DNA of 64,000 nucleotides from Acidimicrobiia bacterium. Lineage in GTDB: Bacteria; Actinomycetota; Acidimicrobiia; Spongiisociales; UBA11373. The stretch covers positions 1,789,469 to 1,853,468 of the forward strand of contig CP129495.1 in NCBI GenBank assembly GCA_030584185.1. The letters run 5' to 3'. This document shows positions 1 through 64,000 of the stretch, in pieces (the first letter of the stretch is position 1; the number at the start of each line of letters is the position of its first letter). Under the pieces are notes generated by a model. That model searched no databases, had not been told where the DNA came from, and saw nothing but the letters and a program-made list of their open reading frames with translations. A program made the translations under genes and the position numbers.

Positions 1-725
1 TCGTGGCGTTCCCCGGCGACTACGGCGGCGACTACGCTGCCGGCGCCAAGATCGCCGCCGCTGCACTTGGCTTCGCCGACCCGCTGGAGATCCTGCAGAT
101 CCCCCAGTCGGCCGGCGGTGACTACACCGAGACGATTCCTGTTCTGCTGGCTGCACAGCCGGATCTGATCGTGTTCGTCACCGGTCCCACCGAGATGGCG
201 ACGGTGATCGGCGGGCTGGCCCAGGCCGGCTACATGACCTTCAAGGCCATGGGCGCCGGGCCCACCTGGAACGTGGCCCTGACCCAGAGCCCGGTGTTCC
301 CGGTGCTGGAAGCCGTGTTCTTCCAGACCGTCCCGTGGGGCGGGTGGGGGTACGACAGCGACGGCCACGCCGCACTGCGAGCGGCCGCCGAGGCGAGCGG
401 CCAGTCCCCCAACGGCGGATACATCGCCGGCTGGACCTGGCAGTACCCGATGCTTGCCGTTCTGCAGCAGGCCATCGCCGACAACGACCTGACCAGGGCC
501 AACCTGGCTGCGATCGCCAGGTCGCTGGAGGGCGTCGACTACGCCGGAATGCTGCCCGACCGGTCCTACACCGGGTCGGCGAACGACAACATCGAGCGCA
601 ACACGATCATCAACGTGCCCGATGCGGAGTCGCCCGACGGGTCGAGTGCCGTGACCGAGTTCTTCGTCAGCGAGGTGGCTGCGGAGTACGACATGTCGGC
701 TCCGTGCTACGCACCGAGCAGCTGA
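1..725 (+). CDS. ABC transporter substrate-binding protein (branched-chain amino-acid/LivK-like), 5' partial
   Basis: ORF runs off the window start; periplasmic binding-protein-like sequence; stop TGA at 723-725. Confidence 0.55.
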   Translation, partial: VAFPGDYGGDYAAGAKIAAAALGFADPLEILQIPQSAGGDYTETIPVLLAAQPDLIVFVTGPTEMATVIGGLAQAGYMTFKAMGAGPTWNVALTQSPVFPVLEAVFFQTVPWGGWGYDSDGHAALRAAAEASGQSPNGGYIAGWTWQYPMLAVLQQAIADNDLTRANLAAIARSLEGVDYAGMLPDRSYTGSANDNIERNTIINVPDAESPDGSSAVTEFFVSEVAAEYDMSAPCYAPSS

Positions 726-801
726 TCGACGACGCCTGATCGGATGATGAAGGGGGGAGCGGCCTTAGGGCCGCTCCCCCCTTCTCGATTCCGCTCGCCG
801 A

Positions 802-1395
802 TCACGCCCTGCTGACCACTCCCAGGCCGACCACGTCGTTGAGGGTGTCCAGCGCCGTGCTCAGCGGAAGGCCGGCCCGGCCTTCGAGGTCGGCCCGGAC
901 CACCGCCCACCCGGCCTCGAACAGGACCTCGGCGGCCGCCTCCGGGTCGAGCCCGGGACGGATCGAGCCCTCCCGCCGGCCCTGGGCGAGCACCTCGGCC
1001 ATCAACCCCCGGATGCGGGCTCGCTGCAGTTCGGCCGCCCGTTCCGCCACCGGACCGTCCACCAGGTGATCCTCGCCCATCAGGGAGGAGCGGAGCAGCT
1101 CGTCCTCTCCGTAGTGGGTGGCGGCGACGGCCACCAGGGCGCCGAGCCGGTCGGGTGCAGTGCCCGGTCCCCGCAGGGCCGCCTCCGCCCTGGCCACGAA
1201 CCGCTCCAGCGAGTTCTCGACGACCTCGAAGTAGGCGGCCTCCTTGGAGGGGAAGTGCAGGTAGAAGGATCCCTTCCCCACCTCGGCGGTGCGGGTCATC
1301 TCGTCGACGGTGGCCCTTCGATACCCGAACCGCCGGAAGTGGTGCTCGGCGGCGGCGATCAGGCGATCACGGACCTCGGATGGGGCGGTGGACAA
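802..1395 (-). CDS. TetR family transcriptional regulator
   Basis: N-terminal HTH 'RRATVDEMTRTAEVGKGSFYLHFPSKEA' typical of TetR. Confidence 0.8.
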   Translation of the reverse strand: MSTAPSEVRDRLIAAAEHHFRRFGYRRATVDEMTRTAEVGKGSFYLHFPSKEAAYFEVVENSLERFVARAEAALRGPGTAPDRLGALVAVAATHYGEDELLRSSLMGEDHLVDGPVAERAAELQRARIRGLMAEVLAQGRREGSIRPGLDPEAAAEVLFEAGWAVVRADLEGRAGLPLSTALDTLNDVVGLGVVSRA

Positions 1396-1463
1396 CGGGC
1401 GGCTCCTGTTGCGAACGACTGACCGGAATCCTAGTCTGGTCAGAACTCACCACGGGGGAGACC

Positions 1464-2639
1464 TTGCAGTACCCGCGTCAGCCTTCCCGCTACCTCGACG
1501 AGGACCTCGACCAGTTCCGAACGGTGGTCGCGTCCTTCGTCGATCGGGAGATCCGCCCCAACGCCGACGAGTGGGAGGCGGCCGGGTCCATCCCCATCGA
1601 CCTGTACCGCAAGGCCTCGGCGGCCGGGCTGATCGGGCTGCGTTACGACCCCAGGTGGGGCGGGGGCGGGGGCGGCTACCTGGCCACCTGCGTCCTCTGC
1701 GAAGAACTGGTCAAGGGGGACAGCGTGGGAACCGCCGTCGGTCTCATGGCCCAGTCCGAGTTCGCCATCTCGGTGCTCGCCGACGAGGCCACCGACGACA
1801 TCAAGGAGCGGTTCCTGGCGCCCGCCATTCGCGGCGAGCTGATCGGCGCCATCGGGGTGAGCGAGCCCGACGCCGGCTCCGACGTGGCCGCCATCACCAC
1901 CCGGGCCCGACGCGACGGCGACCACTTCGTCATCTCCGGCCAGAAGACCTACATCACCAACGGGACCCGTGCCGACTTCATCACCCTGGCGGTGCGCACC
2001 GGTGGCGAGGGGAGCGCCGGCATCTCCCTGGTGGCCTTCCCCACCGACACCCCCGGGTTCTCGGTGGGCCGCAACCTCCCCAAGTTGGGATCCCGCGCCT
2101 CGGACACCGGCGAGCTCTTCTTCGACGAGTGCCGGGTGCCGGTCGCCAACCTGGTCGGGGAGGAGGGCCGCGGCATGCGCTACATCCTGTCCCACTTCGC
2201 CGGCGAGCGGCTGGTGATCGCCGCCTTCGCCGTGGGGATCATGGAGCGGCTCATCGAGCTCGGGGTGGAGTACTCCTCCCAGCGCCGGACCTTCGGCCGT
2301 CCCATCGCCTCCTATCAGACCTGGCGGCATCGCTTCGCCGAGATGGCCACCCGTCTGGAGACGACCCGCCTGCTCGCCTACCAGTCGGCCGACCTGCTCG
2401 ACCGGGGAGAGCCGACCGGGGAGATGGCGGTGGCGATGGCCAAGGCCCACGCCGCATCCTCGGTTCAGTTCGTCGCCGCCGAGATCCTGCAGCTCCATGG
2501 CGGGTTCGGGCAGATGGAGGAGTCCCCGATCCCGCGCTACTACCGCGACGTGGCCGGTTTCTCCATCGGGGCCGGCACCACCGAGATCCAGCGGGAGATC
2601 ATCTCCCGCCACCTGATGCGAGGAGAGGAGGCTCCATGA
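1464..2639 (+). CDS. acyl-CoA dehydrogenase
   Basis: ACAD motifs (YITNG, GGxG, C-terminal 'EIQREIISRHL'); N-terminal part of the track ORF is GC-shadow; TTG/GTG start near 1464 is uncertain. Confidence 0.8.
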   Translation: MQYPRQPSRYLDEDLDQFRTVVASFVDREIRPNADEWEAAGSIPIDLYRKASAAGLIGLRYDPRWGGGGGGYLATCVLCEELVKGDSVGTAVGLMAQSEFAISVLADEATDDIKERFLAPAIRGELIGAIGVSEPDAGSDVAAITTRARRDGDHFVISGQKTYITNGTRADFITLAVRTGGEGSAGISLVAFPTDTPGFSVGRNLPKLGSRASDTGELFFDECRVPVANLVGEEGRGMRYILSHFAGERLVIAAFAVGIMERLIELGVEYSSQRRTFGRPIASYQTWRHRFAEMATRLETTRLLAYQSADLLDRGEPTGEMAVAMAKAHAASSVQFVAAEILQLHGGFGQMEESPIPRYYRDVAGFSIGAGTTEIQREIISRHLMRGEEAP

Positions 2640-3490
2640 GCGAGCGAGTGGGTGCGATCGATGCCTGGATGTCCATCATGTCGCCGGAGACCGCCGAGCG
2701 CTGGCCCGACTCCTTCTGGCACATCTTCGGGAAGTACGGCGTCGAGGATCGCTTCCGGCAGGGGTTCACCCTCGATCAGGTGCTCGCCGAGATGGACCAC
2801 GCCGGCGTGGACATAGGTGTGGCTTCGTCGTTCAAGTTCCTCGACACCTGGGTGGTCACCAACGACGAGACCGCCGCCTATGTGACCGAGGCGCCCGACC
2901 GCCTGGTGGGGTGCTTCACCGTCGACATCAGGGACCCGATGCCGGCGATGCGGGAGTTCCGCCGCTGCGTCGAGGAACTGGGGATGCGGATGTTCCGCCT
3001 GGAGCCGTACCAGTTCGGCGATGGCCGCACCTGGGCGTTCCCTCCTACCCATCGCATGTACTGGCCGTTCTACGTCGCCTGCGTGGAGTACGGGATCCCG
3101 ATCGCGCTCCAGGTGGGGCACACCGGGCCCCTGCTCCCCTCCGAGTGCGGCCGTCCCATCCACCTGGACGAGGTGGCGCTCACCTTCCCCGAGCTGGTCA
3201 TCCTGGGCACCCATGTGGGCAACCCGTGGGAGGAGGAGATGATGGTGCTCGCCTGGAAGCATCCCAACGTCTACGTGGAGACCTCGGCGCGACCCGCCCG
3301 CCACTGGCCGCAGCGGTTGAAGGAGTTCGCCGGGGGGTACGGTCAGGACAAGGTGATCTGGGCAACCGACTACCCGCTGCTCCCCTTCGACCGCACCGTG
3401 CAGGACGTTTACGACTGCGGGTTCTCGCCCGAGGCGACCACCAAGATCCTGCGGGGCAACACCGCCCGCATCCTCGGAATCGAGGCCTGA
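2636..3490 (+). CDS. amidohydrolase-2 family metal-dependent hydrolase
   Basis: ATG at 2636 overlaps the upstream stop (ATGA); TIM-barrel amidohydrolase-like sequence 'HVGNPWEEE...WATDYP'. Confidence 0.65.
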   Translation: MSERVGAIDAWMSIMSPETAERWPDSFWHIFGKYGVEDRFRQGFTLDQVLAEMDHAGVDIGVASSFKFLDTWVVTNDETAAYVTEAPDRLVGCFTVDIRDPMPAMREFRRCVEELGMRMFRLEPYQFGDGRTWAFPPTHRMYWPFYVACVEYGIPIALQVGHTGPLLPSECGRPIHLDEVALTFPELVILGTHVGNPWEEEMMVLAWKHPNVYVETSARPARHWPQRLKEFAGGYGQDKVIWATDYPLLPFDRTVQDVYDCGFSPEATTKILRGNTARILGIEA

Positions 3491-3492
3491 TC

Positions 3493-4497
3493 GTGCGCGC
3501 CCTGGTGCTGCACGGCCCCGGCAACCTGGAGGTGACCAGGGTTCCCGAACCGGTGCCGGAACCGGGCGAGGTGCTCATCTCGGTGCGGGCGGCCGGGATC
3601 TGCGGCACCGATCGTCACATCGTCGCCGGCGACCTACCGGTGCCGCCCGGGACCATCCCCGGGCACGAGGTGGCCGGCGTCATCGTGAAAGGCGTGGGGG
3701 AGTGGGAGCCCGGCCGGCGGGTCCTCTCCTACGGCCAGGTGGTGTGCGGTGAGTGCCGATCGTGCCGGGATGGGGCCTCCCATCGCTGCCGCCGCCCCCA
3801 GGTGCTGGGGATGAGCCGCCCGGGCGGCTTCGCCGAGGCCATCGCCGTGCCGGCGTCGCTCCTGGTGGCGGTACCCGACAAGGTCCCCGACGAGATCGCC
3901 GCCGTCACCCCCGATGCCCTGGCGACCCCGTATCACGCCCTCGTGGCGGTGGGGAGGATCACCGCCGGCGAGGCGGTGGTGATCGTGGGCACCGGCGGGG
4001 TCGGCCTGCAGGCGGTGGCGTTGGCCAAACATCTGGGGGCGGGGACCATCGTGGCGGTGGACCCATCGGCCCCGGCGCGTCAGGCTGCCCTCGCCGCCGG
4101 CGCCGACCATGCCGTGGACCCGGCGGACGGTGATGCACCGAAGGCGATTCACGCCGCCACCGGCGGGGCCGATCTGGCGCTGGAGTGTGTCGGCCGGGCC
4201 GAGTCGGTGGAACTGGCCATGGGGACGTTGGCCCCCGGAGGCCGGCTGGTGGTGGTGGGCGTCGGCCACGACCGGCCGCGGCTCCCCCCGCTGCTCCGTT
4301 TCGTCGCCGGTGAGTACGCCGTGCTCGGCTCCTTCGGGTCCACCATCGCCGAGATCGAGCACCTGCTGGCGACGATGGCCTCTGGTGGCCTGGACGTGCC
4401 CCACGCCGTCTCGCGCACCGTCGATCTCGACGACGCCTCGGCAGTGTTCCGTGAGCCGCCGACACCCGGCCGCACAGTGATCCGAATCCCCGAGTGA
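3493..4497 (+). CDS. zinc-dependent alcohol dehydrogenase (MDR family)
   Basis: 'GICGTDRH', 'GHEVAGVI', structural-Zn motif 'CGECRSCRDG', Rossmann 'GTGGVGL'. Confidence 0.85.
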   Translation: MRALVLHGPGNLEVTRVPEPVPEPGEVLISVRAAGICGTDRHIVAGDLPVPPGTIPGHEVAGVIVKGVGEWEPGRRVLSYGQVVCGECRSCRDGASHRCRRPQVLGMSRPGGFAEAIAVPASLLVAVPDKVPDEIAAVTPDALATPYHALVAVGRITAGEAVVIVGTGGVGLQAVALAKHLGAGTIVAVDPSAPARQAALAAGADHAVDPADGDAPKAIHAATGGADLALECVGRAESVELAMGTLAPGGRLVVVGVGHDRPRLPPLLRFVAGEYAVLGSFGSTIAEIEHLLATMASGGLDVPHAVSRTVDLDDASAVFREPPTPGRTVIRIPE

Positions 4498-4498
4498 G

Positions 4499-5284
4499 GT
4501 GATCCAGATGGAAGACGATGTCCTCTTCGACGAGACCGACGGGATCGCCACCGTCACCCTCAACCGGCCCGACCGGCTCAACACACTTGCCATCCCGACC
4601 GTCGACCTGCTGATGGAGGCGCTCGGCGAGGCCGCCGCCTCTCCTGCCCGGGTGGTGGTGCTCGCCGGGAACGGGAGGGTGTTCTGCGCCGGCGCCGACC
4701 AGGGCGAGATGGTGCCCCGGTCATCGGCGGAATGGGAGGCGATCGTGCGCCACTACCTGGACCCGATCCGGGCGCTGGTGGGCATGGACAAGCCGGTGAT
4801 CGCATCGCTCCACGGCGACACCGTCGGTGGCGGCCTCGGCCTGGCCATGGCCTGCGACATCCGGATCGCCGCCACCGGGATCCGCCTCGGGGCCCCATTC
4901 ACCAAGATCGGCCTCGCCGGATGCGACATGTCGGCCGGGTGGTTCCTGCCTCGCCTGATCGGGTTGGGTGCCGCCGCCGAGCTGATGTTCACCGGCCGCC
5001 TGGTGGATGCCGAGGAGGCGCTGGCGATCGGACTGGTCCATCGGGTGGTGGCCGCCGACGACCACGCCGCCGAGGTGCGGCGCTGGGCGGAGCGCATGGC
5101 GGCCGGGCCGCCGATCGCCCACGCCTGGACCAAGCGGGCCCTGCATCGCTCGCTGGGCACCGACATGGACGGCGAGTTCGAGTTCGAGATCTTCGCCCAG
5201 GTGCAGTGCCTGCAGACCGAGGATCACCGCGAGGGGGTGGCCGCCTTCCAGGAGCGGCGCCCGCCGGAGTTCCGCAATGCGTGA
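4499..5284 (+). CDS. enoyl-CoA hydratase/isomerase (crotonase)
   Basis: crotonase fold motifs 'TLNRPDRLN', 'FCAGAD', '[19 protein letters not shown]'. Confidence 0.85.
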   Translation: MIQMEDDVLFDETDGIATVTLNRPDRLNTLAIPTVDLLMEALGEAAASPARVVVLAGNGRVFCAGADQGEMVPRSSAEWEAIVRHYLDPIRALVGMDKPVIASLHGDTVGGGLGLAMACDIRIAATGIRLGAPFTKIGLAGCDMSAGWFLPRLIGLGAAAELMFTGRLVDAEEALAIGLVHRVVAADDHAAEVRRWAERMAAGPPIAHAWTKRALHRSLGTDMDGEFEFEIFAQVQCLQTEDHREGVAAFQERRPPEFRNA

Positions 5285-6422
5285 CACGCCCGAGCGCTCC
5301 CGGTTCCGGGAGGAGGTGGCACGATTCGCCGCCGCCGAGGTGGCGCCGAACCTTCGGGAGTGGGATGAGTCCGACGCCTACCCGCAGCACCTGTTCCCGC
5401 GCCTCGGGGCCTTGGGCTGGCTGGGTGTCGGGATTCCCGAGGAGGTGGGCGGGTCCGGGGGAGGCCCGTTGGATCGCTGCGCCTTGTTCGAGGAGCTGGC
5501 GGCGGTGTCGCCCGGTGTCGCCCTGGGCATCTACGTGCACGCCGTCCTCGCCTCGGGCGCTCTGGCGACCGTCGCCTCACCCGACCTTCGGCAACGGTTC
5601 CTACCCGGTCTGCTCGCCGGCGAGGTGACCGGGGCCTGGGCGTACGCCGAGCCCGAGGCAGGCGCCGACGTGACCCGGGTCCGGCTGGCGGCCCGTCGCC
5701 ACGGGTCCGGCTTCGTGCTCGAGGGGACCAAGCTCTACATCACCAACGGCACCTTCGCCGACCTGATCCTGGTCGTCGCCCGAACCTCGGGAGAGCCGGG
5801 GTCGCTGCGCGGGCTGACCGTGTTCGCCGTCGACGGGGAGTCGCCCGGCCTGTCCCGACGCCCGATGGCCAAGCTGGGCATGCACCCGTCTGAGCTGGCG
5901 GAGCTCCACTTCGACGGCGTGGAGGTCGCCGCCGACCGGGTGCTCGGTGACGACGAGGGAGGCTTCCGGGCCTGCCTGCCGGTGCTCTCCCAGGGTCGCA
6001 TCTTCGGCGGGGTCATGGCGGTCGGCCTCGGCCGGGGCGCCCTCGGCGCCGCCGTGGCCCACGTCGCCGCCCGGGAGCAGTTCGGCGGACCGCTCCACAG
6101 GCAGCAGGTGGTGCGCTTCACGATCGCCGACATGGCGGCACGCCTCGCCGCCGCCCGTGCCCTGGTGTACGGCGCCGCCGCCGACCTCGAGGCGGGACGG
6201 CCGTACGACACGGCGGCGTCGGTGGCCAAGCTGGCCGCCTCCGAGACCGCCACCTGGATGGCGGAGCGGGCCATGCATCTTCACGGCGCCGCCGGCTACG
6301 TCGCCGGAAGTCCGGTGCAGCGGTTCTACCGCGACTGCAAGATCATCGAGTACGGCGAGGGTGCCAACGAGGTGCAGCGGGAGATGATCTTCGAGGCGGC
6401 TGCCAAGGGATGGCGGCCCTGA
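5277..6422 (+). CDS. acyl-CoA dehydrogenase
   Basis: ATG at 5277 overlapping the hydratase end; ACAD motifs (YITNG, 'EYGEGANEVQREMI'). Confidence 0.85.
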   Translation: MRDTPERSRFREEVARFAAAEVAPNLREWDESDAYPQHLFPRLGALGWLGVGIPEEVGGSGGGPLDRCALFEELAAVSPGVALGIYVHAVLASGALATVASPDLRQRFLPGLLAGEVTGAWAYAEPEAGADVTRVRLAARRHGSGFVLEGTKLYITNGTFADLILVVARTSGEPGSLRGLTVFAVDGESPGLSRRPMAKLGMHPSELAELHFDGVEVAADRVLGDDEGGFRACLPVLSQGRIFGGVMAVGLGRGALGAAVAHVAAREQFGGPLHRQQVVRFTIADMAARLAAARALVYGAAADLEAGRPYDTAASVAKLAASETATWMAERAMHLHGAAGYVAGSPVQRFYRDCKIIEYGEGANEVQREMIFEAAAKGWRP

Positions 6423-6429
6423 CGGGGGT

Positions 6430-7617
6430 TCATACGACGCCGCGCCGGCGCAGGTCGGCCACCTCTGCACGCGAGTAGCCGACCTCGGTGAGCACCTCAT
6501 CTGTGTGCTCGCCGATCGTCGGGGGTCGTCTCCTCGGACGGGGGATCGAACCGTCGAAGGAGAGGGGGAGTGCCGCCACCGGGACCTCGCCGGCTCCGGG
6601 GATGGTCATCTCCTCGAAGATGTCGAGGGCCGACACCTGGGGATGGGTGAGCGCCTGTCGCGGCGTCAGCACAGGGCCCGCCGGGATCCCGGCCTCGGCG
6701 AGGTCGTCGAGAGCTGCGGCGGTGCTGCGCTCCTGGCACCACTCGGCCATGCGGCCGCACAGCAGGTCGGCGTGATCGCCCCTTCCGGCGTCGTCGCCGA
6801 ACCTGGGGTCCTCGGACCACGCCGTCTCTTCGACGAGCGCCGCCCAGCGGCGGAACTGGGCGTTCCCCACCACCTGGACGACGATCCAGCCGTCCCGAGT
6901 GGCGAAGACGTCGGCGGGGGCGGCCACCTGGGCGCGGTTCCCGGTGGGGACCCGATCGCATCCGAGCACGGCCTGTTCGGCGAGCACCGGGGCGGCGATG
7001 GCCAGGGCGGTACCCAGGAGGCTCCCCTCGACGGTGCCACCTCTCCCGGTCCGCTCTCGATCCCAGAGGGCGGCCACGGTGCCGAGTGCCGCCATCGTCG
7101 CCGAGGCGAAGTCGACCCACTGCACGTATGACTTGACCGGCGCGCCGGGTCCGCCCGACAGGTGCGCCGCTCCCGACATCACCTGGCCGACGGCGTCGAA
7201 CCCGGGTCGTTCCGCCCAGGGGCCGGCATCGCCGAAGGCGCTGACTGTTGTGAGCACGATGCGGGGGTCGATCGCCTCGAGGGAGGCGGCATCGATCCCC
7301 ATCCTCCGCAGTGCACCGTCCGGGAGGTTGGCCACCACGACGTCGACGGTGGCCAACAGCCGCCGCAGCACCGCGGCTCCCGCCTCGCCGGTGGGGTCCA
7401 GGGTGATCCCTCGCTTGTTGCGGTTCACTTCGAGGAACATCGCCCCGTTGCCTTCGCCCCCGAGGGGCATCAGGTGACGATCCTCGCTGCCGCCCACCCG
7501 GTCGACCCGGATCACGTCGGCGCCGAGGTCACCGAGCATGGCGGCGCACAGCGGGCCGGCCACGTAGCGACCGAAGTCGAGGACCCGGAACCCGTCGAGG
7601 GGCCGGGGAGCCGTCAC
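6430..7617 (-). CDS. CoA-transferase family III (CaiB/BaiF-like)
   Basis: 'FRVLDFGRYVAGPLCAAMLGDLGADVIRV' N-terminus; GTG start at 7617 overlaps the upstream TetR stop (GTGA). Confidence 0.8.
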   Translation of the reverse strand: MTAPRPLDGFRVLDFGRYVAGPLCAAMLGDLGADVIRVDRVGGSEDRHLMPLGGEGNGAMFLEVNRNKRGITLDPTGEAGAAVLRRLLATVDVVVANLPDGALRRMGIDAASLEAIDPRIVLTTVSAFGDAGPWAERPGFDAVGQVMSGAAHLSGGPGAPVKSYVQWVDFASATMAALGTVAALWDRERTGRGGTVEGSLLGTALAIAAPVLAEQAVLGCDRVPTGNRAQVAAPADVFATRDGWIVVQVVGNAQFRRWAALVEETAWSEDPRFGDDAGRGDHADLLCGRMAEWCQERSTAAALDDLAEAGIPAGPVLTPRQALTHPQVSALDIFEEMTIPGAGEVPVAALPLSFDGSIPRPRRRPPTIGEHTDEVLTEVGYSRAEVADLRRRGVV

Positions 7618-8219
7618 GGGGCGAGCGCCCTGGTGAGCAGGGCCAGGGCGGACTCGAGGTCGTCGGCATCGGGATGCTGCGGCGCCCCCAGGTGGGCCCG
7701 CCCCTCGCGCAGCACCATCATCCCGAGGAACGCCGACCACAGGAGGTCGGCCGCCACCCTGGGCTCGGCCACACCCAGGGCCGCCATCAGATCGGAGAGG
7801 CGTCGGAAGTTCTCGCCGGTCCTTCGGATCAGGTCGGTGGCCACCTCGGGGGCCACCTGCTCCGGGCGGGGATGGGCCAGGTAGGTGGAGACGTGCACGT
7901 ACTCGGGGTGTCGCTCCTGCACCTCACCGAAGAACCGCCACAGCCGGTCAAGCTTCTCGGCGGGATCGCCTCCGGCGTCGAGGATGGTGTCGAGGCCTTC
8001 GGCCCAGAACTGCGACGCCTCGCCCAGCAGCGAGATCATGATCTCGTCCTTGCTGGAGAAGTAGATGAACAGGGTCGCCTCCGAGAGCTCGCATCGCTCG
8101 GCGATCTGACGGGTGGTGGTCCCGGCGAACCCATGGCGGCGCACCAGGTGGCGGGTGGCGTCGAGGATCGCCCGCCTCCGCTCCTGGCGTTCCCGCTGCC
8201 GCCGTTCCTGGGTGCCCAT
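7614..8219 (-). CDS. TetR family transcriptional regulator
   Basis: HTH 'TTTRQIAERCELSEATLFIYFSSKDEI'. Confidence 0.8.
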   Translation of the reverse strand: MGTQERRQRERQERRRAILDATRHLVRRHGFAGTTTRQIAERCELSEATLFIYFSSKDEIMISLLGEASQFWAEGLDTILDAGGDPAEKLDRLWRFFGEVQERHPEYVHVSTYLAHPRPEQVAPEVATDLIRRTGENFRRLSDLMAALGVAEPRVAADLLWSAFLGMMVLREGRAHLGAPQHPDADDLESALALLTRALAP

Positions 8220-9097
8220 CAGGCCCTTCTGCCCAAGGCGAGCATCTGGCGCGCCTCGGTGGGGGAGGCCGGCTCGACTCCCAGCTCACCCATGATGCGC
8301 ACCGCCTTCTCCACTATCTGGCCGTTGGAGGAGGCGAGCTCGCCGGGGCCGATGTAGACGTTGTCCTCCATGCCCACCCGCACCTGGCCGCCCATGGCCA
8401 GCACGGCCCCGAGCATGCGGAAGTGGTTGCGGGCCCCTATCGCCGACACCTGCCACACCGCACCGTCGGGGAGTCCGTCGACCAGGAACACCAGGTTCTT
8501 CACCGTCGCCTCGGTGATCTCCCCCGGGATCCCCATGACGAAGTTGATCAGCATCGGATGCTCCAGCACCTCCCGGGCGATCAGGTCGCGCACGTTGTTG
8601 AGCATCCCGGCGTGATACACCTCCAGCTCGGGTCGCACCCCGTTGTCGCGAAACTCCCTGGCCACCCGCTCCAACTCGCCGTGTGATGAGAACAGGGGCA
8701 CGAAGCGGTCGTTCACCCAGGCCCCGGCGGCAGGGTCGTACCGTCCCAACAACGCCCCGCCCCCGACGCTGAAGGAGGCGATCTCGGGTCTCAGCTCGGG
8801 GACGACCCGGATCCGCTCCTCCAGGGGGATCCCGGCGACGGCGCCCCCGGTGGTCAGGTTGAGCACGGCGTCGCAGCCCGCCGCTCGGATCCCGTCGACG
8901 ATGGTTCGGAAGGTCTCGACGTCCGAGGTGGCCTTCCCGGCGGCATCGCGGGCGTGGATGTGGAGGATCGCCGCCCCGGCGTTCCATGCCTCCATCGCCT
9001 GGGCGACGATCTCCTCGGGCTGTTCCGGCAGGGCGGGATTGGCCTCCTTGCCCTGTTGGGCGCCGGTGAGGGCGCAGGTGACGATGGTCCGGTTCAC
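8219..9097 (-). CDS. beta-keto acid cleavage enzyme (BKACE/DUF849, 3-keto-5-aminohexanoate cleavage enzyme-like)
   Basis: 'VNRTIVTCALTGAQQ...' N-terminus typical of the Kce family; GTG start at 9097 preceded by GGAGG; upstream stop overlaps. Confidence 0.65.
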   Translation of the reverse strand: MNRTIVTCALTGAQQGKEANPALPEQPEEIVAQAMEAWNAGAAILHIHARDAAGKATSDVETFRTIVDGIRAAGCDAVLNLTTGGAVAGIPLEERIRVVPELRPEIASFSVGGGALLGRYDPAAGAWVNDRFVPLFSSHGELERVAREFRDNGVRPELEVYHAGMLNNVRDLIAREVLEHPMLINFVMGIPGEITEATVKNLVFLVDGLPDGAVWQVSAIGARNHFRMLGAVLAMGGQVRVGMEDNVYIGPGELASSNGQIVEKAVRIMGELGVEPASPTEARQMLALGRRA

Positions 9098-9876
9098 TTC
9101 TCGCCTCCCTCGAACTCGGCGGGCCGCTTCTCCAGGAACGAGCCCATCCCCTCCTTCTGCTCCCTGGTGAGCCAGTTGAGCACCACGGTGTTGATCGAGA
9201 AGTCGATCGCCGCCTCCAGGTCGGTGGTCATCCACTTGTGGATGATCTCCTTCTGGGTGGCCAGGGCTGGTGCCGGTTTGGAGCCCAGCAGGTCCACCCA
9301 TCGCTCCACCTCCGTGCCCAGATCTGCCTGCGGGACGGCGGCGTGGATCAGCCCCCGTGCCAGGGCCTTGGCGGCATCCCAGCGTGCTCCGGTGTACGCC
9401 AGCTCGCGTGCCCCCTGGATCCCGACCGCCAGGGGCAGGATCGCCGCCTCGACGATGGCGGGGATCCCTCGATCGATGTTGGGCAGCCCGAAGGTGGAGC
9501 GATCGGAGGCGATCATGAAGTCGCAGGAGAGTGCCAGTTCCAGCCCGGCGCCCAGGCACAGCCCGTCGATGGCCGCGACGATCGGCTTCTCGGTGGTGCG
9601 CAGCGCCAGGAAGGTACGGTGCAGCTCCCGGCCCACCTCGCGCACCTCGGGTCCCGACATGTCCCGCACCCAGGCGACGTCGATCCCGGCGCTGAACGCC
9701 CGGTCCGAAGCCGAGTCGATCAGGATCACGCCCACCTCGGGATCGGCGGCAGCCTCCTCCAGGGCGTGTCGGATCTCGGTGAGCATCGTCGCGTCGATGG
9801 CGTTGAGCACCTCCGGACGAGCGAGCGTCATGTGGTAGGTGCGTCGCTGGCGCCTGCAGGCGATGGTCGTGGTCAT
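9094..9876 (-). CDS. enoyl-CoA hydratase/isomerase
   Basis: crotonase motifs 'FSAGIDV', 'AAIDGLCLGAGLELALSCD'. Confidence 0.85.
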   Translation of the reverse strand: MTTTIACRRQRRTYHMTLARPEVLNAIDATMLTEIRHALEEAAADPEVGVILIDSASDRAFSAGIDVAWVRDMSGPEVREVGRELHRTFLALRTTEKPIVAAIDGLCLGAGLELALSCDFMIASDRSTFGLPNIDRGIPAIVEAAILPLAVGIQGARELAYTGARWDAAKALARGLIHAAVPQADLGTEVERWVDLLGSKPAPALATQKEIIHKWMTTDLEAAIDFSINTVVLNWLTREQKEGMGSFLEKRPAEFEGGEK

Positions 9877-9877
9877 C

Positions 9878-10669
9878 TCATCTCCCCTCGAATCTGGGTG
9901 GTCGCTTCTCCTTGAAGGCGGCGAGGCCCTCCTGGACGTCTTCGGTCTGGCGCAGCGGCTCGGCGATCAGCTGCTCGAATCGGAGGCCGTCGGCCAGGGG
10001 GAGGTGGCGTCCACCGCGCACGGCGGTGAGGACCGCCTCGATGGAGAGCGGGGCGTTGGCGGCGATCCGTTCGGCCACACGAATGGCCTCCGGGAGCAGG
10101 TCCCCGGCGGCGACCACCCGGCTCACCAGCCCGCAACGCAGGGCGGTGGCGGCGTCGATGGGGTCGCCGGTGAGCAGCATCTCCATCGCCACCGCCGCCG
10201 GGATCGCCCTGGGGAGCCGCTGGGTGCCGCCCGCCCCCGGCATCAGGCCCCAGCGCACCTCGGGGAGCCCGAAGGTGGCGTTCTCCGCGGCGAGGCGCAG
10301 ATCGCAGGCCAGCGCCATCTCCAGCCCTCCGGCGAGGCAGGCGCCGTTCACGGCGGCGATGATCGGCTTGGCCACCTCAAGGTTGCGGGTGATGCCGCCC
10401 AACCCCGGTTCGGTCTCGGCGTGGCGCCGCCGCTCCATCGGGGTCATCGAGCGGTACCAGTCGCCAACGTGCTTGAGGTCGGCTCCGGCGCAGAAGGCGC
10501 GGTCCCCGGCGCCGGTGAGGACTGCCACCCGCAGGGCGGGATCGGCGGCGAAGCGGCGCCACGCCTCGACGAGATGCCACCCGGTCTCCGGGTCGATGGC
10601 GTTGCGCGCCTCCGGCCGGTCGATGGTGATCACCAGCACGGCATCGTGCCGATCCTCCCTGATGCTCAT
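9878..10669 (-). CDS. enoyl-CoA hydratase/isomerase
   Basis: ATG 'MSIREDRHDAVLVITIDRP' at 10669 overlaps the upstream stop; 'FCAGADL', 'AAVNGACLAGGLEMALACD'. Confidence 0.85.
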   Translation of the reverse strand: MSIREDRHDAVLVITIDRPEARNAIDPETGWHLVEAWRRFAADPALRVAVLTGAGDRAFCAGADLKHVGDWYRSMTPMERRRHAETEPGLGGITRNLEVAKPIIAAVNGACLAGGLEMALACDLRLAAENATFGLPEVRWGLMPGAGGTQRLPRAIPAAVAMEMLLTGDPIDAATALRCGLVSRVVAAGDLLPEAIRVAERIAANAPLSIEAVLTAVRGGRHLPLADGLRFEQLIAEPLRQTEDVQEGLAAFKEKRPPRFEGR

Positions 10670-11076
10670 GGTGTCGCCTCCGTTGGCTCGAATCCGTCGA
10701 TGTCGGTGATGCTGCCGCGGCGTTCGGCGGCGAAGCGGGGGCGAAGGCGGGCGCTGTGACGCCACGACGAGGGTTCGCCGAGCAGGCGGTGAAGCATGTC
10801 GGTTCCGGCACCGTCGAGCCGGATCAGGCCGAAACCGCCGCGCACCGGATCGAAGGTGCGGGCGACGAGCACGCCTTCCGGCCCGACCGGAACCAGGTCG
10901 CCGGTGCGTTCGCCGCACCGCGGGCAGAAAGAACGAGCCGGTGTGACCACGAGGTCGCAGCCGGGGCACCGCGCACCCAGGATCTCGGCACGATCCTGCA
11001 GTGCGGCCAGGAACGCCGATGTCGCCGGGCCTGCGGCGTAGGTGAAGGTCAGGTGGATCGACCCTTCGTGGATCAT
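10666..11076 (-). CDS. DUF35 OB-fold/Zn-ribbon acyl-CoA-associated protein
   Basis: Zn ribbon 'CPGCD...CPRCG' plus OB-fold; ATGA coupling at both ends. Confidence 0.7.
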   Translation of the reverse strand: MIHEGSIHLTFTYAAGPATSAFLAALQDRAEILGARCPGCDLVVTPARSFCPRCGERTGDLVPVGPEGVLVARTFDPVRGGFGLIRLDGAGTDMLHRLLGEPSSWRHSARLRPRFAAERRGSITDIDGFEPTEATP

Positions 11077-11519
11077 CGGATCACCTCGAAGTGGAGTATG
11101 TCGTCCATCGCCCCTCGCCGCTCGGGCCGCCACACCGCCTGCACCCTGTCGCCGATCCGCGGCTCGACACCGTCCGGCAGCTGGAGGTAGTGGTTGAGGG
11201 TGGTGTCGGCGCCGTCGAGCCGGATCAGCCCCATGCCGTAGGGTGAGGGGCGCATCTCGCCGGATCGCCCGTCGCGGATGGGCAGGTGAACCAGGGTCCA
11301 CGCCTCCAGGACGCCCCGGTCCGTCACCGGCACCCACTCCGTGATCGCCAGCCGGCATCGCCCGCAGAACGGGCGCGGCGGCAGGTAGCGCCTCCCACAG
11401 CCGGTGCAGCGCCCCGCCTCCAGGCGGCCCTCGGCCACACCTTCGAGGAACCGCCGCATGGGTGCGGAGGCGGCGTAGCGCCAGGTGAGGTCCATCTCGG
11501 CCGAGACCGACCCGGTCAT
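11073..11519 (-). CDS. DUF35 OB-fold/Zn-ribbon acyl-CoA-associated protein
   Basis: 'CTGCGRRYLPPRPFCGRC' rubredoxin-like Zn ribbon; ATGA coupling. Confidence 0.7.
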   Translation of the reverse strand: MTGSVSAEMDLTWRYAASAPMRRFLEGVAEGRLEAGRCTGCGRRYLPPRPFCGRCRLAITEWVPVTDRGVLEAWTLVHLPIRDGRSGEMRPSPYGMGLIRLDGADTTLNHYLQLPDGVEPRIGDRVQAVWRPERRGAMDDILHFEVIR

Positions 11520-12673
11520 GGCTCCTCCGATCTCATCACGATCACATCGCTCCAGGCGTACACCCCGTACCCGGTGGCGAGGGCGGTGGCCGCCCCGGGA
11601 ACCTGATGCTCTCCGGCGCGGCCCATCAGCTGCGCCGCCGCCTCGGCGACCCGGATCACCCCGGAGGCGCCGACCGGATTGGTGGAGAGCACCCCGCCTG
11701 ACGGGTTCACCGGAAGCGTGCCCTCCATCGAGGTGATGCCCTCGTCGATGAGCCTTCCCGCTTCGCCCTCCGGGCAGAAGCCGAGGGCCTCGTACCACGC
11801 CAGCTCGGCGTAGGTGACCGGCTCGTAGATCTCGGCCACATCGATGTCGGACAGGGGATCGCCGATGGCGGCCTTGGAGTACGCCTCGGCGGCGGCGGAG
11901 CGCAGCGCCTCCATGGTGGCCATGCGACGGTCCAGGTCGCCCAGGTAGGGCTGGTCGTGGCGGGTCGAGGCGGCGTGTACCCAGGCGGCAGGGGTGGCCA
12001 TGTCGCGGGTGGCGCCGGCCGAGGCGACGACGATGGCGGCGGCGCCGTCCGACTGCGGGCACATGTCGAGCATCCGCAGCGGGTGGGCCAGCATGCGCGA
12101 CTCGAGGACCTGCTCCACGGTGAGATCGGGCATCTGCAGGTGGGCGTGGGGGTTGCGGGCGGCGTTGTGGCGCGCCTTCACCGCCACCTGGGCCGCCTGG
12201 CGTTCGGTGACGCCCCGCGCCGCCATGTACTGCGATATGGAGAGGGCGAAGTTGCCCACGGCACCCGACGCCACGGCCCGGTCCCAGAACGGGTCGGTCA
12301 GAGCCATTCCGGTTTGGGTGTGACCTTCGGAGTGTTTCTCGAATCCGACCACCAGCACCAGGTCGAAGGCACCCGAGCCCGCCTGGTGGAACCCGGCGAT
12401 GCAGGCGCTGGTGCCCGAGGTGCCGCCGGTGGCGACCTTGAGGCAGGGCCTGCCCGTGGCGTATGCCGCCTCGCCCACCCACAGCTCGGGATGGAGCCTT
12501 CCCTCGAACAGCTCCATGTTGGAGATGATCACGGCGTCGAGGTCGTCGGGTCGCAGCCCGGCATCGGTGAGGGCGGCGGAGGCGGCCTCTCGCACCAGGT
12601 CGGCCTGCGAGGCGTCGTCGCGGGCGCGGGTGTGCCGGGTCTGACCGGTGCCGATCACCGCCACCGGGTTCAT
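11516..12673 (-). CDS. thiolase (SCP-x/lipid-transfer-protein-type, Ltp-like)
   Basis: thiolase fold, C-terminal 'NPSGG...GASG'; ATG at 12673 overlaps the upstream stop. Confidence 0.75.
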   Translation of the reverse strand: MNPVAVIGTGQTRHTRARDDASQADLVREAASAALTDAGLRPDDLDAVIISNMELFEGRLHPELWVGEAAYATGRPCLKVATGGTSGTSACIAGFHQAGSGAFDLVLVVGFEKHSEGHTQTGMALTDPFWDRAVASGAVGNFALSISQYMAARGVTERQAAQVAVKARHNAARNPHAHLQMPDLTVEQVLESRMLAHPLRMLDMCPQSDGAAAIVVASAGATRDMATPAAWVHAASTRHDQPYLGDLDRRMATMEALRSAAAEAYSKAAIGDPLSDIDVAEIYEPVTYAELAWYEALGFCPEGEAGRLIDEGITSMEGTLPVNPSGGVLSTNPVGASGVIRVAEAAAQLMGRAGEHQVPGAATALATGYGVYAWSDVIVMRSEEP

Positions 12674-13707
12674 CGTCCCTCCACCACTGCCACCGCCTGG
12701 CCCTGGCCCGCCGGCCCCCAGGTCCCGTGGGCCAGGGCCCGTGTATTGGCTCTTCCACCGACAGCTCGTGCCGCCGCCAGCAGCCGGGAGAGCCCGGCAA
12801 CCAGAGGCATCGCCCCGGCGAAGAGCCCGCCGCCGGGCACGAGGGAAGTTCCGGGGCCGACTCCGGTGGCGGCGACGAAGAGGTCCTCCTCGTGCGGGAA
12901 CCGGCATGAGGGGGCGACCAGGGCGATGGCGGTGGCGGGGTCGTCGACTCCGGCCTGGCGGTAGGCGCGTTCGCAGGCGCGGGCCAGTCCGTCCCAGCGC
13001 ACCAACGACCTGTCGGGGTGGTGGGCGGCGAGGTCGTGCCCGACCCCGGTGATCACCGGAGTCGCGTCGTCGGCCGCCCCGTCGAGGATGACGGCGCACG
13101 CTCCGTCGGCGAGGGGTGCCCCGATGGCGGCGGTGATCGGTTCGGCCAGGGGCTCGGCCTCCAGGATCGCCGCCGGGGATCTGCGCACTCCTGCAGTGGC
13201 GAATCTGCGGGCGGCGACGCCGGCCCAGCGGCGCATGGCTGCCTCGGGGTCGTCGCCGGCCACGAGGTCGGCCTGGAGCCCGGAGACGATGGCGAAGTCG
13301 ACACCGAGCGGCTGCAGCAGGATCGGGTCCATCGCCCACGGCGTGAGGTCGCGGTGCGGCGCCATCGACGGCTTGCAGTGGGCCACCACCAACACTCGCC
13401 GGTAGGCGCCGGAACGGATCTGGTGCACGGCGTGAATGGCCGCAGCCAGGCCGTCTGCGGCGATCCGGGTCTCCGGGGCCATGACCCCGCCCACAACTTC
13501 GGTGACGGCGATGTTCGATGCGGTGAGGCCGTCGTAGAGATCGGCGGAGGCGGTGACGGTGGCGTCGAGGTCGTCCCATCCGCAGCCGGCATCGTCGAGG
13601 GCGCCGAGCACCGCCTCGAGGACCATCTCCGGGATGGAGCGGGGGTCCTCGACGACCGGGCCCACCTCGTGACCGCCGAGGACGCCCACCGGTGCTGCCT
13701 GGGGCAT
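12670..13707 (-). CDS. thiolase-like protein (Ltp2-like partner subunit)
   Basis: thiolase-like fold, first gene of a coupled nine-gene operon. Confidence 0.6.
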   Translation of the reverse strand: MPQAAPVGVLGGHEVGPVVEDPRSIPEMVLEAVLGALDDAGCGWDDLDATVTASADLYDGLTASNIAVTEVVGGVMAPETRIAADGLAAAIHAVHQIRSGAYRRVLVVAHCKPSMAPHRDLTPWAMDPILLQPLGVDFAIVSGLQADLVAGDDPEAAMRRWAGVAARRFATAGVRRSPAAILEAEPLAEPITAAIGAPLADGACAVILDGAADDATPVITGVGHDLAAHHPDRSLVRWDGLARACERAYRQAGVDDPATAIALVAPSCRFPHEEDLFVAATGVGPGTSLVPGGGLFAGAMPLVAGLSRLLAAARAVGGRANTRALAHGTWGPAGQGQAVAVVEGR

Positions 13708-13785
13708 GGGGGAAGGATAGCGTTTGGTGATGAACGGCGCTCAGTAGATGAGTGACGTTCAGTATGTGAGAGACGGGGAATGGAG

Positions 13786-13826
13786 GGTGTGGCGCGTCTC
13801 CTCCCCCGCAGGGGGAGGAGACGCGC
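13786..13826. repeat. perfect 17-bp-stem palindrome GGCGCGTCTCCTCCCCC-GCA-GGGGGAGGAGACGCGCC in the bioY/thiolase intergenic region
   Basis: read directly; a second imperfect hairpin follows at about 13880-13910. Confidence 0.7.
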
Positions 13827-13989
13827 CACGTGACAGAGGTTTCGTAGGGTCTGCCCCCTCCCGGCTTCGCCGTGCTTTCCCTGCGGGGGGGAGGAAAGCC
13901 CGACTCGAACGCACAGGGTGCGACAAGGTGTGTGACGCGTCCCCGCCCCCGACCCGGAGGAGATGGTCGCTGCTCGCTACCCTCGGACC

Positions 13990-14568
13990 ATGACCACCGC
14001 ACCAGGCGTCATCGCCGTCCGCATCATTCCCAGGACCCAGATCGCCACCGCCGTCGTCGGGTTCGCTCTGCTCACCGCGGCCGCAGCCCAGGTGACCTTC
14101 CCCCTGTGGTTCACGCCGGTCCCGATCACGGGGCAGACCTTCGTGGTCCTGCTCGCCGGGGCCACCCTCGGGGTGCGCGCCGGCGCCGCCTCCCAGGGGC
14201 TGTATGTGATGCTGGGCGCAATCGGACTTCCGTTCTACGCCGGCGGAGAGGGTGGTTGGTCGGCGGCGACCGGTGCCACCGGCGGGTATCTGGTCGGTTT
14301 CGTCATGGCGGCGGCGCTCGTCGGGGCGCTCGCCGAGAGGGGCCACGACCGCAACCCGCTGACCGCCATTCCCGCCTTCCTCGCCGGGACGGCCGTGATC
14401 TACCTGGTCGGTGTCGCCTGGCTGGCCCGCGTTCTCCAGGTCGGCGCCACCGAGGCCATGGAGCTGGGCATGGTGCCGTTCGTCCTGGGCGATCTGGTCA
14501 AGGTGGCGCTGGCCGGGCTGGCCCTTCCGGCGGTGTGGCGGATGGTGGGGGAGATCCCGAAGGGTTGA
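13990..14568 (+). CDS. bioY: biotin transporter BioY (ECF S component)
   Basis: 'FPLWFTPVPITGQTFVVLLAG' BioY signature, about 5 TM helices. Confidence 0.85.
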   Translation: MTTAPGVIAVRIIPRTQIATAVVGFALLTAAAAQVTFPLWFTPVPITGQTFVVLLAGATLGVRAGAASQGLYVMLGAIGLPFYAGGEGGWSAATGATGGYLVGFVMAAALVGALAERGHDRNPLTAIPAFLAGTAVIYLVGVAWLARVLQVGATEAMELGMVPFVLGDLVKVALAGLALPAVWRMVGEIPKG

Positions 14569-14583
14569 CGGGCCGGGTGCCGC

Positions 14584-15399
14584 CTACTTGGCGGTGAACG
14601 CCCGTGCCATCGCCCCCGCGCCGAAGCCCGTCGGATCCTGCCCGACGGCGTAGCGGTACAGGGCGGTCTGGAAGATCCCGTTGAGGGTGGCCATCACCAG
14701 GCTCACCAGCAGGATCCAACCGATCCCGACGAGCATCAGGATCACCAGGATCGCCCCGCCGGCGGCGACCCCGATGGCGATGGCTGCGGCTGCGGGCAGG
14801 GCGGCGAGGAACCCGAGAAGTCCGAACCCCACCTGGGCGGCCACGTTCTCGCCCCAGGTGCGCTTGAACATCGCCCCGGAGCGGCGGACAGCCTCGCCGA
14901 CACCGACGTCCTCGACGACCAGGACCGGGATCACCAGGAAGGTGACCAGCGCCCAGGCGACTCCGGCGATGGCCGACACCACCTTGCCGAGCATCCCGGC
15001 TCTCTCCTCGATGGCACGCAGGATCAGCGACACCGTGGCGGAGACGATCGCCCAGGGAAGGATGCGGTGCACACGCCCGACCGCCCCCCGTAACGCCGAA
15101 CCGAGGGTCGGGTCGCCTCCGGACATCCGTTCGTGGGCCGCATGGACCAGGGCTGCGTTGAAGAAGATGGTGATGAAGGCCAGTGCCAGGTACATGACGC
15201 CGAGCAGCACGTAGTCGGGTGTGCCCAGGGTGCACTCGGCTTCCAGGTCGCAGCCCGACAGCACGGGGACCAGGAAGGTTGCCGCCACCGCCAGCGTCGC
15301 CAGTAGCGACATCGCCGGCAGCAGGAGCAGCTCCTTGTCCGACTTGAGCACCCGCCAGGATGCGCCCGCCAGTTCGATCGTGTTGGAGATGCGGCTCAT
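14584..15399 (-). CDS. hypothetical polytopic membrane protein
   Basis: ATG at 15399; the rest of the 808-aa track ORF is GC-shadow of opposite-strand genes. Confidence 0.55.
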   Translation of the reverse strand: MSRISNTIELAGASWRVLKSDKELLLLPAMSLLATLAVAATFLVPVLSGCDLEAECTLGTPDYVLLGVMYLALAFITIFFNAALVHAAHERMSGGDPTLGSALRGAVGRVHRILPWAIVSATVSLILRAIEERAGMLGKVVSAIAGVAWALVTFLVIPVLVVEDVGVGEAVRRSGAMFKRTWGENVAAQVGFGLLGFLAALPAAAAIAIGVAAGGAILVILMLVGIGWILLVSLVMATLNGIFQTALYRYAVGQDPTGFGAGAMARAFTAK

Positions 15400-15441
15400 G
15401 ATGACGACTGTACCCGGGACCTCGTTACGATCCCTGGAGCC

Positions 15442-16524
15442 TTGATCGATCCCGTGGAACCCGTCGAACCGGTGGAAGTCGCCACCCGCCGCCTCCCCCG
15501 GTGGCCCTGGGTGATGCTTGCCTCTTTCCTGCTCACCGGGCTCGCCGTGTTCCTTCTCTGGCCGGTGAAACTGCCCTATTACGCCATGTCCCCTGGGCCG
15601 GTGGAGGACGTGGCCGATCTGATCACCGTGACCGACGCCGCGGTGTACGAATCGGAGGGCACCATCTACCTGCTCACCGTCGGCCTGCGCGAGGTGAACG
15701 CCTTCGAGTGGTTCGAGGCAAAATTCATCGACGACCGGGTCGACCTCCTGGATCGCGACGTGGTCCGGCCGCCCGGCGTGTCGCAGGAGCAGGTGACCCG
15801 CACCAACCTGGAGGCGATGAACGAGTCGATCGACACCGCCGTGTACGTGGCTTTGAGCCGGCTCGGGTACGAGGTGGGCTTCTCCGGTGACGGCGTGGAG
15901 GTGCTCCAGGTCGTGGAGGGGGCGCCTGCCGACGGCGTGATCGAGGTCGGGGACCGCTTCCAGGTGGTCGCCGGCCAGAACGTCTCCACGGCGGAGGAGG
16001 CCGCGGCGCTGATCCGCACCTATGCGATCGGCGACACCATCTCCCTCACCGGCACCCGGGGCGACCAGCCTCTCACCGTGTCGGTGACGCTCGGCGCTCA
16101 TCCCGACATCGAGGGGGCTCCCCTGGTGGGGGTGGTGTTCGACACCGTCGGCCTCGAACTCGTGCTGCCGGTGGACGTCGAGGTCGACTCTCGCAACATC
16201 GGCGGTCCCTCGGCCGGCATGACCTACGCCTTGACGATCATCGACCTGCTCACCCCGGGAGACCTCACCGGTGGCCACGTCATCGCCGGCACCGGCACGA
16301 TTCGTTTCGACGAGACCGTGGGTGCGATCGGCGGGGTGCGCCAGAAGGTGTTCGCCGCCCGGGCCGTCGGCGCCGAGGTGGTGTTCGTCCCCACCGCCAA
16401 CTACGAGGATGCTCTCACCGCAGAGGGTGACGGCATCGAAATCGTCCCCGTGGAGACCCTTCAGGACGCCCTCGACTACCTGGCGCTGTTGGAACCGGCC
16501 ACGGTCGAGGCCGCATCGGGCTGA
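15442..16524 (+). CDS. PDZ domain / Lon-type S16 peptidase domain protein (YlbL-like)
   Basis: TM anchor, PDZ, C-terminal Lon protease S/K dyad region 'GPSAGMTYALTI'. Confidence 0.75.
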   Translation: MIDPVEPVEPVEVATRRLPRWPWVMLASFLLTGLAVFLLWPVKLPYYAMSPGPVEDVADLITVTDAAVYESEGTIYLLTVGLREVNAFEWFEAKFIDDRVDLLDRDVVRPPGVSQEQVTRTNLEAMNESIDTAVYVALSRLGYEVGFSGDGVEVLQVVEGAPADGVIEVGDRFQVVAGQNVSTAEEAAALIRTYAIGDTISLTGTRGDQPLTVSVTLGAHPDIEGAPLVGVVFDTVGLELVLPVDVEVDSRNIGGPSAGMTYALTIIDLLTPGDLTGGHVIAGTGTIRFDETVGAIGGVRQKVFAARAVGAEVVFVPTANYEDALTAEGDGIEIVPVETLQDALDYLALLEPATVEAASG

Positions 16525-16547
16525 GATCCCCGACTTCCCCGGGTATC

Positions 16548-18146
16548 GTGCCGGGGATGGGCGACGACGACCTCGGACCCGAGGGTTTCGGGACACGCGG
16601 CATTCCCTCCGCCAGGCGTGGATACGACAAGCGCGTCGTCGACACCCTGGTGTCGGAAGCGGTGGAACGCTGGGGTGAGTTGAAGCGCCTCTACGACGAG
16701 CTGCGTCAGGCGGTGGATGCGTCCGGCGGGCTGGAGAACCTGCAGCGGGACGTCTCGGCGGTCGGCGAGGAGGTGAACCGCATCCTCGAGGCTGCCCGCG
16801 ATGCCGGCGAGGGGATGCGGCTCCGGGCTCTCGCCGACTCGGAACAGCTCGGTCACGAGGCGACCGCCGCCGCCGCCGAGATGATCGCCGAGGCCGAGGC
16901 ACAGGCCTTCGAACTGCGCCGCGAAGCCTGGGAGACCGGCACGGAGCTGCTCGACCTGGTGAGGCAGCTGGCCGGTGAGATCCTTGCGGAGGCCGCCGAC
17001 GAGGCCGCATTGATACGCGCCGAGGCCGAGAAGGAGGCGCACCGTCGCCTCGCCCTGGCCCGCAAGGAGCAGGACGAGATGATTCGCTCGACGCGTTTCG
17101 AGATCGATCGTCATGTGGCGCAGGCCCGCGACCTCGCCGCCGAGATGCTCTCTGGCGAGTCGACCGAGGAGACCATGCTGTCGGCGGAGACGTCGTCGGA
17201 GGAGCGTCGGCGCCGGCTCATGTCCGAGATCGATCGGCTGCGGGCGGCGAAGGGGATCGAGGGCGTGAAGGTGCTCTCGGCCACACCGCCGCCCGAAGAC
17301 GACGAGATCCTGTTTGGGGAGCTCGACCCGCAGGCTCCGGGCCTGAGCGAGGCGCTCGCCGCCGAGGTGGAGCGCCTCTCGGGAGAGCGGCCCGACACAC
17401 GCCCCGTGTCGCCCCCATCGCCCTCCGGGCCGGCGGCGAGACCGGCTCCAGCCACTGGCGACGACCTGGGGACGCTCTTCGAGGCGTTGCGAACCCCGGT
17501 TCAGGGGTCGCTGCAGATGGACGAGCCCAGCGACGCCGTGAGCCTGCGGGAGCGCGTGCTGTTGCCGCTGCACAACGTGGGGGTGAGGGAGATCAAGCGG
17601 CGCGTGGTCGACCTGCAGAACGCCGCCCTGGCCGGACTGCGCCAGGGATCCTGGGTTCCGGACCCCGCCGAGTTCGCCGACGACCTGCACCCCGCCCTGG
17701 AGCCGGCGATCACCAAGGCTGCTGCCGCCGGGCTCGACGCCGCCCGGGTCCTGGCCGGTGTCGAGGGCGCCCGGCCCGGTAGGCCTCGTCGGGCGCACGA
17801 CCTGGTGGTGGCGATGACCCAGGAGCTGGCCTCGCAGCTGCGGGCCGGAATCGCCGGAAACGGCGGCGACCCGTCGTCGCAGGTGAGCCGTGTCTTCCGG
17901 GCCTGGCGGACCGACGAGGCCGAGCGATGGGTGCGCGCCGTCGTCGATGCCGCCTATCACGATCAGCTGCTCGAGGCCCTCGCCGGTGCCGGATTCACCT
18001 CGGTTCGGGCGGTGGCGCCCGGCGCCACCTGCACCGAGTGCCCGGCGGCGGGGGAGATCACCTGGGACCCTGCGGGTGCACCGCCGGACGGTTACCGTCT
18101 CCCCCCGGCACACCCCGGATGCACCTGCACGATCACACCCGCCTGA
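16548..18146 (+). CDS. DivIVA-domain coiled-coil protein
   Basis: N-terminus 'GFGTRGIPSARRGYDKRVVDTLVSEAVERW' DivIVA-like; long coiled coil; C-terminal Cys cluster. Confidence 0.55.
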   Translation: MPGMGDDDLGPEGFGTRGIPSARRGYDKRVVDTLVSEAVERWGELKRLYDELRQAVDASGGLENLQRDVSAVGEEVNRILEAARDAGEGMRLRALADSEQLGHEATAAAAEMIAEAEAQAFELRREAWETGTELLDLVRQLAGEILAEAADEAALIRAEAEKEAHRRLALARKEQDEMIRSTRFEIDRHVAQARDLAAEMLSGESTEETMLSAETSSEERRRRLMSEIDRLRAAKGIEGVKVLSATPPPEDDEILFGELDPQAPGLSEALAAEVERLSGERPDTRPVSPPSPSGPAARPAPATGDDLGTLFEALRTPVQGSLQMDEPSDAVSLRERVLLPLHNVGVREIKRRVVDLQNAALAGLRQGSWVPDPAEFADDLHPALEPAITKAAAAGLDAARVLAGVEGARPGRPRRAHDLVVAMTQELASQLRAGIAGNGGDPSSQVSRVFRAWRTDEAERWVRAVVDAAYHDQLLEALAGAGFTSVRAVAPGATCTECPAAGEITWDPAGAPPDGYRLPPAHPGCTCTITPA

Positions 18147-18192
18147 CCCACCCCGCATCCGCTCTCGCCCACCCCCTTATGATGGGGCGCCA

Positions 18193-21105
18193 ATGATCTC
18201 TCGCGACCCCTCACCCGTCCCGTTCCGTCGTCGCTCTGTCTCGCGCGGGAGGCGGATGCTCATCGTGATCGGTGTGCTCGCCCTGATCCTGCTTCTCTCC
18301 CTGCGCGGGCTGGCCACCTTCTGGACCGACTACCTCTGGTTCGACTCGGTGGGACTGGGTTCGGTGTGGACAACGCTGATCTTGAGCCGGGTGATGCTGG
18401 TCCTGGTGGGCACCGCCGCTGCCTTCGGGCTCATGTTCCTCAACCTGGTGCTCGCCGACCGGCTGGCGCCGCGCACCCCTCTGCTGGCCGGCAGCCCCGA
18501 CGAGGAGCTGGTCGAGCGGTACCAGGAGTGGGTCACCCCGAGGGTTCTCAAGTTCCGGCTGGCCGTGTCGGGCGTCTTTGGACTCCTCATCGGACTCGGC
18601 GCCGGGGGCTGGTGGGAGAACTGGCTGCTCTACTCGAACCGGCAGGCGTTCGGCATCACCGATCCGGTTTTCGGCAACGACGTCGGCTTCTACGTCTTCC
18701 AGGTGCCGCTGTATCGAGACGTATTCGGGTGGGCGTTCCAGTTCTTCCTGATCGCCACGATCGTCGTCGCCGCCCTCCACTACCTGAACGGCGGGATCCA
18801 GTTCACGCCGAGGCGGCCGCTGGTGGCTGCCGGGGTAAAGGTCCACCTCTCGGTGCTGCTGGCGATCATGGCGATCCTCAAGGCCGGTGGCTACTGGCTG
18901 GACCGCTTCGACCTGCTCCACAGCTCGCGTGGCGCCGCCTACGGGGCCACCTACACCGACGTCAACGCCCAGCTTCCGGCGCTCAACCTGCTGATCGGGA
19001 TCTCCCTGGTGGCGGCGGTCCTGTTGCTGGTCAACATCCGGTTCCGGGGCTGGACCCTGCCCGCCGTCGCCTTCGGGCTGTGGTTGGTGACCTCGGTCGC
19101 CCTGGGCGGGATCTGGCCGGCGATGGTGCAGCGCTTCTCGGTCCAGCCCGACGAGATCAACAAGGAGCTGCCGTTCGTGGAGCGCAACATCGCCTTCACC
19201 CGCGAGGCCTACGGGCTGGACGCAGTGGAGGTGCGCGACTTCGCCGCCGACGCTTCCCTGGGCGGTGAGGACCTGGCCGCCAACGGTGACACCATCGACA
19301 ACATCCGGCTGTGGGATCCGACCGTTCTGCTCACCACCTATCGCCAGCTCCAGGAGCTGCGGCCCTTCTATCAGATCAAGGACATCGACGTCGACCGCTA
19401 CGACATCGACGGACTGTTGACCCAGGTGATGCTGGCTTCGCGTGAGCTCGACGACTCCGGGCTCCCCGACAGCGGGTGGGTCAACAAGCACCTGGTGTTC
19501 ACCCACGGATACGGGGCGGTGGTCAGCCCGGCCAACACCGTCACTTCGGAGGGCCAGCCCGCCTTCCTGGTCAAGGACATCGGCGTCGGCAGCTCGGCGT
19601 CGGCTTCGCTCGCCATCGACCAGCCGCGCATCTACTTCGGGGAAGGCGTCGAGCCGGGCTCCTATGTGATCGTGGGCACCAAGGAGCAGGAAGTGGACTT
19701 CCCGCTCGAGTCGGGCGAGGACACGGTCGCCTTCAACTCATACGACGGCGCCGGGGGGATCGAGGTGGGCTCGATATTCCGTCGCGCCGCCTTCGCCCTC
19801 CGCTTCGCCGACGTCAACACGCTGATCTCGGGTCAGATCACCTCGGACAGCCGCGTCCTCATGGTGCGCAACATCCGGGAGATCGTGACCAAGGCGGCGC
19901 CGTTCCTCTACCCGGATTCCGATCCCTACCTGGTGGTGGCCGACGAGCGCCTGGTCTGGATCCAGGACCTGTACACGGTCACCGACCGCTACCCGTACTC
20001 GACTCCGGCGGGCGACGACACATCCACCGCCCAGGAGCGCCCCGCCACCGGCCGACTGAGCGCAGCCAACGCCGCTCTCCCATCCGACTTCAACTACATC
20101 CGCAACTCGGTGAAGGCGACCATCGACGCCTTCGACGGGACCCTGCGGTTCTACGTCGTTGACGAGACCGACCCGATGGTTCGCACCTACCGGTCGATCT
20201 TCCCCGACCTGTTCTCTGCGTTCGCCGAGATGCCGGCCAGCCTGCAGGAGCACCTGCGCTACCCGGAGGACCTGTTCCGCGTGCAGAGCGACGTCTACAC
20301 CCGGTATCACGTCACCGACTCCCGGGTGTTCTTCAACAACAGCGATCCGTGGCAGATCGCACGCGATCCGTCCACGACGCCCCGTGAGGACCTGCGCGTC
20401 GCCTTCACCGCCGACAACAGGCCGATGGTCCCCTACTACCTCCTGATGCGGCTCCCCGGCGAGGAGGACCAGTCCTACCTGGCCCTGCAGGCGTTCACCG
20501 CCGCCACCAGGCCGAACATGGTCTCCTTCCTCGTGGCCAAGTCGGACGTGGCCGAGTACGGCGATCTCATCGACTTCGAGCTGCCCCGCGACTCGTTCGT
20601 GGATGGGCCCGGCCAGATCGGTGCCCGCATCAACCAGGACCCGGACATCTCGCGCGAGTTCACCCTGCTCGGGCAGGAGGGCTCGGAGGTGATCCAGGGC
20701 AACATGCTGGTGGTGCCCATCGAGCAGTCGATCCTCTATGTGCAGCCGATCTACCTGAGTGCCCGAACCAACGGCGGTTCCGAGCTCGTCGCCCTTCCCG
20801 AGTTCAAGCGGGCCATCGTCGTGTTCGGCGACAGCATCGAGATGCGCGACACCCTCGCCGAGGCACTGGCCGCGGTGTTCGGGGACACCCCGGGGGTCGA
20901 ACCCGATCCCGACGATCCCAGCCTTCCCGACGAGGTGACCGAGGCGGTCGCCGAGCTCCTCGCCCGGGCCGACGAGGCTTTCGCCCGGGCCGACGTGGCT
21001 CTGCGCGGCGCTGATCTGGCCACATTCCAGTCGGAGGTGGCCGAGGCGCAGCGGCTGATCGCCCAGGCTCAGGTGCTCCTCGAAGAGGCCCTGGCCGAGG
21101 GCTGA
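18193..21105 (+). CDS. UPF0182 family membrane protein
   Basis: ATG 'MISRDPSP' at 18193; multi-TM N-terminus plus large extracytoplasmic domain; conserved neighbour of the PDZ-Lon gene in actinobacteria. Confidence 0.75.
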   Translation: MISRDPSPVPFRRRSVSRGRRMLIVIGVLALILLLSLRGLATFWTDYLWFDSVGLGSVWTTLILSRVMLVLVGTAAAFGLMFLNLVLADRLAPRTPLLAGSPDEELVERYQEWVTPRVLKFRLAVSGVFGLLIGLGAGGWWENWLLYSNRQAFGITDPVFGNDVGFYVFQVPLYRDVFGWAFQFFLIATIVVAALHYLNGGIQFTPRRPLVAAGVKVHLSVLLAIMAILKAGGYWLDRFDLLHSSRGAAYGATYTDVNAQLPALNLLIGISLVAAVLLLVNIRFRGWTLPAVAFGLWLVTSVALGGIWPAMVQRFSVQPDEINKELPFVERNIAFTREAYGLDAVEVRDFAADASLGGEDLAANGDTIDNIRLWDPTVLLTTYRQLQELRPFYQIKDIDVDRYDIDGLLTQVMLASRELDDSGLPDSGWVNKHLVFTHGYGAVVSPANTVTSEGQPAFLVKDIGVGSSASASLAIDQPRIYFGEGVEPGSYVIVGTKEQEVDFPLESGEDTVAFNSYDGAGGIEVGSIFRRAAFALRFADVNTLISGQITSDSRVLMVRNIREIVTKAAPFLYPDSDPYLVVADERLVWIQDLYTVTDRYPYSTPAGDDTSTAQERPATGRLSAANAALPSDFNYIRNSVKATIDAFDGTLRFYVVDETDPMVRTYRSIFPDLFSAFAEMPASLQEHLRYPEDLFRVQSDVYTRYHVTDSRVFFNNSDPWQIARDPSTTPREDLRVAFTADNRPMVPYYLLMRLPGEEDQSYLALQAFTAATRPNMVSFLVAKSDVAEYGDLIDFELPRDSFVDGPGQIGARINQDPDISREFTLLGQEGSEVIQGNMLVVPIEQSILYVQPIYLSARTNGGSELVALPEFKRAIVVFGDSIEMRDTLAEALAAVFGDTPGVEPDPDDPSLPDEVTEAVAELLARADEAFARADVALRGADLATFQSEVAEAQRLIAQAQVLLEEALAEG

Positions 21106-21124
21106 GTCCCTCGATCCGCCTGTC

Positions 21125-21916
21125 CTAGGCCTGCCCTTCCGAGCCGCGGGTCAACCGTGTCGCCAGCACGATGGGGATGAAGGTGATCGCCACCACCGCC
21201 AGGGCCACCACGTTGGTGATCGGGCGCTGCCGCGGCCGCACCAGCGAGGAGAACATCCAGATCGGCAGGGTCTGCTGGTTCCCGGCGGTGAAGGTGGTGA
21301 CGATGATCTCGTCGAAGGAGAGGGCGAAGGCCAGCATCCCCCCGGCGATCAGGGCGGGGCGGATCTGGGGGAGCAGCACGTGGCGGAAGGTCTGCCAGCC
21401 GTTGGCCCCCAGGTCGGCCGATGCCTCCAGCAGCGAGGTGGAGGTGCGCCGCATCCGGGCCACCACGTTGTTGTAGGCGATGGCCACGGCGAAGGTGGCG
21501 TGCCCGATGACGATCGTCCAGAACGAGAAGGGGATCCCCCCGATGGAGATCGCCGAACGCAGGGCGATCCCGGTGACGATGCCGGGGAGGGCGATGGGGA
21601 GCACGATGAACAGCGAAACCGCCTCCCGGCCGAAGAACCTGCGTCGCCACACCGCCGCCGCCGCCATCGAGCCCATCACCAGGGCGATGGCGGTGGCGGT
21701 GGCCGCCACCCGCATCGACAGCCACATGGCGTCGCGGACGTCGCCGTTGTTCCATGCCACTCCGAACCAGTCCAGGGTGAATCCGGGGGGCGGGAAGGTG
21801 AACGCCGACGACTCGGTGGTGAAGGCGTAGAGGAAGACGATCAGGATCGGGATGTGCAGGAAACCGATCACCGCCCAGGTGGAGACCTGCAACCCGAGGT
21901 GGCGACGCTCCGACAT
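21125..21916 (-). CDS. ABC transporter permease (PotC-like)
   Basis: 'EASADLGA...[12 protein letters not shown]' EAA loop; ATGA coupling. Confidence 0.8.
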
Positions 21917-22848
21917 CACAGTGCCTCGAAGGCGCCGGCGCGCCTGGCGATGTAGAGGTAGATGCCCATGATCACGATCGGGAAGAAGGTGAACGCCGCC
22001 GCCAGCGGCAGGTTCCCGGCGACGCCCTGGTAGGAGTAGATGGCGAGCCCGACGAACGGCGACGAGTCGCCGATGATGGTCGGGATGATGTAGTCCCCCA
22101 GGGTGAGCGAGAAGGTGAAGATCGACCCGGCGGCGATCCCGGGGATCGCCAGCGGCCAGGTGACGGTGCGGAAGGTCTGGATGGGCCGGGCTCCGAGATC
22201 GGCAGAAGCCTCCAGGTAGGAGCGGGGCACGCGGTCCAGGGCGGCGTGGATCGGCAGGATCATGTAGGGCAGCCAGATGTAGACGAAGACGATGAACTGG
22301 CCGAGCGCCGATGCGGAGAGCGACGGGCCTCCGATGACCGGTGTCGCCAGGGCGGCGTCGAGCAGGACGTTGAGGTGCAGCTTGTCGATGAACCAGAAGA
22401 GGATCCCCTCCCGGGCCAGGATCAGCTTCCAGGAGTACACGCGCACCAGGTACGAAGACCACAGGGGGATGAGGATCAGCACGAAGAACAGCGCCCGCAG
22501 CCGCTTCCCGGCGTAGCGCACCGCGTAGTAGGCGATGGGGAAGGCGATGATCGCCGACCCGATGGTGACCGCCGTGGCCATCAGCGTGGTGCGGATGGCG
22601 ATGGAGATGTTGGAGTCGGTGAACAGGTCGCCCCAGGTGTCCAGGGTGAGGGTGTGGTCGACGGTCCCGGAGAAGTCGTCGAGGCTGAAGAACGACTGGG
22701 AGAGCAGGGCGATCAGCGACCCGCCGTACACGCCCACCACCCACAGCATCGGCAGGCCGAGCAGCAGGGCGAGCCGCAGCCGGGGCCGCCGGTGGAGGGC
22801 CACCGAGATGCGCGTGGTGAGTCGGGTGGCCCGGGCGTCGGTGGTCAT
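21916..22848 (-). CDS. ABC transporter permease (PotB-like)
   Basis: '[21 protein letters not shown]' EAA loop. Confidence 0.8.
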
Positions 22849-22897
22849 GGGAGGAGGGTGCCGGGGGCCCGAAGGCCCCCGGCACGATCCGCATGCG

Positions 22898-24079
22898 TCA
22901 TCTGCCGCCGATCACGGCGACCGATGCGGTCACCCACTCGTGATAGGGGACGCACTCCCCTCCGAGGCCGAAGCAGTCCGCCTGAGGCGTCTTCCAGAAG
23001 TGGATCTGGTCGAAGTTCCCCAGGCCGTTGGTCTCGCAACCCCCTTCGCCGAGGAGCTCGTTGCCGGTGCATGCCTCGAGGTTCGAGGGCACCGAGCCGA
23101 ACCACGCCGCCAGGTCACCCTGGAGGTTCGGGTTCAGCGACCATTCCAGCCACATGTAGGCGCAGTTCGGGTGCTGGGCGTTGGCGTGCATCATCGTGGT
23201 GTCGGCCCAGCCGGTCGCCCCCTCCTCGGGGAGGACGCTGGCGACCGGGACCCCGGTGAACTGCCCGTAGTTGACCTGGAACGGCCACGAAGTGGCTGCG
23301 GCCACGCCCTCGTTGGCGAAGTCGTCCAGCTGCACGAATGCGTCGTGCCAGTACCGGAACACCAGCTCGCGTTGCTGGCGCATCAGATCGAGGGCGGCGT
23401 TGAACTGGTCACGGTTCAGGGCGTAGGGGTCGGTGATCCCCAGCTCCGGCTGGTGATGCATCAGGTAGAGGGCGGCGTCGGCGATGTAGATCGGGCCGTC
23501 ATAGGCCTCGATCCGGCCCTTGTTGCTCTCACCGTCGGGCAGCGTCTGCTCCTCCCAGACCACGTTCCACGAGGTCGGCGGGGTGTCGCCGAAGACGTCG
23601 GTGCGGTACATCAGCACGTTGGAGCCCCACTGGTAGGGGACGCCGTAGTGCTTGTCGTCGACGAAGTGCCACGGCGCCTCCTTGAGGCGGTCGTCCACCT
23701 TGCTCCACGACTCGATGAGGTCGGTGTTGATCTCCTGCACCGTGCCGCCGGCGATGAGCCGGAGGCTGGCGTCTCCCGAGGCGGTCACCAGGTCGTACTC
23801 GTTGGAGCCCTGCATCAGGGCCACCATCTCGTCCGAGGTGGCGGCCACCTTGACCTCGACGGCGCATCCGGTCTCCTCCTCGAATCCGGTCACCCAGTCG
23901 AATGCGGGGTCGGTCTCGCCCCGCTCGATGTAGCCGGCCCAGGCGACGATCACGACCTTGCCCTCGCCGTCGCCGATCTCGGTCATCGGGCCGCCAGGGT
24001 CACCGGCGTCGTCGTCCCCACACGCCGCTGCCACCAGGGCCAGCAGCGTCACGAGCGCCCACCATCGGCGCTTGGTCAT
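22898..24079 (-). CDS. ABC transporter substrate-binding lipoprotein (spermidine/putrescine PotD-like)
   Basis: ATG at 24079 with GGAGG; signal peptide plus lipobox 'LVAAACG'. Confidence 0.75.
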   Translation of the reverse strand: MTKRRWWALVTLLALVAAACGDDDAGDPGGPMTEIGDGEGKVVIVAWAGYIERGETDPAFDWVTGFEEETGCAVEVKVAATSDEMVALMQGSNEYDLVTASGDASLRLIAGGTVQEINTDLIESWSKVDDRLKEAPWHFVDDKHYGVPYQWGSNVLMYRTDVFGDTPPTSWNVVWEEQTLPDGESNKGRIEAYDGPIYIADAALYLMHHQPELGITDPYALNRDQFNAALDLMRQQRELVFRYWHDAFVQLDDFANEGVAAATSWPFQVNYGQFTGVPVASVLPEEGATGWADTTMMHANAQHPNCAYMWLEWSLNPNLQGDLAAWFGSVPSNLEACTGNELLGEGGCETNGLGNFDQIHFWKTPQADCFGLGGECVPYHEWVTASVAVIGGR

Positions 24080-25134
24080 GGCATACCTCCTTGTTGTCCC
24101 TCCGTGTCCGCACCGAGGCGCCGGCACGAGCTCGAAGCCCATTGCAGGTGGACCGGGGCTCCGAGGAGCCCCCGTTCCCTATGGGGGGCGTCGAGGTTCT
24201 GCCGCACCACCTCGAGCGTGGTGTCGTGTCCCACCTCGACGGCATATCTGGTGAACATGCCGAGGTAGACCACGTCGACCACCGTTCCGCCGACGTCACA
24301 GGTGGAAGCGTCCGCAGGCGGCGCCTCTCCGGTGTGCAGCGAGATCTTCTCCGGGCGAACCGTGAACGCCGCGGCGGTCCCGGTGAGCGCCTCGGCCAGG
24401 GGTGCCGGCACGATGTTGGAGATCCCGACGAACCCGGCGACGAACTCGCTTCGGGGCGCCTCGTACACCTCCTGGGGTGGTCCCACCTGCTCCACCCGGC
24501 CCTGGTTGAACACGGCGAGGCGGTCGCTCATGTTGAGCGCCTCCTCCTGGTCGTGGGTGACGTAGATGAATGTGATCCCCACGTCGCGCTGGATCGACTT
24601 CAGCTCCACCTGCATGGCGTGGCGCAGCTTGAGGTCGAGGGCGCCCAGGGGCTCGTCGAGGAGAACCACCCGGGGGCGGTTGATGAGTGCCCGGGCCAGG
24701 GCCACCCGCTGCCGCTGGCCGCCGGAGAGCTGACCCGGCTTGCGATCCCCGAACCCGGCGAGGTGGACCAGGTCCAGGGCCTCGTCGACCCGCCGTTCCA
24801 GTTCGGGTCGAGGGGTGCCCTTCACCATCAGCCCGTAGCCGACGTTGTGGCGCACCGTCAGGTGGGGGAAGAGGGCGTAGTCCTGGAACACGGTGTTGAC
24901 GTCGCGCTGGTAGGGGGCGAGGCCGGTGACGTCCTCGCCGTGGAGGAGCACTCGGCCTGCGGTCGGTGTCTCGAACCCGGCGATCATCCGCAGGCAGGTG
25001 GTCTTGCCCGAGCCGGAAGGGCCGAGGAGGGAGAAGAACTCGCCGTCGGCGATCTCCAGATCGATGTGGTCGACGGCGACCACCCGGTCGAAATGCTTGG
25101 AGATCCCGGAGAGGGTCACGGCGGCCGTGGTCAA
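24076..25134 (-). CDS. ABC transporter ATP-binding protein (PotA-like)
   Basis: Walker A 'GPSGSGKTT', signature 'LSGGQRQRVALARAL', Walker B 'LLLDEP'. Confidence 0.9.
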   Translation of the reverse strand: MTTAAVTLSGISKHFDRVVAVDHIDLEIADGEFFSLLGPSGSGKTTCLRMIAGFETPTAGRVLLHGEDVTGLAPYQRDVNTVFQDYALFPHLTVRHNVGYGLMVKGTPRPELERRVDEALDLVHLAGFGDRKPGQLSGGQRQRVALARALINRPRVVLLDEPLGALDLKLRHAMQVELKSIQRDVGITFIYVTHDQEEALNMSDRLAVFNQGRVEQVGPPQEVYEAPRSEFVAGFVGISNIVPAPLAEALTGTAAAFTVRPEKISLHTGEAPPADASTCDVGGTVVDVVYLGMFTRYAVEVGHDTTLEVVRQNLDAPHRERGLLGAPVHLQWASSSCRRLGADTEGQQGGMP

Positions 25135-25334
25135 GCCGGCCCTCCGAGGCGGACATCATCGAGGCGACCGGAGTCGCAAGTCTTCCTGTGGTGCCAGCCG
25201 AACACGGTCATGGCCAACCCTGCCAGAGAGCCCCCTCCCCGAGACCGGCAACGCTAGCGGGGCGCCCCCGGGCCGCGCCTTCCAAACCGAGCGGGGATTT
25301 CGCCGGGTTCCGGCATCCAGCCGCAGGTGGGAAG

Positions 25335-26450
25335 ATGGGTGTGACCGCGATACGGGAGGTCCCCTTGGACATCGTCGATCCGTCCGCCATCGACTCGCTG
25401 GTCACCGCCACCGAGTCGCCCGCCGTCTCCATATACATGCCCGCCCATCGTGCCGGGCCCGGGATCCAGCAGGATCCGATCCGCCTGAAGAATCTGACCG
25501 CCGAGGCCGAGGCGGCGCTGGTGGAGCGGGGGATGAGAGCGCCAGACGTCGCTGACCTCTTGGCACCGGTGAGGGAACTGGTGGACGACGCCGGGTTCTG
25601 GCAGCACCAGGAGGATGGGCTGGCCGTGTTCCGCTCCCCGGAGCGGTTCGCCCACTATCGGGTGCCGCTCTCGTTCCAGCCGCTGGCGGTGGTGGAGGAT
25701 GCGTTCTTCGTGTCGCCGCTGCTGCCGGTGATGAGCCGGGGGGAGCGCTTCCATGTGCTCGCCCTCAGCGAGAACCAGGTGCGGCTGCTGTGGGGGAGCA
25801 GGTTCCGGGTGGGGGAGGTGGATCTCGGCGACGACGTCCCGGCAAGCCTGGCCGAGGCGCTGTGGTTCGAGGACCCGGAGCGGCAGTTGCAGTTCTTCCA
25901 GGCGGGCCGGGTGGGGGCGGGACGGATGACCGCCACCTTCTTCGGTCACGGCGGGGGGAAGGAGGACACCCAGGACCGGCTGGAGAGGTTCTACCGGGCG
26001 GTGGACAAGGGACTGCAGAGCCTGATCCCCAACGGCTCGCCGGTGGTGCTCGCCGGGGTGGAGCGGATGATCGCCGGCTACCGGGCGATCACCCGGTTGG
26101 AGGGGGTGCTGCCGGTGGGGGTGGAGGGGAACCCGGAGCACGCCACCGCCGAGTGGCTGCACCAGCAGGCTTGGCCCCTGGTGGAGCCCGTGTTCGCCGC
26201 CGACAGGGGAGCAGCCGCCGAGGACTTCCTGGCGGCACGCCACCCGGTGACCGCCGACGTGGACGAGACGGTGCGGATGGCCGAGGAGGGTCGGGTGGCG
26301 GCGGCGTTCATCCCCAGGGGATTGCCCGCCGCCGATCACCGGCTGGACCGGGCGGCCGCCGCCATCTGGCGCACCAAGGGGGATGTCTGGATCGTGTCCC
26401 CCGAGGAGGTCCCGGGTGGCGGTCCGGTGGCGGCGGTGCTGCGCTACTGA
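25335..26450 (+). CDS. hypothetical protein, possibly eRF1-like (baeRF-type) fold
   Basis: ATG at 25335; no confident motif, the family guess rests on weak recall. Confidence 0.4.
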   Translation: MGVTAIREVPLDIVDPSAIDSLVTATESPAVSIYMPAHRAGPGIQQDPIRLKNLTAEAEAALVERGMRAPDVADLLAPVRELVDDAGFWQHQEDGLAVFRSPERFAHYRVPLSFQPLAVVEDAFFVSPLLPVMSRGERFHVLALSENQVRLLWGSRFRVGEVDLGDDVPASLAEALWFEDPERQLQFFQAGRVGAGRMTATFFGHGGGKEDTQDRLERFYRAVDKGLQSLIPNGSPVVLAGVERMIAGYRAITRLEGVLPVGVEGNPEHATAEWLHQQAWPLVEPVFAADRGAAAEDFLAARHPVTADVDETVRMAEEGRVAAAFIPRGLPAADHRLDRAAAAIWRTKGDVWIVSPEEVPGGGPVAAVLRY

Positions 26451-26484
26451 GGAACCGCAGGTTCGCCCAATCCGTCGAAGGGGT

Positions 26485-26910
26485 ATGAGGTCGCGTCTGC
26501 TCCCGGTGTTGCTGGTGGTCGCCGCCTGTGGCGGGACGGCCACGGCCACCACCACGGTGCCTGGCGGCCTCTCCGGTTCGATCCGGGTGAGCGGCGGGAT
26601 CGCCGGGATCGACGAGACCTGGGGTTTGGCATCCGACGGGATGGTGAACGGGCCGCTCGGGAGGTCGGGGAGCCTCACCCCCGACCAGGTCGAGGAGTTG
26701 GCCGATGCCGTGGTCGACGCCGGGTTCTTCGACCTCGATCCCGAGTACCTGCCCGAGGATCGGTGCTGTGACAGGTTCACCTACGAGTTGACCATCACCC
26801 AGGGCGGGCGCACCCACACCGTGACCACCATCGACGCCGCCGACGCCCCCGATGGGCTGTTCGCCCTGATCGGGTCATGGCTGGACGCAATGCGGGGGTC
26901 GGTGGGCTGA
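26485..26910 (+). CDS. lipoprotein, hypothetical
   Basis: signal peptide plus lipobox 'LLVVAACGG'. Confidence 0.6.
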   Translation: MRSRLLPVLLVVAACGGTATATTTVPGGLSGSIRVSGGIAGIDETWGLASDGMVNGPLGRSGSLTPDQVEELADAVVDAGFFDLDPEYLPEDRCCDRFTYELTITQGGRTHTVTTIDAADAPDGLFALIGSWLDAMRGSVG

Positions 26911-26960
26911 CCCCGGCATTGCGCAGCCGCCGGGCCTCCCGTACACTCGGGGTCCAACGA

Positions 26961-27037
<77 letters not shown>

Positions 27038-27040
27038 CCG

Positions 27041-27068
27041 AAAAACCCTTGCACCGCAAGGGTTTTTC
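27041..27068 (+). terminator. rho-independent terminator after the tRNA
   Basis: AAAAACCCTTGC-ACCG-CAAGGGTTTTT perfect hairpin. Confidence 0.75.
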
Positions 27069-27104
27069 GCTTGTCAGGCCCCTGTCTCAACCTGGCTCTT
27101 GAGG

Positions 27105-27130
27105 GCTCCATCGCACATCCATCGCACACG
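27105..27130. repeat. 'CCATCGCACATCCATCGCACA' motif, copy 1 (att-arm-like)
   Basis: same motif at 30787 and 59106. Confidence 0.6.
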
Positions 27131-27324
27131 CCGATCACAACGAGACGTGCCAAGGCGCAGCGGGTGGGCTCCTTAGAGAGGTCTGTAACTCGGAGGTTGT
27201 GAGGGCTCCCAAGGTCCTCAGTGGGGAGGGTGGCTACCCTTGGCACGTGACTGGATCACTTCTTCGGACTCTTGCCACGCAGCGTGAGCCGTCCGAACCG
27301 ATCAGCGTTCGGTACGACGAGGCG

Positions 27325-27441
27325 ATGAAGATCAGCCTCGTCTACGAGGACGACCGGTGGGTACCGAGCTGGGAGTCACGGAAGGTCCAGAACACCAAGA
27401 AGTGCGACCACGAGACGGGTGAGGACCAGAAGGGCGCTTGA
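27325..27441 (+). CDS. candidate graspetide precursor peptide (small ORF; alternative start at 27199)
   Basis: small ORF directly upstream of, and overlapping the start of, the ATP-grasp gene; C-terminus 'NTKKCDHETGEDQKGA' rich in T/K/D/E. Confidence 0.3.
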   Translation: MKISLVYEDDRWVPSWESRKVQNTKKCDHETGEDQKGA

Positions 27442-28367
27442 GGACATCCACGGCTGCCATCCTCACGAACGAACGGGACTTCGCTGCCGATGTCGTTGTC
27501 CATCGGCTCCACGAGCTCGGAGTTGAGGTTCACCGAATCAATTACGAGGCTGCACGCACAAGCGAAGTCCCACCCTGGAGCCCATCGACGTCGGATCGCG
27601 ACGGCGAGCCCATGCCGAGCGTCGTGTGGTGGCGGCAGTTCGAGACCGATGAGAGCCCAGAAACCTTGCAGGACGTGGACGATCTCTTGGTCGAGCGGAC
27701 TCAGTGGCGGGCATGGGTTGCCACGCTTGCATCACCGAACAGCACCTGGATGAACGACCTCTGGGCTGCCCGGCGTGCCGAGAACAAGGTCGAACAGCTC
27801 CGCGTGGCGAAGTCGGTGGGGTTCAATGTCCCGCCGACTCTCATCACGAACGATCGGTTCAGGGCGATTGAATTCGAACAAGCCGTCGGCCCAGCGGTGG
27901 TCAAGACACTCTCCGCCGCCTATTTCTCGTTCTCTGACAAGTCGTTCGTATTCACCGAGCGCCTCGATCAAGCCACCGCCCTGCCAGCCGAAGCCTGGCA
28001 TGCCGCGCCGGTCGTCATCCAACAGCTCATCGAAGGCGGACTCGACGCAAGGGTCGTGTCTCTCGCTGGCCGCTGCTTCGCAGGCCGGTGCCGGAGCCGC
28101 GGACTTGACTGGCGGAAGACACCCTTCGATCCGGAGCTCTGGGAGCCATGGAATGCGCCTGAGCAGATTGTGCATGCGTGCGAGTCCTATCGCGCAAGGC
28201 TTGGCCTGGAGTTCGCCGCCTTCGATTTCATGATCACCTCGGAGTCCATCTTCTTCTTGGAGGCCAATCAAGCTGGAGAGTGGCTGTTCCTCGACAGGGC
28301 ACTCGACCTCGGCGTCGGCCTCGCGATCGCAGACCGGCTCGTCTCGCTGGGCAGTACTCGTGACTGA
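27438..28367 (+). CDS. ATP-grasp enzyme, MdnC/MvdD-like (RiPP graspetide maturase-like)
   Basis: pre-ATP-grasp N-terminus 'AAILTNERDFAADVVVHRLHELGVEVHRIN', ATP-grasp core 'FLEANQAGEWLF'; lower GC than its surroundings. Confidence 0.6.
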   Translation: MRTSTAAILTNERDFAADVVVHRLHELGVEVHRINYEAARTSEVPPWSPSTSDRDGEPMPSVVWWRQFETDESPETLQDVDDLLVERTQWRAWVATLASPNSTWMNDLWAARRAENKVEQLRVAKSVGFNVPPTLITNDRFRAIEFEQAVGPAVVKTLSAAYFSFSDKSFVFTERLDQATALPAEAWHAAPVVIQQLIEGGLDARVVSLAGRCFAGRCRSRGLDWRKTPFDPELWEPWNAPEQIVHACESYRARLGLEFAAFDFMITSESIFFLEANQAGEWLFLDRALDLGVGLAIADRLVSLGSTRD

Positions 28368-29154
28368 CGAAGTCGCTCCGGACGAGGGCAACGCCGCAAG
28401 ATCTTCGAGCGAATCGAAAACCGCCTACAGCCCTTCGGTGGTGATGCGGTTGAATCGCTCTCTGAGCCCAGTGTTCGGCCTGTGCCGGTCTTTCTGGTTC
28501 AACTCGAGGATCCGGATTCCTGAACGGGAGACCCTCGTGGCCGATTGGTCGACTGCGCTCGACACCAAGGAGGCTCAGGCCAGGCGAGCCGTCACAATCG
28601 GACGCGCCTACGACGACGCGGTAACCAGAGGTATCCGCGTCGAGGCAAAGGCAGTCGGCCTCCTCCAGGTCATTGCGATCGCCTTCGCCGTGGTCACCCT
28701 CGTGTTGAGTCGGCAGGACCTCGTGATCCGCGGTGTAGCGCTAGCAGCGCTCGTCTTTCTCACCTCAGCCACGTGGGGCGCACTGGAGGCACTCCGCGCT
28801 CGACCGCGACCGCAGGCCCTGGTGCGGACTGCGCTAACAGCCTCCGACGGACTCGTGGAGACAGCGGCCGCGGCCGAGCAACTCGAGTCCCTTCACCTGT
28901 ACTCATCCAACTTCCTCGCGGGCGTGGTACGAGATCTGGCCGTCGGTGGAGCAATCGCCCTACTGGCGTTGGTACTCGTCGGACTTGGGAGAGGAGATGC
29001 GGAACCCGTGCCGCTGCCAGCACAGACGACGACGATTCCAACCTCTACGACGGAGGCCGGTGCTCTTGGCGGCGACCATGGCGAGGTCGGCCAGCTCGGC
29101 CCCCTGGAACTCGCCGGAGAGGCTCAACCCGTGTTGGCGGTCACGGTTCGGTGA
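28360..29154 (+). CDS. hypothetical membrane protein
   Basis: GTG start overlapping the ATP-grasp stop; about 3 TM helices. Confidence 0.45.
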   Translation: MTDEVAPDEGNAARSSSESKTAYSPSVVMRLNRSLSPVFGLCRSFWFNSRIRIPERETLVADWSTALDTKEAQARRAVTIGRAYDDAVTRGIRVEAKAVGLLQVIAIAFAVVTLVLSRQDLVIRGVALAALVFLTSATWGALEALRARPRPQALVRTALTASDGLVETAAAAEQLESLHLYSSNFLAGVVRDLAVGGAIALLALVLVGLGRGDAEPVPLPAQTTTIPTSTTEAGALGGDHGEVGQLGPLELAGEAQPVLAVTVR

Positions 29155-29486
29155 GCCACGACCAGACGAACTCGCAACGCCATGATCTCCATCCAGGTGA
29201 TGGGCCGTAGGATTCGGTGCCCCGCGTGACAGGTCCATTCGACATGGCTCATGGGTTGAACGAGTTCTCAATCGCCGGAAAGCGCTACCTGCTCGTCGGT
29301 GTTTCCGCCAGCCACCTTGCGGGTCTCGCCGGTGGCGACGTGCCGGGGCGTGGCGCACTGGCGGAATGGCGCACCGGGGTGGAACCCTGGGCCGCCTCGT
29401 ACAATCTCGATTCGCTCCGGGATCCGATCTGGAACCTGAACCTCCCCGGGTTTCTTGGAGGCTCCGACCTTTGGGAGGATGGAGCC

Positions 29487-29813
29487 ATGACACGGAGACA
29501 GCAGGGGAAGTATCCGAACGAGGTGCGCCGTCGGACGGTGCGTCTGGTGTTGGAGCATCGTGACGAGTACGCCTCGGAGTGGGCGGCGATCACGTCGATA
29601 GCGGCCAAGTCGGGGATGACGGCTGAGACGTTGCGCAAGTGGGTGCGCCAGGTCGAGGTCGATGAGGGCCGGCGGCCGGGGGTGACGTCGGAGGAGTCGG
29701 TGCGGGTCCGGGAGCTGCAGCGCGAGAACCGGGAGCTGCGTCGGGCGAATGAGATCCTCAAGGCGGCGTCGGCTTTCTTCGCGGCGGAGCTCGACCGCCC
29801 ACAGCAGAGATGA
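29487..29813 (+). CDS. IS3-family transposase OrfA (HTH)
   Basis: '[21 protein letters not shown]' plus leucine-zipper region; RBS GGAGG. Confidence 0.85.
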
Positions 29814-30721
29814 TCGGGTTCATCGACGCTCACAAGGGGCGTCGCACTGAGGGTCTTGTTTGGGGAGTCGAGCCGATCTGCGCGGTGTTGCCGATCGCTT
29901 CTCAGACCTACTACGCGGCCCGGTCCCGGCCGGCTTCGGCGAGACGGCTGCGCGACGAGGCCCTCGAGGCCGAGGTGCTGCGGGTATGGGAGCAGAACTA
30001 CTCGGTGTATGGGGCCCCGAAGATCTGGGCGCAGCTGAACCGAGAAGGCATCATCGTGGCCCGTTGCACGGTGGAGCGTCTCATGCGCCGGTTGGGTATT
30101 CGCGGCGCCATCCGTGGCGGAGGACCCCGGACCACGAGAAGCGACCCGGCCGATGAGCGTCCCGCCGACCTGGTGGATCGGGACTTCACCGCCGAGGCTC
30201 CCGACACCAAGTGGGTGGCGGACTTCACCTATGTGCGCACCCGTTCGGGGTTCGTGTATGCGGCGTTTGTCATCGACTGCTACGCACGAGCCATCGTGGG
30301 CTGGAACGTGGCGCGGCGCATGACCACCGACCTGGTACTCACCGCACTCGAACAGGCCATCTGGGACCGACTCGGAGCCGGCGTCGTGGCCGGTCTCGTC
30401 TGCCACACCGACGCCGGAGCGCAGTACTTGTCGATTCGTCACACCGAACGACTCGCTCAAGCCGGCATCGACCCGTCGGTGGGATCCATCGGCGACAGCT
30501 ATGACAATGCCCTGGCGGAGTCGATCATCGGGCTCTACAAGACCGAGCTCGTCTCGAACCTAGGACCCTGGCACGGCTGCGACGATCTCGAACTCGAGAC
30601 CCTGCTCTGGGTCGACTGGTGGAACCACCGTCGACTCATGGGCACCTCCACCCCCGACGAAAAGGAGGCCACCTACTACCTTCAGAACACCACCATCGAA
30701 GCGATGACACTCAAGACATGA
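29810..30721 (+). CDS. IS3-family transposase OrfB (DDE integrase core)
   Basis: DDE residues in 'VADFTYV', 'HTDAGAQY', 'YKTE'; ATG overlaps the orfA stop (ATGA), in the -1 frame. Confidence 0.85.
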
Positions 30722-30770
30722 AGCCTCTACCAAACCCGGGGAGGTTCATCGAGGCTCGGCAGTGCCCACC

Positions 30771-30930
30771 CCTCCGATTCCCCTCCATCGCACATCCATC
30801 GCACAAGAGAGTGTGATGGGACGGTGGAGAACGCGAAATGACGCGAACCAAGAACGCCGTCTGAGCAGGCATTTCGCCCGTTTCCCCAGGTCGGCGGCTA
30901 ACCCGGACTCGGGCTCATAATTCGAAGAGG
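30771..30930. repeat. ~130-nt island-boundary repeat (copy 2) ending in a degenerate tRNA-Met fragment (30903-30920)
   Basis: about 80% identical to 59101-59240; contains hairpin CCATCGCACAAGAGAGTGTGATGG. Confidence 0.65.
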
Positions 30931-30941
30931 TGCTGTTGGGG

Positions 30942-31280
30942 TCACCCGGCTGCGCGGGGCGCGTACATGATGACGGCGACACCGATGAGACAGATGCCCG
31001 CTCCGATGATGTCGTATCGGTCGGGCCGGAATCCGTCGAAGATGATCCCCCAGGCGAGGCTGCCAGCGACGAAGACTCCGCCGTAGGCGGCAAGGATCCG
31101 CCCGAAGTGGGGGCTGGGCTGGAGGGTGGCGACGAACCCGTACAGGCCGAGAGCGATCACGCCGGCCCCGACGAACACGAGGCCCCGTTTCTCGCGCACT
31201 CCCTGCCAGACGAGCCAGGCACCGCCAATCTCGGCGATGGCGGCGAGGACGAACAGGCCAATAGAGGTGAGGACGGTCAT
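30942..31280 (-). CDS. ynfA: YnfA/UPF0060 family small membrane protein
   Basis: 4-TM 112-aa protein ending '[20 protein letters not shown]'. Confidence 0.7.
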
Positions 31281-31497
31281 GATGTCGACTCTATGGTCGG
31301 GGCATCCTGTGCGTTCTGTTTAGATCATTTCGGGGGATTGGCCGTCGAGTAGGCTTTGTGCGTCCTCTCTGAGGACTACTCCGAGCAGGTTCCCTTGTGG
31401 TGTTGCGGCGATGACCATTTGTGTCGGACGGGGCTCCATCCGTTGCACAAGCTTGTCGAGGGCACCGTTTGGTCCTCCGGTATCTTGGAGGACGACG

Positions 31498-31836
31498 TCA
31501 CCTGTCGAGCCGGTAGTTGGGGCACAGCTCGATCTTCTGACCTGATAGGGCCAGCAGCTCTTCGGCGGACCGTAACGCTGCCACCACTTCGGGGGCGGAG
31601 ATCCGGTAGAAGATTTGTCGCCCTTCGGGGCGGTCATCCACTAGCCCACAGTCCTTGAGGCAGGCCACATGTCCCGAGATGTTCGACTGTGATCCGCCCA
31701 GCCGGTCGACTAGGTCCTTGACCCGCAGTTCGCCCGCTTCGGCTAGTTCTTCGAGGATTGACAGACGTGTCGGGTCGCCAAAGCCCCGGAACAGTTTCGC
31801 GGCGAGCTGCACTTCCATCCTGGTCTCAACACCCAC
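31498..31836 (-). CDS. ArsR/SmtB family metalloregulator
   Basis: 'FGDPTRLSILEELAEAGELRVKDLVDRLGGSQSNISGHVACLKDCGLV' wHTH. Confidence 0.8.
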   Translation of the reverse strand: MGVETRMEVQLAAKLFRGFGDPTRLSILEELAEAGELRVKDLVDRLGGSQSNISGHVACLKDCGLVDDRPEGRQIFYRISAPEVVAALRSAEELLALSGQKIELCPNYRLDR

Positions 31837-31996
31837 GGTGTGACGTCTCCTCTTCTGAACGGCCGGGAGCGATAATAGCTGTGGTCGGCGATATCGGGCT
31901 GGGCTGCGTGTCCACTCTCTGTTGTCGAATGCGACTCGGTGGCATCTGCCTACACATTGCTGAGAGCCTTGATTGATGCGGGTTCAGAGGTCGGCT

Positions 31997-33964
31997 TCAT
32001 AAGTGTGACTCGTGATGGGTTGGTGGGGGTGGGGCCGGGTTTCGGGCGCGGAGTCCGTTGAGGACGGCGATGATTTCGGAGACTTCGTGGACGAGAACGG
32101 CTCCGGCGATGGAGAGCCACCCGGTGACGGCGGATGGTATGAGGACTGCGAGGATGAGCACGGAGAACACGATGTTCTGACGGCTGATGTGCCGCGTTTT
32201 GCGTCCGAGGGCTACGGCGTATGGAAGGGTGCGGAGGTCGTCTCCCATCAGTGCCACGTCGGCGGCTTCGATGGCGGCGTCGGTGCCGGCCGTTCCCATG
32301 GCGATCCCGACGGTGGCGGTCGCCAGGGCGGGTGCGTCGTTGATTCCGTCGCCAACCATCGCCACTGGGCCGAGGGTGGTCTGTAGTTCGGTGACGGCCC
32401 GGCTCTTGTCGGCTGGTTTCAGTTCGGCGCGGACCTGGTCGATGCCGAGATGACCGGCGATGGCGGCGGCGGTGCGGGTGTTGTCGCCGGTGAGCATCAC
32501 GATGTCGCGGATCCCGCTGTGGTGGAGACCCTGTATGGCTTGGGGTGCCTCGGGGCGGTATTCGTCGCGGAGGGCGACGAGGCCGATCACCTGGTCGGGG
32601 TGCCCGACCAGGACCACGGTCTTGCCTTCTTCTTGCAGCCCATCGATGATCCCGCGTTTGTCTTCGATGGCGGCTCCAATGTCTGCGAACAGGGTGGCAC
32701 TGCCCACGTAGACGTCCTTTCCGTTGAGTTGGGCGCGGGCGCCGGCGCCGGTGAGGGCTTCGAAGGTGTCGGCCCGGCGCACCACGATGCCGTCGGCTTC
32801 GGCCCGCCGCACGATGGCTTGGGCCAGGGGATGTTCCGAGGAGGCCTCCACCGCGGCCGCGACGCGCAGCAACTCTTCTGGGTCGCTTGTGGCGAATGGG
32901 ATCAGGTCGGTGACTTGGGGTGTCCCCCGGGTCAGGGTGCCGGTCTTGTCCATCGCCAGAACATGGACCAGGCCCAGGTTCTCGAGGTGGATCCCTCCTT
33001 TGATTAGCACCCCTCGCTTGCCGGCGGAACCGATTGCTGCGGCGACCGCGACCGGGGTGGACATGACCAAGGCACAGGGGGCGCCGGCCACCGCCAGGGT
33101 GACGGCCCGCCGAACCCACACCGACGGGTCACCACCAAGCAGCGTCGGCACTACCGCCAGCAGGGCGGCGCCGGCGAGGATGGCGGGGCTGTAGTAGGCG
33201 CCGAAACGGTCGATGAGCCGTTGTGTCTGGGTCTTTTCCTCTTGGGCTTCATCGACCAGGTGGATGATTTGGGACAGGGTGTTGTCGGCGAATGTCCGGG
33301 TCACGGTGACCTCGACCGCTCCGGTCAGGTTCAGTGTGCCGGCGAACACGTCGCTACCGGGTCCCTTCTCCACCGGTACCGATTCGCCGGTTACCGGGGA
33401 TTCGTCCAGGCTCGTTGCACCGGAGAGGATCGTTCCGTCGGTGGCCAGGCTCTCACCTGGTCGCACCAGCATCACATCGCCAACGGCGAGCTCTTCTGCG
33501 GGCACGATGGTCTCGACACCGTTGCGGACCACGGTGGCTTCCTTGGGGGCCAGGTCGAGCAACGCTCGGATCGCGCCTCGGGTGCGGTCGTAGGTGAACT
33601 CTTCCAGACCCTCGGCGGCCCCGTACAGGAACGCCAAGAACGCGGCCTCCTCCCACAGACCCAACGCGGCAGAGCCAACGGTGGCGACTGCCATCAGCAC
33701 GTCGATGTTGACCCGGGGTCTGGCAATCGCCTCGACCGCCTCGCGGCCCCAATGCGACGCCCCCAACAACGCAGCCACCACATACAGGCCGATCGCGATT
33801 CCCACCGGGATGACCTCGATGCGCTCCAGCACAAACGCCGTCGCCAGTACCAGACCAGAGATCAGAGCGTTGCGCAACGGCGGGAAGGCCCACCACCGAC
33901 CCCGATACGGCTCCTCGTGCTCTGCGGTGTCGTCGTGTCCGGCTGCGTCCGGTTGCGTCATCAC
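31997..33964 (-). CDS. heavy-metal P1B-type ATPase (Zn/Co/Cd-type, P1B-4-like; no N-terminal metal-binding domain)
   Basis: [21 protein letters not shown]; TM4 'APC' motif; TM6 'HEVSE'. Confidence 0.8.
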   Translation of the reverse strand: MMTQPDAAGHDDTAEHEEPYRGRWWAFPPLRNALISGLVLATAFVLERIEVIPVGIAIGLYVVAALLGASHWGREAVEAIARPRVNIDVLMAVATVGSAALGLWEEAAFLAFLYGAAEGLEEFTYDRTRGAIRALLDLAPKEATVVRNGVETIVPAEELAVGDVMLVRPGESLATDGTILSGATSLDESPVTGESVPVEKGPGSDVFAGTLNLTGAVEVTVTRTFADNTLSQIIHLVDEAQEEKTQTQRLIDRFGAYYSPAILAGAALLAVVPTLLGGDPSVWVRRAVTLAVAGAPCALVMSTPVAVAAAIGSAGKRGVLIKGGIHLENLGLVHVLAMDKTGTLTRGTPQVTDLIPFATSDPEELLRVAAAVEASSEHPLAQAIVRRAEADGIVVRRADTFEALTGAGARAQLNGKDVYVGSATLFADIGAAIEDKRGIIDGLQEEGKTVVLVGHPDQVIGLVALRDEYRPEAPQAIQGLHHSGIRDIVMLTGDNTRTAAAIAGHLGIDQVRAELKPADKSRAVTELQTTLGPVAMVGDGINDAPALATATVGIAMGTAGTDAAIEAADVALMGDDLRTLPYAVALGRKTRHISRQNIVFSVLILAVLIPSAVTGWLSIAGAVLVHEVSEIIAVLNGLRARNPAPPPPTHHESHL

Positions 33965-34323
33965 GTGGTCCTCGCCGATCGGCTCGCCAATATCAAACTG
34001 TCAGAAGCGATGATATCGGAAACTGCCGAACAATCGTGTCCTTCGCCGGACCGCCAGGGGCGAGATCGTCGACGGAGCGGAAGGGGAGTACGCCGACTCG
34101 ACTCCGCTACTTCGGACCCGACCACGGCGCCAAGTTCCGCGACCACGCCAATGCCAACTTCAAAGGCATGGCCCGCATCAGGGTCAAACCCGACTGGGTC
34201 GAACTCATCGACCTTCAAACCGATATCCCAGCACCTAATGAGGCCCAGAAGCCAGGGTCGGCCGAGAGGATATCCGAATATCTGAGCTTGTATTCAGATG
34301 TTCGAAGTCATACTCTGGACAAG

Positions 34324-34680
34324 GTGGAATCTCGAGCTCCCGACTCTCATGGGCATGGCCCCCTGCCGGAAAGGCTGTTGGGTCTGGATGAGGCGCAACA
34401 CCTCGCTGAGCGGTTCAAGCTGTTGGCGGATCCGAGCCGGCTGCGGATGATCTACGCGCTCTTGGAGGCGGGGGAGGTGTGTGTCAGCGACCTGGCCCGC
34501 CTGGTGGAGGTGAGCGAGTCGGCCACCAGCCACCAGCTTCGGCAGCTGCGGTTGGCGGGGCTGGTCCGGGCCCGCAAGCAGGGCAGGGAGGTGTTCTATC
34601 GGGTGGCCGACACCCACGTGCGGCTTCTTCTGGATGTGGCGGTCGAGCACTACCTCCACGGCCACGGCACAGACAGATGA
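34324..34680 (+). CDS. ArsR/SmtB family metalloregulator
   Basis: 'LADPSRLRMIYALLEAGEVCVSDLARLVEVSESATSHQLRQLRLAGLV'; the start is uncertain (GTG near 34324; the track ORF begins at 34036). Confidence 0.7.
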   Translation: MESRAPDSHGHGPLPERLLGLDEAQHLAERFKLLADPSRLRMIYALLEAGEVCVSDLARLVEVSESATSHQLRQLRLAGLVRARKQGREVFYRVADTHVRLLLDVAVEHYLHGHGTDR

Positions 34681-35579
34681 CCGCGGCTCACACCCATGTG
34701 CCCCGGGCGGGGCGTCGTCATCTCCGACCACTCGCCATCGCCTTCGGGCTGGTAGTCGTGTTCATGGTGGTCGAAGCCGTGGCCGGGTTCCTCACCGGGT
34801 CGTTGGCGTTGGTCTCCGACGCCGGGCACATGGCAACCGACGCACTCGGCCTTGGTATGGCGTTGGCGGCGATCGTCGCCGCCGACCGGACTTCAGCAGG
34901 GAACGGACGCACCTACGGTCTCTACCGGTTGGAGATCCTCGCCGCACTGGCCAACGCGGTGCTGCTGTTCGCCGTCGCCGGGTACGTCCTCTACGAGGCC
35001 GTCCAGCGCTTTCGGGAGCCGCCCGATGTAGCGACTGTGCCGATGCTGGCAGTGGCGGTCGCCGGGCTCGTCGTCAACATCATCGGATGGCGGCTCCTCC
35101 GCACCGGTGCCCAAGAGTCGCTCAACGTCAAGGGCGCCTACCTCGAGGTGCTGGCCGACCTAGCAGGGTCGGTCGGAGTCATCGCCGCCGCGCTGATCAT
35201 GATCTCCACCGGCTGGGCATACGCCGATCCGCTCTTCGCTGCTCTCATCGGCCTCTTCATCCTTCCCCGGGCCTGGCGGCTCGGACACCAAGCCCTCCGC
35301 ATCCTCGTCCAGGCTGCACCGCCCGGCCTCGATCTCGACCGGCTCCAATCCGAACTCGGCTCAATCCCAGGAGTGGTCGACGTGCACGACCTCCACGTGT
35401 GGACACTCACCTCCGAGATGGATGTCGCCACCGTCCACCTCATGACTACCGCCACCACAGATCCCCACTCGGTTCTCGACCAAGCCCGCGGCCTCCTTCA
35501 AGACGACTACCGGATCGACCACGCCACCCTCCAGGTGGAACCCGACACCCATCAAGGCTGCTCCGAAGTCAGCTGGTAG
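34677..35579 (+). CDS. cation diffusion facilitator (CzcD-like) efflux protein
   Basis: ATG overlaps the arsR stop; 'GSLALVSDAGHMATD', 6 TM, C-terminal 'DVHDLHVW'. Confidence 0.85.
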   Translation: MTAAHTHVPRAGRRHLRPLAIAFGLVVVFMVVEAVAGFLTGSLALVSDAGHMATDALGLGMALAAIVAADRTSAGNGRTYGLYRLEILAALANAVLLFAVAGYVLYEAVQRFREPPDVATVPMLAVAVAGLVVNIIGWRLLRTGAQESLNVKGAYLEVLADLAGSVGVIAAALIMISTGWAYADPLFAALIGLFILPRAWRLGHQALRILVQAAPPGLDLDRLQSELGSIPGVVDVHDLHVWTLTSEMDVATVHLMTTATTDPHSVLDQARGLLQDDYRIDHATLQVEPDTHQGCSEVSW

Positions 35580-35798
35580 AGGGGGGCGAAACACACGGAC
35601 CCTGATTGGGCAGGCGAACCTTGGCTATCAGTCGTGGTTGCCTTGCAGGCCTCTCTGCCTTCTCGAAGCACCAGATAGGCGATGCCCAGCGCGGCTATGG
35701 GATCGGCCCACAACCAGCCGAGCGTCGTTTTGAGAACCAACCGTCCCGGGAGGACCGCGGACAGCCAGGCGCAAAGAAACGTCTCGGCCGAGTCGGCG

Positions 35799-36401
35799 TC
35801 AGGGTCGCTCCTCGATCAGTTCGGTGTCGGGTCGGAAGGTCGACCAGGAGAACCAAAAGGTCCTGAGGTGGGTGATCGGCTCCAGAGTCTCACCGGTGAG
35901 AGGGCCGTCTGTGGCTTCACCGAGAATGTTCCAGGTGCTGCCGGTCTCCTCGTCGATGAAGCTGTCGCCTTCTGCCTGGAAGGTGAGCGTCTGGTCCTCG
36001 ACGACGGGCGAGAAGACTCCTACGGTTCCCACTTCGCGTCCGCTCGCCACCGATGAGGTTTCGAGGGCGGACGCTTGTCCGGGCTTCCAGAATATGACGA
36101 TCGGTTCACCGGCGAACTCGCCGACCGTCACGGTGGCCGTGTCTTCGTCTTCCCGGAGCGAGTCGAGGGTCCAAGCGACAGCGTCGTCTCCTTTCTCCAT
36201 CGCCACCACTCGTTGCATTGCCTTCGCCCGCACGTCGACGTCACCGCGGAAGAGGAAGGGTTGGCCGTCGGGGTCGTCGAGCCCGGTGTATGGGTTGGTT
36301 CCGTAGGCCCGTTGAGCTCCGGTGCGGTTTCTGTCGAGGACCTTGGCATCGGGTTTCGACTCTTTGAAGTCGCCCCAGGCGACCATTCCCGATGGGATGA
36401 A
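35799..36401 (-). pseudogene. DUF3179-family gene fragment, 5' end lost at the IS insertion
   Basis: reading frame continues up to the IS left end at 36402 with no N-terminal region. Confidence 0.5.
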
Positions 36402-36428
36402 TGAACCTCCCCGGGTTTGGTAGAGGCT

Positions 36429-37340
36429 TCATGTCTTGAGTGTCATCGCTTCGATGGTGGTGTTCTGAAGGTAGTAGGTGGCCTCCTTCTCGGTGGGGGT
36501 GGAGGTGCCCATGAGTCGACGGTGGTTCCACCAGTCGACCCAGAGCAGGGTCTCGAGTTCGAGATCGTCGCAGCCGTGCCAGGGTCCTAGGTTCGAGACG
36601 AGCTCGGTCTTGTAGAGCCCGATGATCGACTCCGCCAGGGCATTGTCATAGCTGTCGCCGATGGATCCCACCGACGGGTCGATGCCGGCTTGAGCGAGTC
36701 GTTCGGTGTGACGAATCGACAAGTACTGCGCTCCGGCGTCGGTGTGGCAGACGAGACCGGCCACGACGCCGGCTCCGAGTCGGTCCCAGATGGCCTGTTC
36801 GAGTGCGGTGAGTACCAGGTCGGTGGTCATGCGCCGCGCCACGTTCCAGCCCACGATGGCTCGTGCGTAGCAGTCGATGACAAACGCCGCATACACGAAC
36901 CCCGAACGGGTGCGCACATAGGTGAAGTCCGCCACCCACTTGGTGTCGGGAGCCTCGGCGGTGAAGTCCCGATCCACCAGGTCGGCGGGACGCTCATCGG
37001 CCGGGTCGCTTCTCGTGGTCCGGGGTCCTCCGCCACGGATGGCGCCGCGAATACCCAACCGGCGCATGAGACGCTCCACCGTGCAACGGGCCACGATGAT
37101 GCCTTCTCGGTTCAGCTGCGCCCAGATCTTCGGGGCCCCATACACCGAGTAGTTCTGCTCCCATACCCGCAGCACCTCGGCCTCGAGGGCCTCGTCGCGC
37201 AGCCGTCTCGCCGAAGCCGGCCGGGACCGGGCCGCGTAGTAGGTCTGAGAAGCGATCGGCAACACCGCGCAGATCGGCTCGACTCCCCAAACAAGACCCT
37301 CAGTGCGACGCCCCTTGTGAGCGTCGATGAACCCGATCAT
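36429..37340 (-). CDS. IS3-family transposase OrfB
   Basis: 303-aa protein identical to 29810..30721. Confidence 0.85.
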
Positions 37341-37663
37341 CTCTGCTGTGGGCGGTCGAGCTCCGCCGCGAAGAAAGCCGACGCCGCCTTGAGGATCTCA
37401 TTCGCCCGACGCAGCTCCCGGTTCTCGCGCTGCAGCTCCCGGACCCGCACCGACTCCTCCGACGTCACCCCCGGCCGCCGGCCCTCATCGACCTCGGCCT
37501 GGCGCACCCACTTGCGCAACGTCTCAGCCGTCATCCCCGACTTGGCCGCTATCGACGTGATCGCCGCCCACTCCGAGGCGTACTCGTCACGATGCTCCAA
37601 CACCAGACGCACCGTCCGACGGCGCACCTCGTTCGGGTACTTCCCCTGCTGTCTCCGTGTCAT
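37337..37663 (-). CDS. IS3-family transposase OrfA
   Basis: identical to copy 1 orfA. Confidence 0.8.
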
Positions 37664-37713
37664 GGCTCCATCCTCCCAAAGGTCGGAGCCTCCAAGAAAC
37701 CCGGGGAGGTTCA

Positions 37714-38818
37714 CTGCTTCAGCCTGCATCCCGGGGAGGATGTGCTGATAGGTGGCCATGGTGAAGGCGGGACTGGAGTGCCCGAGTCGTTCCGATACCA
37801 CCTTGAGTGGCACTCCGGCCTTGAGGAGGAGACTGGCGTGGGTGTGTCTGAGGTCGTGGAGGCTGATCCGGGGCAGCGTGGTCTTTGCGACCGCCCGTTC
37901 GAACGCCTGGGACAGTGAGTGGGGATGCATGACGGTCCCGTCCGGTTTGGTGAACACGGGCCCTTCCTGGTCGTGGCCTCCGGTTTCGTTCTGCTGGTGG
38001 TGTTGCCACCTCACAAGCATTTCGATGGTGTTCGGATCCAGGTCGACGGTGCGCCGCGAGCTCCGGGTCTTGCCGGGACTCTCATGGACCTCGTATCCGA
38101 TGGAGACGACGGACCGGCAAACCGACAGGCGACCGGCGTCGAAGTCGACCTGACCCCACCGCAAGCCGAGGATCTCGGATCGTCGCATACCAGTGTGGGA
38201 GGCGAGCCAGAACGTGGGGTGGTGCCGTAGCCCAGAGGTCTGTTGGAGGAAGCAGCGGAGTTGTGCGGCGGTCCACACCCGGTGTGCTCTGTTCGTGTTG
38301 CGTCGGTGTTTGGGGGCGTTGGCGGCAGAGGCCGGGTTGTCCCGCAGTAGGTGTTTGCGTACCGCGTCCCCGAAGGCGGCTCGCAGGATGACGTGGATTT
38401 CGAGGACTGTCTTCGGTGAGAGTCCTCCTCTGTGGTCGGACCGTCCCTCTTCGAGGAGCAGGTTGTAGAGCTGTTCGAGCTGGTCGGGTTGCAGCTTCCG
38501 TAGCACCACGTCTCCGATGTGGGGGATCACGTGGAGGCGAACCATCCGCTGGTATCCGGCGAAGGTGACCGGTGCGAGTTGGAGCTGTTTGGCGGGCAGC
38601 CAGTAACGGAGGAGGAACCCGGCGACGGTCATCTGCGATCTGCGACCCGATCTCCGTTCCTCCTCTCTGGCTCCGAGTTGTGCCGCAAGCGCTTCAGCCT
38701 CGGCGCGGTCGGTGCCGGCCGGCACCCAGCGTCGACGCTCCTTGCCGGTCTCGGGATCGACACCTTCGTAGACCACCGCATACCAGCGGTGACCTTTTCG
38801 AGCTATGTAGCCGTTCAT
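37714..38818 (-). pseudogene. int: tyrosine-type site-specific integrase, 3' end disrupted by IS insertion
   Basis: '[12 protein letters not shown]' and '[10 protein letters not shown]' catalytic region; the ORF reads through into the IS end ('...MQAEA|VNLPGFLGG'). Confidence 0.8.
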
Positions 38819-39001
38819 CCCTGTCTCCTTTCCTTGTTGATGGGGAAGGCGGCGACGCTATGAGGCGCCGGGCGTCTTCGGGTTGGTGACCGCGTCACTC
38901 TTGATGCGACGCGTGTCCTCGACCGAGGCTGAGTGGATGCGGCCCGGAGGCATCTGGAGGCGGTGGCCCGGTCTCGATGGTGGGCGTGTTCTGAGGGGCG
39001 G

Positions 39002-39601
39002 CTAGTGGATCTTCTCCAACAGCTCGAGGAGAGCGACTACCGGGTCGGAGAACTGTGTGACTCGATACAGATCGTGGTGGGCGTGGAGGTGGCTACGGAT
39101 GAAAAGGGCCGTGTCCCCAAGATGGATCGTCAGTGCTCGTGTCTCGTGTCCGTGTCCGGCGAAGACGACCAGCCGTACTCGAGCAGTCGGGGTGGTCGAT
39201 GACCCCTCGGCGATCAGCTGGTCGACCACTTGGTCGAGAGGTGTGGTGTAGAGGTCCCCGGTGCGGCGGAGGGCGGCGTGGAGGGCCCCGGGGGTGCGTA
39301 GCGCGGGGTTGAGTTCGGCTTCGGCGGTCTTGACTTCGCCGACAATGACGTCGAATCGGCTGGTGTCGACGTCGAGCCCGGTGTCGACGTCGGTGACGAT
39401 GAGGCATTCCTCGACTCCCTGACCGAGACGATGGTGGTCCGGTCCGGGAGCTGTGGGTGGTCGTAGGGCGAGGATGTCGATATCGGTGAGGGTCCGGTAC
39501 CCGGCGGACTCCCGGATGTGGAGTTCTTGTTCGGTGAGGAGGAAATACCCGTTGAGACGCAGGTAGGCGACGGCCAGGGCGAGGGCGGGATCAGCGGACA
39601 T
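39002..39601 (-). CDS. hypothetical protein (possible PD-(D/E)xK-like)
   Basis: 'DIDILAL...DVIVGEVK' D...ExK-like spacing; weak. Confidence 0.35.
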   Translation of the reverse strand: MSADPALALAVAYLRLNGYFLLTEQELHIRESAGYRTLTDIDILALRPPTAPGPDHHRLGQGVEECLIVTDVDTGLDVDTSRFDVIVGEVKTAEAELNPALRTPGALHAALRRTGDLYTTPLDQVVDQLIAEGSSTTPTARVRLVVFAGHGHETRALTIHLGDTALFIRSHLHAHHDLYRVTQFSDPVVALLELLEKIH

Positions 39602-39607
39602 CGTTGA

Positions 39608-41101
39608 TCATGCGTTCCGTGGCGCCGAGGCGCGGTGGAAGATGGCTGCGGCGGCGGCACCGAGACCAAGGAGCCACACCAGGGCGAGCGCGAGGCCGCC
39701 GAACTCGTCGAAGGTGGGAGTGAAGGCTCCGTCGATCAGGACCCGGACCGCGCCGTGGGCGGGCATCCAGACCGCCCAGGCGGGTGGAGCGGCGTCGAAC
39801 ATGATGTTCTGGGCGAGGCCGACGTCGAGGAAGGGGAGGAGGAACATCAGGTAGAGGCCGCCGAGTCTTCCGACGAGTGGCCCCAGGATCACCCCGATCA
39901 TGGCATACGTGATCGCGATGGTCAGGGTCGCTGCAGCGAAGGTGACCCACACCGATGGACTGAAGCTGAAGGCAGTGACGGCGAGGGAGACGGCACTGAC
40001 CAGTACGGCGGCGAGGGTGATGACGCCGAGGCGGGAGGCGAGGACTTCCCTCGGTTTGAACCCGGCGAGGACGAGGCGGCGGTCGGCTTCGGCGGAGCCG
40101 AGGACGACGAACAGTCCGGCGAGGCCGGCGAGGAAGGCGACGGTGATGGCGACCATGATCGCCCCGTGGACGTCGGTCATCGACAGGATGGAGATGCCTG
40201 CCTTTCCGCTCTCGACCAGCTCGACGGGCGCCGGGTCGTCGGGGGTGACCGCGATGGACAGGGTGATGAAGAAGAGGGGGAGCCCGACCAGCAGGACCCA
40301 GAGGGCGATGTTGCGCCGGTACTCCTTCCAGGCGTAGTCCAGCCCGGTCCGGGTTCGACCCCAACCGCCGATCGCCCCGGTGTGGTGCCCGTTTCGGACG
40401 GGCCGGGTGGTCACTAGAAGTGACAGGGCGGCGACGGCGAGCACACCGACCGTCCACGCCAGCGACGCTCCCATGTCGCCGAGAGGTCCGGCGTGGGTGG
40501 TGGTGGCGTCCAGCATGACCAGCGTGGGGAAATGGGAAGGGAAGAACCGGGTGAGGAGTGACTCGGTGCGTCCCATGGCCGGACCGAGGAACACGTCGAA
40601 CATCCAGATGAAGATGATCAGCAGCGACCCGTTGACTTCGGAACGGACCCAGGCGCCGACGGTGACCCCGATCGCCAGGTAGATGACGGCGAACATGATG
40701 GTTGAGCCGACGGCTCTCCCCGGGTCGGTGAGGTCGGTGCGGACTGCGAGGGCGAGCAGAGCTCCGGCCGACGCCACGACGGCCAGTACGGCTGAGGACG
40801 ACATGCGGGCGGCAACCACCCGGATGGTGTTCGACCCGGCGGCGGCGAGACGCCGGTCGGGGTCCCGGGAGCCGGTGACGTGGAAGAACCCGGCGACGCC
40901 GGCGAGGAACGCCGCGGCCCACCCGGCGGTGGCGGCTTCGAGCTGGCCAAGGCTGGATTCGCCGCCGAGGATGCGGGCGAAGTCTGCGATGGCACCGGCC
41001 GACAGGGCGACGAAGACGACGGGTACAACGGCGAGCAGCACGAGGTTGAGGGGCCGCCGGGCGTACTCGGTCAGGTAGCGCCAGGTGAGCACGCCGGTCA
41101 T
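39608..41101 (-). CDS. ABC-2-type transporter permease (polytopic)
   Basis: ATG at 41101 overlaps the ATPase stop; about 12 TM helices. Confidence 0.65.
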   Translation of the reverse strand: MTGVLTWRYLTEYARRPLNLVLLAVVPVVFVALSAGAIADFARILGGESSLGQLEAATAGWAAAFLAGVAGFFHVTGSRDPDRRLAAAGSNTIRVVAARMSSSAVLAVVASAGALLALAVRTDLTDPGRAVGSTIMFAVIYLAIGVTVGAWVRSEVNGSLLIIFIWMFDVFLGPAMGRTESLLTRFFPSHFPTLVMLDATTTHAGPLGDMGASLAWTVGVLAVAALSLLVTTRPVRNGHHTGAIGGWGRTRTGLDYAWKEYRRNIALWVLLVGLPLFFITLSIAVTPDDPAPVELVESGKAGISILSMTDVHGAIMVAITVAFLAGLAGLFVVLGSAEADRRLVLAGFKPREVLASRLGVITLAAVLVSAVSLAVTAFSFSPSVWVTFAAATLTIAITYAMIGVILGPLVGRLGGLYLMFLLPFLDVGLAQNIMFDAAPPAWAVWMPAHGAVRVLIDGAFTPTFDEFGGLALALVWLLGLGAAAAAIFHRASAPRNA

Positions 41102-41814
41102 CGCGGCACCGTCCTGCCGTCGACCAGGTCGTAGATCCGGTCGAACCGGTCGGCGTCGGTGATGAAATGACTGATGATCAACAGACTCCTGCCGCGATCG
41201 CGCCGTTCCCGGGTCAGCTCCCAGAACCGCTGGTAGGTGTCCCAGTCGAACCCGGCGTACGGCTCGTCGAGGAGGAGCAGGTCGGGGTCGGGCAGCAGCG
41301 CCAGACCGAGGTTGAGTTTGGCTCGGGTACCCCCGGACAGTTCCTCGACCCGCGCATCCCGCCATTCGCCGAACCCGAGCGTCTCATAGATCTCGTCCCG
41401 GGCATCGGCAACCCTTTGATCGGTCATGCCGTAGGCCCGGCCGAACAGCTCGAAATGCTCGTCGCAGGTGAGCCGTTCGTAGAGGATCGGGTCCTGGGGG
41501 CAGTAGCCGACGGAGCCCGACTTGGTGATTGAGCCTTGGTCACGATCGATGCTTCCGACGAGGATCTTCATCAGCGTCGACTTTCCCGAGCCGTTCTCCC
41601 CGACGAGTCCCACGATCTCCCCGGGTTGGAGTACCAGGGCGGCGCCGCGGAGGACGGGCAGGGAGCGTCTACGGGGCCACAGTCCCCGCCGGTACGTCTT
41701 GGCGATCTCGGAGGCGGCCAGGAGGTGGCCTACCGGATCGTGGACAACCTCTCTTCCGGGTCCGTCGTCGACGGCCTGGCTGGAGCCATCGGGCTGTTGG
41801 GTGATCGTCTCCAT
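41098..41814 (-). CDS. ABC transporter ATP-binding protein
   Basis: Walker A 'GENGSGKST', signature 'LSGGTRAKLNL', 'LLLDEP'. Confidence 0.85.
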   Translation of the reverse strand: METITQQPDGSSQAVDDGPGREVVHDPVGHLLAASEIAKTYRRGLWPRRRSLPVLRGAALVLQPGEIVGLVGENGSGKSTLMKILVGSIDRDQGSITKSGSVGYCPQDPILYERLTCDEHFELFGRAYGMTDQRVADARDEIYETLGFGEWRDARVEELSGGTRAKLNLGLALLPDPDLLLLDEPYAGFDWDTYQRFWELTRERRDRGRSLLIISHFITDADRFDRIYDLVDGRTVPR

Positions 41815-41850
41815 CGTCGACCTCGATTCCGATGCTGGTCTCATGTCACC

Positions 41851-41882
41851 AACGTACGCCTTCCAGTCGGCTGGAAGGTCAA
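41851..41882 (-). promoter_or_regulatory. MerR/CueR-type promoter: TTGACC-[19 bp incl. palindrome TTCCAGCCGACTGGAAGG]-GTACGTT
   Basis: 19-bp spacer with dyad; upstream of the ABC exporter. Confidence 0.6.
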
Positions 41883-41981
41883 TAGGGTCAAAGGTCCCGA
41901 TCGGTCAGGGCACCTGCCGGTGAGCGGAGGGCCCCGATCTGGCCGGGCGGGGGGAGGAGGGGCCAGATCGGGGCTGACGTT

Positions 41982-42224
41982 TCAGCGGCTCGGCCGACGC
42001 CTCACCTGGTCGATGAGCCGGTCGGTGGTGCGTGCGGTGTGTGCGTCGAGCCAGAAGGCGGCTCCGCACACTGCCAGACAGACCACGACCAGGGCACCGA
42101 TGGTGTATCCGGCGATGCGAGGGTCGAGGCGGTAGACGGCGACTATGGCGAGGACCATGAAGGCGACTCCGATCGCCGCCCACATCACCGGGCTGAACCG
42201 GCGGTGCTGCGAATCCGGGTTCAT
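41982..42224 (-). CDS. small membrane protein, hypothetical
   Basis: 2 TM helices; coupled to the cupredoxin gene. Confidence 0.4.
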   Translation of the reverse strand: MNPDSQHRRFSPVMWAAIGVAFMVLAIVAVYRLDPRIAGYTIGALVVVCLAVCGAAFWLDAHTARTTDRLIDQVRRRPSR

Positions 42225-42592
42225 GACACGACGACCTTGCCTCGAAGCATTCCCATCTGGCAGGCGAACTCGTATTCACCTGGCTCGGTGGGGGTGAACT
42301 CGATTGGGACGTTGGAGCCTTCGGGGAGGTCGGCGGAGACGCCGAAGGCGTCGAAGACGACCTTCTCCGAGCAGGGATCGGCCTCCTGGCGGTTGAAGAC
42401 CAGCTTGACCGGTCTGCCGGCTTCGACCCTGATGGTGTCGGGGGTATAACCGCCCTTGACGACGATGAACGCTTCCTGCTTGCCCCCGGCACCGACCGCA
42501 GCCGGCGCTCCTTGGGGTTTGGAGAGCCAGAAGTACCACACGATGAGCCCGATGAGGGCCAGACCGACCAGGTTGACGATGAGGACGGTCAT
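42221..42592 (-). CDS. cupredoxin-like copper-binding protein
   Basis: TM anchor; type-1 Cu ligands '...[10 protein letters not shown]'. Confidence 0.65.
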
Positions 42593-45063
42593 GCGGTTCC
42601 TCCTTTTCCACCAGACGGTTTCCAGCGGCGAAGCCGGTTGGCGTTGGAGACGACGGTGACCGAGGAGAAGGCCATCGCCGCCCCGGCGAGCATCGGGGAG
42701 AGCAGGATCCCGAAGAACGGGTAGAGAATCCCGGCGGCGACGGGGATACCGAGGGTGTTGTAGGCGAAGGCGCCCACCAGGTTCTGGTGGACGTTTCTGA
42801 TGGTTGCGTTGGACAGCTCGATGGCAGTGACGATCCCGCTGAGGCTGCCTTTGACCAGGGTGACGTCGCCGGATTCCATGGCGACGTCGGTGCCGGTGCC
42901 CATCGCCATCCCGACGTCGGCTTGGGCGAGGGCGGGGGCGTCGTTGATCCCGTCCCCGACCATGGCCACCTTCTTGCCTTCCGCTTGGAGCAGTCTGACC
43001 TGGGTTGCCTTGTCTTCGGGGAGGACCTCGGCGAGGACCCGGTCGATGCCGACCTGGCGGGCGATGGCTTCGGCGGTGCGTTGGTTGTCGCCGGTGATCA
43101 TCACCACCTGGAGGTCGAGTTCGTGGAGACGGCGGATGGCGGCGGCGGAGTCGTCTTTGACGGTGTCGGCGACGGCGATGGCTCCGGCCAGCTCGCCGTC
43201 GATACCGATGACCATGGCGGTCTTGCCTTCGTCGGCGAGTCGCGCCAGGGTCTCCTCTGAGGGGCCGGCGGCGATGCCGCGGTCGGCCATGAACTTCAGG
43301 TTGCCCAACACCACGTGCCGGCTGTTCACGGTGGCTTCGATGCCGTGGCCGGGAACCGCATCGAAGTCAGCGGCTTCGGCCACCTCGAGGTTCCGGGTTC
43401 GAGCGCCGGTGACGATCGCCTCACCGAGCGGGTGCTCAGAACCGGACTCGGCCGCCGCAGCGAGGGACAGCACCTCGCCTTCATCGAAGCCGTTGAAGGC
43501 GACGACGTCGGTGAGCGCCGGTTCACCCTTGGTGACGGTGCCGGTCTTGTCCAAAACCACGGTGTCTATCCGGTGGGCGGTTTCCAGGGCGTCGCCCGAC
43601 TTGATCAGGATCCCGTTCTCAGCTCCTTTGCCGATGCCGACCATGAGCGAGGTGGGAGTGGCCAGGCCGAGAGCGCATGGGCAGGCGATGACGAGGACGG
43701 TCACCGCGGTGATCACTGCATACACCAACGCCGGGGTCGGCCCGAAGGTGAACCACACCATGAAGGTGAGCACGGCGGCGATCATCACGGCTGGCACGAA
43801 GTAGGCGGCCACCTTGTCCACGGTCCGCTGGATCGGCGCCTTCGACCCTTGCGCGTCCCGCACCATTTCGATGATCTGGGCCAACATGGTGTCCCGACCC
43901 ACCCGGGTGGCTCGGAAACGGAAGAAGCCGGTCTTGTTGATGGTGGCGCCGATGACGGTGTCACCTTCGGACTTCTCCGACGGGATCGGTTCCCCGGTGA
44001 CCATCGACTCGTCCACCGCGGACACTCCGGAGACGACGATGCCGTCGACAGGGATCTTCTCCCCAGGCCGAACCACCACGATGTCGTCGACTGCGACCTG
44101 TTCGAAGGGGAGCTCCACTTCGGAGCCGTCGCGGAGCACCCGGGCGGTCTTTGCCTGGAGTCCGATGAGCTTCTTCAGCGCCTCCGAGGTGCGGGCCCGA
44201 GCCCGGATCTCCAGCGCCGATCCCAGGACGACGAAAGCGGTGACCACGGTGGTGACGTCGAAGAACACGTCACGCAGCTGCGCTTCGGGGAAGAACCCGG
44301 GGAACAACAACGCCACCGTCGAGTACAGCCACGCTGCGGAGATGCCGATGGCGATCAGCGTGTACATGTTCGCCGCCCGATGCTTGAAGGCGGCCCAGGC
44401 GCCAGTAAAGAACTGCGAACCGGAATAGATCATCACCGCCAGGGAGGCCACCGCCATCGCACCCCAGATCAGATCCAACTCGGACGACCCCTTCTCCGGC
44501 ACACCGGGGAAGATCTCCGGGTAGGAGAAGTAGATGATCGGCAGCGACACGATGGCGGCGAACCAGAACTTGCGGAGCAGACCGCGATACAGCCGCTCTC
44601 TCCCCTCCTGCTCGGCGTCGCCTGAATCGTCGGCGAGGGGGTGCGCCGAGTAGCCGGCCGCCGACACCGCTGTCATCAGAGCCTCAGAGGTGACCGGCCC
44701 TCCCACGTCGACGGTGGCCTCGTCGGTGGCCAGGTTGACCCGAGCGTCGACGACGCCGGGGACCGACGTCAGCGCCGACTCCACCCTGGAGACACAGGAG
44801 GCGCAGGTCATCCCCTCGACGCCGAGGCGTACCGTCGAAGTCGCCACTCCACCGGATCGGCCCGGCACCGCCAAGTGTTCGGCTTCTTCGTCGTCCTCGT
44901 CGCCCTCGCCGTCCGACGCTTCACCGCCGCCGGGGGTGGTGTAACGCTGCGGGTCGGCGAGGAAGCTCTGCCGGCAGTGCTCGGAACAGAACCCGAAGTC
45001 CGGGTACCCATCCACCCGTAGCGCGTCTGGTCCGACGGTCATCCCACATACCGGGTCTCGCAT
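42589..45063 (-). CDS. copA: copper-translocating P-type ATPase (CopA/CtpA-like) with N-terminal YHS/TRASH plus HMA domains
   Basis: 'DPVCGM' TRASH, '[12 protein letters not shown]' HMA, 'CPC' TM motif, [15 protein letters not shown]. Confidence 0.9.
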
Positions 45064-45101
45064 CTCGACTCCTTTCAGTAGCGGTGCCATGTCACAACAC
45101 C

Positions 45102-45133
45102 ACCGTACGCCTTCCAGTCGACTGGAATGTCAA
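45102..45133 (-). promoter_or_regulatory. MerR/CueR-type promoter-operator: TTGACA-[TTCCAGTCGACTGGAAGGC]-GTACGGT
   Basis: perfect 16-bp palindrome TTCCAGTCGACTGGAA between copA and the merR-family gene. Confidence 0.65.
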
Positions 45134-45152
45134 GGGGGGTAGAGTCAGGGAT

Positions 45153-45620
45153 ATGCAGATCGGAGAACTGGCGCGACGCACCGGTGTTCCCACCAAGACG
45201 ATCCGGTACTACGAGGAGATCGGTGTGCTCCCCGAACCCGAACGCGACCACAACGACTACCGGAACTACCCCGACGACGCGGTCGATCGGCTCGAGTTCA
45301 TCCGGGAGGCTCAGGCCACGGGGCTGACGCTCACCGAGATCGGCTCCATCCTCGACCTGCGTAGCCAGGGTGAAGCTACCTGCCGACACGTCGTCGACCT
45401 GTTGGAGCGCCACCTCGACGCCCTCGACCGCCACATCACCTCCCTGCGGCGGACTCGCCGCAAACTGGCGTCGCTCACCGAACGGGCCCGCAACCTCGAC
45501 CCGGCCGACTGTCGGGACCCGAACCGGTGCCAGACCATCTCTGGCGCCGATGTCGCCGAGCTGGGATCGGTGAAGACGGGACGCCACCTGCACGCCGCCC
45601 CATCCGGCCACCACCACTGA
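45153..45620 (+). CDS. MerR-family (CueR-like) transcriptional regulator
   Basis: 'MQIGELARRTGVPTKTIRYYEEIGVLPEPERDHNDYRNY' HTH; Cys-containing C-terminus. Confidence 0.8.
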   Translation: MQIGELARRTGVPTKTIRYYEEIGVLPEPERDHNDYRNYPDDAVDRLEFIREAQATGLTLTEIGSILDLRSQGEATCRHVVDLLERHLDALDRHITSLRRTRRKLASLTERARNLDPADCRDPNRCQTISGADVAELGSVKTGRHLHAAPSGHHH

Positions 45621-45630
45621 CCATGGAGGT

Positions 45631-46239
45631 TCAGGCTCCGGCGGCGGCGTCGAGCTCGGCGAGCAGCGCATCGGCGGGGACGAACATCTCGGCATAGTGC
45701 CGTACCCACGCCACTTCGCCGTTCTGGCGGACTAGGGCGAAGCTGTGGCTGGGCCGGTCGCCGTGCCCGTAGATCCCCATCATCCCGTAAGCGTCGGACA
45801 CGTCACGGTCGGAGTCGATGAGGATGGGACGGGTGATGCCGAAGCGGGCGGCTTCGGTGTCGACCGTCTGGGCCGGGTCGACCATGATCGGTACCAGGTT
45901 GATGCCGCGCTCGGCCAGCAACGGCTCCAGTTCGGGGATCTGGGCGAAACAACCGTCGCAGCCGACCCCCATCGAGAAGTACAAGAGGGCGTCACCTTGC
46001 GCCAGGGTCTGGTCAAGGGACACCGTGGACCCGTCGCTGGCGGCCAGTTGGAACGGTGGTGCTTGGCTGATGGTGGTTTCGTCGGTGGGGGTGAACGATC
46101 CGACGGTGACGACGGCGACGAGGACAGCGGGAACGGCGATGAATCCGATCCACTTCCACATCGAGCCGCGCCGCCGCTTACTGGCCTGGGCTCGCTGCGA
46201 TGTTCGCTTGTTCGTGGCCGGTTTCTTGGTGGTGGTCAT
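45631..46239 (-). CDS. thiol-disulfide oxidoreductase (redoxin/TlpA-like), secreted
   Basis: TM/signal anchor; thioredoxin fold with 'GCDGC'. Confidence 0.6.
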   Translation of the reverse strand: MTTTKKPATNKRTSQRAQASKRRRGSMWKWIGFIAVPAVLVAVVTVGSFTPTDETTISQAPPFQLAASDGSTVSLDQTLAQGDALLYFSMGVGCDGCFAQIPELEPLLAERGINLVPIMVDPAQTVDTEAARFGITRPILIDSDRDVSDAYGMMGIYGHGDRPSHSFALVRQNGEVAWVRHYAEMFVPADALLAELDAAAGA

Positions 46240-47131
46240 GGCAGGCAGGTTCTCCTTGTTGTTGAGATGCGGTGTGGTGTCGACGACGCACTGACAGGTA
46301 GATGGCCCCGGCGGCGACAGCGATGAGCAGCGCACCGATCACCGGGTCGGGGATCCATGCCAGACCGCTCACCAGTCCGGCCAGGCTGTCCTCGATGCGG
46401 GCCCCGACGCTGGCGGTGAAAGCGGGTGCCAGCGAGGAGCCGGTGACGGCGACGACGGCGAGCACGCCGGCCATGACGAGGAACATCAGGCCTGCCGCAG
46501 CGCCGGCGACGGTGGTGGCGACCCGGATCCGACCGATCCCGAACGACACCTTCCTCGATCCGAGCTGGGTCTTCTGCGGGCCGAGCCGGTCCCATGCCAC
46601 GGTGAGCACGACGAGGGGGAACACCATCCCGAACACGTAGGCGAGGCCGATGCCGACGCCGCCGATCAGGCCCGGGGAGATGGCGGACAGGGTGAGGACC
46701 CCGGCGAGGACCGGCGCACAGCACGCCGATGCGGCGCCGGAGAAGACACCGAGGGCGTAGACCCCGGCTGAGTCGGTGCGGGAGATGTCCGGTGAACCCT
46801 GCAAGAACGGCAACGACCAGTTCCGTCCGGTCAGAGAGAGCACCGCCAAACCCAACAAAAGGGCAGCTCCGATCCCGTACACCGCGGTATGGAACCGGAG
46901 CAGGCTCTCGGTGAGCAAACCGAGCCCGAGGGTCACCGGGACGAGGACGGTGGCCACCCCCGCAGCGAAGATGAACGTCAGCGGGACCAGACGCCACCGA
47001 TGGTTCCGCACCGCAGCGGCGAGGAACGACGGGAACATGACGACGATGCAACAGGGTGCGAACAGGGCGACCGCCCCGGCGACGAACGCCGCCAGCAGCG
47101 ACCCTCCGAGGAATAGCCCCTCCACGTTCAT
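46178..47131 (-). CDS. ccdA: cytochrome c biogenesis protein CcdA/DsbD transmembrane domain
   Basis: paired Cys in TM1 'FAPCC' and 'SACCAPV'. Confidence 0.75.
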   Translation of the reverse strand: MNVEGLFLGGSLLAAFVAGAVALFAPCCIVVMFPSFLAAAVRNHRWRLVPLTFIFAAGVATVLVPVTLGLGLLTESLLRFHTAVYGIGAALLLGLAVLSLTGRNWSLPFLQGSPDISRTDSAGVYALGVFSGAASACCAPVLAGVLTLSAISPGLIGGVGIGLAYVFGMVFPLVVLTVAWDRLGPQKTQLGSRKVSFGIGRIRVATTVAGAAAGLMFLVMAGVLAVVAVTGSSLAPAFTASVGARIEDSLAGLVSGLAWIPDPVIGALLIAVAAGAIYLSVRRRHHTASQQQGEPACHDHHQETGHEQANIAASPGQ

Positions 47132-47430
47132 CCCTCCCCGACCGAAGCGGCTCGTTGGGTGAGGCGACGCTCCAACTTCTTGAGGCTGATCCGACCGAAC
47201 CCGAAGAACTCGCCGTCGACGATGACGAGCGGCGGGAACCCTGCCCGGTGGGTCACCATGAGCGCCAGACCTTCGTCTGATGACAGGTCCACGGTGGTCA
47301 CCGCAAGCGGCACCGTTTCACCAAGCGTGTCGAGAACCTGTTGTGCGTGGTCGCAGTAGTGACAGCCGGCGGCGGTGACCACGACCACGCTGACCGGTTC
47401 GGATTCAGACACCAGCGGCGACTCCGGCAT
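47128..47430 (-). CDS. glutaredoxin/thioredoxin-like protein
   Basis: 'VVVTAAGCHYCD' CxxC. Confidence 0.6.
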   Translation of the reverse strand: MPESPLVSESEPVSVVVVTAAGCHYCDHAQQVLDTLGETVPLAVTTVDLSSDEGLALMVTHRAGFPPLVIVDGEFFGFGRISLKKLERRLTQRAASVGEG

Positions 47431-47734
47431 GCGTCGCCTCGTCGTGGCACCGATGTCCGGCTCGGCCGGAGGTCGGAGCGGACCCGAAGGTGGCGGCGAG
47501 CAGTTCGTCGACGACGTCGTCGACCCGGCCCTCAGCGACCGCTTCGGGGACGCAGCCTCGCAGGTGCGCTTCGAGGATCTGGCGGCGCACACTCTCGAGG
47601 GCGCCTTGCACCGCGGAGAGCTGGTGGAGCACGTCGATGCAGTAGCGGTCGTCGTCGACCATGCGGATCACCCCTTCGAGGTGACCGACGGCAGACCGGA
47701 GGCGGAACGCCACCGCGGTGGACTCCGCTCTCAT
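47405..47734 (-). CDS. csoR: CsoR/RcnR-family metal-sensing repressor
   Basis: 'RLRSAVGHLEGVIRMVDDDRYCIDVLHQLSAVQGALESV' with conserved Cys/His. Confidence 0.8.
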   Translation of the reverse strand: MRAESTAVAFRLRSAVGHLEGVIRMVDDDRYCIDVLHQLSAVQGALESVRRQILEAHLRGCVPEAVAEGRVDDVVDELLAATFGSAPTSGRAGHRCHDEATHAGVAAGV

Positions 47735-47967
47735 CGCCTTATCTCCGGATCTTCGACGAGCAGGGCGCGCCGGGCCTCGAACTCGTCACGGTCGATCTCG
47801 CCTGCGGCGAAGCGACGCTCCAAGATGTCGAGCGCACCAGAGCGGCTCTCCGAGGGGCGGGTCCTCGTGGAGCGGATCGCCCACACCGCCAGGGCGACGA
47901 CCGCACCCCAGAAGACGACCATCATCGTCCAACCGAAGAACCCCATCGTGTTCCAGTCACACCACAT
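47731..47967 (-). CDS. SHOCT-domain small membrane protein
   Basis: TM helix plus 'LDILERRFAAGEIDRDEFEARRALL'. Confidence 0.65.
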   Translation of the reverse strand: MWCDWNTMGFFGWTMMVVFWGAVVALAVWAIRSTRTRPSESRSGALDILERRFAAGEIDRDEFEARRALLVEDPEIRR

Positions 47968-48067
47968 GACGTATCACCTCGACGGGATCTTCCCCCACCC
48001 CGGGTGGGGTGGGCCAGGGTCGAAAGACCCTGGCCTGTGGGGCGTCCGGCACGACCCGGCGCGCCGG

Positions 48068-48559
48068 TCAGTCGTCGCTCGGGGTCTCCTGCCAGGTGAC
48101 CTGCCATTGGAACGCCCGTTCTTCGGGGCCCCACGTGGTCTTCAGGTACTCGACGATAGAGAGCACCTGCTCGACGCTGAGATCAGAGAACGTCGGCATC
48201 CGACTCTGCTCGAAGCCCGAACCGTTGCGGACGATGTCGACGAGCAGCCGGTCGGAGTGGTGCCAGGTGTGACCCGTCGAGTCGTGCGGCGGTGGCGGAT
48301 ATGACCCGTCCGGATTCGGGGTCTTCCAGTGGGGATCACCCGCCAGGTCGGCACCGTGGCAGGAGGCGCAGCGTTCGGCGTAGAGGACCTCTCCGACCGC
48401 GACACGGTCGCTGTCGAGGTCGGGCGGTGCCGGAGCGTTGCCGAGATCGCCGATCCTGGGCGGAGTCTGGCCGCTGCTGCTGGCAGCGTCCGAGCATGCC
48501 GAGCTCAGCGCCGCCAGCACGGCGATCAGGGCAACGCCCTTACGGAGCGCAGTCACGAC
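48068..48559 (-). CDS. c-type cytochrome lipoprotein
   Basis: lipobox 'ALSSACS'; heme motif 'CASCH'. Confidence 0.7.
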   Translation of the reverse strand, partial: VVTALRKGVALIAVLAALSSACSDAASSSGQTPPRIGDLGNAPAPPDLDSDRVAVGEVLYAERCASCHGADLAGDPHWKTPNPDGSYPPPPHDSTGHTWHHSDRLLVDIVRNGSGFEQSRMPTFSDLSVEQVLSIVEYLKTTWGPEERAFQWQVTWQETPSDD

Positions 48560-49050
48560 CCGACTGTGACCGTGCCCTTCATCCCGGCCGCGTAGTGACC
48601 TGGCTGGTGGCATCCGATGAGAACCGGCCCCTCCTCGGTGAATCGCCATGTCAGCTCTTTGGTTTCGCCGGCGGCGATGGCGACAGCGTTGGCCTCGTCG
48701 TCCATCATCATCCCGCCCATCTCCGCCATTTCCTCGTCGTGTTCGTCTTGAGTGGCTTGGTCTCCTAGCGTGAAGTCGTGGGGAACCTGGCCCGCGTTGA
48801 CGATCCTGAAGGTGATCGTCTCGCCGACGTCGACGGTCACGGCGTCCGGCGTGAACCGGAAGTCGTCGCTGGCGACGATCTCCACGACTCGGTCGGCGTC
48901 GCCGGCATCGGCCGGCTCCCCGAACCCGAACTCCATCGGATGGTCATCGCTGATTGTGGTGGTGGTGGCGGCCCCTGAATCGCTGCAGGCAGCCAGAAGT
49001 AATGCTGCTGCGACGGCGATCGGCGCAGCCTGACGAAGACTGAAAAACAT
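48553..49050 (-). CDS. cupredoxin (plastocyanin-like) copper-binding lipoprotein
   Basis: lipobox 'LLAACS'; type-1 Cu ligands 'VPHDF', 'IGCHQPGHYAAGM'. Confidence 0.75.
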   Translation of the reverse strand: MFFSLRQAAPIAVAAALLLAACSDSGAATTTTISDDHPMEFGFGEPADAGDADRVVEIVASDDFRFTPDAVTVDVGETITFRIVNAGQVPHDFTLGDQATQDEHDEEMAEMGGMMMDDEANAVAIAAGETKELTWRFTEEGPVLIGCHQPGHYAAGMKGTVTVGS

Positions 49051-49100
49051 GGGCGTCCTCCTGGACTCTCCGGTGAATGAACCGCGGGAGAAGGCCAGGC

Positions 49101-49445
49101 TCAGGTTCGAAGGACGCAGAGTTCGAAGAGTCGGAGCCTGCCCGACGAAACCCAGGCGGCGTCGATCGCTCCTGGGATCGTCGCGGACATCGCGGCTCGA
49201 GGGTGGTGTCGTGGCCGGGACCGGCGCCCGCCATCGACCATGGCGACGATGCTCATCACGAAGACACAAAGGCCGACCAGCCCGTGGATCCCCTCCGAAT
49301 CCACGGGCGAGGCGTTGTGATGCGCCGACCCGACGATATCGGCGGCGGCAGCGTCGAGTCCGTGCATGAGGACCACACCGGCGACGGCGAGGGCTGCCAG
49401 AAAGGTCGTCCACGCAAGGCGTCGCGGTTCGGTGATCGTCCTCAT
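49101..49445 (-). CDS. hypothetical membrane protein
   Basis: 2-3 TM helices; in the copper cluster. Confidence 0.4.
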   Translation of the reverse strand: MRTITEPRRLAWTTFLAALAVAGVVLMHGLDAAAADIVGSAHHNASPVDSEGIHGLVGLCVFVMSIVAMVDGGRRSRPRHHPRAAMSATIPGAIDAAWVSSGRLRLFELCVLRT

Positions 49446-49537
49446 CGCTTGGCGGCTCACTGTATCGACCGGCATAGGGCACCGCCATCGCCTGGCGACC
49501 AGTGCGGTCGGCTGTCCGACGGCCGGCAGCGACCGCG

Positions 49538-50650
49538 CTAGGACCGCTGCGGGCGCGATCCTTGAGGAACCGTCAGGACGAACGTCGAACCGTGCCCGAT
49601 GCCAGGGGAGGATGCAGTGACATCACCGCCTTGGAGACGGGCGAGGCTGCGGGCAATGGTGAGCCCGATCCCGGTGCCGCCGACGGCGGTGCGGTCGACC
49701 CGGTAGAAACGATCGAACACCAGCTCGAGCTGGTCCGCGGAGAGGCCGCGACCGGTGTCGCTCACCTCGATATGAGCGGTATCCGCCGCCCGAGCCGCCG
49801 TGATCCGGACTCGACCTCCCGGCGGGGTGTAGGTCAGGGCGTTGCCTACGAGGTTGGTCAACACCTGCGCCATCCTGTCCCGGTCCACCAACACCGGCAA
49901 TGACGGGCCCGCTTCGATGTCGAGGTGGACTTCCTGAGCATTGAACTGGGGGCGAAGCCGTTCGGCGGCGTCGCGGGCCAGCTGCGCCAGATCGGCTTCT
50001 TCGAGGTGGAGCTCGACCCGGCCTTCCTCGGCCCGGGACAGTGCCGAGAGGTCGTCGGCGAGTCGTTCCATGCGACGCGCTTCGCCGATGGCGGAGGCCA
50101 ACGTTTCGGTGTCGGGTTCGAACACGCCGTCGAGGAGACCCTCCAGGTAGCCCGTGAGTGTGGCCACCGGCGTGCGCAGTTCATGAGCCACCTCGGAGAC
50201 GAGGCGAAGGCGGCGCTGCTCGGTCGCCTCGAGGGCGGCGGCGAGCTCGTTGACGTCGCTGGCGAGCGCGGCGAGTTCCTCCTCCTCGGGCAAGGGGACC
50301 CGCTCGTGGTAGGAGCCGCCGGCGAGCCGTCGAGCCACGCGTCTCACGTCTTCCAGGGGCCGCAGCAGCCGCAGAGCGGCGAAGGTCGAGACGGCCACGG
50401 CCACCGCACCGCTGATGATGGCCGCCACCACCAGTGCCCGGTTGAACGCTGCGGTGATCCCCTCCTCGAGCTGGCCCGCTTCTGCTGCCGACATGCCACC
50501 CATCATGTGGTTCATGGAACGCAGGTGATCGTGGATGAAGACATCCCCGAGGCTGCGACCGGCGACGAGCAACACCACCACCCCAACCGCGACCACGGCC
50601 AGGTGTGAGAGGAGGAGCCGACTTCGAAGCGTGCCGAACGGTCGTCTCAT
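49538..50650 (-). CDS. sensor histidine kinase (CopS/CusS-like)
   Basis: H-box 'VAHELRTPVATL', N/G1/G2 boxes. Confidence 0.85.
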   Translation of the reverse strand: MRRPFGTLRSRLLLSHLAVVAVGVVVLLVAGRSLGDVFIHDHLRSMNHMMGGMSAAEAGQLEEGITAAFNRALVVAAIISGAVAVAVSTFAALRLLRPLEDVRRVARRLAGGSYHERVPLPEEEELAALASDVNELAAALEATEQRRLRLVSEVAHELRTPVATLTGYLEGLLDGVFEPDTETLASAIGEARRMERLADDLSALSRAEEGRVELHLEEADLAQLARDAAERLRPQFNAQEVHLDIEAGPSLPVLVDRDRMAQVLTNLVGNALTYTPPGGRVRITAARAADTAHIEVSDTGRGLSADQLELVFDRFYRVDRTAVGGTGIGLTIARSLARLQGGDVTASSPGIGHGSTFVLTVPQGSRPQRS

Positions 50651-51348
50651 CGTGGTTCTGCCACGAACTTGTATCCGACTCCGCGGACCGTAGCGATGAA
50701 CCGCGGGTTGGAGGCGTCGTCACTTAGCGCCTTGCGAAGGTTTCCGACGTGGACGTCGACCACGCGATCGGCTCCGAAGTAATCCCAGCCCCACACCCGC
50801 TCCAACAGCTGAGCACGAGTGAACACTCGTCCCGGCGCTGACGCCAGTGCGGCGAGGAGGTCGAACTCGAGGGTGCTCACCCCGACGGTCCCCGATTCGG
50901 TGACGACCTGGCGACCCGCCAGGTCGACGCTGATCCCGTCGAATTCCAGCACATCGGCAGCGCTGCGGGTCTGTCCGCCACGTCGCAGCACCGCACGGAT
51001 CCGTGCGACCAGCTCCCGGGGACTGAACGGCTTGGTGACGTAGTCGTCGGCGCCGATACTGAGACCCACGACGCGGTCCACCTCCTCGGTACGTGCGGTG
51101 AGCATGATCACTGGAACGTCGGAGTGGCGGCGGATCTCTTGGAGCACCTCGAATCCGTCGATGCCCGGCATGGCGACGTCGAGCACGACCAGATCAGGGG
51201 TCGAACCGCCCAATCGGGACAACGCATCGCGTCCATCGCTCGCCTCGACGACCTCGAAGCCCTCGGCTTGCAGATAGCGGCGAACCATCCGCCTCAGTTC
51301 AGGCTCGTCGTCGACAAGGAGAATCCGTCGCAGATCCACCTCAGCCAT
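50647..51348 (-). CDS. OmpR-family response regulator (CopR/CusR-like)
   Basis: receiver 'ILLVDDEP...VLDVAMPG' plus winged-helix 'TVRGVGYKF'. Confidence 0.9.
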   Translation of the reverse strand: MAEVDLRRILLVDDEPELRRMVRRYLQAEGFEVVEASDGRDALSRLGGSTPDLVVLDVAMPGIDGFEVLQEIRRHSDVPVIMLTARTEEVDRVVGLSIGADDYVTKPFSPRELVARIRAVLRRGGQTRSAADVLEFDGISVDLAGRQVVTESGTVGVSTLEFDLLAALASAPGRVFTRAQLLERVWGWDYFGADRVVDVHVGNLRKALSDDASNPRFIATVRGVGYKFVAEPR

Positions 51349-51396
51349 GGTAAAGAGGCACCCGGCCGGCACACGTGTCCGGCCGTCGCACGGCGA

Positions 51397-51714
51397 TCAC
51401 CTACCTGGCGATCCGCCCATCATCCCGTTGCCGCCCATCATGTTCCCTGAGCCCATCATGTTCCCTGAGCCCATCATCCCAAGGTGAGCCGACATCGAGC
51501 TGTGCATGGCCGATTGGTCCGCAGACGCCATCCAGTCATGGTGCTGCGCCGAACCCATCCCGTCGGCCATGTCGTCGTGCGGCATAACCGCGGAGTCGTG
51601 GTACGGGCATGCCACCTCCGGGCCGGGTTGCGGGTCTTGCGCCAAGGCCGGGACGGCAGCCAGGACGGCCACCCCGAGCGCAGCAGCGACCACAGCGATC
51701 GTGATTCGTTTCAT
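51397..51714 (-). CDS. secreted Met/His-rich copper-binding protein
   Basis: signal peptide; 'MGSGNMMGSGNMMGGNGMMGG'; 18-nt tandem DNA repeat at 51426-51470. Confidence 0.6.
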   Translation of the reverse strand: MKRITIAVVAAALGVAVLAAVPALAQDPQPGPEVACPYHDSAVMPHDDMADGMGSAQHHDWMASADQSAMHSSMSAHLGMMGSGNMMGSGNMMGGNGMMGGSPGR

Positions 51715-51740
51715 TATCAGTCCTTTCCCATCGCGCACCG

Positions 51741-51950
51741 TCATCGACCGGCCAGTTCTCTGCGGCGCGCAGTGAACTCGTCGGCGTCGACCTCGCCGCG
51801 GGCAAAGCGCTCTTCGAGGATGCTCAACGCGCTGGGTGGGCTCTGCGGTCGGTCGCTGCCCTCTCGCACAGCCCAGACCACGAGCAGGATCACTCCGACC
51901 CAGAACAACGCCATCCACAGAAATCCGAATCCTTCGAAACCCCACATCAT
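51741..51950 (-). CDS. SHOCT-domain small membrane protein
   Basis: TM helix plus 'LSILEERFARGEVDADEFTARRREL'. Confidence 0.65.
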   Translation of the reverse strand: MMWGFEGFGFLWMALFWVGVILLVVWAVREGSDRPQSPPSALSILEERFARGEVDADEFTARRRELAGR

Positions 51951-52064
51951 GGGGACTATCTCCTTTCCTTACCTGAGCACAGTCAACGACAGCGGCATCA
52001 AGGCTGGTTGCTCGCCCATATCAAGCTTCTGTGAAGATCACACACCCCTGTACCGGTCCGGGGC

Positions 52065-52097
52065 TTGACATTCCACCCGACTGGAAGGAGTAGAAGT
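52065..52097 (+). promoter_or_regulatory. MerR/CueR-type promoter: TTGACA-[TTCCACCCGACTGGAAGGA]-GTAGAAGT
   Basis: 19-bp spacer with imperfect dyad about 70 bp upstream of the second P-type ATPase. Confidence 0.6.
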
Positions 52098-52164
52098 CTC
52101 CTGAACAAGCAGGAGACGACCGGAGGAGTGAGTCGATGACCAATACAACAGGGAAGCGCCGCCG

Positions 52165-54513
52165 ATGACCCACACCCACACCCACACCCAGGAACGCCAC
52201 GACACGGTGGTCCTCCAGGTCGGAGGGATGCAGTTCGCTTCCGAGAAGAACAAGGTCGAGTCGTTCCTCGGCCGCATGAACGGGGTGGTCGCCGTCGACG
52301 CCAACCCGGTGGCGCAGACAGCGACGGTCACGTTCGATCCTTCTGTCGCGACCGCCGAGCAGCTGCGGGAGTGTGTCATCGAATGCGGATACCACTGCGC
52401 CGGCGAGTCGGTCCCCGCCCACGTCTGCTACGAGGAGGCGCCCCAGGCCCATCCCGGCGAGGAACGATCACCCCATGCGGTGATGGGCCACGGCAGCCAC
52501 GGCGAGATGTCGATGGACGCCATGGTCACCGACATGCGCAACCGCTTCCTGGTGGCGTTGCTCTTCACCATCCCCATCGTCTTGTACTCACCATTGGGAC
52601 GCGACACCCTCGGCTTCACTCTGGGCACCCCGTTCGGACTGCGCGACGACGTGTTCGCCCTGCTCCTCAGCCTTCCGGTGGTCTTCTGGGCGGGATGGAT
52701 CTTCTTCGACGGCGCTGCCGCCGCGCTGCGTCGTCGCACCCTCGACATGATGGTTCTCGTCGCCGTCGCCATCGGCGCCGGATGGCTCTACTCCCTGGCG
52801 GTCACCCTCACCGGAGGGGGCGAGGTGTTCTACGAGGCGGCGGCGATGCTCGCCGTGTTCGTCCTCCTCGGCCACTGGTTCGAGATGCGGGCCCGGGGCG
52901 GCGCCAACGACGCCATCCGAACCCTGATGAGCCTGGCACCACCAATGGCCCTCGTGATCCGCGACGGAGCCGAGGTCGAGATCCCGACTGCCGACGTCGT
53001 CGTGGGTGACCTGCTGTTGATCCGACCCGGTGCCCGCATCCCGGTTGACGGCGCTGTCGTCGAAGGCGAATCCGAGGTCGACGAGTCGATGGTCACCGGC
53101 GAGAGCCTCCCCGTGGCCAAACGTACCGGGAGCGAGGTGGTTGGCGCGACCATCAACACCACAGGCACCCTTCGAGTCGAAGCCACCCGGGTTGGTGCGG
53201 ACACCGCCCTCGCCCAGATCGTCGATCTCGTCCAGGAGGCACAGAACTCCAAAGCGCCCGGACAGCGCCTCGCCGACCGCGCCGCCTTCTGGCTCGTCCT
53301 CGTCGCCCTGCTCGGTGGTGCCCTCACCCTCGCCGGCTGGATGATCGCCGGCGAGGACTTCTCCACCGCGCTCCTGTTTGCCATCACCGTGGTGGTGATC
53401 ACCTGCCCAGACGCCCTCGGCCTGGCCACCCCCACCGCGGTCATGGTCGGGACCGGCATGGGCGCCCGCCGCGGGGTGCTGTTCAAGAACGCCACCGCCA
53501 TCGAGACCGCCGCCCGCATCGACACCGTGGTCATGGACAAGACCGGCACCCTCACCAAAGGCGAACCGGAGGTGACCGACTTCATCACCATCGGCCAACC
53601 ATCTGATGCGTTGCGGCTCGTCGCAGCAGTAGAACGAGAGTCGGAACACCCGCTCGCCCGGGCCGTCGTCCGCTACGCCGAAACCCAGGGCGTCGACGCC
53701 GCCGCGGCGGAACGTTTCGAAAACGTCCCCGGTCACGGTGCCATCGCCACCGTCGACGGACACCGAGTGGCGGTGGGCAACGTCCGGTTCATGGAGCGAG
53801 AAGGCGTCCACCTCGGCAGCCTCGGTACGAGCCGCGCGGAGATCGCCGCCGGTGGCCGCACCGCGGTGCTCGCCGCCGTCGACGGGGCGGCAGTCGCGGT
53901 GATCGGCCTCGCCGACGCGCCCCGGGACACGTCCGCTGAGGCGATTCGCGACCTCCACGATCTCGGTATCGAGGTGGTCATGCTCACCGGCGACAACCAG
54001 GCCACCGCCGACCGTATCGCCGCCCAGCTCGGCATCGACACCGTCATCGCCGAGGTCCTTCCCGAAGACAAGGCCGCGAAGATCAGCGAGCTCCAAGCCC
54101 AGGGCAAGACGGTGGCCATGGTCGGGGACGGAGTCAACGATGCACCGGCCCTGGCCACGGCCGACCTCGGTATCGCCATCGGAGCCGGGACCGACGTCGC
54201 CATCGAGACCGCCGACCTCGTCCTGATGAGATCCGACCCGCTCGATGTGCCCATCGCCATCCGTATCGGCCGAGGCACCCTGCGCAAGATGCGTCAGAAC
54301 CTGGGATGGGCCGTCGGTTACAACAGCCTGGCTCTTCCTATCGCCGCCGGCCTCCTCTACCCGTCCCTCGGTGTGGTGCTCCGACCCGAGTGGGCCGCCC
54401 TCTCCATGTCCGGCTCCAGCTTCCTCGTCGCCACCAACGCCGTACTCCTCAAACGACTCCGTCTCCCCAGCGAGGGAGACAGCGCGAAACCAACCAGTGG
54501 CGGCCCAACGTGA
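52165..54513 (+). CDS. copper P1B-type ATPase with His-rich N-terminus and atypical 'CPD' transmembrane motif (CopB-like)
   Basis: 'MTHTHTHTQ', HMA-like fold lacking CxxC ('[10 protein letters not shown]'), '[12 protein letters not shown]', [15 protein letters not shown]. Confidence 0.8.
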
Positions 54514-54617
54514 CGATCGGGCAGCCGACGACGAACACACGGCCGGTACTCTCGCCGACGGTGCCTAGCTTGCTCACTACGAGGACAGGGAGACGGCAAC
54601 CCGTGCGGACAAGCCGT

Positions 54618-54998
54618 ATGGCTGCTGTCGTCGTGCTGACGTTGTCCGTGGTGCTGGCGGCGTGTGGGGGCGACAGCTCAGAAGGAGGCATTCCGACCCA
54701 GGATCCCGACCTGGTGGCCGCCGGTGCCGACCTCTACGCCGCCAACTGCGCCGAATGCCACGGAACGGACCTGCGAGGCACCGACAAGGGCCCGTCACAT
54801 CTCTCCGAGGTGTACGAACCAAACCACCACGCCGACGGGGCCTTCCTCTTTGCCGTCCAGGCCGGTTCTCGCGCCCACCATTGGCGTTTCGGCGACATGC
54901 CCCCCGTCGAAGGGCTCTCCACCGAAGACGTCGAGGCCATCGTCGCCTTCGTCCGTGAACAGCAACGCATCGAAGGCTTCGAGCCATATCCACCCTGA
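54618..54998 (+). CDS. c-type cytochrome lipoprotein
   Basis: lipobox 'VLAACGG'; 'CAECH'. Confidence 0.7.
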   Translation: MAAVVVLTLSVVLAACGGDSSEGGIPTQDPDLVAAGADLYAANCAECHGTDLRGTDKGPSHLSEVYEPNHHADGAFLFAVQAGSRAHHWRFGDMPPVEGLSTEDVEAIVAFVREQQRIEGFEPYPP

Positions 54999-55034
54999 AC
55001 TCGCGGAGACGCCGCACCGAACCGCGACCCACGG

Positions 55035-55421
55035 TCAATGGGCCCGGCCCAGCTCCTTCGAGACTCCAAGCTGGATTGTGTTGAGATGGGTCAGCGCATT
55101 GGCGTACAGCGGCATCCGCAGCGGGGCACAACACCCCACCTGGAGGCGACCGATCGCCGCACCGACCTCCTCGGCGCCCCGCAGCGCCCGACCGAGCGAT
55201 CCCTGGTCCTCGGAGTCGAGGTCGCGACGAACCTCGATCAACGCCTGCTCGATGGCGGCCATGCGCGGACTGCGTTCGGGGTCACAGCACATCTTGTGCA
55301 AGCGGTCAACCACGGTCTGGCACTGGGCGATAGCCGATCGTGCGTCGACGAGCGCTGAATCTGACACGCTGCGAGGGTACGACACGCGGAGGCTCACCGG
55401 ATCGCAGGTTCCACTCGGCAT
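55035..55421 (-). CDS. hypothetical Cys-pair protein, possibly the frameshifted C-terminal part of a MerR-family gene
   Basis: overlaps the MerR-HTH ORF in another frame; contains 'CC' pairs. Confidence 0.35.
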   Translation of the reverse strand: MPSGTCDPVSLRVSYPRSVSDSALVDARSAIAQCQTVVDRLHKMCCDPERSPRMAAIEQALIEVRRDLDSEDQGSLGRALRGAEEVGAAIGRLQVGCCAPLRMPLYANALTHLNTIQLGVSKELGRAH

Positions 55422-55600
55422 CGCGGCAGGACGAGCTGCTCCATCGCGCGAGAGGGTGCGATGGGATGGTCAAGACGCGAGATGACGCGAACCAGGGCGG
55501 TCGGCTTCGGAACCACCACGCCCTCTTTCTCGTAGAAACGCAGCGCTGACACCGTGAACCCGGTGTCTCGGGCCGCTTCGGAGATCTTCAAACCATCCAT
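55394..55600 (-). CDS. MerR-family HTH fragment
   Basis: 'LKISEAARDTGFTVSALRFYEKEGVV' HTH only; no dimerisation or metal-binding region in frame. Confidence 0.45.
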   Translation of the reverse strand: MDGLKISEAARDTGFTVSALRFYEKEGVVVPKPTALVRVISRLDHPIAPSRAMEQLVLPRCRVEPAIR

Positions 55601-55635
55601 ACCAGCCACCCTAAACTCTCGACTCGGGTCGAAGG

Positions 55636-56391
55636 TCAAGTGGCTTTCTCAACGGTCGCCCATCGCCCAGGGCAGCAGTCACAGTCCCGCCAGATCCGCT
55701 GGGGCGGCTCACCAGCGAGCAGTCGGTCCGCCTCGTCTCGGACCAGTATCCCGATAAGTCTGCCCTGCGGTGTTGTGACGATCACATTGGGTGCGTTTCG
55801 TCGGTGCATGCGTTCCACCAGTGGCTGTAGCTGCTGGTCTGGTCGGACGGTGCTCGGACCGGGCTCCATCACCTCGACGGCCCGCATGTCTCCGTCGGTG
55901 TCGAGTTCTTTCCCGCGGATGCGGCCGACGGCCATCCCGTCACAGTCGAGGACCACACACACATCCCAGCCTGCGTCGACCACGGTGGATCTGATCTGAC
56001 CGATGGTGTCGTCGAGCTGGCAAGTGGGCACGTCGGATCGGGTGGCGTCGATGACACGCTGGCCGAGCTCCGCGTTGCCTTCGATAGCCAGTCCGGCTGC
56101 CTTCCAGTCTGCGATGCCATCCACATAGTCGAAAACCCGAAAGCCGATAGCTTCGAGCCGGCACGCGGCTCGTGGTGACATGTCTCACAATCCGTCGTGG
56201 CAGTAGACCACCACCGGTCGGGATATGTCGAGGACGCCTGCAGCCTTGGCGGTGAGCTGTTTCAACGGAATATTCACCGCATCAGGGAGGTGAGCCTCGG
56301 TGTAATCGGGTTCGGGGAGAACGTCGACGATCTGGGCGTCCTCAGCTTCGATGAGATCCAGCAGTTCGGTGCGGTCGATACCGGTGACCAT
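55636..56391 (-). pseudogene. rhodanese-CBS domain gene interrupted by an in-frame TGA (56185-56187)
   Basis: the two track ORFs are in the same frame and separated only by TGA-GAC; the stop falls inside the rhodanese active-site loop ('VVVYCHDGL*DMSPRAA'). Confidence 0.55.
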
Positions 56392-56394
56392 GGT

Positions 56395-56706
56395 TCAGCT
56401 CCTCTGTTCTGCGGAGGCGATGACGGCTCGTAGCTGGTCGAGGGACGGCGACCCGGCGTAACCGTCTTCGGTCTGATATACCCGACAGGCCAGCCCCACT
56501 GGCGCGTCGTCTTCGGAGAAGGCGTCGACGCCGTCGATGAGAACGGTGGGTGACCCGTGAAAGTTTCGGGCGACGGCCAGCTCGTGGGTGTCGATCAGCT
56601 CGTAGTCGATGGTGGCGTCCAACCCCTCGCCGACCAGGGTGTTGAGGTGTGCGGCTGTGGTCTTCCAGTTGGGACAGTCGTCGAAGTACTGGATCGTGAT
56701 CTCCAT
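56395..56706 (-). CDS. thioredoxin-like small protein (MerB-associated)
   Basis: 'IQYFDDCPNW' plus a second Cys; directly downstream of merB. Confidence 0.45.
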   Translation of the reverse strand: MEITIQYFDDCPNWKTTAAHLNTLVGEGLDATIDYELIDTHELAVARNFHGSPTVLIDGVDAFSEDDAPVGLACRVYQTEDGYAGSPSLDQLRAVIASAEQRS

Positions 56707-57380
56707 CAGCGTCGACCTCCGTCGACATCGTCCAGAATCGCTCCCATACGGAGACGGTTGGTGACCTGGCCCAGATGGAACGCCTCGTCAACGGTGACGT
56801 GAAACAGTCCCGGTCGGCCGTCGATCCACGGTTCGGCTGACTCGGGTGAGGCGAAGAAGTGGACCTTGTGGCAGAACCGTTGGATGGCGTCGTCGGTGAG
56901 ACCATCCTCGGGGAGCAGCAGCGAGACCACGACGTCGGGTGGGTCGATTCTGACCACTCCCTCGGGCGTGACGGTAAGACTGATCGGCGTTTCTTGGTGG
57001 GGGTCGGTGGAGTTGATCTCTGTCTGTCGGCCGAGGATCTCTGTGATGAACAGGGTGTCCCAGGCGCACCGGGCGTAGACCGTGGTCCCGTCCATTTCGA
57101 TAGCGTGGGTGGGCGCGATGTGGTTGGCGTGGATCCCCCAGAACCCGACCACACGATCCTGGTCGTCCCAGAGCACCAGCGGCCAGGAGTGGAGACTCTC
57201 CTCGACCCTGTCCGGAGAGACGCCGGTGGTGTCGGCGATCTGGGCGGCGGTCACCGGCTCTGCGTTGGCGGCTATCAGGTGATAGATCTGTAGAGCGATC
57301 CGCTGCTGATCGTGGTCCAGGCTCGGCGTCGCTGCGGCGAGTTGGTTGGCCCAGTCCTCGATCTTGGCGTCGATGGTCAT
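56706..57380 (-). CDS. merB: organomercurial lyase MerB
   Basis: catalytic triad context 'YARCAWD' (Cys...Asp) and 'RFCHKVHFF' (second Cys). Confidence 0.75.
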   Translation of the reverse strand: MTIDAKIEDWANQLAAATPSLDHDQQRIALQIYHLIAANAEPVTAAQIADTTGVSPDRVEESLHSWPLVLWDDQDRVVGFWGIHANHIAPTHAIEMDGTTVYARCAWDTLFITEILGRQTEINSTDPHQETPISLTVTPEGVVRIDPPDVVVSLLLPEDGLTDDAIQRFCHKVHFFASPESAEPWIDGRPGLFHVTVDEAFHLGQVTNRLRMGAILDDVDGGRR

Positions 57381-57411
57381 GTCTTCTCCTGGGTGGAACG
57401 GTTGTGACAGG

Positions 57412-57443
57412 AACGTACAGCTTCAAGTACGGTTGAAGGTCAA
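57412..57443 (-). promoter_or_regulatory. MerR-type promoter: TTGACC-[TTCAACCGTACTTGAAGCT]-GTACGTT
   Basis: 19-bp spacer with dyad CTTCAA/TTGAAG, between merB and the MerR-family gene. Confidence 0.55.
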
Positions 57444-57459
57444 GTGGTAATCTGGCCTC

Positions 57460-57861
57460 ATGCAGATAGGTGAAGTCGCCCAAAAGATCGGTATGGCCAC
57501 TTCGGCGATCCGCTTCTACGAAGAGAAAGGTCTCATCCCTGAACCGGATCGCACCGATTCCGGCTATCGGGACTATGACCCGGCAGTAGTGGACCGGATC
57601 CGCTTCATCCGAGCCGGTCAGACAGTCGGTCTCACTCTCCGCGAACTGAACCAGGTTCTGCAGATCCGAGACCGAGGCGAGTCGCCTTGTCGACATGTCG
57701 CAGACTTGTTGGACACCAGAATTCACGACGTTGACCAGCGGATCGAAGAGCTTCGACGTCTGCGGCGCGACTTGACCGCCATGCGACGAAGCGCCAGCCG
57801 CCTCGACCCGGCCGACTGTCCACCCGAGGGCGTTTGTCGGATCGTCACTGAGACCGGGTGA
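57460..57861 (+). CDS. merR: MerR-family transcriptional regulator
   Basis: 'MQIGEVAQKIGMATSAIRFYEEKGLIPEPDRTDSGYRDY'; C-terminal Cys residues. Confidence 0.8.
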   Translation: MQIGEVAQKIGMATSAIRFYEEKGLIPEPDRTDSGYRDYDPAVVDRIRFIRAGQTVGLTLRELNQVLQIRDRGESPCRHVADLLDTRIHDVDQRIEELRRLRRDLTAMRRSASRLDPADCPPEGVCRIVTETG

Positions 57862-58082
57862 TCGGGACGCGCCGAGAACGAGAAGGATGCACCCGTGATC
57901 CCGTTCGCCGGCGGGCGAAGGCGGCATAGTGATGACAACGAGATTCTCGGTATCACCGGAACCCTGTTCGACGGCCTCTACGCCTGGCTGCACCGACGGC
58001 ACGGGTGACAGACACGCTTGATTGACAAATGCGAGCCGGTGGCAACTTCTCTGCGCCATTGGCCGTAGTTACCGTCCGTCTC

Positions 58083-59100
58083 ATGAGCGACGGCGCGCAA
58101 CCCGACCATGGTGGAGAACGTAGGTCGCATGGTCTGTGGCATCGACTCGTCCATCTGTTGAGCCACGACCATGACCACGGTTCGGCGCACAAGGTGTTGG
58201 ATGCGGGAGCCGAAGGCATCCGCGCCACCAAGATCTCGCTGGTTGGTCTCGGACTTACGGCTCTCTTGCAGGCGCTCGTTGTTGTTCTCAGCGGCTCGGT
58301 TGCCCTGGCTTCCGACACCCTCCACAATCTCGGCGACGCCCTAACCGCAATCCCCCTCTGGATCGCCTTCTCCCTGGGCAGACGCAGCCCCACCCGCAGC
58401 TACACCTACGGCTACCACCGCGCCGAAGATGTCGCCGGAGTCGTCATCGTCCTCGCCATCGGCGCCTCCGCCGCGCTCATCATCTGGGAATCGGTGCAGC
58501 GTCTCCTCGAGCCGCGACTCATCGATTACATCCCCTGGGTGATCGCAGCCGGTCTCATCGGCGCCGCCGGAAACGAGCTTGTAGCCCGATACAGGATCCG
58601 AGTGGGCAGACGGATCGGATCAGAGGCGCTGGTCGCCGACGGTCAGCACGCCCGCACCGACGCCCTCACCTCGCTCACCGTCGTGGTCGCCGGAATCGGC
58701 GCCGCCTTCGGAGCAGCCTGGGTGGACCCTGTTGCCGGGCTCGTTGTCGCCCTGGTGATCCTGCGGCTGTTGTTCCGATCGGCACGGTCGATCACGCGGC
58801 GTCTCCTCGATGCTGTCGACCCGGAGCTGGTCGACGGGACCGAGAAGATCATCGCCGGGGTGGATGGGGTGCTAGCCGTTACCGATCTGAGGCTTCGTTG
58901 GCACGGACACCAGCTTCACGTTTCCGCGTGTGTGGCCGTCGATGCCGACCTCACCGTGGCCGCCTGGCCACGAAACCGCTCACGAAGTCGAACACGCACT
59001 CCACCACGCCTACAGCTTCCCGGTAATCACAATGATCCACATCGACCCAGAGGGCCAGACGAGCGCCCACGACGCCACCGCCCACCACCGGCATTGAGTA
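58083..59100 (+). pseudogene. cation diffusion facilitator with frameshift near 58960
   Basis: CDF motifs up to 'VAVDADLTVA'; the conserved C-terminus 'GHETAHEVEHALHHAY...HIDPEG' continues in the +1 frame to TGA at 59098-59100. Confidence 0.6.
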
Positions 59101-59282
59101 GGTTCCATCGCACATCCATCGCACAAGAGAGTGCGATGGGACCGTCAAGAACGCGAAATGACGCGAAGCGAAAATGCCGTCTGAACAGGCGTTTCGCGGA
59201 TTTGCCCTGGTCAGTGGACACCCCGGACTCGGGCTCATAACCCGAAGGTCGCGGGTTCAAATCCCGCCCCCGCTACTACCGA
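59101..59282. repeat. ~130-nt island-boundary repeat (copy 3) plus 46-nt tRNA-Met 3' fragment (59231-59276)
   Basis: 59231-59276 is identical to tRNA positions 26990-27035; upstream part about 80% identical to 30781-30910. Confidence 0.8.
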
Positions 59283-59332
59283 AGGTCCTGGTCAGAGCGA
59301 TTTCTGGCCAGGGCCTTGTCGCGCTGACGGCC

Positions 59333-59355
59333 ATTCTTCTAACGGATCTTCTAAC
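59333..59355. repeat. 23-nt direct repeat CTTCTAACGGATCTTCTAACGGA (left copy)
   Basis: identical copy at 61318-61340. Confidence 0.75.
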
Positions 59356-59414
59356 GGACGCGTCCGAAGGAGTCCGTCCTGGAGATGCGACCGGGATCGT
59401 CCCCTGCTGCGAGA

Positions 59415-59669
59415 TCACAACGGACGACCCAACCGAGTCGGCGCGCAGGATCGCCCGTCGATATGGCCAGGCGGAGATGCCCCTTGACGACGACGCGCCA
59501 AAGGAGCTGCCTCAAGACGCATCCTGTCCGGGTCGCTATATATCACCTTCGCGCCGGCGACTGGGGCTCGTTGGTCGATCGCCATCCCGAGGGCACTGGT
59601 CACCAGCGTGGCAGTGGCCGATGAGTCGATCGACCATCCGACGACGCGGCGGCTGAACGTGTCCAACAC
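59415..59669 (-). pseudogene. IS3-family transposase (OrfB) remnant
   Basis: 'LDTFSRRVVGWSIDSSATATLVTSALGMAIDQR' aligns with '[33 protein letters not shown]' of the intact OrfB. Confidence 0.55.
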
Positions 59670-59718
59670 GACGGCGCAGTAGACCTTGCCTTCGCGCGTG
59701 CGCCGCTCGTCATTCGGA

Positions 59719-60576
59719 CTACCTCGGTTCGCTCCGGGCGCTGGCCCAGAACGCTCGGAGGATGATCATCGCCTGGTCGACGGTGGCTTCGGCAAGCCCG
59801 AGTTCGTCGGCGAAGGCGGGATAGTCCTCGGTCCAGAAGAGGGGCGGATCGGGCAGCTCGTCCGGAACCGGGTGGGTGGCCCGTACCGAGAAGACGTGTT
59901 GGGTCGCACTCATGGCTCTTCCTGCGTCGAGGCCTCCATGGATGAAGGCGACCATGTCGGCCAGGTCTTTGACCCTGGTGTTGTCTCGAGCGTCCCATGG
60001 TCGAGTCATGGCGTGGACCTTCTCGGCGAACTGCTGGGCGACGTCGGTCGCTTCGACTTCGAAGTCCTCGAACCCGGCGAAGGACAGGAGAGAGGTCAGC
60101 GGCAGCATCTCGGTGCTGGTCAGCTCATCGGTCCTGGCGACCACGTCGACCCGAACCGTGGCGAAGTTCCTGCCCGCCAGGTCGGCGGAGACACTGAAGC
60201 GCCACCCTGGCCGACCTGCCTGGTCTGTCTCGAGAGCGGTCGGTTCCGACACGTCGAACAGGAAGCCGTCACCTGCCGGATCGATCGAAACGGCAGCGGT
60301 AAGGCGCTCATGGGCTTCGATCGCACCTTCCGCGTCGGTGCGAAGGTTGAGGTCGAGGTCCTTGGTCATCCGGGCCGAGTCACCGATGCGAAGCTCGACG
60401 GCCATGCCGCCCTTGACCACCCACATCCCCGGCTGACTGGTGATCAGGCGGAGCAGGATTCGTTCGAACACCACCCGACGGCGGAGCCGATTGAGGTCCG
60501 TGCCCGTCTCGCGGGCCTGGTTGAGCAGTCGTTGCTCCAGGGCCTGGCGGAAGGCGCCGACGGACTCATAGGTCAC
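59719..60576 (-). CDS. abiEii: AbiEii/AbiGii-family nucleotidyltransferase toxin (type IV TA)
   Basis: 285-aa protein with conserved N-terminal motifs of the family; overlaps the AbiEi-like gene. Confidence 0.7.
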   Translation of the reverse strand: MTYESVGAFRQALEQRLLNQARETGTDLNRLRRRVVFERILLRLITSQPGMWVVKGGMAVELRIGDSARMTKDLDLNLRTDAEGAIEAHERLTAAVSIDPAGDGFLFDVSEPTALETDQAGRPGWRFSVSADLAGRNFATVRVDVVARTDELTSTEMLPLTSLLSFAGFEDFEVEATDVAQQFAEKVHAMTRPWDARDNTRVKDLADMVAFIHGGLDAGRAMSATQHVFSVRATHPVPDELPDPPLFWTEDYPAFADELGLAEATVDQAMIILRAFWASARSEPR

Positions 60577-61172
60577 AGCACACCTGCTTGGCGGAGAGCT
60601 CGTTCCATTCGCAGGGCCTCGCGGTGTCCTCGGTGTTCGGCCTCCCGTCGTAGTTGCTGCGGGGCAGTGTGAGGAGCAAGGTTGGAGACGTTCTTCACCA
60701 CCTCGGTGAGTTGTTCCAAGCTGAGATCGCTCGCTGCGGAATCGATGGCGGTTCGGAATGGGGTTGTGATCCGATACCCCTCACGATCCCACACGTCGCC
60801 GTCGGCCAGCTCCCCGTGGTGGAGGACGACCCCCTTTGCTCTGGCGCGGAAGCCCGGCGGAACCGTGAGGTGCACCCGGCTGGGGTTCACGTCGGCGAGG
60901 TCGTGGATCGAGATGGCGGTGTCGTGGGAGACCACCCCGAGACCTCGGCTCCAGAGCGTCCACCTGACGAGGTCGTCGTGATCACCGACCGGCCACTCGG
61001 GGAGCCGGTAGATGCCGCGGGCGACACGCTGCCAGTTGCCTCTTTGCGTGTGATAGCTCTGGGCGGGGTAGGAGTAACCGAGGTCGAGCGCCTGGCCGGC
61101 GGAGAAGTAGCCGCTCTGGATGGCGGCCAGACGACGAAGCTTGTGCTGGACATCACGGCGATCGGTCGACAT
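60573..61172 (-). CDS. abiEi: AbiEi-family antitoxin/transcriptional regulator
   Basis: 199-aa protein, N-terminal winged-helix 'LRRLAAIQSGYFSAGQALDLGYS'; ATGA overlap with the toxin. Confidence 0.65.
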   Translation of the reverse strand: MSTDRRDVQHKLRRLAAIQSGYFSAGQALDLGYSYPAQSYHTQRGNWQRVARGIYRLPEWPVGDHDDLVRWTLWSRGLGVVSHDTAISIHDLADVNPSRVHLTVPPGFRARAKGVVLHHGELADGDVWDREGYRITTPFRTAIDSAASDLSLEQLTEVVKNVSNLAPHTAPQQLRREAEHRGHREALRMERALRQAGVL

Positions 61173-61317
61173 CCCGGGTCACCTTCGTTGAAGTTTGGTG
61201 CGTCATTATTGCACAAACCTTCAACTCTTTTGAAGGATTCTGCGGTTCAGACCGCCTGCCGGGTGGCGACCTCAGGCGCCACCAGGCATAGTGCCGAGAA
61301 ACCGATCGATCCCGGAC

Positions 61318-61340
61318 TTCTAACGGATCTTCTAACGGAT
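61318..61340. repeat. 23-nt direct repeat CTTCTAACGGATCTTCTAACGGA (right copy)
   Basis: identical to 59333-59355. Confidence 0.75.
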
Positions 61341-61445
61341 GGGACGTCACGAGGGGTTACCCACAGGCATCAGCCATCACGCCGATTCCGCGAAAGCCCA
61401 GGTAGTGAGCACCATTGAGCATCAGCGAGAACCAACCAGAACCCC

Positions 61446-61488
61446 CGGCGAGGAACTCATAACCCGAAGGTCGCGGGTTCAAATCCCG
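61446..61488. repeat. 43-nt tRNA-Met 3' fragment (attR-like core, copy 4)
   Basis: identical to tRNA 26993-27035. Confidence 0.8.
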
Positions 61489-61490
61489 CC

Positions 61491-61530
61491 CCCGCTACGG
61501 AGCAAGGACCCAGGCCGTGCCTGGGTCCTT
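61491..61530 (+). terminator. hairpin GGAGCAAGGACCCAGG-CCGTG-CCTGGGTCCTTGCTCC
   Basis: perfect 16-bp stem immediately after the tRNA fragment. Confidence 0.55.
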
Positions 61531-61819
61531 GCTCCGTCGACACCGGTCAGTCAATCTCACCGGCTCCGCCGAACCGGCAAGACCTCCCCCTATCCGGTGC
61601 CGGTTGACCAGTCTCCTCACCTCGCGTCAGGACTTCCTTGGCCGTTGCCCCCACGTCCACGCTCGCGGCGGGTGTCGGCGCCCCCGCCCAGACCGGCGGC
61701 GTCGCGGCACATGATCGAACCGAGCAGCAGCTTGGCCGCGTAGCATGCGCCACGACCTGGAACGCCTCCAACCGTGGCGGCTGGGGCGAGCCTGGATCGG
61801 CGCCGACCAGGAGGGCACC

Positions 61820-62284
61820 TCATCGGCGCGGTCGTCGTGCGCTCCCCGTCATCGTGTCGTAGAGGTACTCGAAGCTCTCGTAGAGCCGAGGGTCGTCTGA
61901 ACGGGCACGCGCCTCCGCCACGACGGGGGCAACCTTCTCCCAGAGCTGGCGCGCCGAGTTCCCCAGGAGCATCTCGACCAGATCCCGCTCGATCAGACCT
62001 CGTCGCAGGAGGATGCCGACCTGATCGTAGAAGGTGAAGAGATAGGTCCCGATGTGTCTCTGACCCCCTAGGACCTTCATGAGGGAGTCGTAGCCGTCGA
62101 AATCGGCCCAGTAGACCCGGTGGAACGCCTCCTGGAATTCGAGTGAGTCGAACGTCGCGTACAGTCGCATGACCAGGTCGGCCCGGCGCACCCTGGTCTG
62201 GTTCCAGATCTGGAAGCTGTAGAAGATGCTCGCCGCGATGACGCTCGCCGCGGCGATGATCACCGAGACGGTCGCCACGCTCAC
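61820..62284 (-). CDS. hypothetical N-terminally membrane-anchored protein
   Basis: GTG start around 62284 ('VSVATVSVIIAAASVIAASIFY'); the longer track ORF has an Arg-rich, implausible N-terminus. Confidence 0.35.
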   Translation of the reverse strand: MSVATVSVIIAAASVIAASIFYSFQIWNQTRVRRADLVMRLYATFDSLEFQEAFHRVYWADFDGYDSLMKVLGGQRHIGTYLFTFYDQVGILLRRGLIERDLVEMLLGNSARQLWEKVAPVVAEARARSDDPRLYESFEYLYDTMTGSARRPRR

Positions 62285-62529
62285 TCGAGCGGCTCCGGCG
62301 GTCGGCTGGCACGGGTACCGTCGCTCATGCCGCGCGACTCTAGATCGACGACCACGCCCTGGCCTGCCAGGACACTCCCGTCGACCCTCACCCTCCAGGG
62401 TCTTGTCGCTCTCGACCAACACCGACCCCGGGCGCCGGCGCGGGCCCGCCCGATGGCGGCGAACCAAACGATCCTTCTGCTCAGGCCTGCTCCTCTAGCC
62501 TTGCACCGGGTCGCAATCGGGGGTGGCCG

Positions 62530-64000
62530 GTGATCGTGGACGGGAGGGGTGTTGCTCCGGGGACGGTGATCGCAACCGGAGTCTGCATCGTGGGCGGTGG
62601 GGCGGCGGGGATCGCCATCGCCATGCACCTGGCGGGGCGCGGACACCAGGTGACCATTCTCGAAAGCGGGGGCCTCGACTTCGACGCCCGCACCAACGCC
62701 CTCAACCAGGGGGAACTGGCCGGCGAGGACATGACCTTCCTCGGCACCCCGCGCCCCCTGGATGCCACCAGGCAGCGGTTCCTCGGTGGCTCCACCAACT
62801 GCTGGTTTGGATGGTGCCGTCCCCTCGATCCGTGGGACTTCGTGGAGCGCCCCTGGGTGGCCCACAGCGGATGGCCGATACCCCGCAGCGAGATCGAGCC
62901 CTGGTTCCCCGATGCCGCCGCCCTGGTGCAGATCGGCCCTCCCGACTTCGGCGCCCAGTCGTGGGAGGCGCTCGGTGGAGGTCCGGTGATCGTCGACACC
63001 CCACTGATGACCACCACGATGTTCCAGTTCAGCGCTCCCACGCGGTTCGGTTCCGTCTACCGCGACGCCCTGGAGTCGAACCCCGGGATCGAGGTCTACC
63101 TGTGGTCGAACGCCGTCAACCTAGATGCCGCCCCGGCGGGCGAGCGTGTCACCGGGGTCGACGTCGCCACGCTCGACGGGGGCCGATTCCGGGTCGAGGC
63201 CGACACGGTGATCCTCGCCACGGGCGGGGTGGAGGTGCCGCGCTTGTTGCTCGCCTCCAACAACGTCGCCACGGCAGGCCTGGGAAACCAGAACGGGCTC
63301 GTGGGGCGGTTCTTCATGGAGCACCCGTACATGGTGGCGGGATACGCCCTCTTCGACCGTCCCGCCGATGCGTTGCGGCTCTATGCCATCAGCCCCTACG
63401 GCCTACCGGGTTCGGATCGAGAGGTGGCAGCCGTCGGATCGATCGTTCCCACCCTGGAGGGCCAGGCCCAGGTCGGCAGCCTCAACGTGGGGGCCATGCT
63501 CTACGAGGTCGATCCCGACACACCGGTCGACCGGGATGGTGACCTGGTGAGCCCGGCGCAGATGCGTGCCATGCTCGGCGCCCTCGAGGGTGCCGGCGAC
63601 TTCACCCTGGTCGCCATCCACCTTGCCGCCGAGCAGGTGCCCAACCCCGAGTCACGGGTGATGCTGCTGTCGGACACCGACGAGCTGGGGATGCCCCGCG
63701 TCGCCGTGGATTGGCGCCACTCGGCCCTGGACCGCGACAGCCTGGCGTCGTGCCTGGGGCTGCTCGGCGGGGAGCTCGGCCGCCTCGGCCTGGGGAGGGT
63801 CCTCGTCGAGCCCGAGGGTGTGGGGCCGTGGGGGCGAGACTTCAGCGTCTCCAGCCATCACATGGGAACGGCGCGGATGTCCGCCGATCCTTCGTCGGGA
63901 GTGGTCGATGCCAACTGCCGGGTGCACGGCGTGGAGAACCTCTATGTGGCCGGGAGCGCCGTGTTTCCGACGGTGGGGAGCGCCAACCCCACATTCACGA
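62530..64000 (+). CDS. GMC-family FAD-dependent oxidoreductase, 3' partial
   Basis: open frame to the window end, not in the ORF track; 'CIVGGGAAGIAIAMHL' FAD fold, 'GGSTNCW' GMC signature; the track ORF 62523..63542 is the wrong frame. Confidence 0.7.
   Translation, partial: MIVDGRGVAPGTVIATGVCIVGGGAAGIAIAMHLAGRGHQVTILESGGLDFDARTNALNQGELAGEDMTFLGTPRPLDATRQRFLGGSTNCWFGWCRPLDPWDFVERPWVAHSGWPIPRSEIEPWFPDAAALVQIGPPDFGAQSWEALGGGPVIVDTPLMTTTMFQFSAPTRFGSVYRDALESNPGIEVYLWSNAVNLDAAPAGERVTGVDVATLDGGRFRVEADTVILATGGVEVPRLLLASNNVATAGLGNQNGLVGRFFMEHPYMVAGYALFDRPADALRLYAISPYGLPGSDREVAAVGSIVPTLEGQAQVGSLNVGAMLYEVDPDTPVDRDGDLVSPAQMRAMLGALEGAGDFTLVAIHLAAEQVPNPESRVMLLSDTDELGMPRVAVDWRHSALDRDSLASCLGLLGGELGRLGLGRVLVEPEGVGPWGRDFSVSSHHMGTARMSADPSSGVVDANCRVHGVENLYVAGSAVFPTVGSANPTFT

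Follow-up and report, generated by a model that had tools for sequence, protein, structure and literature searches.

Which metabolic task brings two thiolase-fold proteins, two DUF35 proteins, two crotonases and a BKACE enzyme together in a single operon? The question is raised by positions 6430-13707 of a 64-kb stretch of DNA (the window), which ORF and composition analysis shows to be filled by nine same-direction ORFs on the minus strand with coding-type GC3:

12670..13707, minus strand: g1 (T1), 345-aa thiolase-fold protein without the catalytic Cys, Ltp4-like
11516..12673, minus strand: g2 (T2), 385-aa SCP2-type thiolase-fold protein, Ltp3-like (Thiolase_N and Thiolase_C_1, Pfam)
11073..11519, minus strand: g3 (Da), DUF35 protein with Cys4 zinc ribbon and OB fold (zf-ChsH2 and OB_ChsH2_C, Pfam)
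10666..11076, minus strand: g4 (Db), second DUF35 protein (Pfam: zf-ChsH2 only)
9878..10669, minus strand: g5 (ECHa), canonical enoyl-CoA hydratase, EchA19-like (ECH_1, 1e-67)
9094..9876, minus strand: g6 (ECHb), crotonase fold without the second catalytic Glu (E/N; ECH_1, 2e-49)
8219..9097, minus strand: g7, BKACE (PF05853, 4e-88)
7614..8219, minus strand: g8, TetR-family regulator of the cluster (TetR_N, 1e-14)
6430..7617, minus strand: g9, family III CoA-transferase with a GTG start (CoA_transf_3, 3e-109)

The nine genes, their families and their order had been proposed in a sequence-only reading of this DNA and were borne out by the ORFs and by Pfam and NCBIfam profiles; moreover, the lengths of g1 to g4 (345, 385, 148 and 136 aa) are the same in independent gene calls from public contigs with an identical T2. 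The claim that every junction is an ATGA or GTGA overlap holds for six of the eight, which have 4-nt overlaps, but not for g5/g6 (TGAgATG, a 1-nt spacer) or g7/g8 (TGATG, a 1-nt overlap). Such coupling is ordinary for operons in genomes of about 70% GC and unremarkable alone. The predicted convergent operon was also recovered with Pfam at 1464-6422, its stop 7 nt from that of g9:

1464..2639, plus strand: ACADa, IVD/LCAD-type acyl-CoA dehydrogenase (ACAD domains, Pfam)
2669..3490, plus strand: Amidohydro_2 (PF04909), metal-dependent hydrolase, decarboxylase or hydratase (Pfam, 1e-39)
3493..4497, plus strand: Zn-dependent medium-chain dehydrogenase (Zn-ADH; ADH_N and ADH_zinc_N, Pfam)
4499..5284, plus strand: ECHc, crotonase fold without either catalytic Glu (G/F; ECH_1, 1.5e-53)
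5277..6422, plus strand: ACADb, acyl-CoA dehydrogenase with Gly before the catalytic Glu (G-E-G)

A conserved unit of about 13 genes

Together with the convergent operon, the nine genes belong to one conserved catabolic unit of about 13 genes. In this Acidimicrobiia-like lineage it is divided between two convergent operons, whereas many phyla have it as a single operon, ACAD-T1-T2-DUF35-DUF35-ECH-ECH-BKACE-amidohydrolase-ECH-ACAD-TetR-ADH, where ACADa is the first gene, immediately before T1, and Amidohydro_2 comes immediately after BKACE. The nine-gene unit first proposed thus gives way to a set that includes the convergent operon and leaves out the CoA-transferase g9, a clade-specific addition with orthologues only in L004, L006, L008 and L009; 12 other loci have an AMP-ligase nearby in its place. 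Among related loci that extend 6.5 kb or more beyond the T1 start, 28 of 31 have all seven genes from T1 to BKACE, and 15 of the 21 longer loci have all 13 families. BKACE itself occurs in every locus of sufficient length (31 of 31), so that its presence, previously regarded as unusual, is no oddity of the window but that of an obligate member. The related genome loci are all from MAGs (56/56; Acidimicrobiia, Gaiellales, Anaerolineae, Woeseiaceae, Thermoanaerobaculia and others), which places the cluster so far in uncultured bacteria only. No CoA ligase or transferase is built into the canonical 13-gene cluster; CoA ligases adjoin it in related loci, and two hotdog thioesterases occur at the cluster in other lineages. 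As a conserved 13-gene breakdown pathway, it is uncharacterised to date.

A thiolase-fold pair without the catalytic cysteine

A Pfam profile search with g1 gave zero matches, and NCBIfam gave weak 'lipid-transfer protein/thiolase' matches, the best being PRK07937 ('lipid-transfer protein', 93 bits). Its AF2 model (pLDDT 78, pTM 0.83) has a thiolase fold, with TM values of 0.7-0.8 against DUF35-partnered SCP2-type thiolases and the aldolases Sal and Ltp2. T1 is 31% identical to an Ltp4-like protein of Tsukamurella, and its motifs RIAADG, AHxKxS, EPSCxxPHEE and HGxWGP are near-invariant in about 46 orthologues. T2 matches PRK08313 (NCBIfam, 401 bits) and an Ltp3-like protein (45% identity, 2e-99). 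In alignments to 6esq and 6hsj, T2 has Gly in place of the nucleophile Cys (ATGGTSG), YEPV in place of HDCF and NP in place of GHP, three altered catalytic positions that are kept in 44 orthologues. The suspicion that the first thiolase lacks the catalytic Cys was therefore right, and the second lacks it too: the nucleophilic Cys is absent from T1 and T2 across all orthologues, T2 being also without the acid/base Cys (HDCF) and the catalytic His. A Cys-His-Cys triad in both proteins of a universal cluster had been named as the opposite outcome; the triad is found in neither, and the cluster is rare, not universal or generic.

T2 is probably the catalytic lyase subunit. In Ltp2 (YDHF) and Sal (YDCY) the catalytic base is a Tyr, which T2 retains at that position (YEPV) (PMC12329534). 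Two differences count against a lyase model, as the essential Cys of Sal corresponds to Pro in T2, and Tyr344 of Ltp2 to Asn.

The best match of Da is the C-terminal half of a fused double-DUF35 (Rv3521-like) protein (38% identity), and residues 7-133 of Db align with the N-terminal half (34% identity), a full-length DUF35-half alignment. In this line, g5 has EchA19 as its best NCBIfam match (282 bits, under the 400-bit cut-off), is 42% identical to the EchA19-like crotonase adjoining the Ltp3/4 module in Tsukamurella and keeps both catalytic Glu in 31 of 31 matched orthologues. As judged from these alignments, g1-g4 and g5 are homologous to the actinobacterial Ltp4-Ltp3-Rv3521-EchA19 set, a putative C24-branch aldol-lyase.

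The accompanying enzymes

The other two crotonases depart from the hydratase pattern in a conserved manner, with the E/N pair of g6 in 40/40 orthologues and the G/F pair of ECHc in all 24 matched ones; ECHb could be an isomerase, decarboxylase or retro-Claisen hydrolase. The BKACE g7 has intact HxH, ELE and GMED motifs when aligned with solved Kce-family proteins, and scores under the cut-off for each of the named NCBIfam equivalogs (Kce 257/382, 3,5-dioxohexanoate 210/430, 3-oxoadipate 170/350 bits). The solved protein closest to g9 is succinate-hydroxymethylglutarate CoA-transferase (3e-51), whereas the best NCBIfam match of g9 is succinate-glutarate CoA-transferase; an Asp of g9 aligns with an Asp of the former, in a region that we take to be the site of the family's catalytic Asp.

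Isovaleryl-CoA dehydrogenase and LCAD are among the top named solved relatives of ACADa, which has IGAGT(S/T)E instead of YEGT, and GERLV on the helix bearing the IVD/LCAD base, both kept in orthologues. The xGEG of ACADb is likewise kept in orthologues, and in ThnO this G-E-G feature has been linked to a tertiary beta-carbon of the substrate (PMC11659651). Both dehydrogenases thus appear to have active-site features of enzymes accepting beta-branched substrates, a correlation drawn from one paper (PMC11659651) and from the enzymes IVD and LCAD. The best solved relative of Amidohydro_2 is the uncharacterised BB4693, followed by weaker matches to ACMSD/resorcylate-type decarboxylases and oxalomesaconate hydratase, and the Zn-ADH is threonine-3-dehydrogenase-like and secondary-ADH-like, with a weak match to 6-hydroxycyclohex-1-ene-1-carbonyl-CoA dehydrogenase.

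Candidate regulatory and uptake elements

Further elements lie at both flanks:

13731..13761, no strand: pair of 13-bp dyads, TGAACGGCGCTCA and TGAGTGACGTTCA, placed 18 bp apart at 24-54 nt before the g1 ATG
13789..13829, no strand: perfect inverted repeat of 19 bp with a 3-nt loop, g1/BioY intergenic region
802..1395, minus strand: second TetR regulator (TetR_N), divergent from ACADa
3..725, plus strand: 3' part of a Liv-type periplasmic binding protein gene (Peripla_BP_6)

Orthologues of g8 (47-72% identity) lie within the cluster at most loci. The dyad pair upstream of g1 follows the pattern TGAG-N5-CTCA. In 24 of 55 related loci, from different phyla, the 250 nt preceding the first cluster gene contain TGA[GA]N5[CT]TCA, often as two copies 18 bp apart; the background density is 0.066 per kb, and the window has no matches beyond the two dyads. 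These dyads are a candidate operator of g8. The inverted repeat at 13789-13829 has no T-run. In the intergenic region between the second TetR gene and ACADa, CTGACC-N13-GGTCAG (1419-1443) was spotted by eye and was not reported by the automated repeat search. The Peripla_BP_6 gene is possibly an uptake component; in L002 the cluster has a neighbour of this family, and in L001 its neighbours include Liv-type permeases.

A proposed route around a branch point

Most likely, a branch point that blocks normal beta-oxidation is bypassed by a Cys-free thiolase-like C-C lyase together with BKACE. From gene content, homologies, the loss of thiolase residues and the conservation of cluster and dyads, we infer what the enzymes do, in which order they act and what class of substrate they use; the model as a whole, lyase plus BKACE catabolism of a beta-branched acid by the 13-gene unit, we hold with about even confidence. 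The substrate would be a carboxylic acid, probably dicarboxylic and substituted at the beta-carbon (3-substituted glutarate-like, acyclic or alicyclic), which after uptake would be converted into its CoA ester, here by g9 and in other lineages by the AMP-ligase. No carboxylase is found in the cluster, so the carboxylated branch is assumed to pre-exist in the substrate. One of the dehydrogenases suited to beta-branched substrates (ACADa or ACADb) would introduce the 2,3 double bond, and the EchA19-like g5 would hydrate it to a tertiary beta-hydroxyacyl-CoA, for which oxidation to a ketone is not possible. The core g1-g4 would then act as a heteromeric thiolase-fold C-C lyase built from T1 and T2 as distinct Cys-less subunits, with a separate DUF35 protein probably capping each. 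Its retro-aldol reaction would give acetyl- or propionyl-CoA together with a ketone, this ketone being a free beta-keto acid. With acetyl-CoA, g7 would convert this acid into acetoacetate and a shortened acyl-CoA, thereby re-activating the product without ATP. ECHb, ECHc, Amidohydro_2 and the Zn-ADH may process side groups or the rest of the chain, and g8 would repress at the paired dyads until released, presumably by a CoA ester of the pathway. It counts against the model that five conserved enzymes (ECHb, ECHc, Amidohydro_2, the Zn-ADH and the second ACAD) and the two hotdog thioesterases fall outside its defined steps. As for the order of steps, BKACE could equally stand at the pathway entry (hydroxy acid, ADH, beta-keto acid, BKACE) and not behind the lyase.

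Alternative readings

A specific version of this model, rather unlikely as it stands, is alicyclic-acid ring processing comparable to what the lower thn pathway does in anaerobic naphthalene degradation. It would start from something like a 2-carboxycycloalkylacetyl-CoA, a 3,4-bridged glutaryl-CoA; the lyase would yield acetyl-CoA plus a cyclic beta-keto acid, and ring opening would fall to BKACE and the non-canonical crotonases. The same set of parts is found in the thn operon, which combines two ACADs and three ECHs with a metal-dependent hydrolase, a CoA-transferase and a lyase of two subunits, the last proposed to act on a tertiary hydroxyl (PMC11659651). ACADb shares the Gly-Glu feature of ThnO, both ACADs have sub-threshold matches to cyclohexane-carbonyl-CoA and non-decarboxylating glutaryl-CoA dehydrogenases, and ECHb and ECHc lack hydratase residues, like ring-cleaving crotonases. 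However, the published description of thn (text and Table S1) has AtuA-like rather than thiolase-like proteins as lyase candidates and places ThnP among the family I transferases (PMC11659651); moreover, the neighbourhood contains neither an aryl-CoA reductase nor other ring-reducing genes, and most hosts are probably aerobes.

Distinctly unlikely is a scheme with BKACE first and the lyase later, in which a free beta-hydroxy acid, perhaps freed from a lactone or amide by Amidohydro_2, would be oxidised by the Zn-ADH to a beta-keto acid and turned by BKACE into an acyl-CoA, as in carnitine catabolism. In dehydrocarnitine cleavage, BKACE and a thioesterase are adjacent. The lack of an own CoA ligase or transferase in the canonical cluster, the side-by-side position of BKACE, Amidohydro_2 and hotdog thioesterase, and a sub-threshold crotonobetainyl-CoA hydratase match of g5 fit this scheme, but 12 loci have an adjacent AMP-ligase and this clade has an adjacent CoA-transferase, the ADH is the last gene, behind TetR, and neither an HADH-type carnitine dehydrogenase nor betaine genes are present.

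It is very unlikely that the cluster strips a side chain (or C24 branch) from sterols, steroids or bile acids in the manner of Ltp2/ChsH2 or Ltp3/Ltp4. Genuine homology does link g1-g5 to the Ltp4/Ltp3/Rv3521/EchA19 module, and g8 resembles KstR weakly (38.6 bits); nevertheless, cyp125/142, fadD19, mce4, kstD, kshA, hsa and MaoC-type ChsH genes are missing from the window and the 56 related loci, the lineages that carry the cluster are not known to degrade steroids, BKACE is absent from actinobacterial sterol loci with Ltp3/4, and the uptake gene encodes a Liv-type ABC binding protein, not Mce4. Of the original description as a steroid/branched-chain side-chain retro-aldolase module, the C-C lyase homology survives, whereas no other gene in the window or the 56 loci is steroid-related.

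Two further readings are highly improbable. Ordinary thiolytic beta-oxidation of fatty or aryl-/alkyl-succinate substrates by a DUF35-assisted thiolase (BbsAB benzoylsuccinyl-CoA or archaeal type) is suggested by archaeal acetoacetyl-CoA thiolase and BbsB among the best solved relatives of T2, by the Bbs parts list (family III CoA-transferase, ACAD, ECH, dehydrogenase) and by g9 matches to benzylsuccinate CoA-transferase subunits (1e-33 to 1e-36), but it conflicts with the rarity of the cluster and with the residues missing from T1 and T2 in all orthologues, a Gly at the nucleophile position excluding thiolysis in the published view (PMC12329534). A CoA-independent or condensing acyl-transfer complex working in the synthetic direction (PhlABC/MucABC or thiolase/HMG-CoA-synthase/DUF35 type), with BKACE supplying acetoacetate or acyl-CoA, shares the architecture of two thiolase folds plus DUF35 seen in PhlACB, MucABC and the archaeal complex, which are among the best structural matches of T1, but PhlC and HMGCS chemistry needs the active-site Cys absent here, a KAS III or HMGCS-type partner is missing, and the surroundings are catabolic (two ACADs, TetR, uptake genes, CoA ligase or transferase).

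Likeness to the sterol C24-branch module

Returning to the preferred model of lyase plus BKACE, the initial comparison with Ltp2/ChsH2-DUF35-type C-C lyases was sound in recognising, from the thiolase pair, DUF35 proteins and hydratases, a C-C lyase-type module with steroid side-chain relatives, but these are not the nearest ones: the closest are Ltp3, Ltp4, Rv3521 and EchA19 of the sterol C24-branch module, Ltp2/ChsH2 being more distant. No assays of the cluster enzymes, or of Ltp3/Ltp4 themselves, were found in the literature searched. In M. tuberculosis the gene order is fadD19-echA19...Rv3521-ltp4-ltp3 (PMC6429209), and C24-branched sterol side chains genetically require Ltp3/Ltp4 (PMC6678751). 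The aldol cleavage proposed for these proteins leaves a carboxylate in need of re-thioesterification (PMC6678751), a job that BKACE can do.

Layout of the two operons

Nine ORFs with coding-type third-position GC follow one another on the minus strand between 6430 and 13707, in the left side of the window where GC is about 70%, and their start codons were set from the N-termini of homologues together with GC3. The lengths of the first four were found to be identical in independent calls made on public contigs encoding an identical g2 protein. The order read earlier from the sequence alone (thiolase-like, thiolase, two DUF35, two crotonases, BKACE, TetR and CoA-transferase) was matched by Pfam and NCBIfam, and the convergent ACAD-amidohydrolase-ADH-crotonase-ACAD operon described in the same reading is indeed present on the plus strand.

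Genes of the two convergent operons and their left-hand neighbours
12670-13707, minus strand: g1 (T1), thiolase-like
11516-12673, minus strand: g2 (T2), thiolase
11073-11519, minus strand: g3 (Da), DUF35
10666-11076, minus strand: g4 (Db), DUF35
9878-10669, minus strand: g5 (ECHa), crotonase
9094-9876, minus strand: g6 (ECHb), crotonase
8219-9097, minus strand: g7, BKACE, GTG start
7614-8219, minus strand: g8, TetR
6430-7617, minus strand: g9, family III CoA-transferase, GTG start
1464-2639, plus strand: ACADa, ACAD
2669-3490, plus strand: Amidohydro_2
3493-4497, plus strand: Zn-ADH, Zn-dependent ADH
4499-5284, plus strand: ECHc, crotonase
5277-6422, plus strand: ACADb, ACAD
802-1395, divergent, preceding the ACADa operon: second TetR
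3-725, preceding the ACADa operon: 3' part of a Liv-type binding-protein gene

The statement that every junction of the nine genes is an ATGA or GTGA overlap was slightly overstated: six of the eight are 4-nt overlaps of this kind, whereas g5 and g6 are joined by TGAgATG, with a 1-nt spacer, and g7 and g8 by TGATG, with a 1-nt overlap. Such close coupling is normal in high-GC operons. The stops of the convergent operons lie 7 nt apart (6422-6430), and a repeat search of this gap found neither a hairpin nor a terminator.

A thiolase-fold pair lacking the catalytic cysteine

Pfam thiolase domains in T2 indicate the five-layer alpha-beta-alpha-beta-alpha fold of the thiolase superfamily. T1 had no Pfam match and, as a single sequence, matched nothing in the PDB, thiolases being recovered by profile only. 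Its AF2 model (pLDDT 78, pTM 0.83) adopts a thiolase fold, with TM 0.7-0.8 to thiolases and a probability of 1.0, and its best structural neighbours are thiolase-fold proteins with DUF35 partners: the archaeal thiolase/HMGCS complex, PhlABC, MucABC, BbsAB, Sal-Shy(DUF35) and Ltp2-ChsH2(DUF35).

The catalytic positions of T2 were read from HMMER alignments to an archaeal acetoacetyl-CoA thiolase (6esq) and to zebrafish SCP2-thiolase (6hsj). At the nucleophile site T2 has Gly for Cys (ATGGTSG versus aaCASG of 6esq), at the HDCF motif it has YEPV (in AEIYEPV), with Pro at the position of the acid/base Cys, and at the catalytic His-Pro of thiolases (GHP) it has Asn-Pro. T1 shows RIAADG where the Cys would be, with PSC..PHEE and GGLF.G in the HDCF and GHP regions, respectively. 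The same changes appear in orthologues of other genomes, 44 of T2 and about 46 of T1. The sequence-only reading had asked whether the first thiolase lacks its catalytic Cys; the nucleophile is absent from T1 and from T2 alike, as it is in 44-46 orthologues, and the pair clearly does not carry two Cys-His-Cys triads. To judge by these positions T1 and T2 are not thiolases, because the residues that define the activity were tested and are absent.

In steroid aldolases, Gly at the nucleophile position excludes thiolysis, and the catalytic base is the first residue of a motif, the Tyr of YDHF in Ltp2 and of YDCY in Sal, with which HDCF has been equated (PMC12329534). T2 would keep this base-position Tyr, as read through two linked alignments, that of T2 with SCP2-thiolase and the published motif equivalence. 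At the general-acid sites T2 has Pro for Cys304 of Sal and Asn for Tyr344 of Ltp2, the correspondence of the thiolase His with Ltp2 Tyr344 and Sal Gln352 being an estimate from residue spacing and not a direct alignment.

Kinship with Ltp3, Ltp4 and Rv3521

The sequence-only reading had taken the operon as a steroid or branched side-chain lyase module of the Ltp2 type. The Cys-less thiolase-fold pair accompanied by DUF35 proteins agrees with it, but the nearest kin are Ltp3, Ltp4 and Rv3521 and not Ltp2, and sterol genes are missing. T2 matches Ltp2 at 1e-27 and Sal at 8e-23, versus 2e-99 for an Ltp3-like protein. No steroid ring or side-chain genes were seen anywhere in the window, and among sterol genes (fadD19, cyp125/142, the KstR regulon) only the EchA19-like crotonase was found in the window or in related loci.

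A tblastn search of plasmid records recovered T2 relatives with 44-46% identity in Streptomyces, Tsukamurella, Nocardia and Rhodococcus, where they come in pairs under the name 'thiolase domain-containing proteins'. In the Tsukamurella locus the order is crotonase, AMP-ligase, OB-fold protein (309 aa), thiolase-like (359 aa) and thiolase-like (390 aa), next to an F420 oxidoreductase, a P450 and a 'steroid 3-ketoacyl-CoA thiolase'. It is the same order as fadD19-echA19...Rv3520c-Rv3521-ltp4-ltp3 of M. tuberculosis (PMC6429209). T2 shares with the Tsukamurella Ltp3-like protein 45% identity (288 bits, 2e-99) and the motifs AEIY.P and NPSGGVLS.NP.GASG, and T1 aligns over its full length with the Ltp4-like protein at 31% identity (75 bits). 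The 309-aa OB-fold protein has two DUF35 halves, of which the C-terminal one is the best match of g3 and the N-terminal one that of g4, and the EchA19-like crotonase beside it shares 42% identity with g5, compared with 33% and 26% with the other two crotonases of the window. By homology, g1 to g5 are a rearranged and split form of the Ltp4/Ltp3/Rv3521/EchA19 module.

According to the statements of later papers on Wilbrink 2012, C24-branched sterol side chains depend genetically on Ltp3 and Ltp4, which were proposed to form a heteromeric aldol-lyase (cited in PMC6678751, PMC10832528, PMC6593523). In the searchable literature we found only this genetic evidence and no enzymology of either protein. 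The module g1 to g4 is homologous to this putative aldol-lyase, and that it would also work like it is, as regards the general mechanism, about an even bet.

The BKACE protein

The g7 product covers positions 2-274 of the 274 of PF05853, with 295.7 bits versus a cut-off of 24.8, and its motifs ILHIHARD, PELEVY and VGMEDN align with those of the solved structures 3lot and 9zsc (HxH, ELE, GMED). By analogy with Kce, HxH, the Glu of ELE and the Glu-Asp of MED are taken to be the Zn-binding and catalytic residues. At the same time, g7 stays below the cut-off of every named NCBIfam equivalog: Kce (257/382 bits), 3-oxoadipate (170/350 bits) and 3,5-dioxohexanoate (210/430 bits). Nothing on a pairing of BKACE with DUF35 was found in the searchable literature, the papers retrieved for BKACE in clusters with thiolase, ECH and amidohydrolase were all unrelated, and the NetSyn study of BKACE contexts names neither thiolase nor DUF35. 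A carnitine or gamma-butyrobetaine pathway, prompted by the BKACE, CaiB/CaiD-like and ACAD matches, was rejected: all these matches fall far below cut-off and neither carnitine dehydrogenase nor betaine genes are present.

Conservation and distribution of the cluster

In a large protein collection, T1 has homologues with 99% and 88% identity in two raw-read assemblies, followed by proteins of MAGs at 64% identity or less, and it had no match among 72,556 PLSDB plasmids. A profile scan with one genome per GTDB species gave 56 loci, all of them in MAGs, a number that is a lower bound as the scan went through two exact peptide patterns. They occur in Acidimicrobiia, Gaiellales, Solirubrobacterales, Alpha-, Beta-, Gamma- and Delta-proteobacteria, Myxococcota, Acidobacteriota/Thermoanaerobaculia and Anaerolineae. 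An exhaustive HMM search of 1.84 billion cluster representatives returned no more than 159 proteins at E <= 1e-30. Samples that carry the cluster include SRR24881069, DRR779145 and DRR779146. Far from being a universal, generic fatty-acid operon, the cluster is rare and, in these searches, confined to uncultured bacteria.

Annotated with the proteins of the window as queries, the related loci show a canonical arrangement in a single operon: ACADa - T1 - T2 - Da - Db - ECHa - ECHb - BKACE - Amidohydro_2 - (hotdog thioesterase) - ECHc - (hotdog thioesterase) - ACADb - TetR - Zn-ADH. Two long contigs annotated with Pfam agree with it. All seven genes from T1 to BKACE are found in 28 of the 31 loci that extend 6.5 kb or more beyond the T1 start, and all 13 families in 15 of the 21 longer loci. 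The BKACE gene, which had seemed unusual in such an operon, is present in 31/31 of the former set. Since these loci hold both gene sets as one operon, the convergent operon belongs, by this conserved gene order, functionally to the same pathway as g1 to g9, and BKACE is an obligate member of it. The clade of the window (loci L004, L006, L008, L009 and L012) has the set divided between two convergent operons, and the CoA-transferase g9 is restricted to that clade.

Clustering of flanking ORFs across the 56 loci gave as recurrent extras only a CoA ligase and two hotdog thioesterases; transporters and other flanking genes recur in 2-4 loci each and offer no clue to the substrate. An AMP-ligase lies beside the cluster in 12 other loci, and the window contains no homologue of that ligase or of the hotdog thioesterases. 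In many canonical clusters two small genes for hotdog-fold (PaaI-like) thioesterases sit on either side of ECHc, one after Amidohydro_2 and one before ACADb (for instance at 16353-16787 in locus L017 and at 18033-18512 in locus L014). L004, a relative of the window, has one hotdog gene between BKACE and TetR, plus the CoA-transferase. Neither the BKACE pairing, the 13-gene architecture, the operator described below nor the restriction to uncultured lineages was found described in the searchable literature.

Accessory enzymes

ACADa has IGAGT(S/T)E instead of the usual YEGT, as well as GERLV, both kept in orthologues, and isovaleryl-CoA dehydrogenase (IVD) and LCAD are among its best named PDB matches. 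We take GERLV to be the helix G segment with the catalytic Glu of IVD/LCAD, a Gly replacing the loop J-K Glu. With Glu on helix G and Gly at the loop J-K position, ACADa has, by its motifs, the marks of the IVD/LCAD type. In ACADb a Gly just ahead of the catalytic Glu (xGEG) is conserved in orthologues, a feature common to ThnO and IVD that has been linked to substrates with a tertiary beta-carbon (PMC11659651).

Both hydratase glutamates are kept in ECHa. ECHb (9094-9876) has E/N in 40/40 orthologues and ECHc (4499-5284) has G/F in 24/24 matched orthologues. Judging from these residues, ECHa must be the one true hydratase, and ECHb and ECHc must be crotonase-fold enzymes with a chemistry other than hydration.

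The g9 product is a full-length CoA_transf_3 protein (366 bits), with succinate-glutarate CoA-transferase as its best NCBIfam match and succinate-hydroxymethylglutarate CoA-transferase as its nearest solved relative (3e-51); no alpha-methylacyl-CoA racemase appears among its strong matches. The Asp of 'WVDFA' aligns with that of 'AMTDLA' in SUGCT (9br7), presumably the catalytic Asp of family III. For the Amidohydro_2 protein the nearest structure is an uncharacterised one (3irs), with ACMSD/LigJ-group decarboxylases and hydratases coming next, and the Zn-ADH belongs with the dehydrogenases of secondary alcohols or threonine.

A conserved candidate operator

Two 13-bp dyads, TGAACGGCGCTCA at 13731-13743 and TGAGTGACGTTCA at 13749-13761, are found 24-54 nt upstream of the g1 start and 18 bp apart. 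The exact pattern TGAACG-N-CGTTCA had no match in the related loci, where a relaxed pattern was needed: TGA[GA]N5[CT]TCA lies no more than 250 nt upstream of the first gene of the cluster in 24 of 55 related loci, drawn from several phyla (L002, L006-L009, L012, L020, L022, L023, L031-L034, L038-L041, L044, L046, L048, L049, L051, L052 and L056), often as a pair with equal 18-bp spacing. Its background is 0.066 per kb, and the pair at 13731-13761 accounts for the only matches in the whole window. Most simply, the pair would be a conserved candidate operator of the cluster's own TetR (g8). Because the dyad is kept across phyla though the clusters sit in very different genomes, the pattern suggests that regulator and operator travel with the cluster.

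The second TetR gene (802-1395) faces an inverted repeat of another sequence, CTGACC-N13-GGTCAG, at 1419-1443, read by eye. In the divergent gap between g1 and the BioY gene there is also a perfect 19-bp inverted repeat with a 3-nt loop at 13789-13829, GTGGCGCGTCTCCTCCCCC tgc GGGGGAGGAGACGCGCCAC, with no T-run at the hairpin and with a third, degenerate arm at 13932-13950. Neither a sigma-70-type promoter nor an intrinsic terminator was found around g1.

The rest of the window

To the right of g1 come BioY and then actinobacterial housekeeping genes, including a Lon/PDZ protease, a DivIVA-like protein and UPF0182. The BioY biotin-transporter gene (13990-14568), divergent from g1, is also a neighbour on the public contig L062. 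This adjacency is probably coincidental, because none of the loci showed a biotin-dependent carboxylase near the cluster.

A bacterial eRF1-like gene (baeRF family 3/7) followed by an Emfourin/DUF6438-like gene (25341-26910) lies just before a tRNA-Met (CAT) gene (26961-27037), which marks a drop in GC from about 0.70 to 0.62-0.66. The 37 kb to its right (27000-64000) look like an integrated island. Two inverted IS3-type copies, at 29487-30721 (plus strand) and 36429-37379 (minus strand), each have an rve integrase ORF and an ALIL frameshift pseudoknot (29771-29902 and 37248-37379, both with 50.5 bits), and flank a P-type ATPase gene (31997-33832) in a layout like that of a composite transposon.

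A proposed pathway and its meaning

In the scheme proposed for sterols, Ltp3/Ltp4 cleave a hydrated beta-branched acyl-CoA with a carboxyl-bearing branch, giving a short acyl-CoA and a carboxylate that 'must' be re-thioesterified (PMC6678751). In our own reading this carboxylate would be a free beta-keto acid. BKACE enzymes convert a beta-keto acid and acetyl-CoA into acetoacetate and a shortened acyl-CoA, and it would be because this reaction is the re-activation then needed that the BKACE gene always travels with those of T1, T2 and the DUF35 proteins.

A beta-substituted acid, probably dicarboxylic and similar to a 3-substituted glutarate, would be activated by g9 or by a ligase, dehydrogenated by ACADa or ACADb and hydrated by ECHa; the product would undergo retro-aldol cleavage by T1/T2/Da/Db, followed by the BKACE transfer of g7 and by finishing steps that may involve ECHb, ECHc, Amidohydro_2 and the ADH. 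From the observed homologies, motifs and conservation we infer these activities, the step order and the substrate, and the general mechanism has in our opinion an equal chance of being right or wrong.

The lower thn pathway of anaerobic naphthalene degradation presents a similar parts list, the same tertiary-alcohol problem and AtuA-like lyase candidates (PMC11659651). Since this parts list and the tertiary-alcohol problem are strikingly similar, an alicyclic substrate may be regarded, by analogy, as a serious sub-hypothesis for the pathway of the window.

More tentatively, we propose as a possible reading of the whole a 'retro-aldol + beta-keto-acid transfer' shunt past the block that a beta-branch imposes, in which T1/T2 with two DUF35 caps would cleave a tertiary beta-hydroxyacyl-CoA and BKACE would re-activate the keto acid without ATP. 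The shunt would have spread horizontally through at least six phyla of uncultured marine, subsurface and groundwater bacteria, and may serve for branched or alicyclic acids (isoprenoid-derived, naphthenic, CRAM-like).

If true, such a shunt would point to a missing re-activation step after Ltp3/Ltp4 in the degradation of phytosterol side chains, would give proteins of the Ltp3/Ltp4 type their first biochemical role outside steroid degraders, and would offer an experimentally tractable relative of the mycobacterial Rv3521-Rv3523, which are in the cholesterol regulon and for which we know of no reported assay. It would also link for the first time DUF35-capped thiolase-fold lyases with BKACE, in a pair of steps formed by cleavage to a free beta-keto acid and its ATP-free re-activation. 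In this line, the cluster with its own operator would become a marker for the breakdown of branched and alicyclic acids by uncultured Acidimicrobiia, Gaiellales, Anaerolineae, Woeseiaceae and others; to our knowledge, the turnover of these acids in seawater, sediments and groundwater is poorly explained. Read from homology and gene context, the Ltp3/4-BKACE link and its distribution would come as a surprise to specialists in steroid and CoA-ester catabolism.

Comparison with known systems

The closest system is Ltp3/Ltp4/Rv3521/EchA19, which also has a small Cys-less thiolase-like gene followed by a larger one, two DUF35 units, a nearby EchA19-like crotonase and the same active-site motifs. 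The DUF35 units of the window, however, are two separate downstream genes instead of one fused gene upstream, and the sterol context (fadD19, cyp, KstR regulon) is lacking, the EchA19-like crotonase alone being in common. Moreover, the cluster of the window adds BKACE, Amidohydro_2, two more crotonases and two ACADs, and its hosts are uncultured lineages that are not known to degrade steroids.

Ltp2-ChsH2 and Sal-Shy share with T1/T2 the thiolase fold, Gly at the nucleophile site, Tyr as first residue of xDCx, a zinc-ribbon/OB partner of the DUF35 type and a chemistry on beta-hydroxyacyl-CoA, which for T1/T2 is predicted. They form homodimers, and their DUF35 comes as a fusion to a MaoC hydratase (ChsH2, Shy), whereas the complex of the window would be a heterodimer with free-standing DUF35 and a crotonase-fold hydratase, in which Pro and Asn of T2 replace the general acids Cys304 of Sal and Tyr344 of Ltp2. 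Because acid catalyst, MaoC partner and steroid context are all missing, the g1 to g4 module is placed by these features outside the Ltp2/Sal group.

HMG-CoA lyase and the Liu-Atu pathways resemble the proposed route in that a 3-substituted enoyl- or glutaconyl-CoA is hydrated to a tertiary alcohol, whose retro-aldol cleavage gives acetyl-CoA and a beta-keto acid, but they use unrelated families (TIM-barrel HMGL or AtuA versus a thiolase fold), and in the window there is no biotin carboxylase and BKACE would re-activate the keto acid. The thn pathway (ThnL-ThnV) likewise has a pair of ACADs, three ECHs, a CoA-transferase and a metal-dependent hydrolase, together with a two-subunit lyase proposed to act on a tertiary beta-hydroxyacyl-CoA; it differs in its true thiolases and lack of BKACE, and was rejected as a direct homologue since its lyase candidates are AtuA-like and its transferase belongs to family I. 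Among BKACE proteins, finally, g7 resembles the known members (Kce, dehydrocarnitine, 3-oxoadipate, 3,5-dioxohexanoate) in its full-length PF05853 match and the motifs of the solved structures, and differs in scoring below the named subfamilies and in its genomic partner, a thiolase-fold lyase with DUF35, for which the searchable literature gave no precedent.

Follow-up and report, generated by a model that had tools for sequence, protein, structure and literature searches.

A putative marinomonasin-type graspetide cassette at the edge of a tRNA-Met island in an Acidimicrobiia-like actinobacterium

The window analysed here is a stretch of 64,000 nucleotides from an Acidimicrobiia bacterium (contig CP129495.1). 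It contains a gene for an ATP-grasp protein with a small open reading frame directly upstream and a membrane protein gene directly downstream. The question is whether the three genes form one unit for the cross-linking of a ribosomal peptide, and whether such a unit would be of a known or a new kind. In a sequence-only reading the genes had been proposed to be a graspetide-type RiPP locus, with an ATP-grasp of the MdnC/MvdD type, an upstream precursor and a coupled membrane protein, and this main proposal is supported by the scores of maturase models and by the precursor reading frames of orthologues. From sequence comparison, the locus appears to be a real three-gene cassette in which the side chains of a ribosomal peptide would be cross-linked by the ATP-grasp enzyme. 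The best explanation, and a very probable one, is that these genes are a self-contained graspetide cassette of group 7, the marinomonasin type, and the first cargo of a genomic island integrated at tRNA-Met in an Acidimicrobiia-like actinobacterium. The cassette adds an actinobacterial member to a known graspetide kind and is no new class, because its peptide core falls in group 7, a family catalogued before. The genes of the cassette are as follows.

27247..27441, plus strand: putative graspetide precursor, 64 aa; start supported by conservation (the mechanical open reading frame begins at 27199)
27438..28367, plus strand: putative ATP-grasp peptide macrocyclase (graspetide synthetase), 309 aa; from family profile and solved-structure matches
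28360..29154, plus strand: uncharacterised all-helical membrane protein, 264 aa, conserved third gene; GTG start, alternative ATG at 28444

The three reading frames are intact and of full length in the window and, with their genes overlapping, make up one operon. The order precursor, ATP-grasp, membrane protein is conserved and the genes are coupled. No sigma-70-like site was found in a promoter scan of the locus, and a terminator scan gave two weak terminator-like matches inside the third gene, at chance level.

The ATP-grasp enzyme

The ATP-grasp gene has a TTG start and a 4-nt overlap with the precursor stop. Among NCBIfam models the protein matches TIGR04187 at 6e-48, MvdC at 1e-42 and MvdD at 3e-22, while RimK is matched at 7e-5 (model TIGR00768, 22 bits against a cut-off of 143, which places the protein outside RimK membership). 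The comparison of MdnC/MvdD and RimK models that the sequence-only reading had proposed as a check thus came out on the side of the maturases. All the scored matches lie under the curated NCBIfam cut-offs (for TIGR04187, 164 bits against 350), and the protein is therefore a divergent member of the graspetide maturases. The family profile matches the solved macrocyclases AMdnB, MdnB, CdnC, MdnC and PsnB at 2e-56 to 3e-17 (1e-54 to 1e-56 for MdnB/AMdnB), compared with about 3e-6 for RimK in the PDB. The matches to 7m4s, 5ig8, 9bou, 7mgv and 5ig9 are full-length and include the pre-ATP-grasp N-terminal domain. The ligase is of the MdnB/MdnC/MvdD type expected of a graspetide locus.

Residues D263, E275 and N277 (in ...AAFDF...FLEANQAGEW), K117 and K156 are invariant within the enzyme family. 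By analogy with ATP-grasp enzymes in general, they may be the metal- and ATP-binding residues. The enzyme has its own actinobacterial clade, found in Acidimicrobiia, Ilumatobacteraceae, Nocardioides, Knoellia, Marmoricola and Bifidobacteriaceae.

Among the closest known systems are the microviridin synthetases MdnB/MdnC, AMdnB and CdnC (group 1; 5ig8, 5ig9, 7m4s, 7mgv). The fold and length of the enzyme are the same, with full-length alignment at E-values of 2e-56 to 2e-40, and the logic of leader-guided side-chain ligation would be shared by analogy. However, microviridin systems have separate ester and amide ligases, while the window cassette has one ligase. The microviridin core TxKYPSDWEE and leader PFFARFL are both absent from the window precursor, as are a GNAT acetyltransferase and an ABC transporter from the window cassette.

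Many homologues carry the JGI name "glutathione synthase/RimK-type ligase-like ATP-grasp enzyme". This name and the weak RimK match would agree with a ligase of the RimK/glutathione-synthetase type, which would attach amino acids to a protein or metabolite; the small reading frame beside it would be unrelated or non-coding. Such ligases share the ATP-grasp fold, but they have no dedicated precursor gene, and the scores of the graspetide maturase models are better by about 40 orders of magnitude. In all orthologous loci, moreover, the small reading frame is present and runs into the ATP-grasp start; purifying selection acts on it, and its core matches a family that includes an experimentally cross-linked peptide. 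We give a RimK-type function next to no weight.

The precursor peptide and its group 7 core

[quoted passage not shown] In nine orthologues, however, the N-terminus lies 2-4 residues ahead of a conserved LLRxLAT motif, and the gene call in contig L062, 97.6% identical in DNA, gives a precursor of 64 aa. The likely start is therefore the GTG at 27247, with a 64-aa product. Its leader contains the motifs LLRTLAT, VRYD and WVPSWES. The C-terminal core from T50 to A64, NTKKCDHETGEDQKGA, is the T/K/D/E-rich tail just as it had been described. The frame 27247-27441 is thus a co-directional, adjacent precursor with a leader and a core of Thr/Ser/Lys donors and Asp/Glu acceptors, as expected for graspetides. 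No Pfam, NCBIfam or PADLOC model was matched by the precursor in our scans.

The suggestion had also been made to look for small reading frames upstream of orthologous ATP-grasp genes, and adjacent T/K/D/E-rich frames were found; the lack of such frames, named in that reading as grounds for refuting it, is thus not seen. Wherever the upstream DNA can be read, an ATP-grasp orthologue of at least 41% identity has one immediately before it. The conserved precursor and its overlap with the start of the ATP-grasp gene are seen in loci L001-L007, L011, L012, L014-L018, L027 and L062. Its dN/dS is 0.09-0.19, with synonymous sites near saturation (pS 0.5-0.7). Because of this presence upstream of all such orthologues and these dN/dS values, the small reading frame is more than a chance one and is under purifying selection.

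The published graspetide groups derive from a sequence similarity network. Group 7 was reportedly described by Lee et al. in 2020 and Ramesh et al. in 2021, and marinomonasin from Marinomonas fungiae by Kaweewan et al. in 2021. Precursor cluster 171 of Makarova et al. 2022 corresponds to group 7 of Lee et al. and includes the M. fungiae (marinomonasin) precursor (PMC8939145, supplementary files 11 and 32). The core NTKKCDHETGEDQKGA matches the cluster-171/group-7 HMM and has the (T/S)KKxDxETGEDxKG pattern. With the M. fungiae precursor it shares TKKCDxETGEDQKG; of the 15 positions, the two that differ are V/H and the terminal E/A. The earlier statement that no precursor family is recognised, from which a possible new graspetide group had been derived, is corrected by this match.

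The likeness to group 7 extends to the arrangement of the genes. In both, the core stands at the very end of a precursor of about 60-70 aa, the ATP-grasp gene starts before the precursor gene has ended, and a gene for a small membrane protein comes directly third (in Martelella, Azospirillum and the metagenome loci counted below). The precursor layout is also alike: a hydrophobic hLLxxxA stretch at the N-terminus, YD in the middle and an aromatic W. A sample of metagenome open reading frames carrying the core motif, independent of the orthologue set, gave the same picture. An ATP-grasp-sized frame follows the motif frame in 94 of 106 cases, and the family HMM is matched by all 97 of the ATP-grasp-sized frames called. 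In 68 of 71 group-7 loci the ATP-grasp gene is immediately followed by a third frame, and 67 of these 68 have at least two hydrophobic segments. The third-gene HMM is matched by 72 of 73 third frames and by none of the reversed-sequence controls.

However, the leader and the enzyme differ from those of the canonical group. The window leader reads LLRxLAT ... VRYD ... WVPSWES, that of cluster 171 HILLxxA ... PExxYD ... GxW. A leader-only HMM gave no match to cluster 171 and leader-only hhalign an E-value of 0.14, so that the resemblance of the leaders is at the level of motifs only (hLLxxLA, YD, W). The median score of the window enzyme is 100 bits against 97 TKK-associated enzymes, at about 29% identity, and hardly lower, 86 bits, against other groups. 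In a neighbour-joining tree of 41 ATP-grasps the clade stands beside TKK and group-2/3-like enzymes, and all TKK-associated enzymes do not come out as one clade (monophyly in only 7 of 100 bootstraps). The similarity of the cores could in principle come from motifs retained, or reached by convergence, on a distinct enzyme lineage. In group 7 an acetyltransferase or efflux pump is frequent (PMC13097080), while neither adjoins the window cassette. By its core, the window clade would be a divergent branch of the group 7 type.

As a graspetide locus the cassette is ordinary: surveys of 2020-2022 already list its core family, and two members of that family have been produced in E. coli. The interest lies in the divergent actinobacterial branch, which has a new leader and an enzyme only about 29% identical to the canonical group-7 enzymes and has kept the near-invariant TKKxDxETGEDxKG core. 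It is a natural experiment in the co-evolution of leader and enzyme against a fixed core. That both diverged while the core was kept suggests that the core is constrained by its target, not by the enzyme.

The following sequence of steps is proposed. The 64-aa precursor would be translated and would dock by its N-terminal leader (LLRxLAT ... VRYD ... WVPSWES) on the ATP-grasp enzyme. The core carboxylates D54, E56, E59 and D60 would be activated as acyl-phosphates at the expense of ATP and joined to T50, K51, K52 and perhaps K62, giving macrolactone and macrolactam rings. In marinomonasin the cross-links are reportedly one ester and two isopeptide bonds. The group 7 members marinomonasin and Gra-3 (Bacillus sp. 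S66) undergo three dehydrations each (PMC9576775), and by analogy three rings (-54 Da) would be expected. The topology of the cross-links is likewise a matter of prediction, as is any biological activity of the product, and the leader may be removed or retained. The translationally coupled membrane protein would then act on the product at the membrane.

The membrane protein

The product of the third gene has hydrophobic segments at residues 98-116, 121-139 and 189-207. Its motifs are Y84-x5-R90-x6-K97 just before TM1, A141/L145 after TM2 and N184 before TM3. The three segments and the coupling agree with the sequence-only reading, which had described a GTGA-coupled 3-TM protein. The junction itself is different: from the GTG at 28360 to the end of the ATP-grasp stop (28365-28367) the two genes share 8 nt, not the 4 nt of a GTGA. 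The C-terminus is intact. A truncation by the neighbouring insertion sequence was considered and ruled out, because the protein ends exactly as in the homologue P0078.

Scans of Pfam, NCBIfam and PADLOC gave no match for this protein. A word-indexed homologue search, weak for a low-complexity membrane protein, returned 7 and 16 matches, while an exhaustive profile search gave 53 representative clusters. The structure models are poor (pLDDT 47 and 56), and a fold search led to generic helical bundles only. The idea of a SLATT-like pore effector, suggested by the architecture, was dropped, since Pfam SLATT models match none of 14 diverse members at E-values up to 10. To the proteobacterial group-7 counterparts there is remote similarity only (hhalign P 57%, E 1e-4).

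A membrane protein that has no family model is thus a near-universal third component of these cassettes, and dependence on partner proteins has recently been shown for other graspetides (PMC13097080). By association with its neighbours, its most likely role would be export or release of the product, with self-protection or scaffolding as other options. Where graspetide loci have no known transporter, peptide transport was proposed for their uncharacterised membrane proteins by Makarova et al. 2022, who suggested it for cluster 18 (thuringinin loci) and called the role of cluster 40 unclear (PMC8939145). Both clusters resemble the window cassette in having a small multi-TM protein right after the ATP-grasp and no known transporter. 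Two further third genes can be aligned with that of the window, one from a Leptospira phage with a thuringinin-type precursor and one from a P. aeruginosa plasmid with TKT...DDD repeats; both retain the invariant R90 and K97. This type of third gene probably recurs in other graspetide groups, as a short motif and the shared architecture would indicate.

The tRNA-Met island and a possible conflict role

The cassette follows closely on tRNA-Met and occupies the left edge of a lower-GC island of about 32 kb flanked by tRNA-derived direct repeats. The features of the island are as follows.

26961..27037, plus strand: tRNA-Met (CAT), island integration site (ARAGORN); its 3' part, 26988-27042, is the left direct-repeat copy (blastn)
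29244..29436, plus strand: fourth island gene, first 64 codons (219 aa in L062), cut off by an IS3-family insertion; outside the conserved trio
29437..30749, plus strand: IS3-family insertion sequence (HTH_Tnp_1 plus rve); second, inverted copy at 36401-37713, 99.6% identical
59229..59283, plus strand: direct repeat of the tRNA-Met 3' part, 55 nt, 98%, right end of the island (blastn)

A further 43-nt copy of the repeat is found at 61456-61498. The GC content drops from 0.69-0.73 (25.4-26.8 kb) to 0.61-0.63 (27.0-28.8 kb), and GC3 is 0.70-0.85 in the island genes compared with 0.92-0.96 in the upstream core genes. A lower-GC patch beside the tRNA, at 27100-28400, had been read as a recent acquisition. 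The acquisition holds, but the extent of 1.3 kb does not; the acquired unit is the whole island between the direct repeats.

The insertion sequences could suggest that the cassette is a decaying, non-functional remnant in an island rearranged by IS3 elements. One copy truncates the fourth gene and the other an integrase, and decayed cassettes are known elsewhere (L013 with a truncated ATP-grasp and L025, a remnant beside tRNA-Met). However, the window cassette has three full-length reading frames that retain the invariant family residues, the copy in L062 is uninterrupted at the DNA identity given above, and the nearer insertion sequence begins 282 nt past the third gene stop. Decay of the cassette is very improbable.

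Around the cassette no further gene is conserved: in 73 metagenome loci, 147 neighbouring reading frames fall into 113 Pfam families, each in at most four loci. No protease, leader peptidase or ABC transporter/exporter is conserved near it either, while the small membrane protein is nearly universal. This compact mobile unit in island or defence-type surroundings raises, but does not establish, a role in conflict in place of classical secondary metabolism. The trio would then be an anti-phage, anti-plasmid or addiction module and not a pathway for a secreted natural product, which we consider unlikely. The membrane protein would serve as a pore-like effector or sensor. It would be regulated by the cross-linked peptide or by the cross-linking state of that peptide, which might instead inhibit a protease of the invader or host. 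As a RiPP-based immune or addiction system, with the membrane protein as effector or gate and ATP-dependent peptide cross-linking as switch or inhibitor, the trio has a low probability. If true, this would explain why the cassette travels alone, with neither protease nor transporter, among recombinases, TIR, AbiE, HipA, Dnd and restriction genes.

The surroundings are variable, mobile or defence-type, the window cassette being the first cargo of its island. Elsewhere the neighbours include TrwC relaxase with DUF5677; DndB/Vsr/methylase/integrase; HipA with an integrase; M78-DUF4411 and ThiF-DUF4407; AbiEi/AbiEii; a TIR protein; GmrSD with AAA_21; and IS110. The commonest in the 73 metagenome loci are resolvases, AAA_21, recombinases, ThsB_TIR/TIR_2 and ResIII, in counts that have no background control. 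However, any small mobile cargo set accumulates in such hotspots, and RiPP clusters are often found on mobile elements. The three proteins match no family of PADLOC-DB v2 at E-values up to 1, and the literature searched yields no paper tying ATP-grasp/graspetide cassettes to phage defence. The graspetide cassette as described above remains the preferred reading.

Carriage of the cassette by phages was also considered and set aside, as no relatives were found among the viral contigs of IMG/VR, a result that also speaks against the conflict module. Distant relatives of the ATP-grasp, from other graspetide groups, occur in two phage records; in at least one of these, the Leptospira phage, the relative is accompanied by a precursor and a membrane protein gene.

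Layout of the locus and its genomic island

The locus consists of three co-directional, overlapping open reading frames on the 3' side of a tRNA-Met gene. Its nearest public relatives are metagenome-assembled genomes (MAGs) of Acidimicrobiia and Ilumatobacteraceae.

26961-27037: tRNA-Met
27247-27441: precursor ORF, GTG start, 64 amino acids (mechanical start 27199)
27438-28367: ATP-grasp gene, TTG start, 4-nt overlap with the precursor stop
28360-29154: third gene, a membrane protein with three hydrophobic segments, 8-nt overlap with the ATP-grasp gene

The GTG start at 27247 is favoured by the N-termini of orthologues and by the gene call in L062, a contig 97.6% identical to window 27006-29436. 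GC content in the window is high (0.66-0.73) and falls to 0.61-0.63 at the trio. The sequence-only reading saw here a small lower-GC patch; the drop is real, but it is the left edge of an island of about 32 kb. The 3' part of the tRNA-Met gene (26988-27042) is directly repeated at 59229-59283 (55 nt, 98%) and at 61456-61498 (43 nt, 100%), and these repeats delimit the island and a second islet of about 2.2 kb, likely the result of tandem integration at one att site. The GC3 of island genes is 0.70-0.85, compared with 0.92-0.96 for the upstream core genes.

In L062 two small genes and a tyrosine integrase come after the trio. In the window the fourth gene is interrupted after codon 64 by an IS3-family element (29437-30749). 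A second copy (36401-37713), inverted and 99.6% identical to the first, truncates a tyrosine integrase, and ORF 37337-38818 is an integrase-OrfA fusion. Metal-resistance genes lie between the two copies, an arrangement that points to either a composite transposon or an inversion.

Most of the island cargo serves metal efflux (31498-35579, 42589-45090, 52165-54513 and 58029-59240) and encodes three P-type ATPases, of which two contain HMA domains, plus two CDF transporters; a 112-residue ORF (31498-31836) is by eye a candidate ArsR-type regulator. A 144-nt segment just 3' of the first IS copy (30784-30927) is 85% identical to 59104-59247, which closely precedes the att repeat on the right. The interval from the second to the third tRNA-derived repeat contains a nucleotidyltransferase toxin gene of the AbiEii type (59719-60576), and the 199-residue ORF upstream of and overlapping it (60573-61172) may be its AbiEi antitoxin.

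The ATP-grasp enzyme and its precursor

The ATP-grasp protein was matched by the NCBIfam models TIGR04187 for graspetide maturases (E 6e-48), MvdC (1e-42), MvdD (3e-22), grasp-with-SPASM (2e-12) and RimK (7e-5). Every score is below the curated cut-off and the protein is therefore a divergent member; Pfam and PADLOC scans of it gave no match. A profile of 22 family members, compared with solved structures, matches macrocyclases over their full length: AMdnB (7m4s, E 2e-56), MdnB (5ig8, 3e-54), 9bou (3e-49), CdnC (7mgv, 1e-43), MdnC (5ig9, 2e-40) and PsnB (7drm, 3e-17), with a RimK structure at about 3e-6. Residues K117, K156, D263, E275 and N277 and the motif FLEANxxGEW are invariant across the family. 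Because the model scores, the structure matches and these hallmark residues agree, the earlier assignment to the MdnC/MvdD type and not to the RimK type is correct.

The search returned 77 homologous ATP-grasp proteins, mostly metagenomic. Wherever the enzyme is at least 41% identical and the upstream DNA can be read (L001-L007, L011, L012, L014-L018 and L062), the stop of an ORF of about 63-73 residues abuts or overlaps the start of the ATP-grasp gene; these loci include Nocardioides marmoriginsengisoli, Knoellia locipacati, Marmoricola and a Bifidobacteriaceae MAG. Orthologues standing without an adjacent small T/D/E-rich ORF, which would have spoken against the graspetide proposal, were thus not found among these loci. 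The precursors share the pattern LLRxLAT ... (V/I)RYD ... W(V/I)PSWES ... (T/S)KKxDxETGEDxKG(x)-stop. In ungapped pairwise comparisons their dN/dS is 0.09-0.19; synonymous differences approach saturation, and the core is almost invariant. Judged from its sequence, the small ORF is evidently a real, translated gene with a functional tie to the enzyme. The locus is confirmed, and the enzyme matches and the conserved upstream precursor support the graspetide interpretation.

A search of full text and supplements traced the core motif to precursor cluster 171 of Makarova et al. 2022 (PMC8939145), with the consensus ...HILLxxA...PExxxYDxxxGxW...TKKxDVETGEDQKGE. The cluster ranges over Proteobacteria, Firmicutes, Bacteroidetes, Fibrobacteres, Verrucomicrobia and archaea, and its label there, 'Lee gr_07', equates it with group 7 of the graspetides in Lee et al. 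2020. Among its members is the Marinomonas fungiae precursor, whose C-terminal end is ATKKCDVETGEDQKGE. Marinomonasin is described in PMC9576775, citing Kaweewan et al. 2021, as a tricyclic peptide from M. fungiae, produced by heterologous expression; Gra-3 of Bacillus sp. S66, a second group-7 product, also carries three dehydrations (PMC9576775). The sequence-only reading had recognised no precursor family. This claim fails, because an HMM of 23 cluster-171 sequences matches the window precursor and five orthologues (E 1e-5 to 1e-7, scaled to a database of 1e6 sequences). Nor is a new graspetide group supported, the core being already catalogued; the kind is known, and the window cassette is a new divergent member of it.

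It is the core that carries this HMM match. A leader-only HMM and a leader-only profile-profile comparison with cluster 171 gave no match, and of the 25 positions identical in a global alignment to the marinomonasin precursor most lie in the core. The core motif of group 7 is present at the window locus; its leader shows no profile similarity to cluster 171. The enzyme is only about 29% identical to the group-7 enzymes of Martelella and Azospirillum. Its median score is 100 bits against the 97 listed metagenome enzymes found next to (T/S)KKxDxETGEDxKG precursors (TKK-associated) and 86 bits against other groups; identity reaches at least 44% for 5 of these 97 among the matches listed. A neighbour-joining tree places the actinobacterial clade beside TKK-type and group-2/3-like enzymes, away from the Streptomyces tgmB-type, and does not support a single TKK clade (7 of 100 bootstraps). 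Because the core fits, the leader shows no profile similarity and the enzyme is distant, the cassette is assigned, on these comparisons, to a divergent actinobacterial branch of the group-7 kind.

Three loci (Thermoproteota, Solirubrobacteraceae and Solirubrobacterales; L019, L020 and L022) have EKGED or EKTED replacing ETGED, with a C-terminal extension KDRWRP or KDSLMW. Within cluster 171, the precursors of Haloarcula and Opitutus show this subtype as well, and L020 also has the membrane-protein gene. Group-7 loci on four metagenome contigs (L094, L115, L129 and L135) carry two or three tandem precursors about 215 nt apart, each with TKKxDxETGEDxKG.

The membrane protein and the proposed product

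Pfam, NCBIfam and PADLOC scans of the third-gene protein gave no match. The gene is clearly homologous throughout the actinobacterial clade, and an exhaustive profile search with it gave 53 representative clusters. A gene comparable in size and architecture lies 3' of the ATP-grasp gene in the group-7 loci of Martelella and Azospirillum. Similar third genes are found in a Solirubrobacteraceae locus, on a P. aeruginosa plasmid (precursor with TKT...DDD repeats) and in Leptospira phage LE1 (thuringinin-like precursor). In the alignment across groups R90 and K97, forming an R-x6-K motif immediately N-terminal to TM1, and A141 are invariant, and Y84, L145 and N184 nearly so.

Scanning metagenome contigs with the back-translated core gave at least 120 loci. 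Among the matches listed, an ORF of 250 residues or more comes after the motif ORF in 94 of 106; 97/97 such ORFs match the ATP-grasp HMM; a further ORF lies within -60 to +200 nt of the ATP-grasp stop in 68 of the 71 with enough sequence, and has at least two hydrophobic segments in 67 of 68. The third-gene HMM (E <1e-3) matches 72 of 73 third ORFs listed and no reversed-sequence control. The 68 third genes listed that are most distant were made into a separate, independent profile. It aligns with the actinobacterial profile (hhalign probability 57%, E 1e-4), with a Y..R..hExKA motif and an Asn N-terminal to TM3 in register, which hints at remote homology. In Makarova et al. (PMC8939145) clusters 18 and 40, both of uncharacterised membrane proteins, rank among the commonest graspetide-associated families; peptide transport was proposed for cluster 18, and the role of cluster 40 was called unclear.

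Two phage-labelled contigs, L064:2398-4092 (Leptospira phage LE1) and L063 (an unverified 'Bacteriophage sp.' contig), carry graspetide trios of other groups, in which a repeat precursor of the TKT...DDD type is combined with an ATP-grasp and with a membrane protein that has the same R-x6-K motif.

Very probably the C-terminal core is macrocyclised through its side chains in an ATP-dependent reaction guided by the leader. Cross-links would join acceptors D54, E56, E59 and D60 to donors T50, K51, K52 and perhaps K62, and by analogy with the characterised group-7 products three rings are probable. Among export, immunity, scaffold and effector functions, export or release of the cyclised peptide is the favoured, though tentative, role proposed for the coupled membrane protein.

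Mobile context of the cassette

The 147 nearest neighbour ORFs of 73 metagenome cassettes, among the matches listed, match 113 Pfam families, each in at most four loci, and hold no conserved fourth gene, protease included. The commonest families, as raw counts among these matches without a background set, are resolvase, AAA_21, recombinase, integrase, ThsB_TIR/TIR_2 and ResIII. Inspected loci have the following neighbours.

TrwC relaxase and DUF5677
DndB, Vsr, methylase and integrase
HipA and integrase
M78-DUF4411 and ThiF-DUF4407
AbiEi/AbiEii
TIR protein, GmrSD and IS110

At L014:2993-6568, in a Bifidobacteriaceae MAG, a TIR-domain gene adjoins the trio, and together they make up an islet whose GC3 is low (0.69 against a surrounding 0.90-0.95). 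The variable, recombinase- and integrase-rich contexts, the islets and the lack of a conserved fourth gene identify the cassette as a compact unit that moves horizontally. It is improbable that the trio is a conflict or defence module whose effector is the membrane protein; PADLOC gave no defence annotation for the cassette, and the literature searched held no such connection. For the graspetide cassette the importance is modest, and comes mainly from its uncharacterised, near-universal membrane partner and its mobile context.

Decayed cassettes were also observed. In an Acidobacteriota-labelled MAG (L025:4600-5170) an ATP-grasp remnant of 56 residues, 82% identical, lies directly 3' of tRNA-Met, and in an Acidimicrobiia MAG (L013:2157-2991) the ATP-grasp is truncated to residues 121-304.

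Follow-up and report, generated by a model that had tools for sequence, protein, structure and literature searches.

The window analyzed here, a stretch of 64,000 nucleotides of Acidimicrobiia DNA, contains an island in which copper genes and a merB gene follow promoters of similar build, raising the question of whether these promoters are read by one regulator or by two. An earlier note had described four copies of one promoter architecture and had deduced from a shared operator that copper and organomercury genes are cross-regulated. Based on comparative genomics of uncultured genomes, a different arrangement is considered probable, in which two paralogous regulators of the HMRTR type each possess their own set of long-spacer promoters, namely R1 for copper (S1–S3) and R2 for mercury (S4).

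All four sites, S1–S4, were found where they had been reported (Table 1). Screening of the 64-kb window for the pattern TTGACNTTCNANNNNNNTNGAAG yielded four exact matches and one further match with two mismatches, which is far above chance: 0.13 matches were expected from shuffled sequence, and five were reached in none of 100 shuffles. The genes previously named downstream of the sites, i.e., an ABC-2 exporter, copA plus cupredoxin, a second Cu-ATPase plus cytochrome c, and merB, were confirmed, as were two full-length MerR-family regulators encoded divergently at S2 and S4.

Table 1. Promoter sites, regulators and neighboring features in the window.
Feature	Coordinates	Strand	Description
ABC-2 exporter operon (S1)	39608..41844	-	ABC ATPase 41098-41844 (Pfam ABC_tran); ABC-2 permease 39608-41101 (Pfam ABC2_membrane_3)
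S1	41851..41882	-	R1-class promoter: TTGACC, 20-bp spacer, TACGTT; in promoter orientation (41882..41851) TTGACCTTCCAGCCGACTGGAAGGCGTACGTT
GC-rich hairpin	41931..41974	-	directly past stop of 80-aa ORF
copA1 operon (S2)	41982..45090	-	CopA1 42589-45090; cupredoxin 42221-42592; 80-aa membrane ORF 41982-42224; synteny supported
S2	45102..45133	-	R1-class promoter of copA1, overlapping the divergent R1 promoter; in promoter orientation (45133..45102) TTGACATTCCAGTCGACTGGAAGGCGTACGGT
R1 promoter -10	45140-45145	+	TAGAGT, 7 nt ahead of ATG at 45153
R1	45153..45620	+	HMRTR-type MerR-family regulator, 155 aa
S3	52065..52096	+	R1-class promoter, weak -10 TAGAAG, leader ~65 nt; in promoter orientation TTGACATTCCACCCGACTGGAAGGAGTAGAAG
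CopB-like ATPase operon (S3)	52165..54998	+	CopA2 52165-54513; lipoprotein cytochrome c about 54510/54603-54998
Cys-pair protein	55038-55367	-	~110 aa, follows 69-aa ORF
69-aa ORF	55394-55600	-	MerR-type HTH reduced to about its first 33 residues
S5	55608..55639	-	fifth chassis copy: TTGACC, 20-bp spacer, TAGGGT; 7 nt to ATG at 55600
merB operon (S4)	55636..57380	-	merB 56706-57380; DF-family thioredoxin-like 56395-56706; rhodanese 56185-56391; CBS-domain protein 55636-56181
S4	57412..57443	-	R2-class promoter of merB, overlapping the divergent R2 promoter: TTGACC, 20-bp spacer, TACGTT; in promoter orientation (57443..57412) TTGACCTTCAACCGTACTTGAAGCTGTACGTT
R2 promoter -10	57448-57453	+	TAATCT, 6 nt ahead of ATG at 57460
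R2	57460..57861	+	HMRTR-type MerR-family regulator, 133 aa
CDF transporter	58029-59240		next gene after R2

The common chassis of S1–S4 consists of a -35 element TTGAC(A/C), a 20-bp spacer and a -10 element TANNNT (TAGAAG at S3). The elements TACGTT and TACGGT seen in the sites represent this actinobacterial -10 form, with which the spacer previously given as 19 bp measures 20 bp. Spacer length and -10 form recur in about 60 orthologous promoters. The dyad located inside the spacer is an even 20-bp palindrome with its center 8 bp from the -35 element; in the 32-mers of the five window sites and of the orthologues, positions 14 and 15 flank this center, which is 8 bp past TTGACN. The palindrome is of the 8-4-8 form at S1 and near-perfect at S2–S4, in identical register. 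Furthermore, S1, S2 and S3 are each identical at 32 of 32 positions in L165, a copy of the island showing 92.9% overall identity.

MerR-family promoters feature spacers of 19–20 bp, with 20 bp for ZntR (PMC3431237), and a dyad within an over-long spacer is a signature of this family (PMC3431237, PMC5045206). By their sequence S1–S4 are MerR-type metal-switch promoters, as had been proposed. The same signature speaks against the idea that the sites are read by CsoR or a CopRS-like two-component system, or are mere duplicated promoter copies to which no regulator binds. The island does encode CsoR (47405-47734) and a histidine kinase/response regulator (49538-51372), and with only 3 of 32 positions different between them, S1 and S2 could stem from a recent duplication. 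However, a separate inverted repeat with a G/C tract, as is typical of CsoR operators, is located upstream of the csoR operon and not at S1–S4, and across 160 loci the dyad co-varies with the recognition helix of the MerR-type regulator. Moreover, promoters with a 20-bp spacer are unlikely to be constitutively active, and a sigma-70-type promoter with a normal 16–18-nt spacer was not detected between 41000 and 58500. These readings are therefore regarded as very improbable.

A comparison with other Acidimicrobiia, covering 160 related loci from genomes and metagenomes, included 105 non-redundant pairs of regulator and operator (67 with Lys15 and 38 with Ser15 in the recognition helix). Regulators of the R1 type (Lys15; helix PTKTIRYYE in R1) always adjoin TTCC(A)G...CTGGAA dyads, mostly before copA-type ATPases, and those of the R2 type (Ser15; ATSAIRFYE in R2) always adjoin TTCAA...TTGAA dyads before merB, merA or a DF-family gene. 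In both half-sites, TTC is followed by C or T for 67 of 67 Lys15 regulators and by A for 38 of 38 Ser15 regulators. On the regulator tree, however, the Lys/Ser split maps to one branch only; this co-variation therefore represents one evolutionary event kept over time rather than many independent ones, which lessens its weight as support for the two-regulon arrangement.

Weight matrices trained exclusively on foreign loci recovered exactly the window's sites, with scores of 33–61 bits; no other window position reached 8 bits, and 30 randomized windows gave nothing above 0 bits. On the R1 matrix, S1, S2 and S3 scored 51.6, 56.0 and 33.2 bits, respectively, and S4 scored 61.0 bits on the R2 matrix. 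When only the dyad was scored, S1–S3 reached 29.6, 33.1 and 27.0 bits for the R1 class versus 6.6, 7.4 and 7.3 bits for the R2 class, and S4 reached 33.0 bits for R2 versus -2.0 bits for R1. The two dyad variants, previously taken as one operator, thus form two distinct classes by co-variation and by dyad-only scores.

These results bear directly on the cross-regulation deduced earlier, according to which the four sites share a single operator type and are all bound by one MerR paralogue or by both. The sites do have the -35 element, the spacing, the -10 element and the outer TTC/GAA dyad bases in common, R1 and R2 share their Cys pattern and 46% sequence identity, and on full-length matrices S4 obtained 21.8 bits for R1 and S1 26.4 bits for R2. 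The latter scores stem from the promoter elements and not from the dyad, as the dyad-only values of -2.0 and about 7 bits, compared to 27–33 bits for the matching class, indicate. Among the 105 pairs, neither TTCCA with Ser15 nor TTCAA with Lys15 occurred; an R2-class site was absent from 80 R1 loci and an R1-class site from the close R2 loci (L081–L116). Cross-regulation is accordingly judged quite unlikely, although weak cross-binding may occur because the two operators differ in no more than a few bases.

Given the dyad-only class scores, R1 most likely controls the copper genes as one regulon, namely copA1-cupredoxin, the ABC-2 exporter, and the CopB-like ATPase with cytochrome c, and R2 most likely controls the mercury module merB-DF-rhodanese-CBS. 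In other loci, 46 instances of an R1-class site before a CopA-type ATPase were counted, and a target promoter overlapping the divergent regulator promoter, as at S2, is found in L001–L031. Three sites per locus were observed in L003, L025 and L029; multi-site copper regulons hence recur. CopA1 features CPC, YN and MxxSS motifs, an HMA domain with CxxC and a YHS domain. As for CueR, a Cu(I)-exporting CopA-type ATPase thus lies beside a MerR-type promoter, which suggests that R1 works like CueR and is no proof of CueR membership. R1, which additionally features a His-rich tail, is presumed to be a Cu(I) sensor.

Its Cys77 counts against a Cu(I)-sensor assignment: among characterized MerR-family sensors, Cys at this position is generally a mark of divalent-metal sensors, and CueR has Ser77.

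For S3, the poor -10 element counts against the preferred arrangement; CopA2 orthologues in L011 and L025 are likewise preceded by R1-class sites. CopA2 is a CopB-like P1B ATPase with a CPD motif and a His-rich N-terminus, and the accompanying lipoprotein cytochrome c carries a CAECH motif. Concerning S1, the ABC-transporter ATG at 41844 begins 6 nt past the -10 element, which makes a leaderless transcript probable. The hairpin preceding S1 has a 14-bp stem (-40.5 kcal/mol, z = -5.5; none of 200 shuffles folds as well), is kept in L165 and probably terminates the copA1 operon, so that S1 would be an independent promoter. The genes of the S1 operon were also called in L165, where S1 is intact. 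Orthologues of the exporter follow copA-cupredoxin in nine other R1 loci; beyond L165, a site before the ABC ATPase was found only in L004, in degenerate form (15 bits), which counts against the preferred arrangement. In this comparison, S1 is specific to the island lineage.

The count of four promoter copies holds for S1–S4 and misses a fifth, S5, whose dyad TTCGAC..GTCGAG belongs to neither class (dyad-only scores of -6.0 and -6.7). Homologues of the Cys-pair protein encoded behind S5 and the 69-aa ORF are standalone, lacking both an HTH and a MerR-type promoter. The segment 55038..55600 is probably composed of what is left of a regulator and of a small gene unrelated to it.

With respect to R2, sites identical or near-identical to S4 are present in L081–L116, and the synteny of the S4 operon is kept in about ten R2 loci. 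Elsewhere, R2-class sites were found before MerB (12), DF-family genes (12) and MerA (L093, L095, L101, L103). In the window merB is divergent to R2, and in the close R2 loci L081–L116 orthologues of R2 are divergent to merA, merB or DF genes. On these grounds R2 is presumed to be a Hg(II) sensor. It has three invariant Cys residues (77, 120, 126), but its loop spacing is C-X5-C rather than C-X8-C.

The CDF transporter gene following R2 and the absence of merA from the window count against the Hg assignment; the metals known from the CDF family are Zn, Cd and Co and not Hg.

Within the same architecture, R2 could alternatively be a divalent sensor of the Zn/Cd/Pb type, with merB-DF-rhodanese-CBS serving as a general thiol or metal-stress module. 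A CDF gene after R2 also occurs in L081–L083 and L161, relatives are named 'Zn(II)-responsive regulator of zntA' by JGI, and CadR-PbrR is the best NCBIfam model for R2 (113 bits versus 98 bits for MerR, both under cut-offs); merA is missing here. This reading is considered unlikely, since orthologues of the same clade and with the same operator are directly divergent to bona fide merA and merB. The MerA proteins concerned possess the redox-active CVNIGCVPSK motif, a C-terminal CC pair and an NmerA domain, and MerB of the window retains its catalytic Cys/Asp motif (C-x-x-D plus a second Cys motif).

For the preferred two-regulon arrangement, the following mode of action is proposed by analogy to MerR, CueR and ZntR. 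The 20-bp spacer would be too long for RNA polymerase unaided; a regulator dimer on the dyad would hold the promoter closed without metal and, once metal-bound, would under-twist the spacer so that -35 and -10 elements become aligned. R1 (Lys15) would read CCTTCCAG-N4-CTGGAAGG and, probably upon Cu(I) or Ag(I), turn on three promoters: S2 for copA1, cupredoxin and the 80-aa ORF, S1 behind the terminator hairpin for the ABC-2 exporter, and S3 for the CopB-like ATPase and cytochrome c. R2 (Ser15) would read CTTCAA-N6-TTGAAG and turn on S4, with merB and the DF-family, rhodanese and CBS genes, probably upon Hg(II). Both regulator genes would be transcribed divergently from a -10 element just outside the -35 element of the target, so that the bound regulator would repress its own promoter, too; with an ATG 6–7 nt past that -10 element, the regulator mRNAs are probably leaderless as well.

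Concerning family placement, R1 and R2 both match PF13411, PF00376 and PF09278, and relatives are named 'heavy metal-responsive transcriptional regulator' by NCBI. R1 was rejected as a CueR, scoring 90.1 bits on TIGR02044 (cut-off 147.4) and 66.1 bits on NF007590 (cut-off 244) and featuring Cys77, no Cys at the 112 equivalent, and Cys at 120 and 126. Likewise, R2 was rejected as a classical MerR, with 98.3 bits on TIGR02051 (cut-off 150.85), 61.3 bits on NF010315 (cut-off 261) and a C-X5-C rather than a C-X8-C loop. The former designation 'CueR-type' fits loosely, through the half-site resemblance to CueR CCTTCC; dyad and spacer geometry, Cys77, C120-X5-C126 and the sub-cut-off score depart from it. 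HMRTR and MerR motifs are of even length and centered 8 bp from the -35 element, those of CueR and CadR being 21 bp long and centered at 7 bp; the even dyad and the Cys pattern of R1 hence fit the HMRTR/MerR type rather than CueR (PMC5045206). Judged by sequence, R1 and R2 are most probably members of the actinobacterial HMRTR branch described before, and the proposed two-regulon wiring would be a neat but unexceptional case of a type already known.

In common with that branch (CDD model HTH_HMRTR; PMC5045206), both proteins show the winged-HTH plus coiled-coil MerR fold and a length within about 130–160 aa, and their sites have -35 and -10 elements 19–20 bp apart with an even motif centered 8 bp from the -35 element. 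The recognition-helix Lys of R1 pairs with operator C (G on the other half), a pairing listed as the top protein–DNA correlation for 'CueR, HMRTR (Actinobacteria)' (PMC5045206). In contrast, the R2 clade combines Ser with A/T at the paired position, which is absent from that paper's table, and the hosts here are uncultured Acidimicrobiia.

The R1 system resembles E. coli CueR/PcopA in pairing a MerR-type activator with a CopA ATPase (the Cu(I) response being presumed here), in its half-site core CCTTCC/GGAAGG and in Lys15 of helix alpha-2. PcopA, verified as TTGACCTTCCCCTTGCTGGAAGGTTTAACCT in 5418 E. coli genomes, has a 21-bp odd dyad in a 19-bp spacer, whereas the dyad here is even (20 bp) in a 20-bp spacer. 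CueR (structure 1q05) uses Ser77 and a Cys112/Cys120 metal loop; R1 has Cys77, no counterpart of Cys112, and a C120-X5-C126 pair.

Among solved structures, Bacillus MerR (PDB 4ua1) is nearest to R1 in sequence. Classical MerR at PmerR/PmerT (Tn501/Tn21; Bacillus) likewise combines a divergent regulator and target at one shared operator, a dyad in an over-long spacer, three Cys residues in each monomer, the Cys79 equivalent among them, and association with merA and merB; metal is bound by Cys 79/114/123 in Bacillus MerR and 82/117/126 in Tn501. Differences concern the spacer (20 bp here versus 19 bp), the operator sequence, the loop (C-X5-C versus C-X8-C) and the window, which contains no merA, merT or merP. 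Divergent merR genes are present in actinobacterial mer operons, too (PMC3466566).

A further parallel is provided by Salmonella, which, like the genome studied here, possesses two MerR paralogues with near-identical promoters and small differences in operator and helix. Discrimination between its CueR and GolS operators reportedly depends on a residue of the recognition helix and on one or two bases of the dyad (Perez Audero et al., 2010); the metals there are Cu and Au instead of Cu and Hg, and the discriminating residue and base positions differ from those described here.

Four MerR-type promoter sites (S1-S4) had been proposed by the earlier note, and reading the sequence at each site located all of them where they had been placed. 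A degenerate pattern combining the -35 element with the dyad, i.e., the palindromic operator within the spacer, returned four exact matches and one match with two mismatches (S5, a degenerate copy) in the window, compared with 0.13 matches predicted by chance, and none of 100 shuffles reached five matches. The underlying promoter chassis features the -35 element TTGAC(A/C) and a spacer of 20 bp in every copy if the -10 element is taken as the actinobacterial TANNNT (TACGTT, TACGGT, TAGGGT). An even-length palindrome of 20 bp forms the dyad; its centre lies 8 bp from the -35 element, and in S1 it is a perfect 8-4-8 repeat. Ordinary sigma-70-type promoters with 16-18-nt spacing were absent from region 41000-58500 in a promoter scan.

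Weight matrices were derived exclusively from foreign loci encoding relatives of the two MerR-family regulators of the window, R1 and R2, and were applied to the whole 32-mer and then to the dyad alone. Since dyad-only scoring removes the shared promoter elements, the scores reveal that S1-S4 have the promoter chassis in common but not the operator; the dyad of S5 (TTCGAC..GTCGAG) matches neither regulator class. No other window position scored at least 8 bits on either matrix in the 32-mer scan, and randomised windows yielded no match above 0 bits.

Promoter sites (sequences in promoter orientation; scores in bits, R1 model / R2 model) and further features of the window
Feature	Coordinates	Strand	Sequence	Whole 32-mer	Dyad only
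S1	41882..41851	-	TTGACCTTCCAGCCGACTGGAAGGCGTACGTT	51.6 / 26.4	29.6 / 6.6
S2	45133..45102	-	TTGACATTCCAGTCGACTGGAAGGCGTACGGT	56.0 / 20.3	33.1 / 7.4
S3	52065..52096	+	TTGACATTCCACCCGACTGGAAGGAGTAGAAG	33.2 / 8.4	27.0 / 7.3
S4	57443..57412	-	TTGACCTTCAACCGTACTTGAAGCTGTACGTT	21.8 / 61.0	-2.0 / 33.0
S5	55639..55608	-	TTGACCTTCGACCCGAGTCGAGAGTTTAGGGT		-6.0 / -6.7
R1 (Lys15 regulator)	45153-45620	+
R2 (Ser15 regulator)	57460-57861	+
ABC ATPase	41098-41844
CsoR-family repressor and SHOCT gene	47405-47967	-
G/C-tract inverted repeat	~47990-48015
CopRS-like histidine kinase and response regulator	49538-51372	-
8-6-8 inverted repeat	52096-52117	+
10-codon upstream ORF	52137-52169	+
Second copper ATPase	52165-54513	+
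69-aa HTH ORF	55394-55600	-
HTH ORF and ~110-aa protein	55038-55600	-
CDF-family cation exporter	58029-59240	+
AbiEi/AbiEii toxin-antitoxin pair	59719-61172	-

The comparison covered 160 loci, 80 with R1 relatives from species-representative genomes and 80 with R2 relatives from metagenomes, and in nearly all of them the same chassis is found immediately upstream of the regulator, on the opposite strand. Recognition helices of the R1 type (x-T-K-x-I-R-Y/F-Y-E, with Lys15) go with TTCC(A/T/C)... half-sites, and those of the R2 type (A-T/P-S-A-I/V-R-F/Y-Y-E, with Ser15) go with TTCAA... half-sites. Among non-redundant regulator/operator pairs with a detectable operator, half-site bases were C/C in 51, C/T in 10, T/C in 5 and T/T in one of the Lys15 pairs, never A, and A/A in 38 of 38 Ser15 pairs; the statistical weight of this co-variation is limited, and its consistency is not, by the fact that the Lys15/Ser15 split, judged from the regulator tree, is a single event, since maintained down to approximately 50% protein identity. 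In a neighbour-joining tree, all Ser15 proteins form one clade, whose sister is a Lys15 clade with TTCC operators. The helix co-variation and the dyad-only scores thus define two operator classes and do not support the previous proposal that copper and organomercury genes are cross-regulated through a shared operator. Within a sister clade of R2 (metagenome loci L121-L160), an R2-like metal loop (CPPERVCH) is combined with Lys15 and TTCC-type operators, so that DNA specificity and metal loop appear to evolve independently; these regulators often precede distant MerB-like proteins.

The exchange of Lys15 for Ser15 (with Ala13) together with that of C:G for A:T at the inner dyad position may represent a simple one-residue/one-base-pair code insulating the mercury-sensing from the copper-sensing paralogue of the heavy-metal regulator subfamily (HMRTR), a proposal that we regard as tentative and slightly less probable than its opposite. 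A literature search for direct contacts between CueR Lys15 and DNA provided nothing useful. If such a code held, one promoter chassis could serve both paralogues inside the same mobile metal-resistance island, K15S/S15K exchanges with the matching operator swap should re-wire both regulons, and orthogonal MerR-type biosensors could readily be derived.

Regarding the genes served by these promoters, the earlier note was right on architecture, targets and the two regulators. Six nucleotides separate S1 from the start codon (ATG) of the ABC ATPase gene, and an ABC-2 permease gene comes next. S2 precedes the genes for CopA1 (featuring CPC, YN and MxxSS motifs, a CxxC HMA domain and a YHS domain), a cupredoxin and an 80-aa membrane protein. 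A hairpin with a 14-bp stem (-40.5 kcal/mol, z = -5.5) lies 3' of the 80-aa ORF, approximately 45 nt upstream of S1, and explains the separate promoter of the ABC operon. S3 is found upstream of genes for a second P1B ATPase and a lipoprotein cytochrome c, and S4 upstream of merB, a DF-family thioredoxin-like gene, and genes for a rhodanese and a CBS-domain protein.

The second copper ATPase shows CPD at its transmembrane metal site, not CPC or CPH, as well as an HMA-like domain without CxxC and a His-rich N-terminus (MTHTHTHT). CPD also occurs in three orthologues sharing at least 60% identity; more distant relatives show CPH (CopB-like). The end of a 10-codon upstream ORF overlaps the ATPase start codon as ATGA. 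A perfect 8-6-8 inverted repeat spans the predicted transcription start downstream of S3. It was rejected as a second S3 operator because a 93%-identical copy of the region (L165) has it in disrupted form and L011 and L025 lack it.

In other loci, CopA-type ATPases follow R1-class sites in 46 cases, often with the start codon 6 nt after the -10 element. Moreover, several loci (L003, L025, L029) harbour two or three R1-class sites, indicating that copper regulons with several promoters are typical. In nine loci, copA-cupredoxin is followed by an orthologue of the ABC ATPase (60-80% identity), and among these syntenic loci an R1-class site before the ABC ATPase was detected in L004 only, in degenerate form (15 bits). 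The exporter is hence a conserved copA neighbour, but the private promoter S1 is lineage-specific. In Candidatus Poriferisodalis and relatives (L032-L059), the regulator gene precedes copA on the same strand with an R1-class site between them, and upstream of the regulator is a dyad (CCTTCC-GGCT-GGAAGG) compressed by 4 bp between its half-sites. R2-class sites precede genes for MerB (12 cases), the DF-family gene (12 cases) and, in L093, L095, L101 and L103, genes for unmistakable MerA proteins showing NmerA GMTCDHC, the redox-active GGTCVNIGCVPSK motif and C-terminal LSCCAA. The gene order merB-DF-rhodanese-CBS recurs in approximately ten loci.

R1 and R2, divergent to S2 and S4, respectively, are full MerR-family regulators sharing 46% identity. 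A protein encoded on a 2.2-Mb contig of an Acidimicrobiia MAG (locus tags QY307_) matches R2 at 100% identity. Both contain Cys77 and C120-X5-C126, and both score below the curated NCBIfam cut-offs for CueR, MerR, CadR-PbrR and ZntR. The metal loop of R1 is devoid of a Cys112 equivalent. Among solved structures, Bacillus MerR (4ua1) is the nearest to R1 in sequence, ahead of CadR and, in third place, CueR. In CueR, residue 77 is a serine, whereas R1 has a cysteine at this position. Each regulator gene possesses its own TANNNT 6-7 nt before the ATG, just outside the -35 element of the divergent target promoter. This overlapping divergent layout, also known from PmerR/PmerT, suggests leaderless regulator mRNAs and autorepression.

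The best reading of these data is that of two insulated MerR-type switches. R1 would occupy S1-S3 and activate all three upon binding of Cu(I) or Ag(I), and R2 would occupy S4 and activate it upon binding of Hg(II), in both cases by under-twisting of the 20-bp spacer. The long-spacer/dyad logic and a 20-bp precedent (ZntR) were described previously (PMC3431237), and divergent merR genes are known from actinobacterial mer operons (PMC3466566). The metals are assigned from gene context only; Cys77 and the loop composition are caveats to the assignment for R1, as are, for R2, the CDF transporter that follows and the lack of merA. None of merA, merT and merP was found in the window. The CDF exporter gene is directly downstream of R2, a pairing that recurs in L081-L083 and L161 and is unexpected for a mercury regulator.

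The S5 chassis precedes a 69-aa ORF in which a MerR-type HTH is preserved over its first ~33 residues only, followed by a protein of ~110 aa with two Cys-Cys pairs (MCC, GCC). The idea that this third MerR-like ORF and the ORF after it form one fused, full-length regulator interrupted by a frameshift was considered and rejected: the HTH ORF matches other regulators over ~33 residues only, and homologues of the ~110-aa protein stand alone, without HTH or MerR-type promoter.

Counting the CsoR-family repressor and the CopRS-like pair, three different copper-sensing systems are located side by side in the island. The CsoR-box pattern TACCC-N-GGGTA had no match in the window, and the G/C-tract repeat (CCCCACC-CGG-GGTGGGG) in front of the csoR and SHOCT genes is a better candidate for the CsoR operator. 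G+C content falls after a tRNA-Met gene (features at 26961-27037, 29217-30721, 31997-33964 and 36429-38818). A third P-type ATPase gene, lacking an HMA domain, lies together with a YnfA gene between two IS3-type transposase copies, whose 303-aa integrase-core ORFs have the same Pfam scores, and a tyrosine integrase gene comes next. These features give the region the look of a composite metal-resistance element that has integrated. The toxin-antitoxin pair is found to the right of the metal genes. L165, a 17.7-kb contig from another sample (Logan SRR29564167), carries a 92.9%-identical copy of 37714-55294 in which S1, S2 and S3 are each identical in 32 of 32 positions and flanking intergenic bases vary; it retains the short ORF before the second ATPase but not its peptide sequence. 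Occurrence of this integrase-to-cytochrome-c copy in an unrelated sequencing run indicates that the copper module circulates as a unit. Plasmids searched at near-identity with 41000-46000 gave distant P-type ATPase matches only and no source.

Compared with known systems, the window offers no new mechanism, as promoter type, regulator subfamily and main protein-DNA correlation were already described. The HMRTR subfamily with its actinobacterial branch was defined previously; its motifs, like those of MerR, have an even length and a centre 8 bp from the -35 element, whereas those of CueR and CadR are 21 bp long and centred at 7 bp (PMC5045206). The strongest protein-DNA correlation of the family links a recognition-helix Lys to C (G on the mirror half) in 'CueR, HMRTR (Actinobacteria)' (PMC5045206). 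R1 and S1-S3 fit this description exactly, and by CueR numbering residue 15 probably corresponds to alignment position 14 of that study. The CCTTCC core is shared by E. coli PcopA, whose sequence was verified in 5418 genomes and which differs in its 21-bp dyad and 19-bp spacer; the window system thus resembles CueR/copA in the way it works, but it is not a CueR. The analysis provides a clean, testable map of regulation for a mobile island with copper and mercury genes from uncultured Acidimicrobiia, in which one regulator would serve three copper promoters and a second one mercury promoter, and places the ABC-2 exporter and the CPD-motif CopB-like ATPase in the predicted copper regulon. The only mildly new element is the Ser15/TTCAA pairing of the mercury clade, absent from the table of PMC5045206, which extends the known Lys-to-C rule of MerR-type regulators by a Ser-to-A variant and could explain how the paralogues avoid cross-talk.
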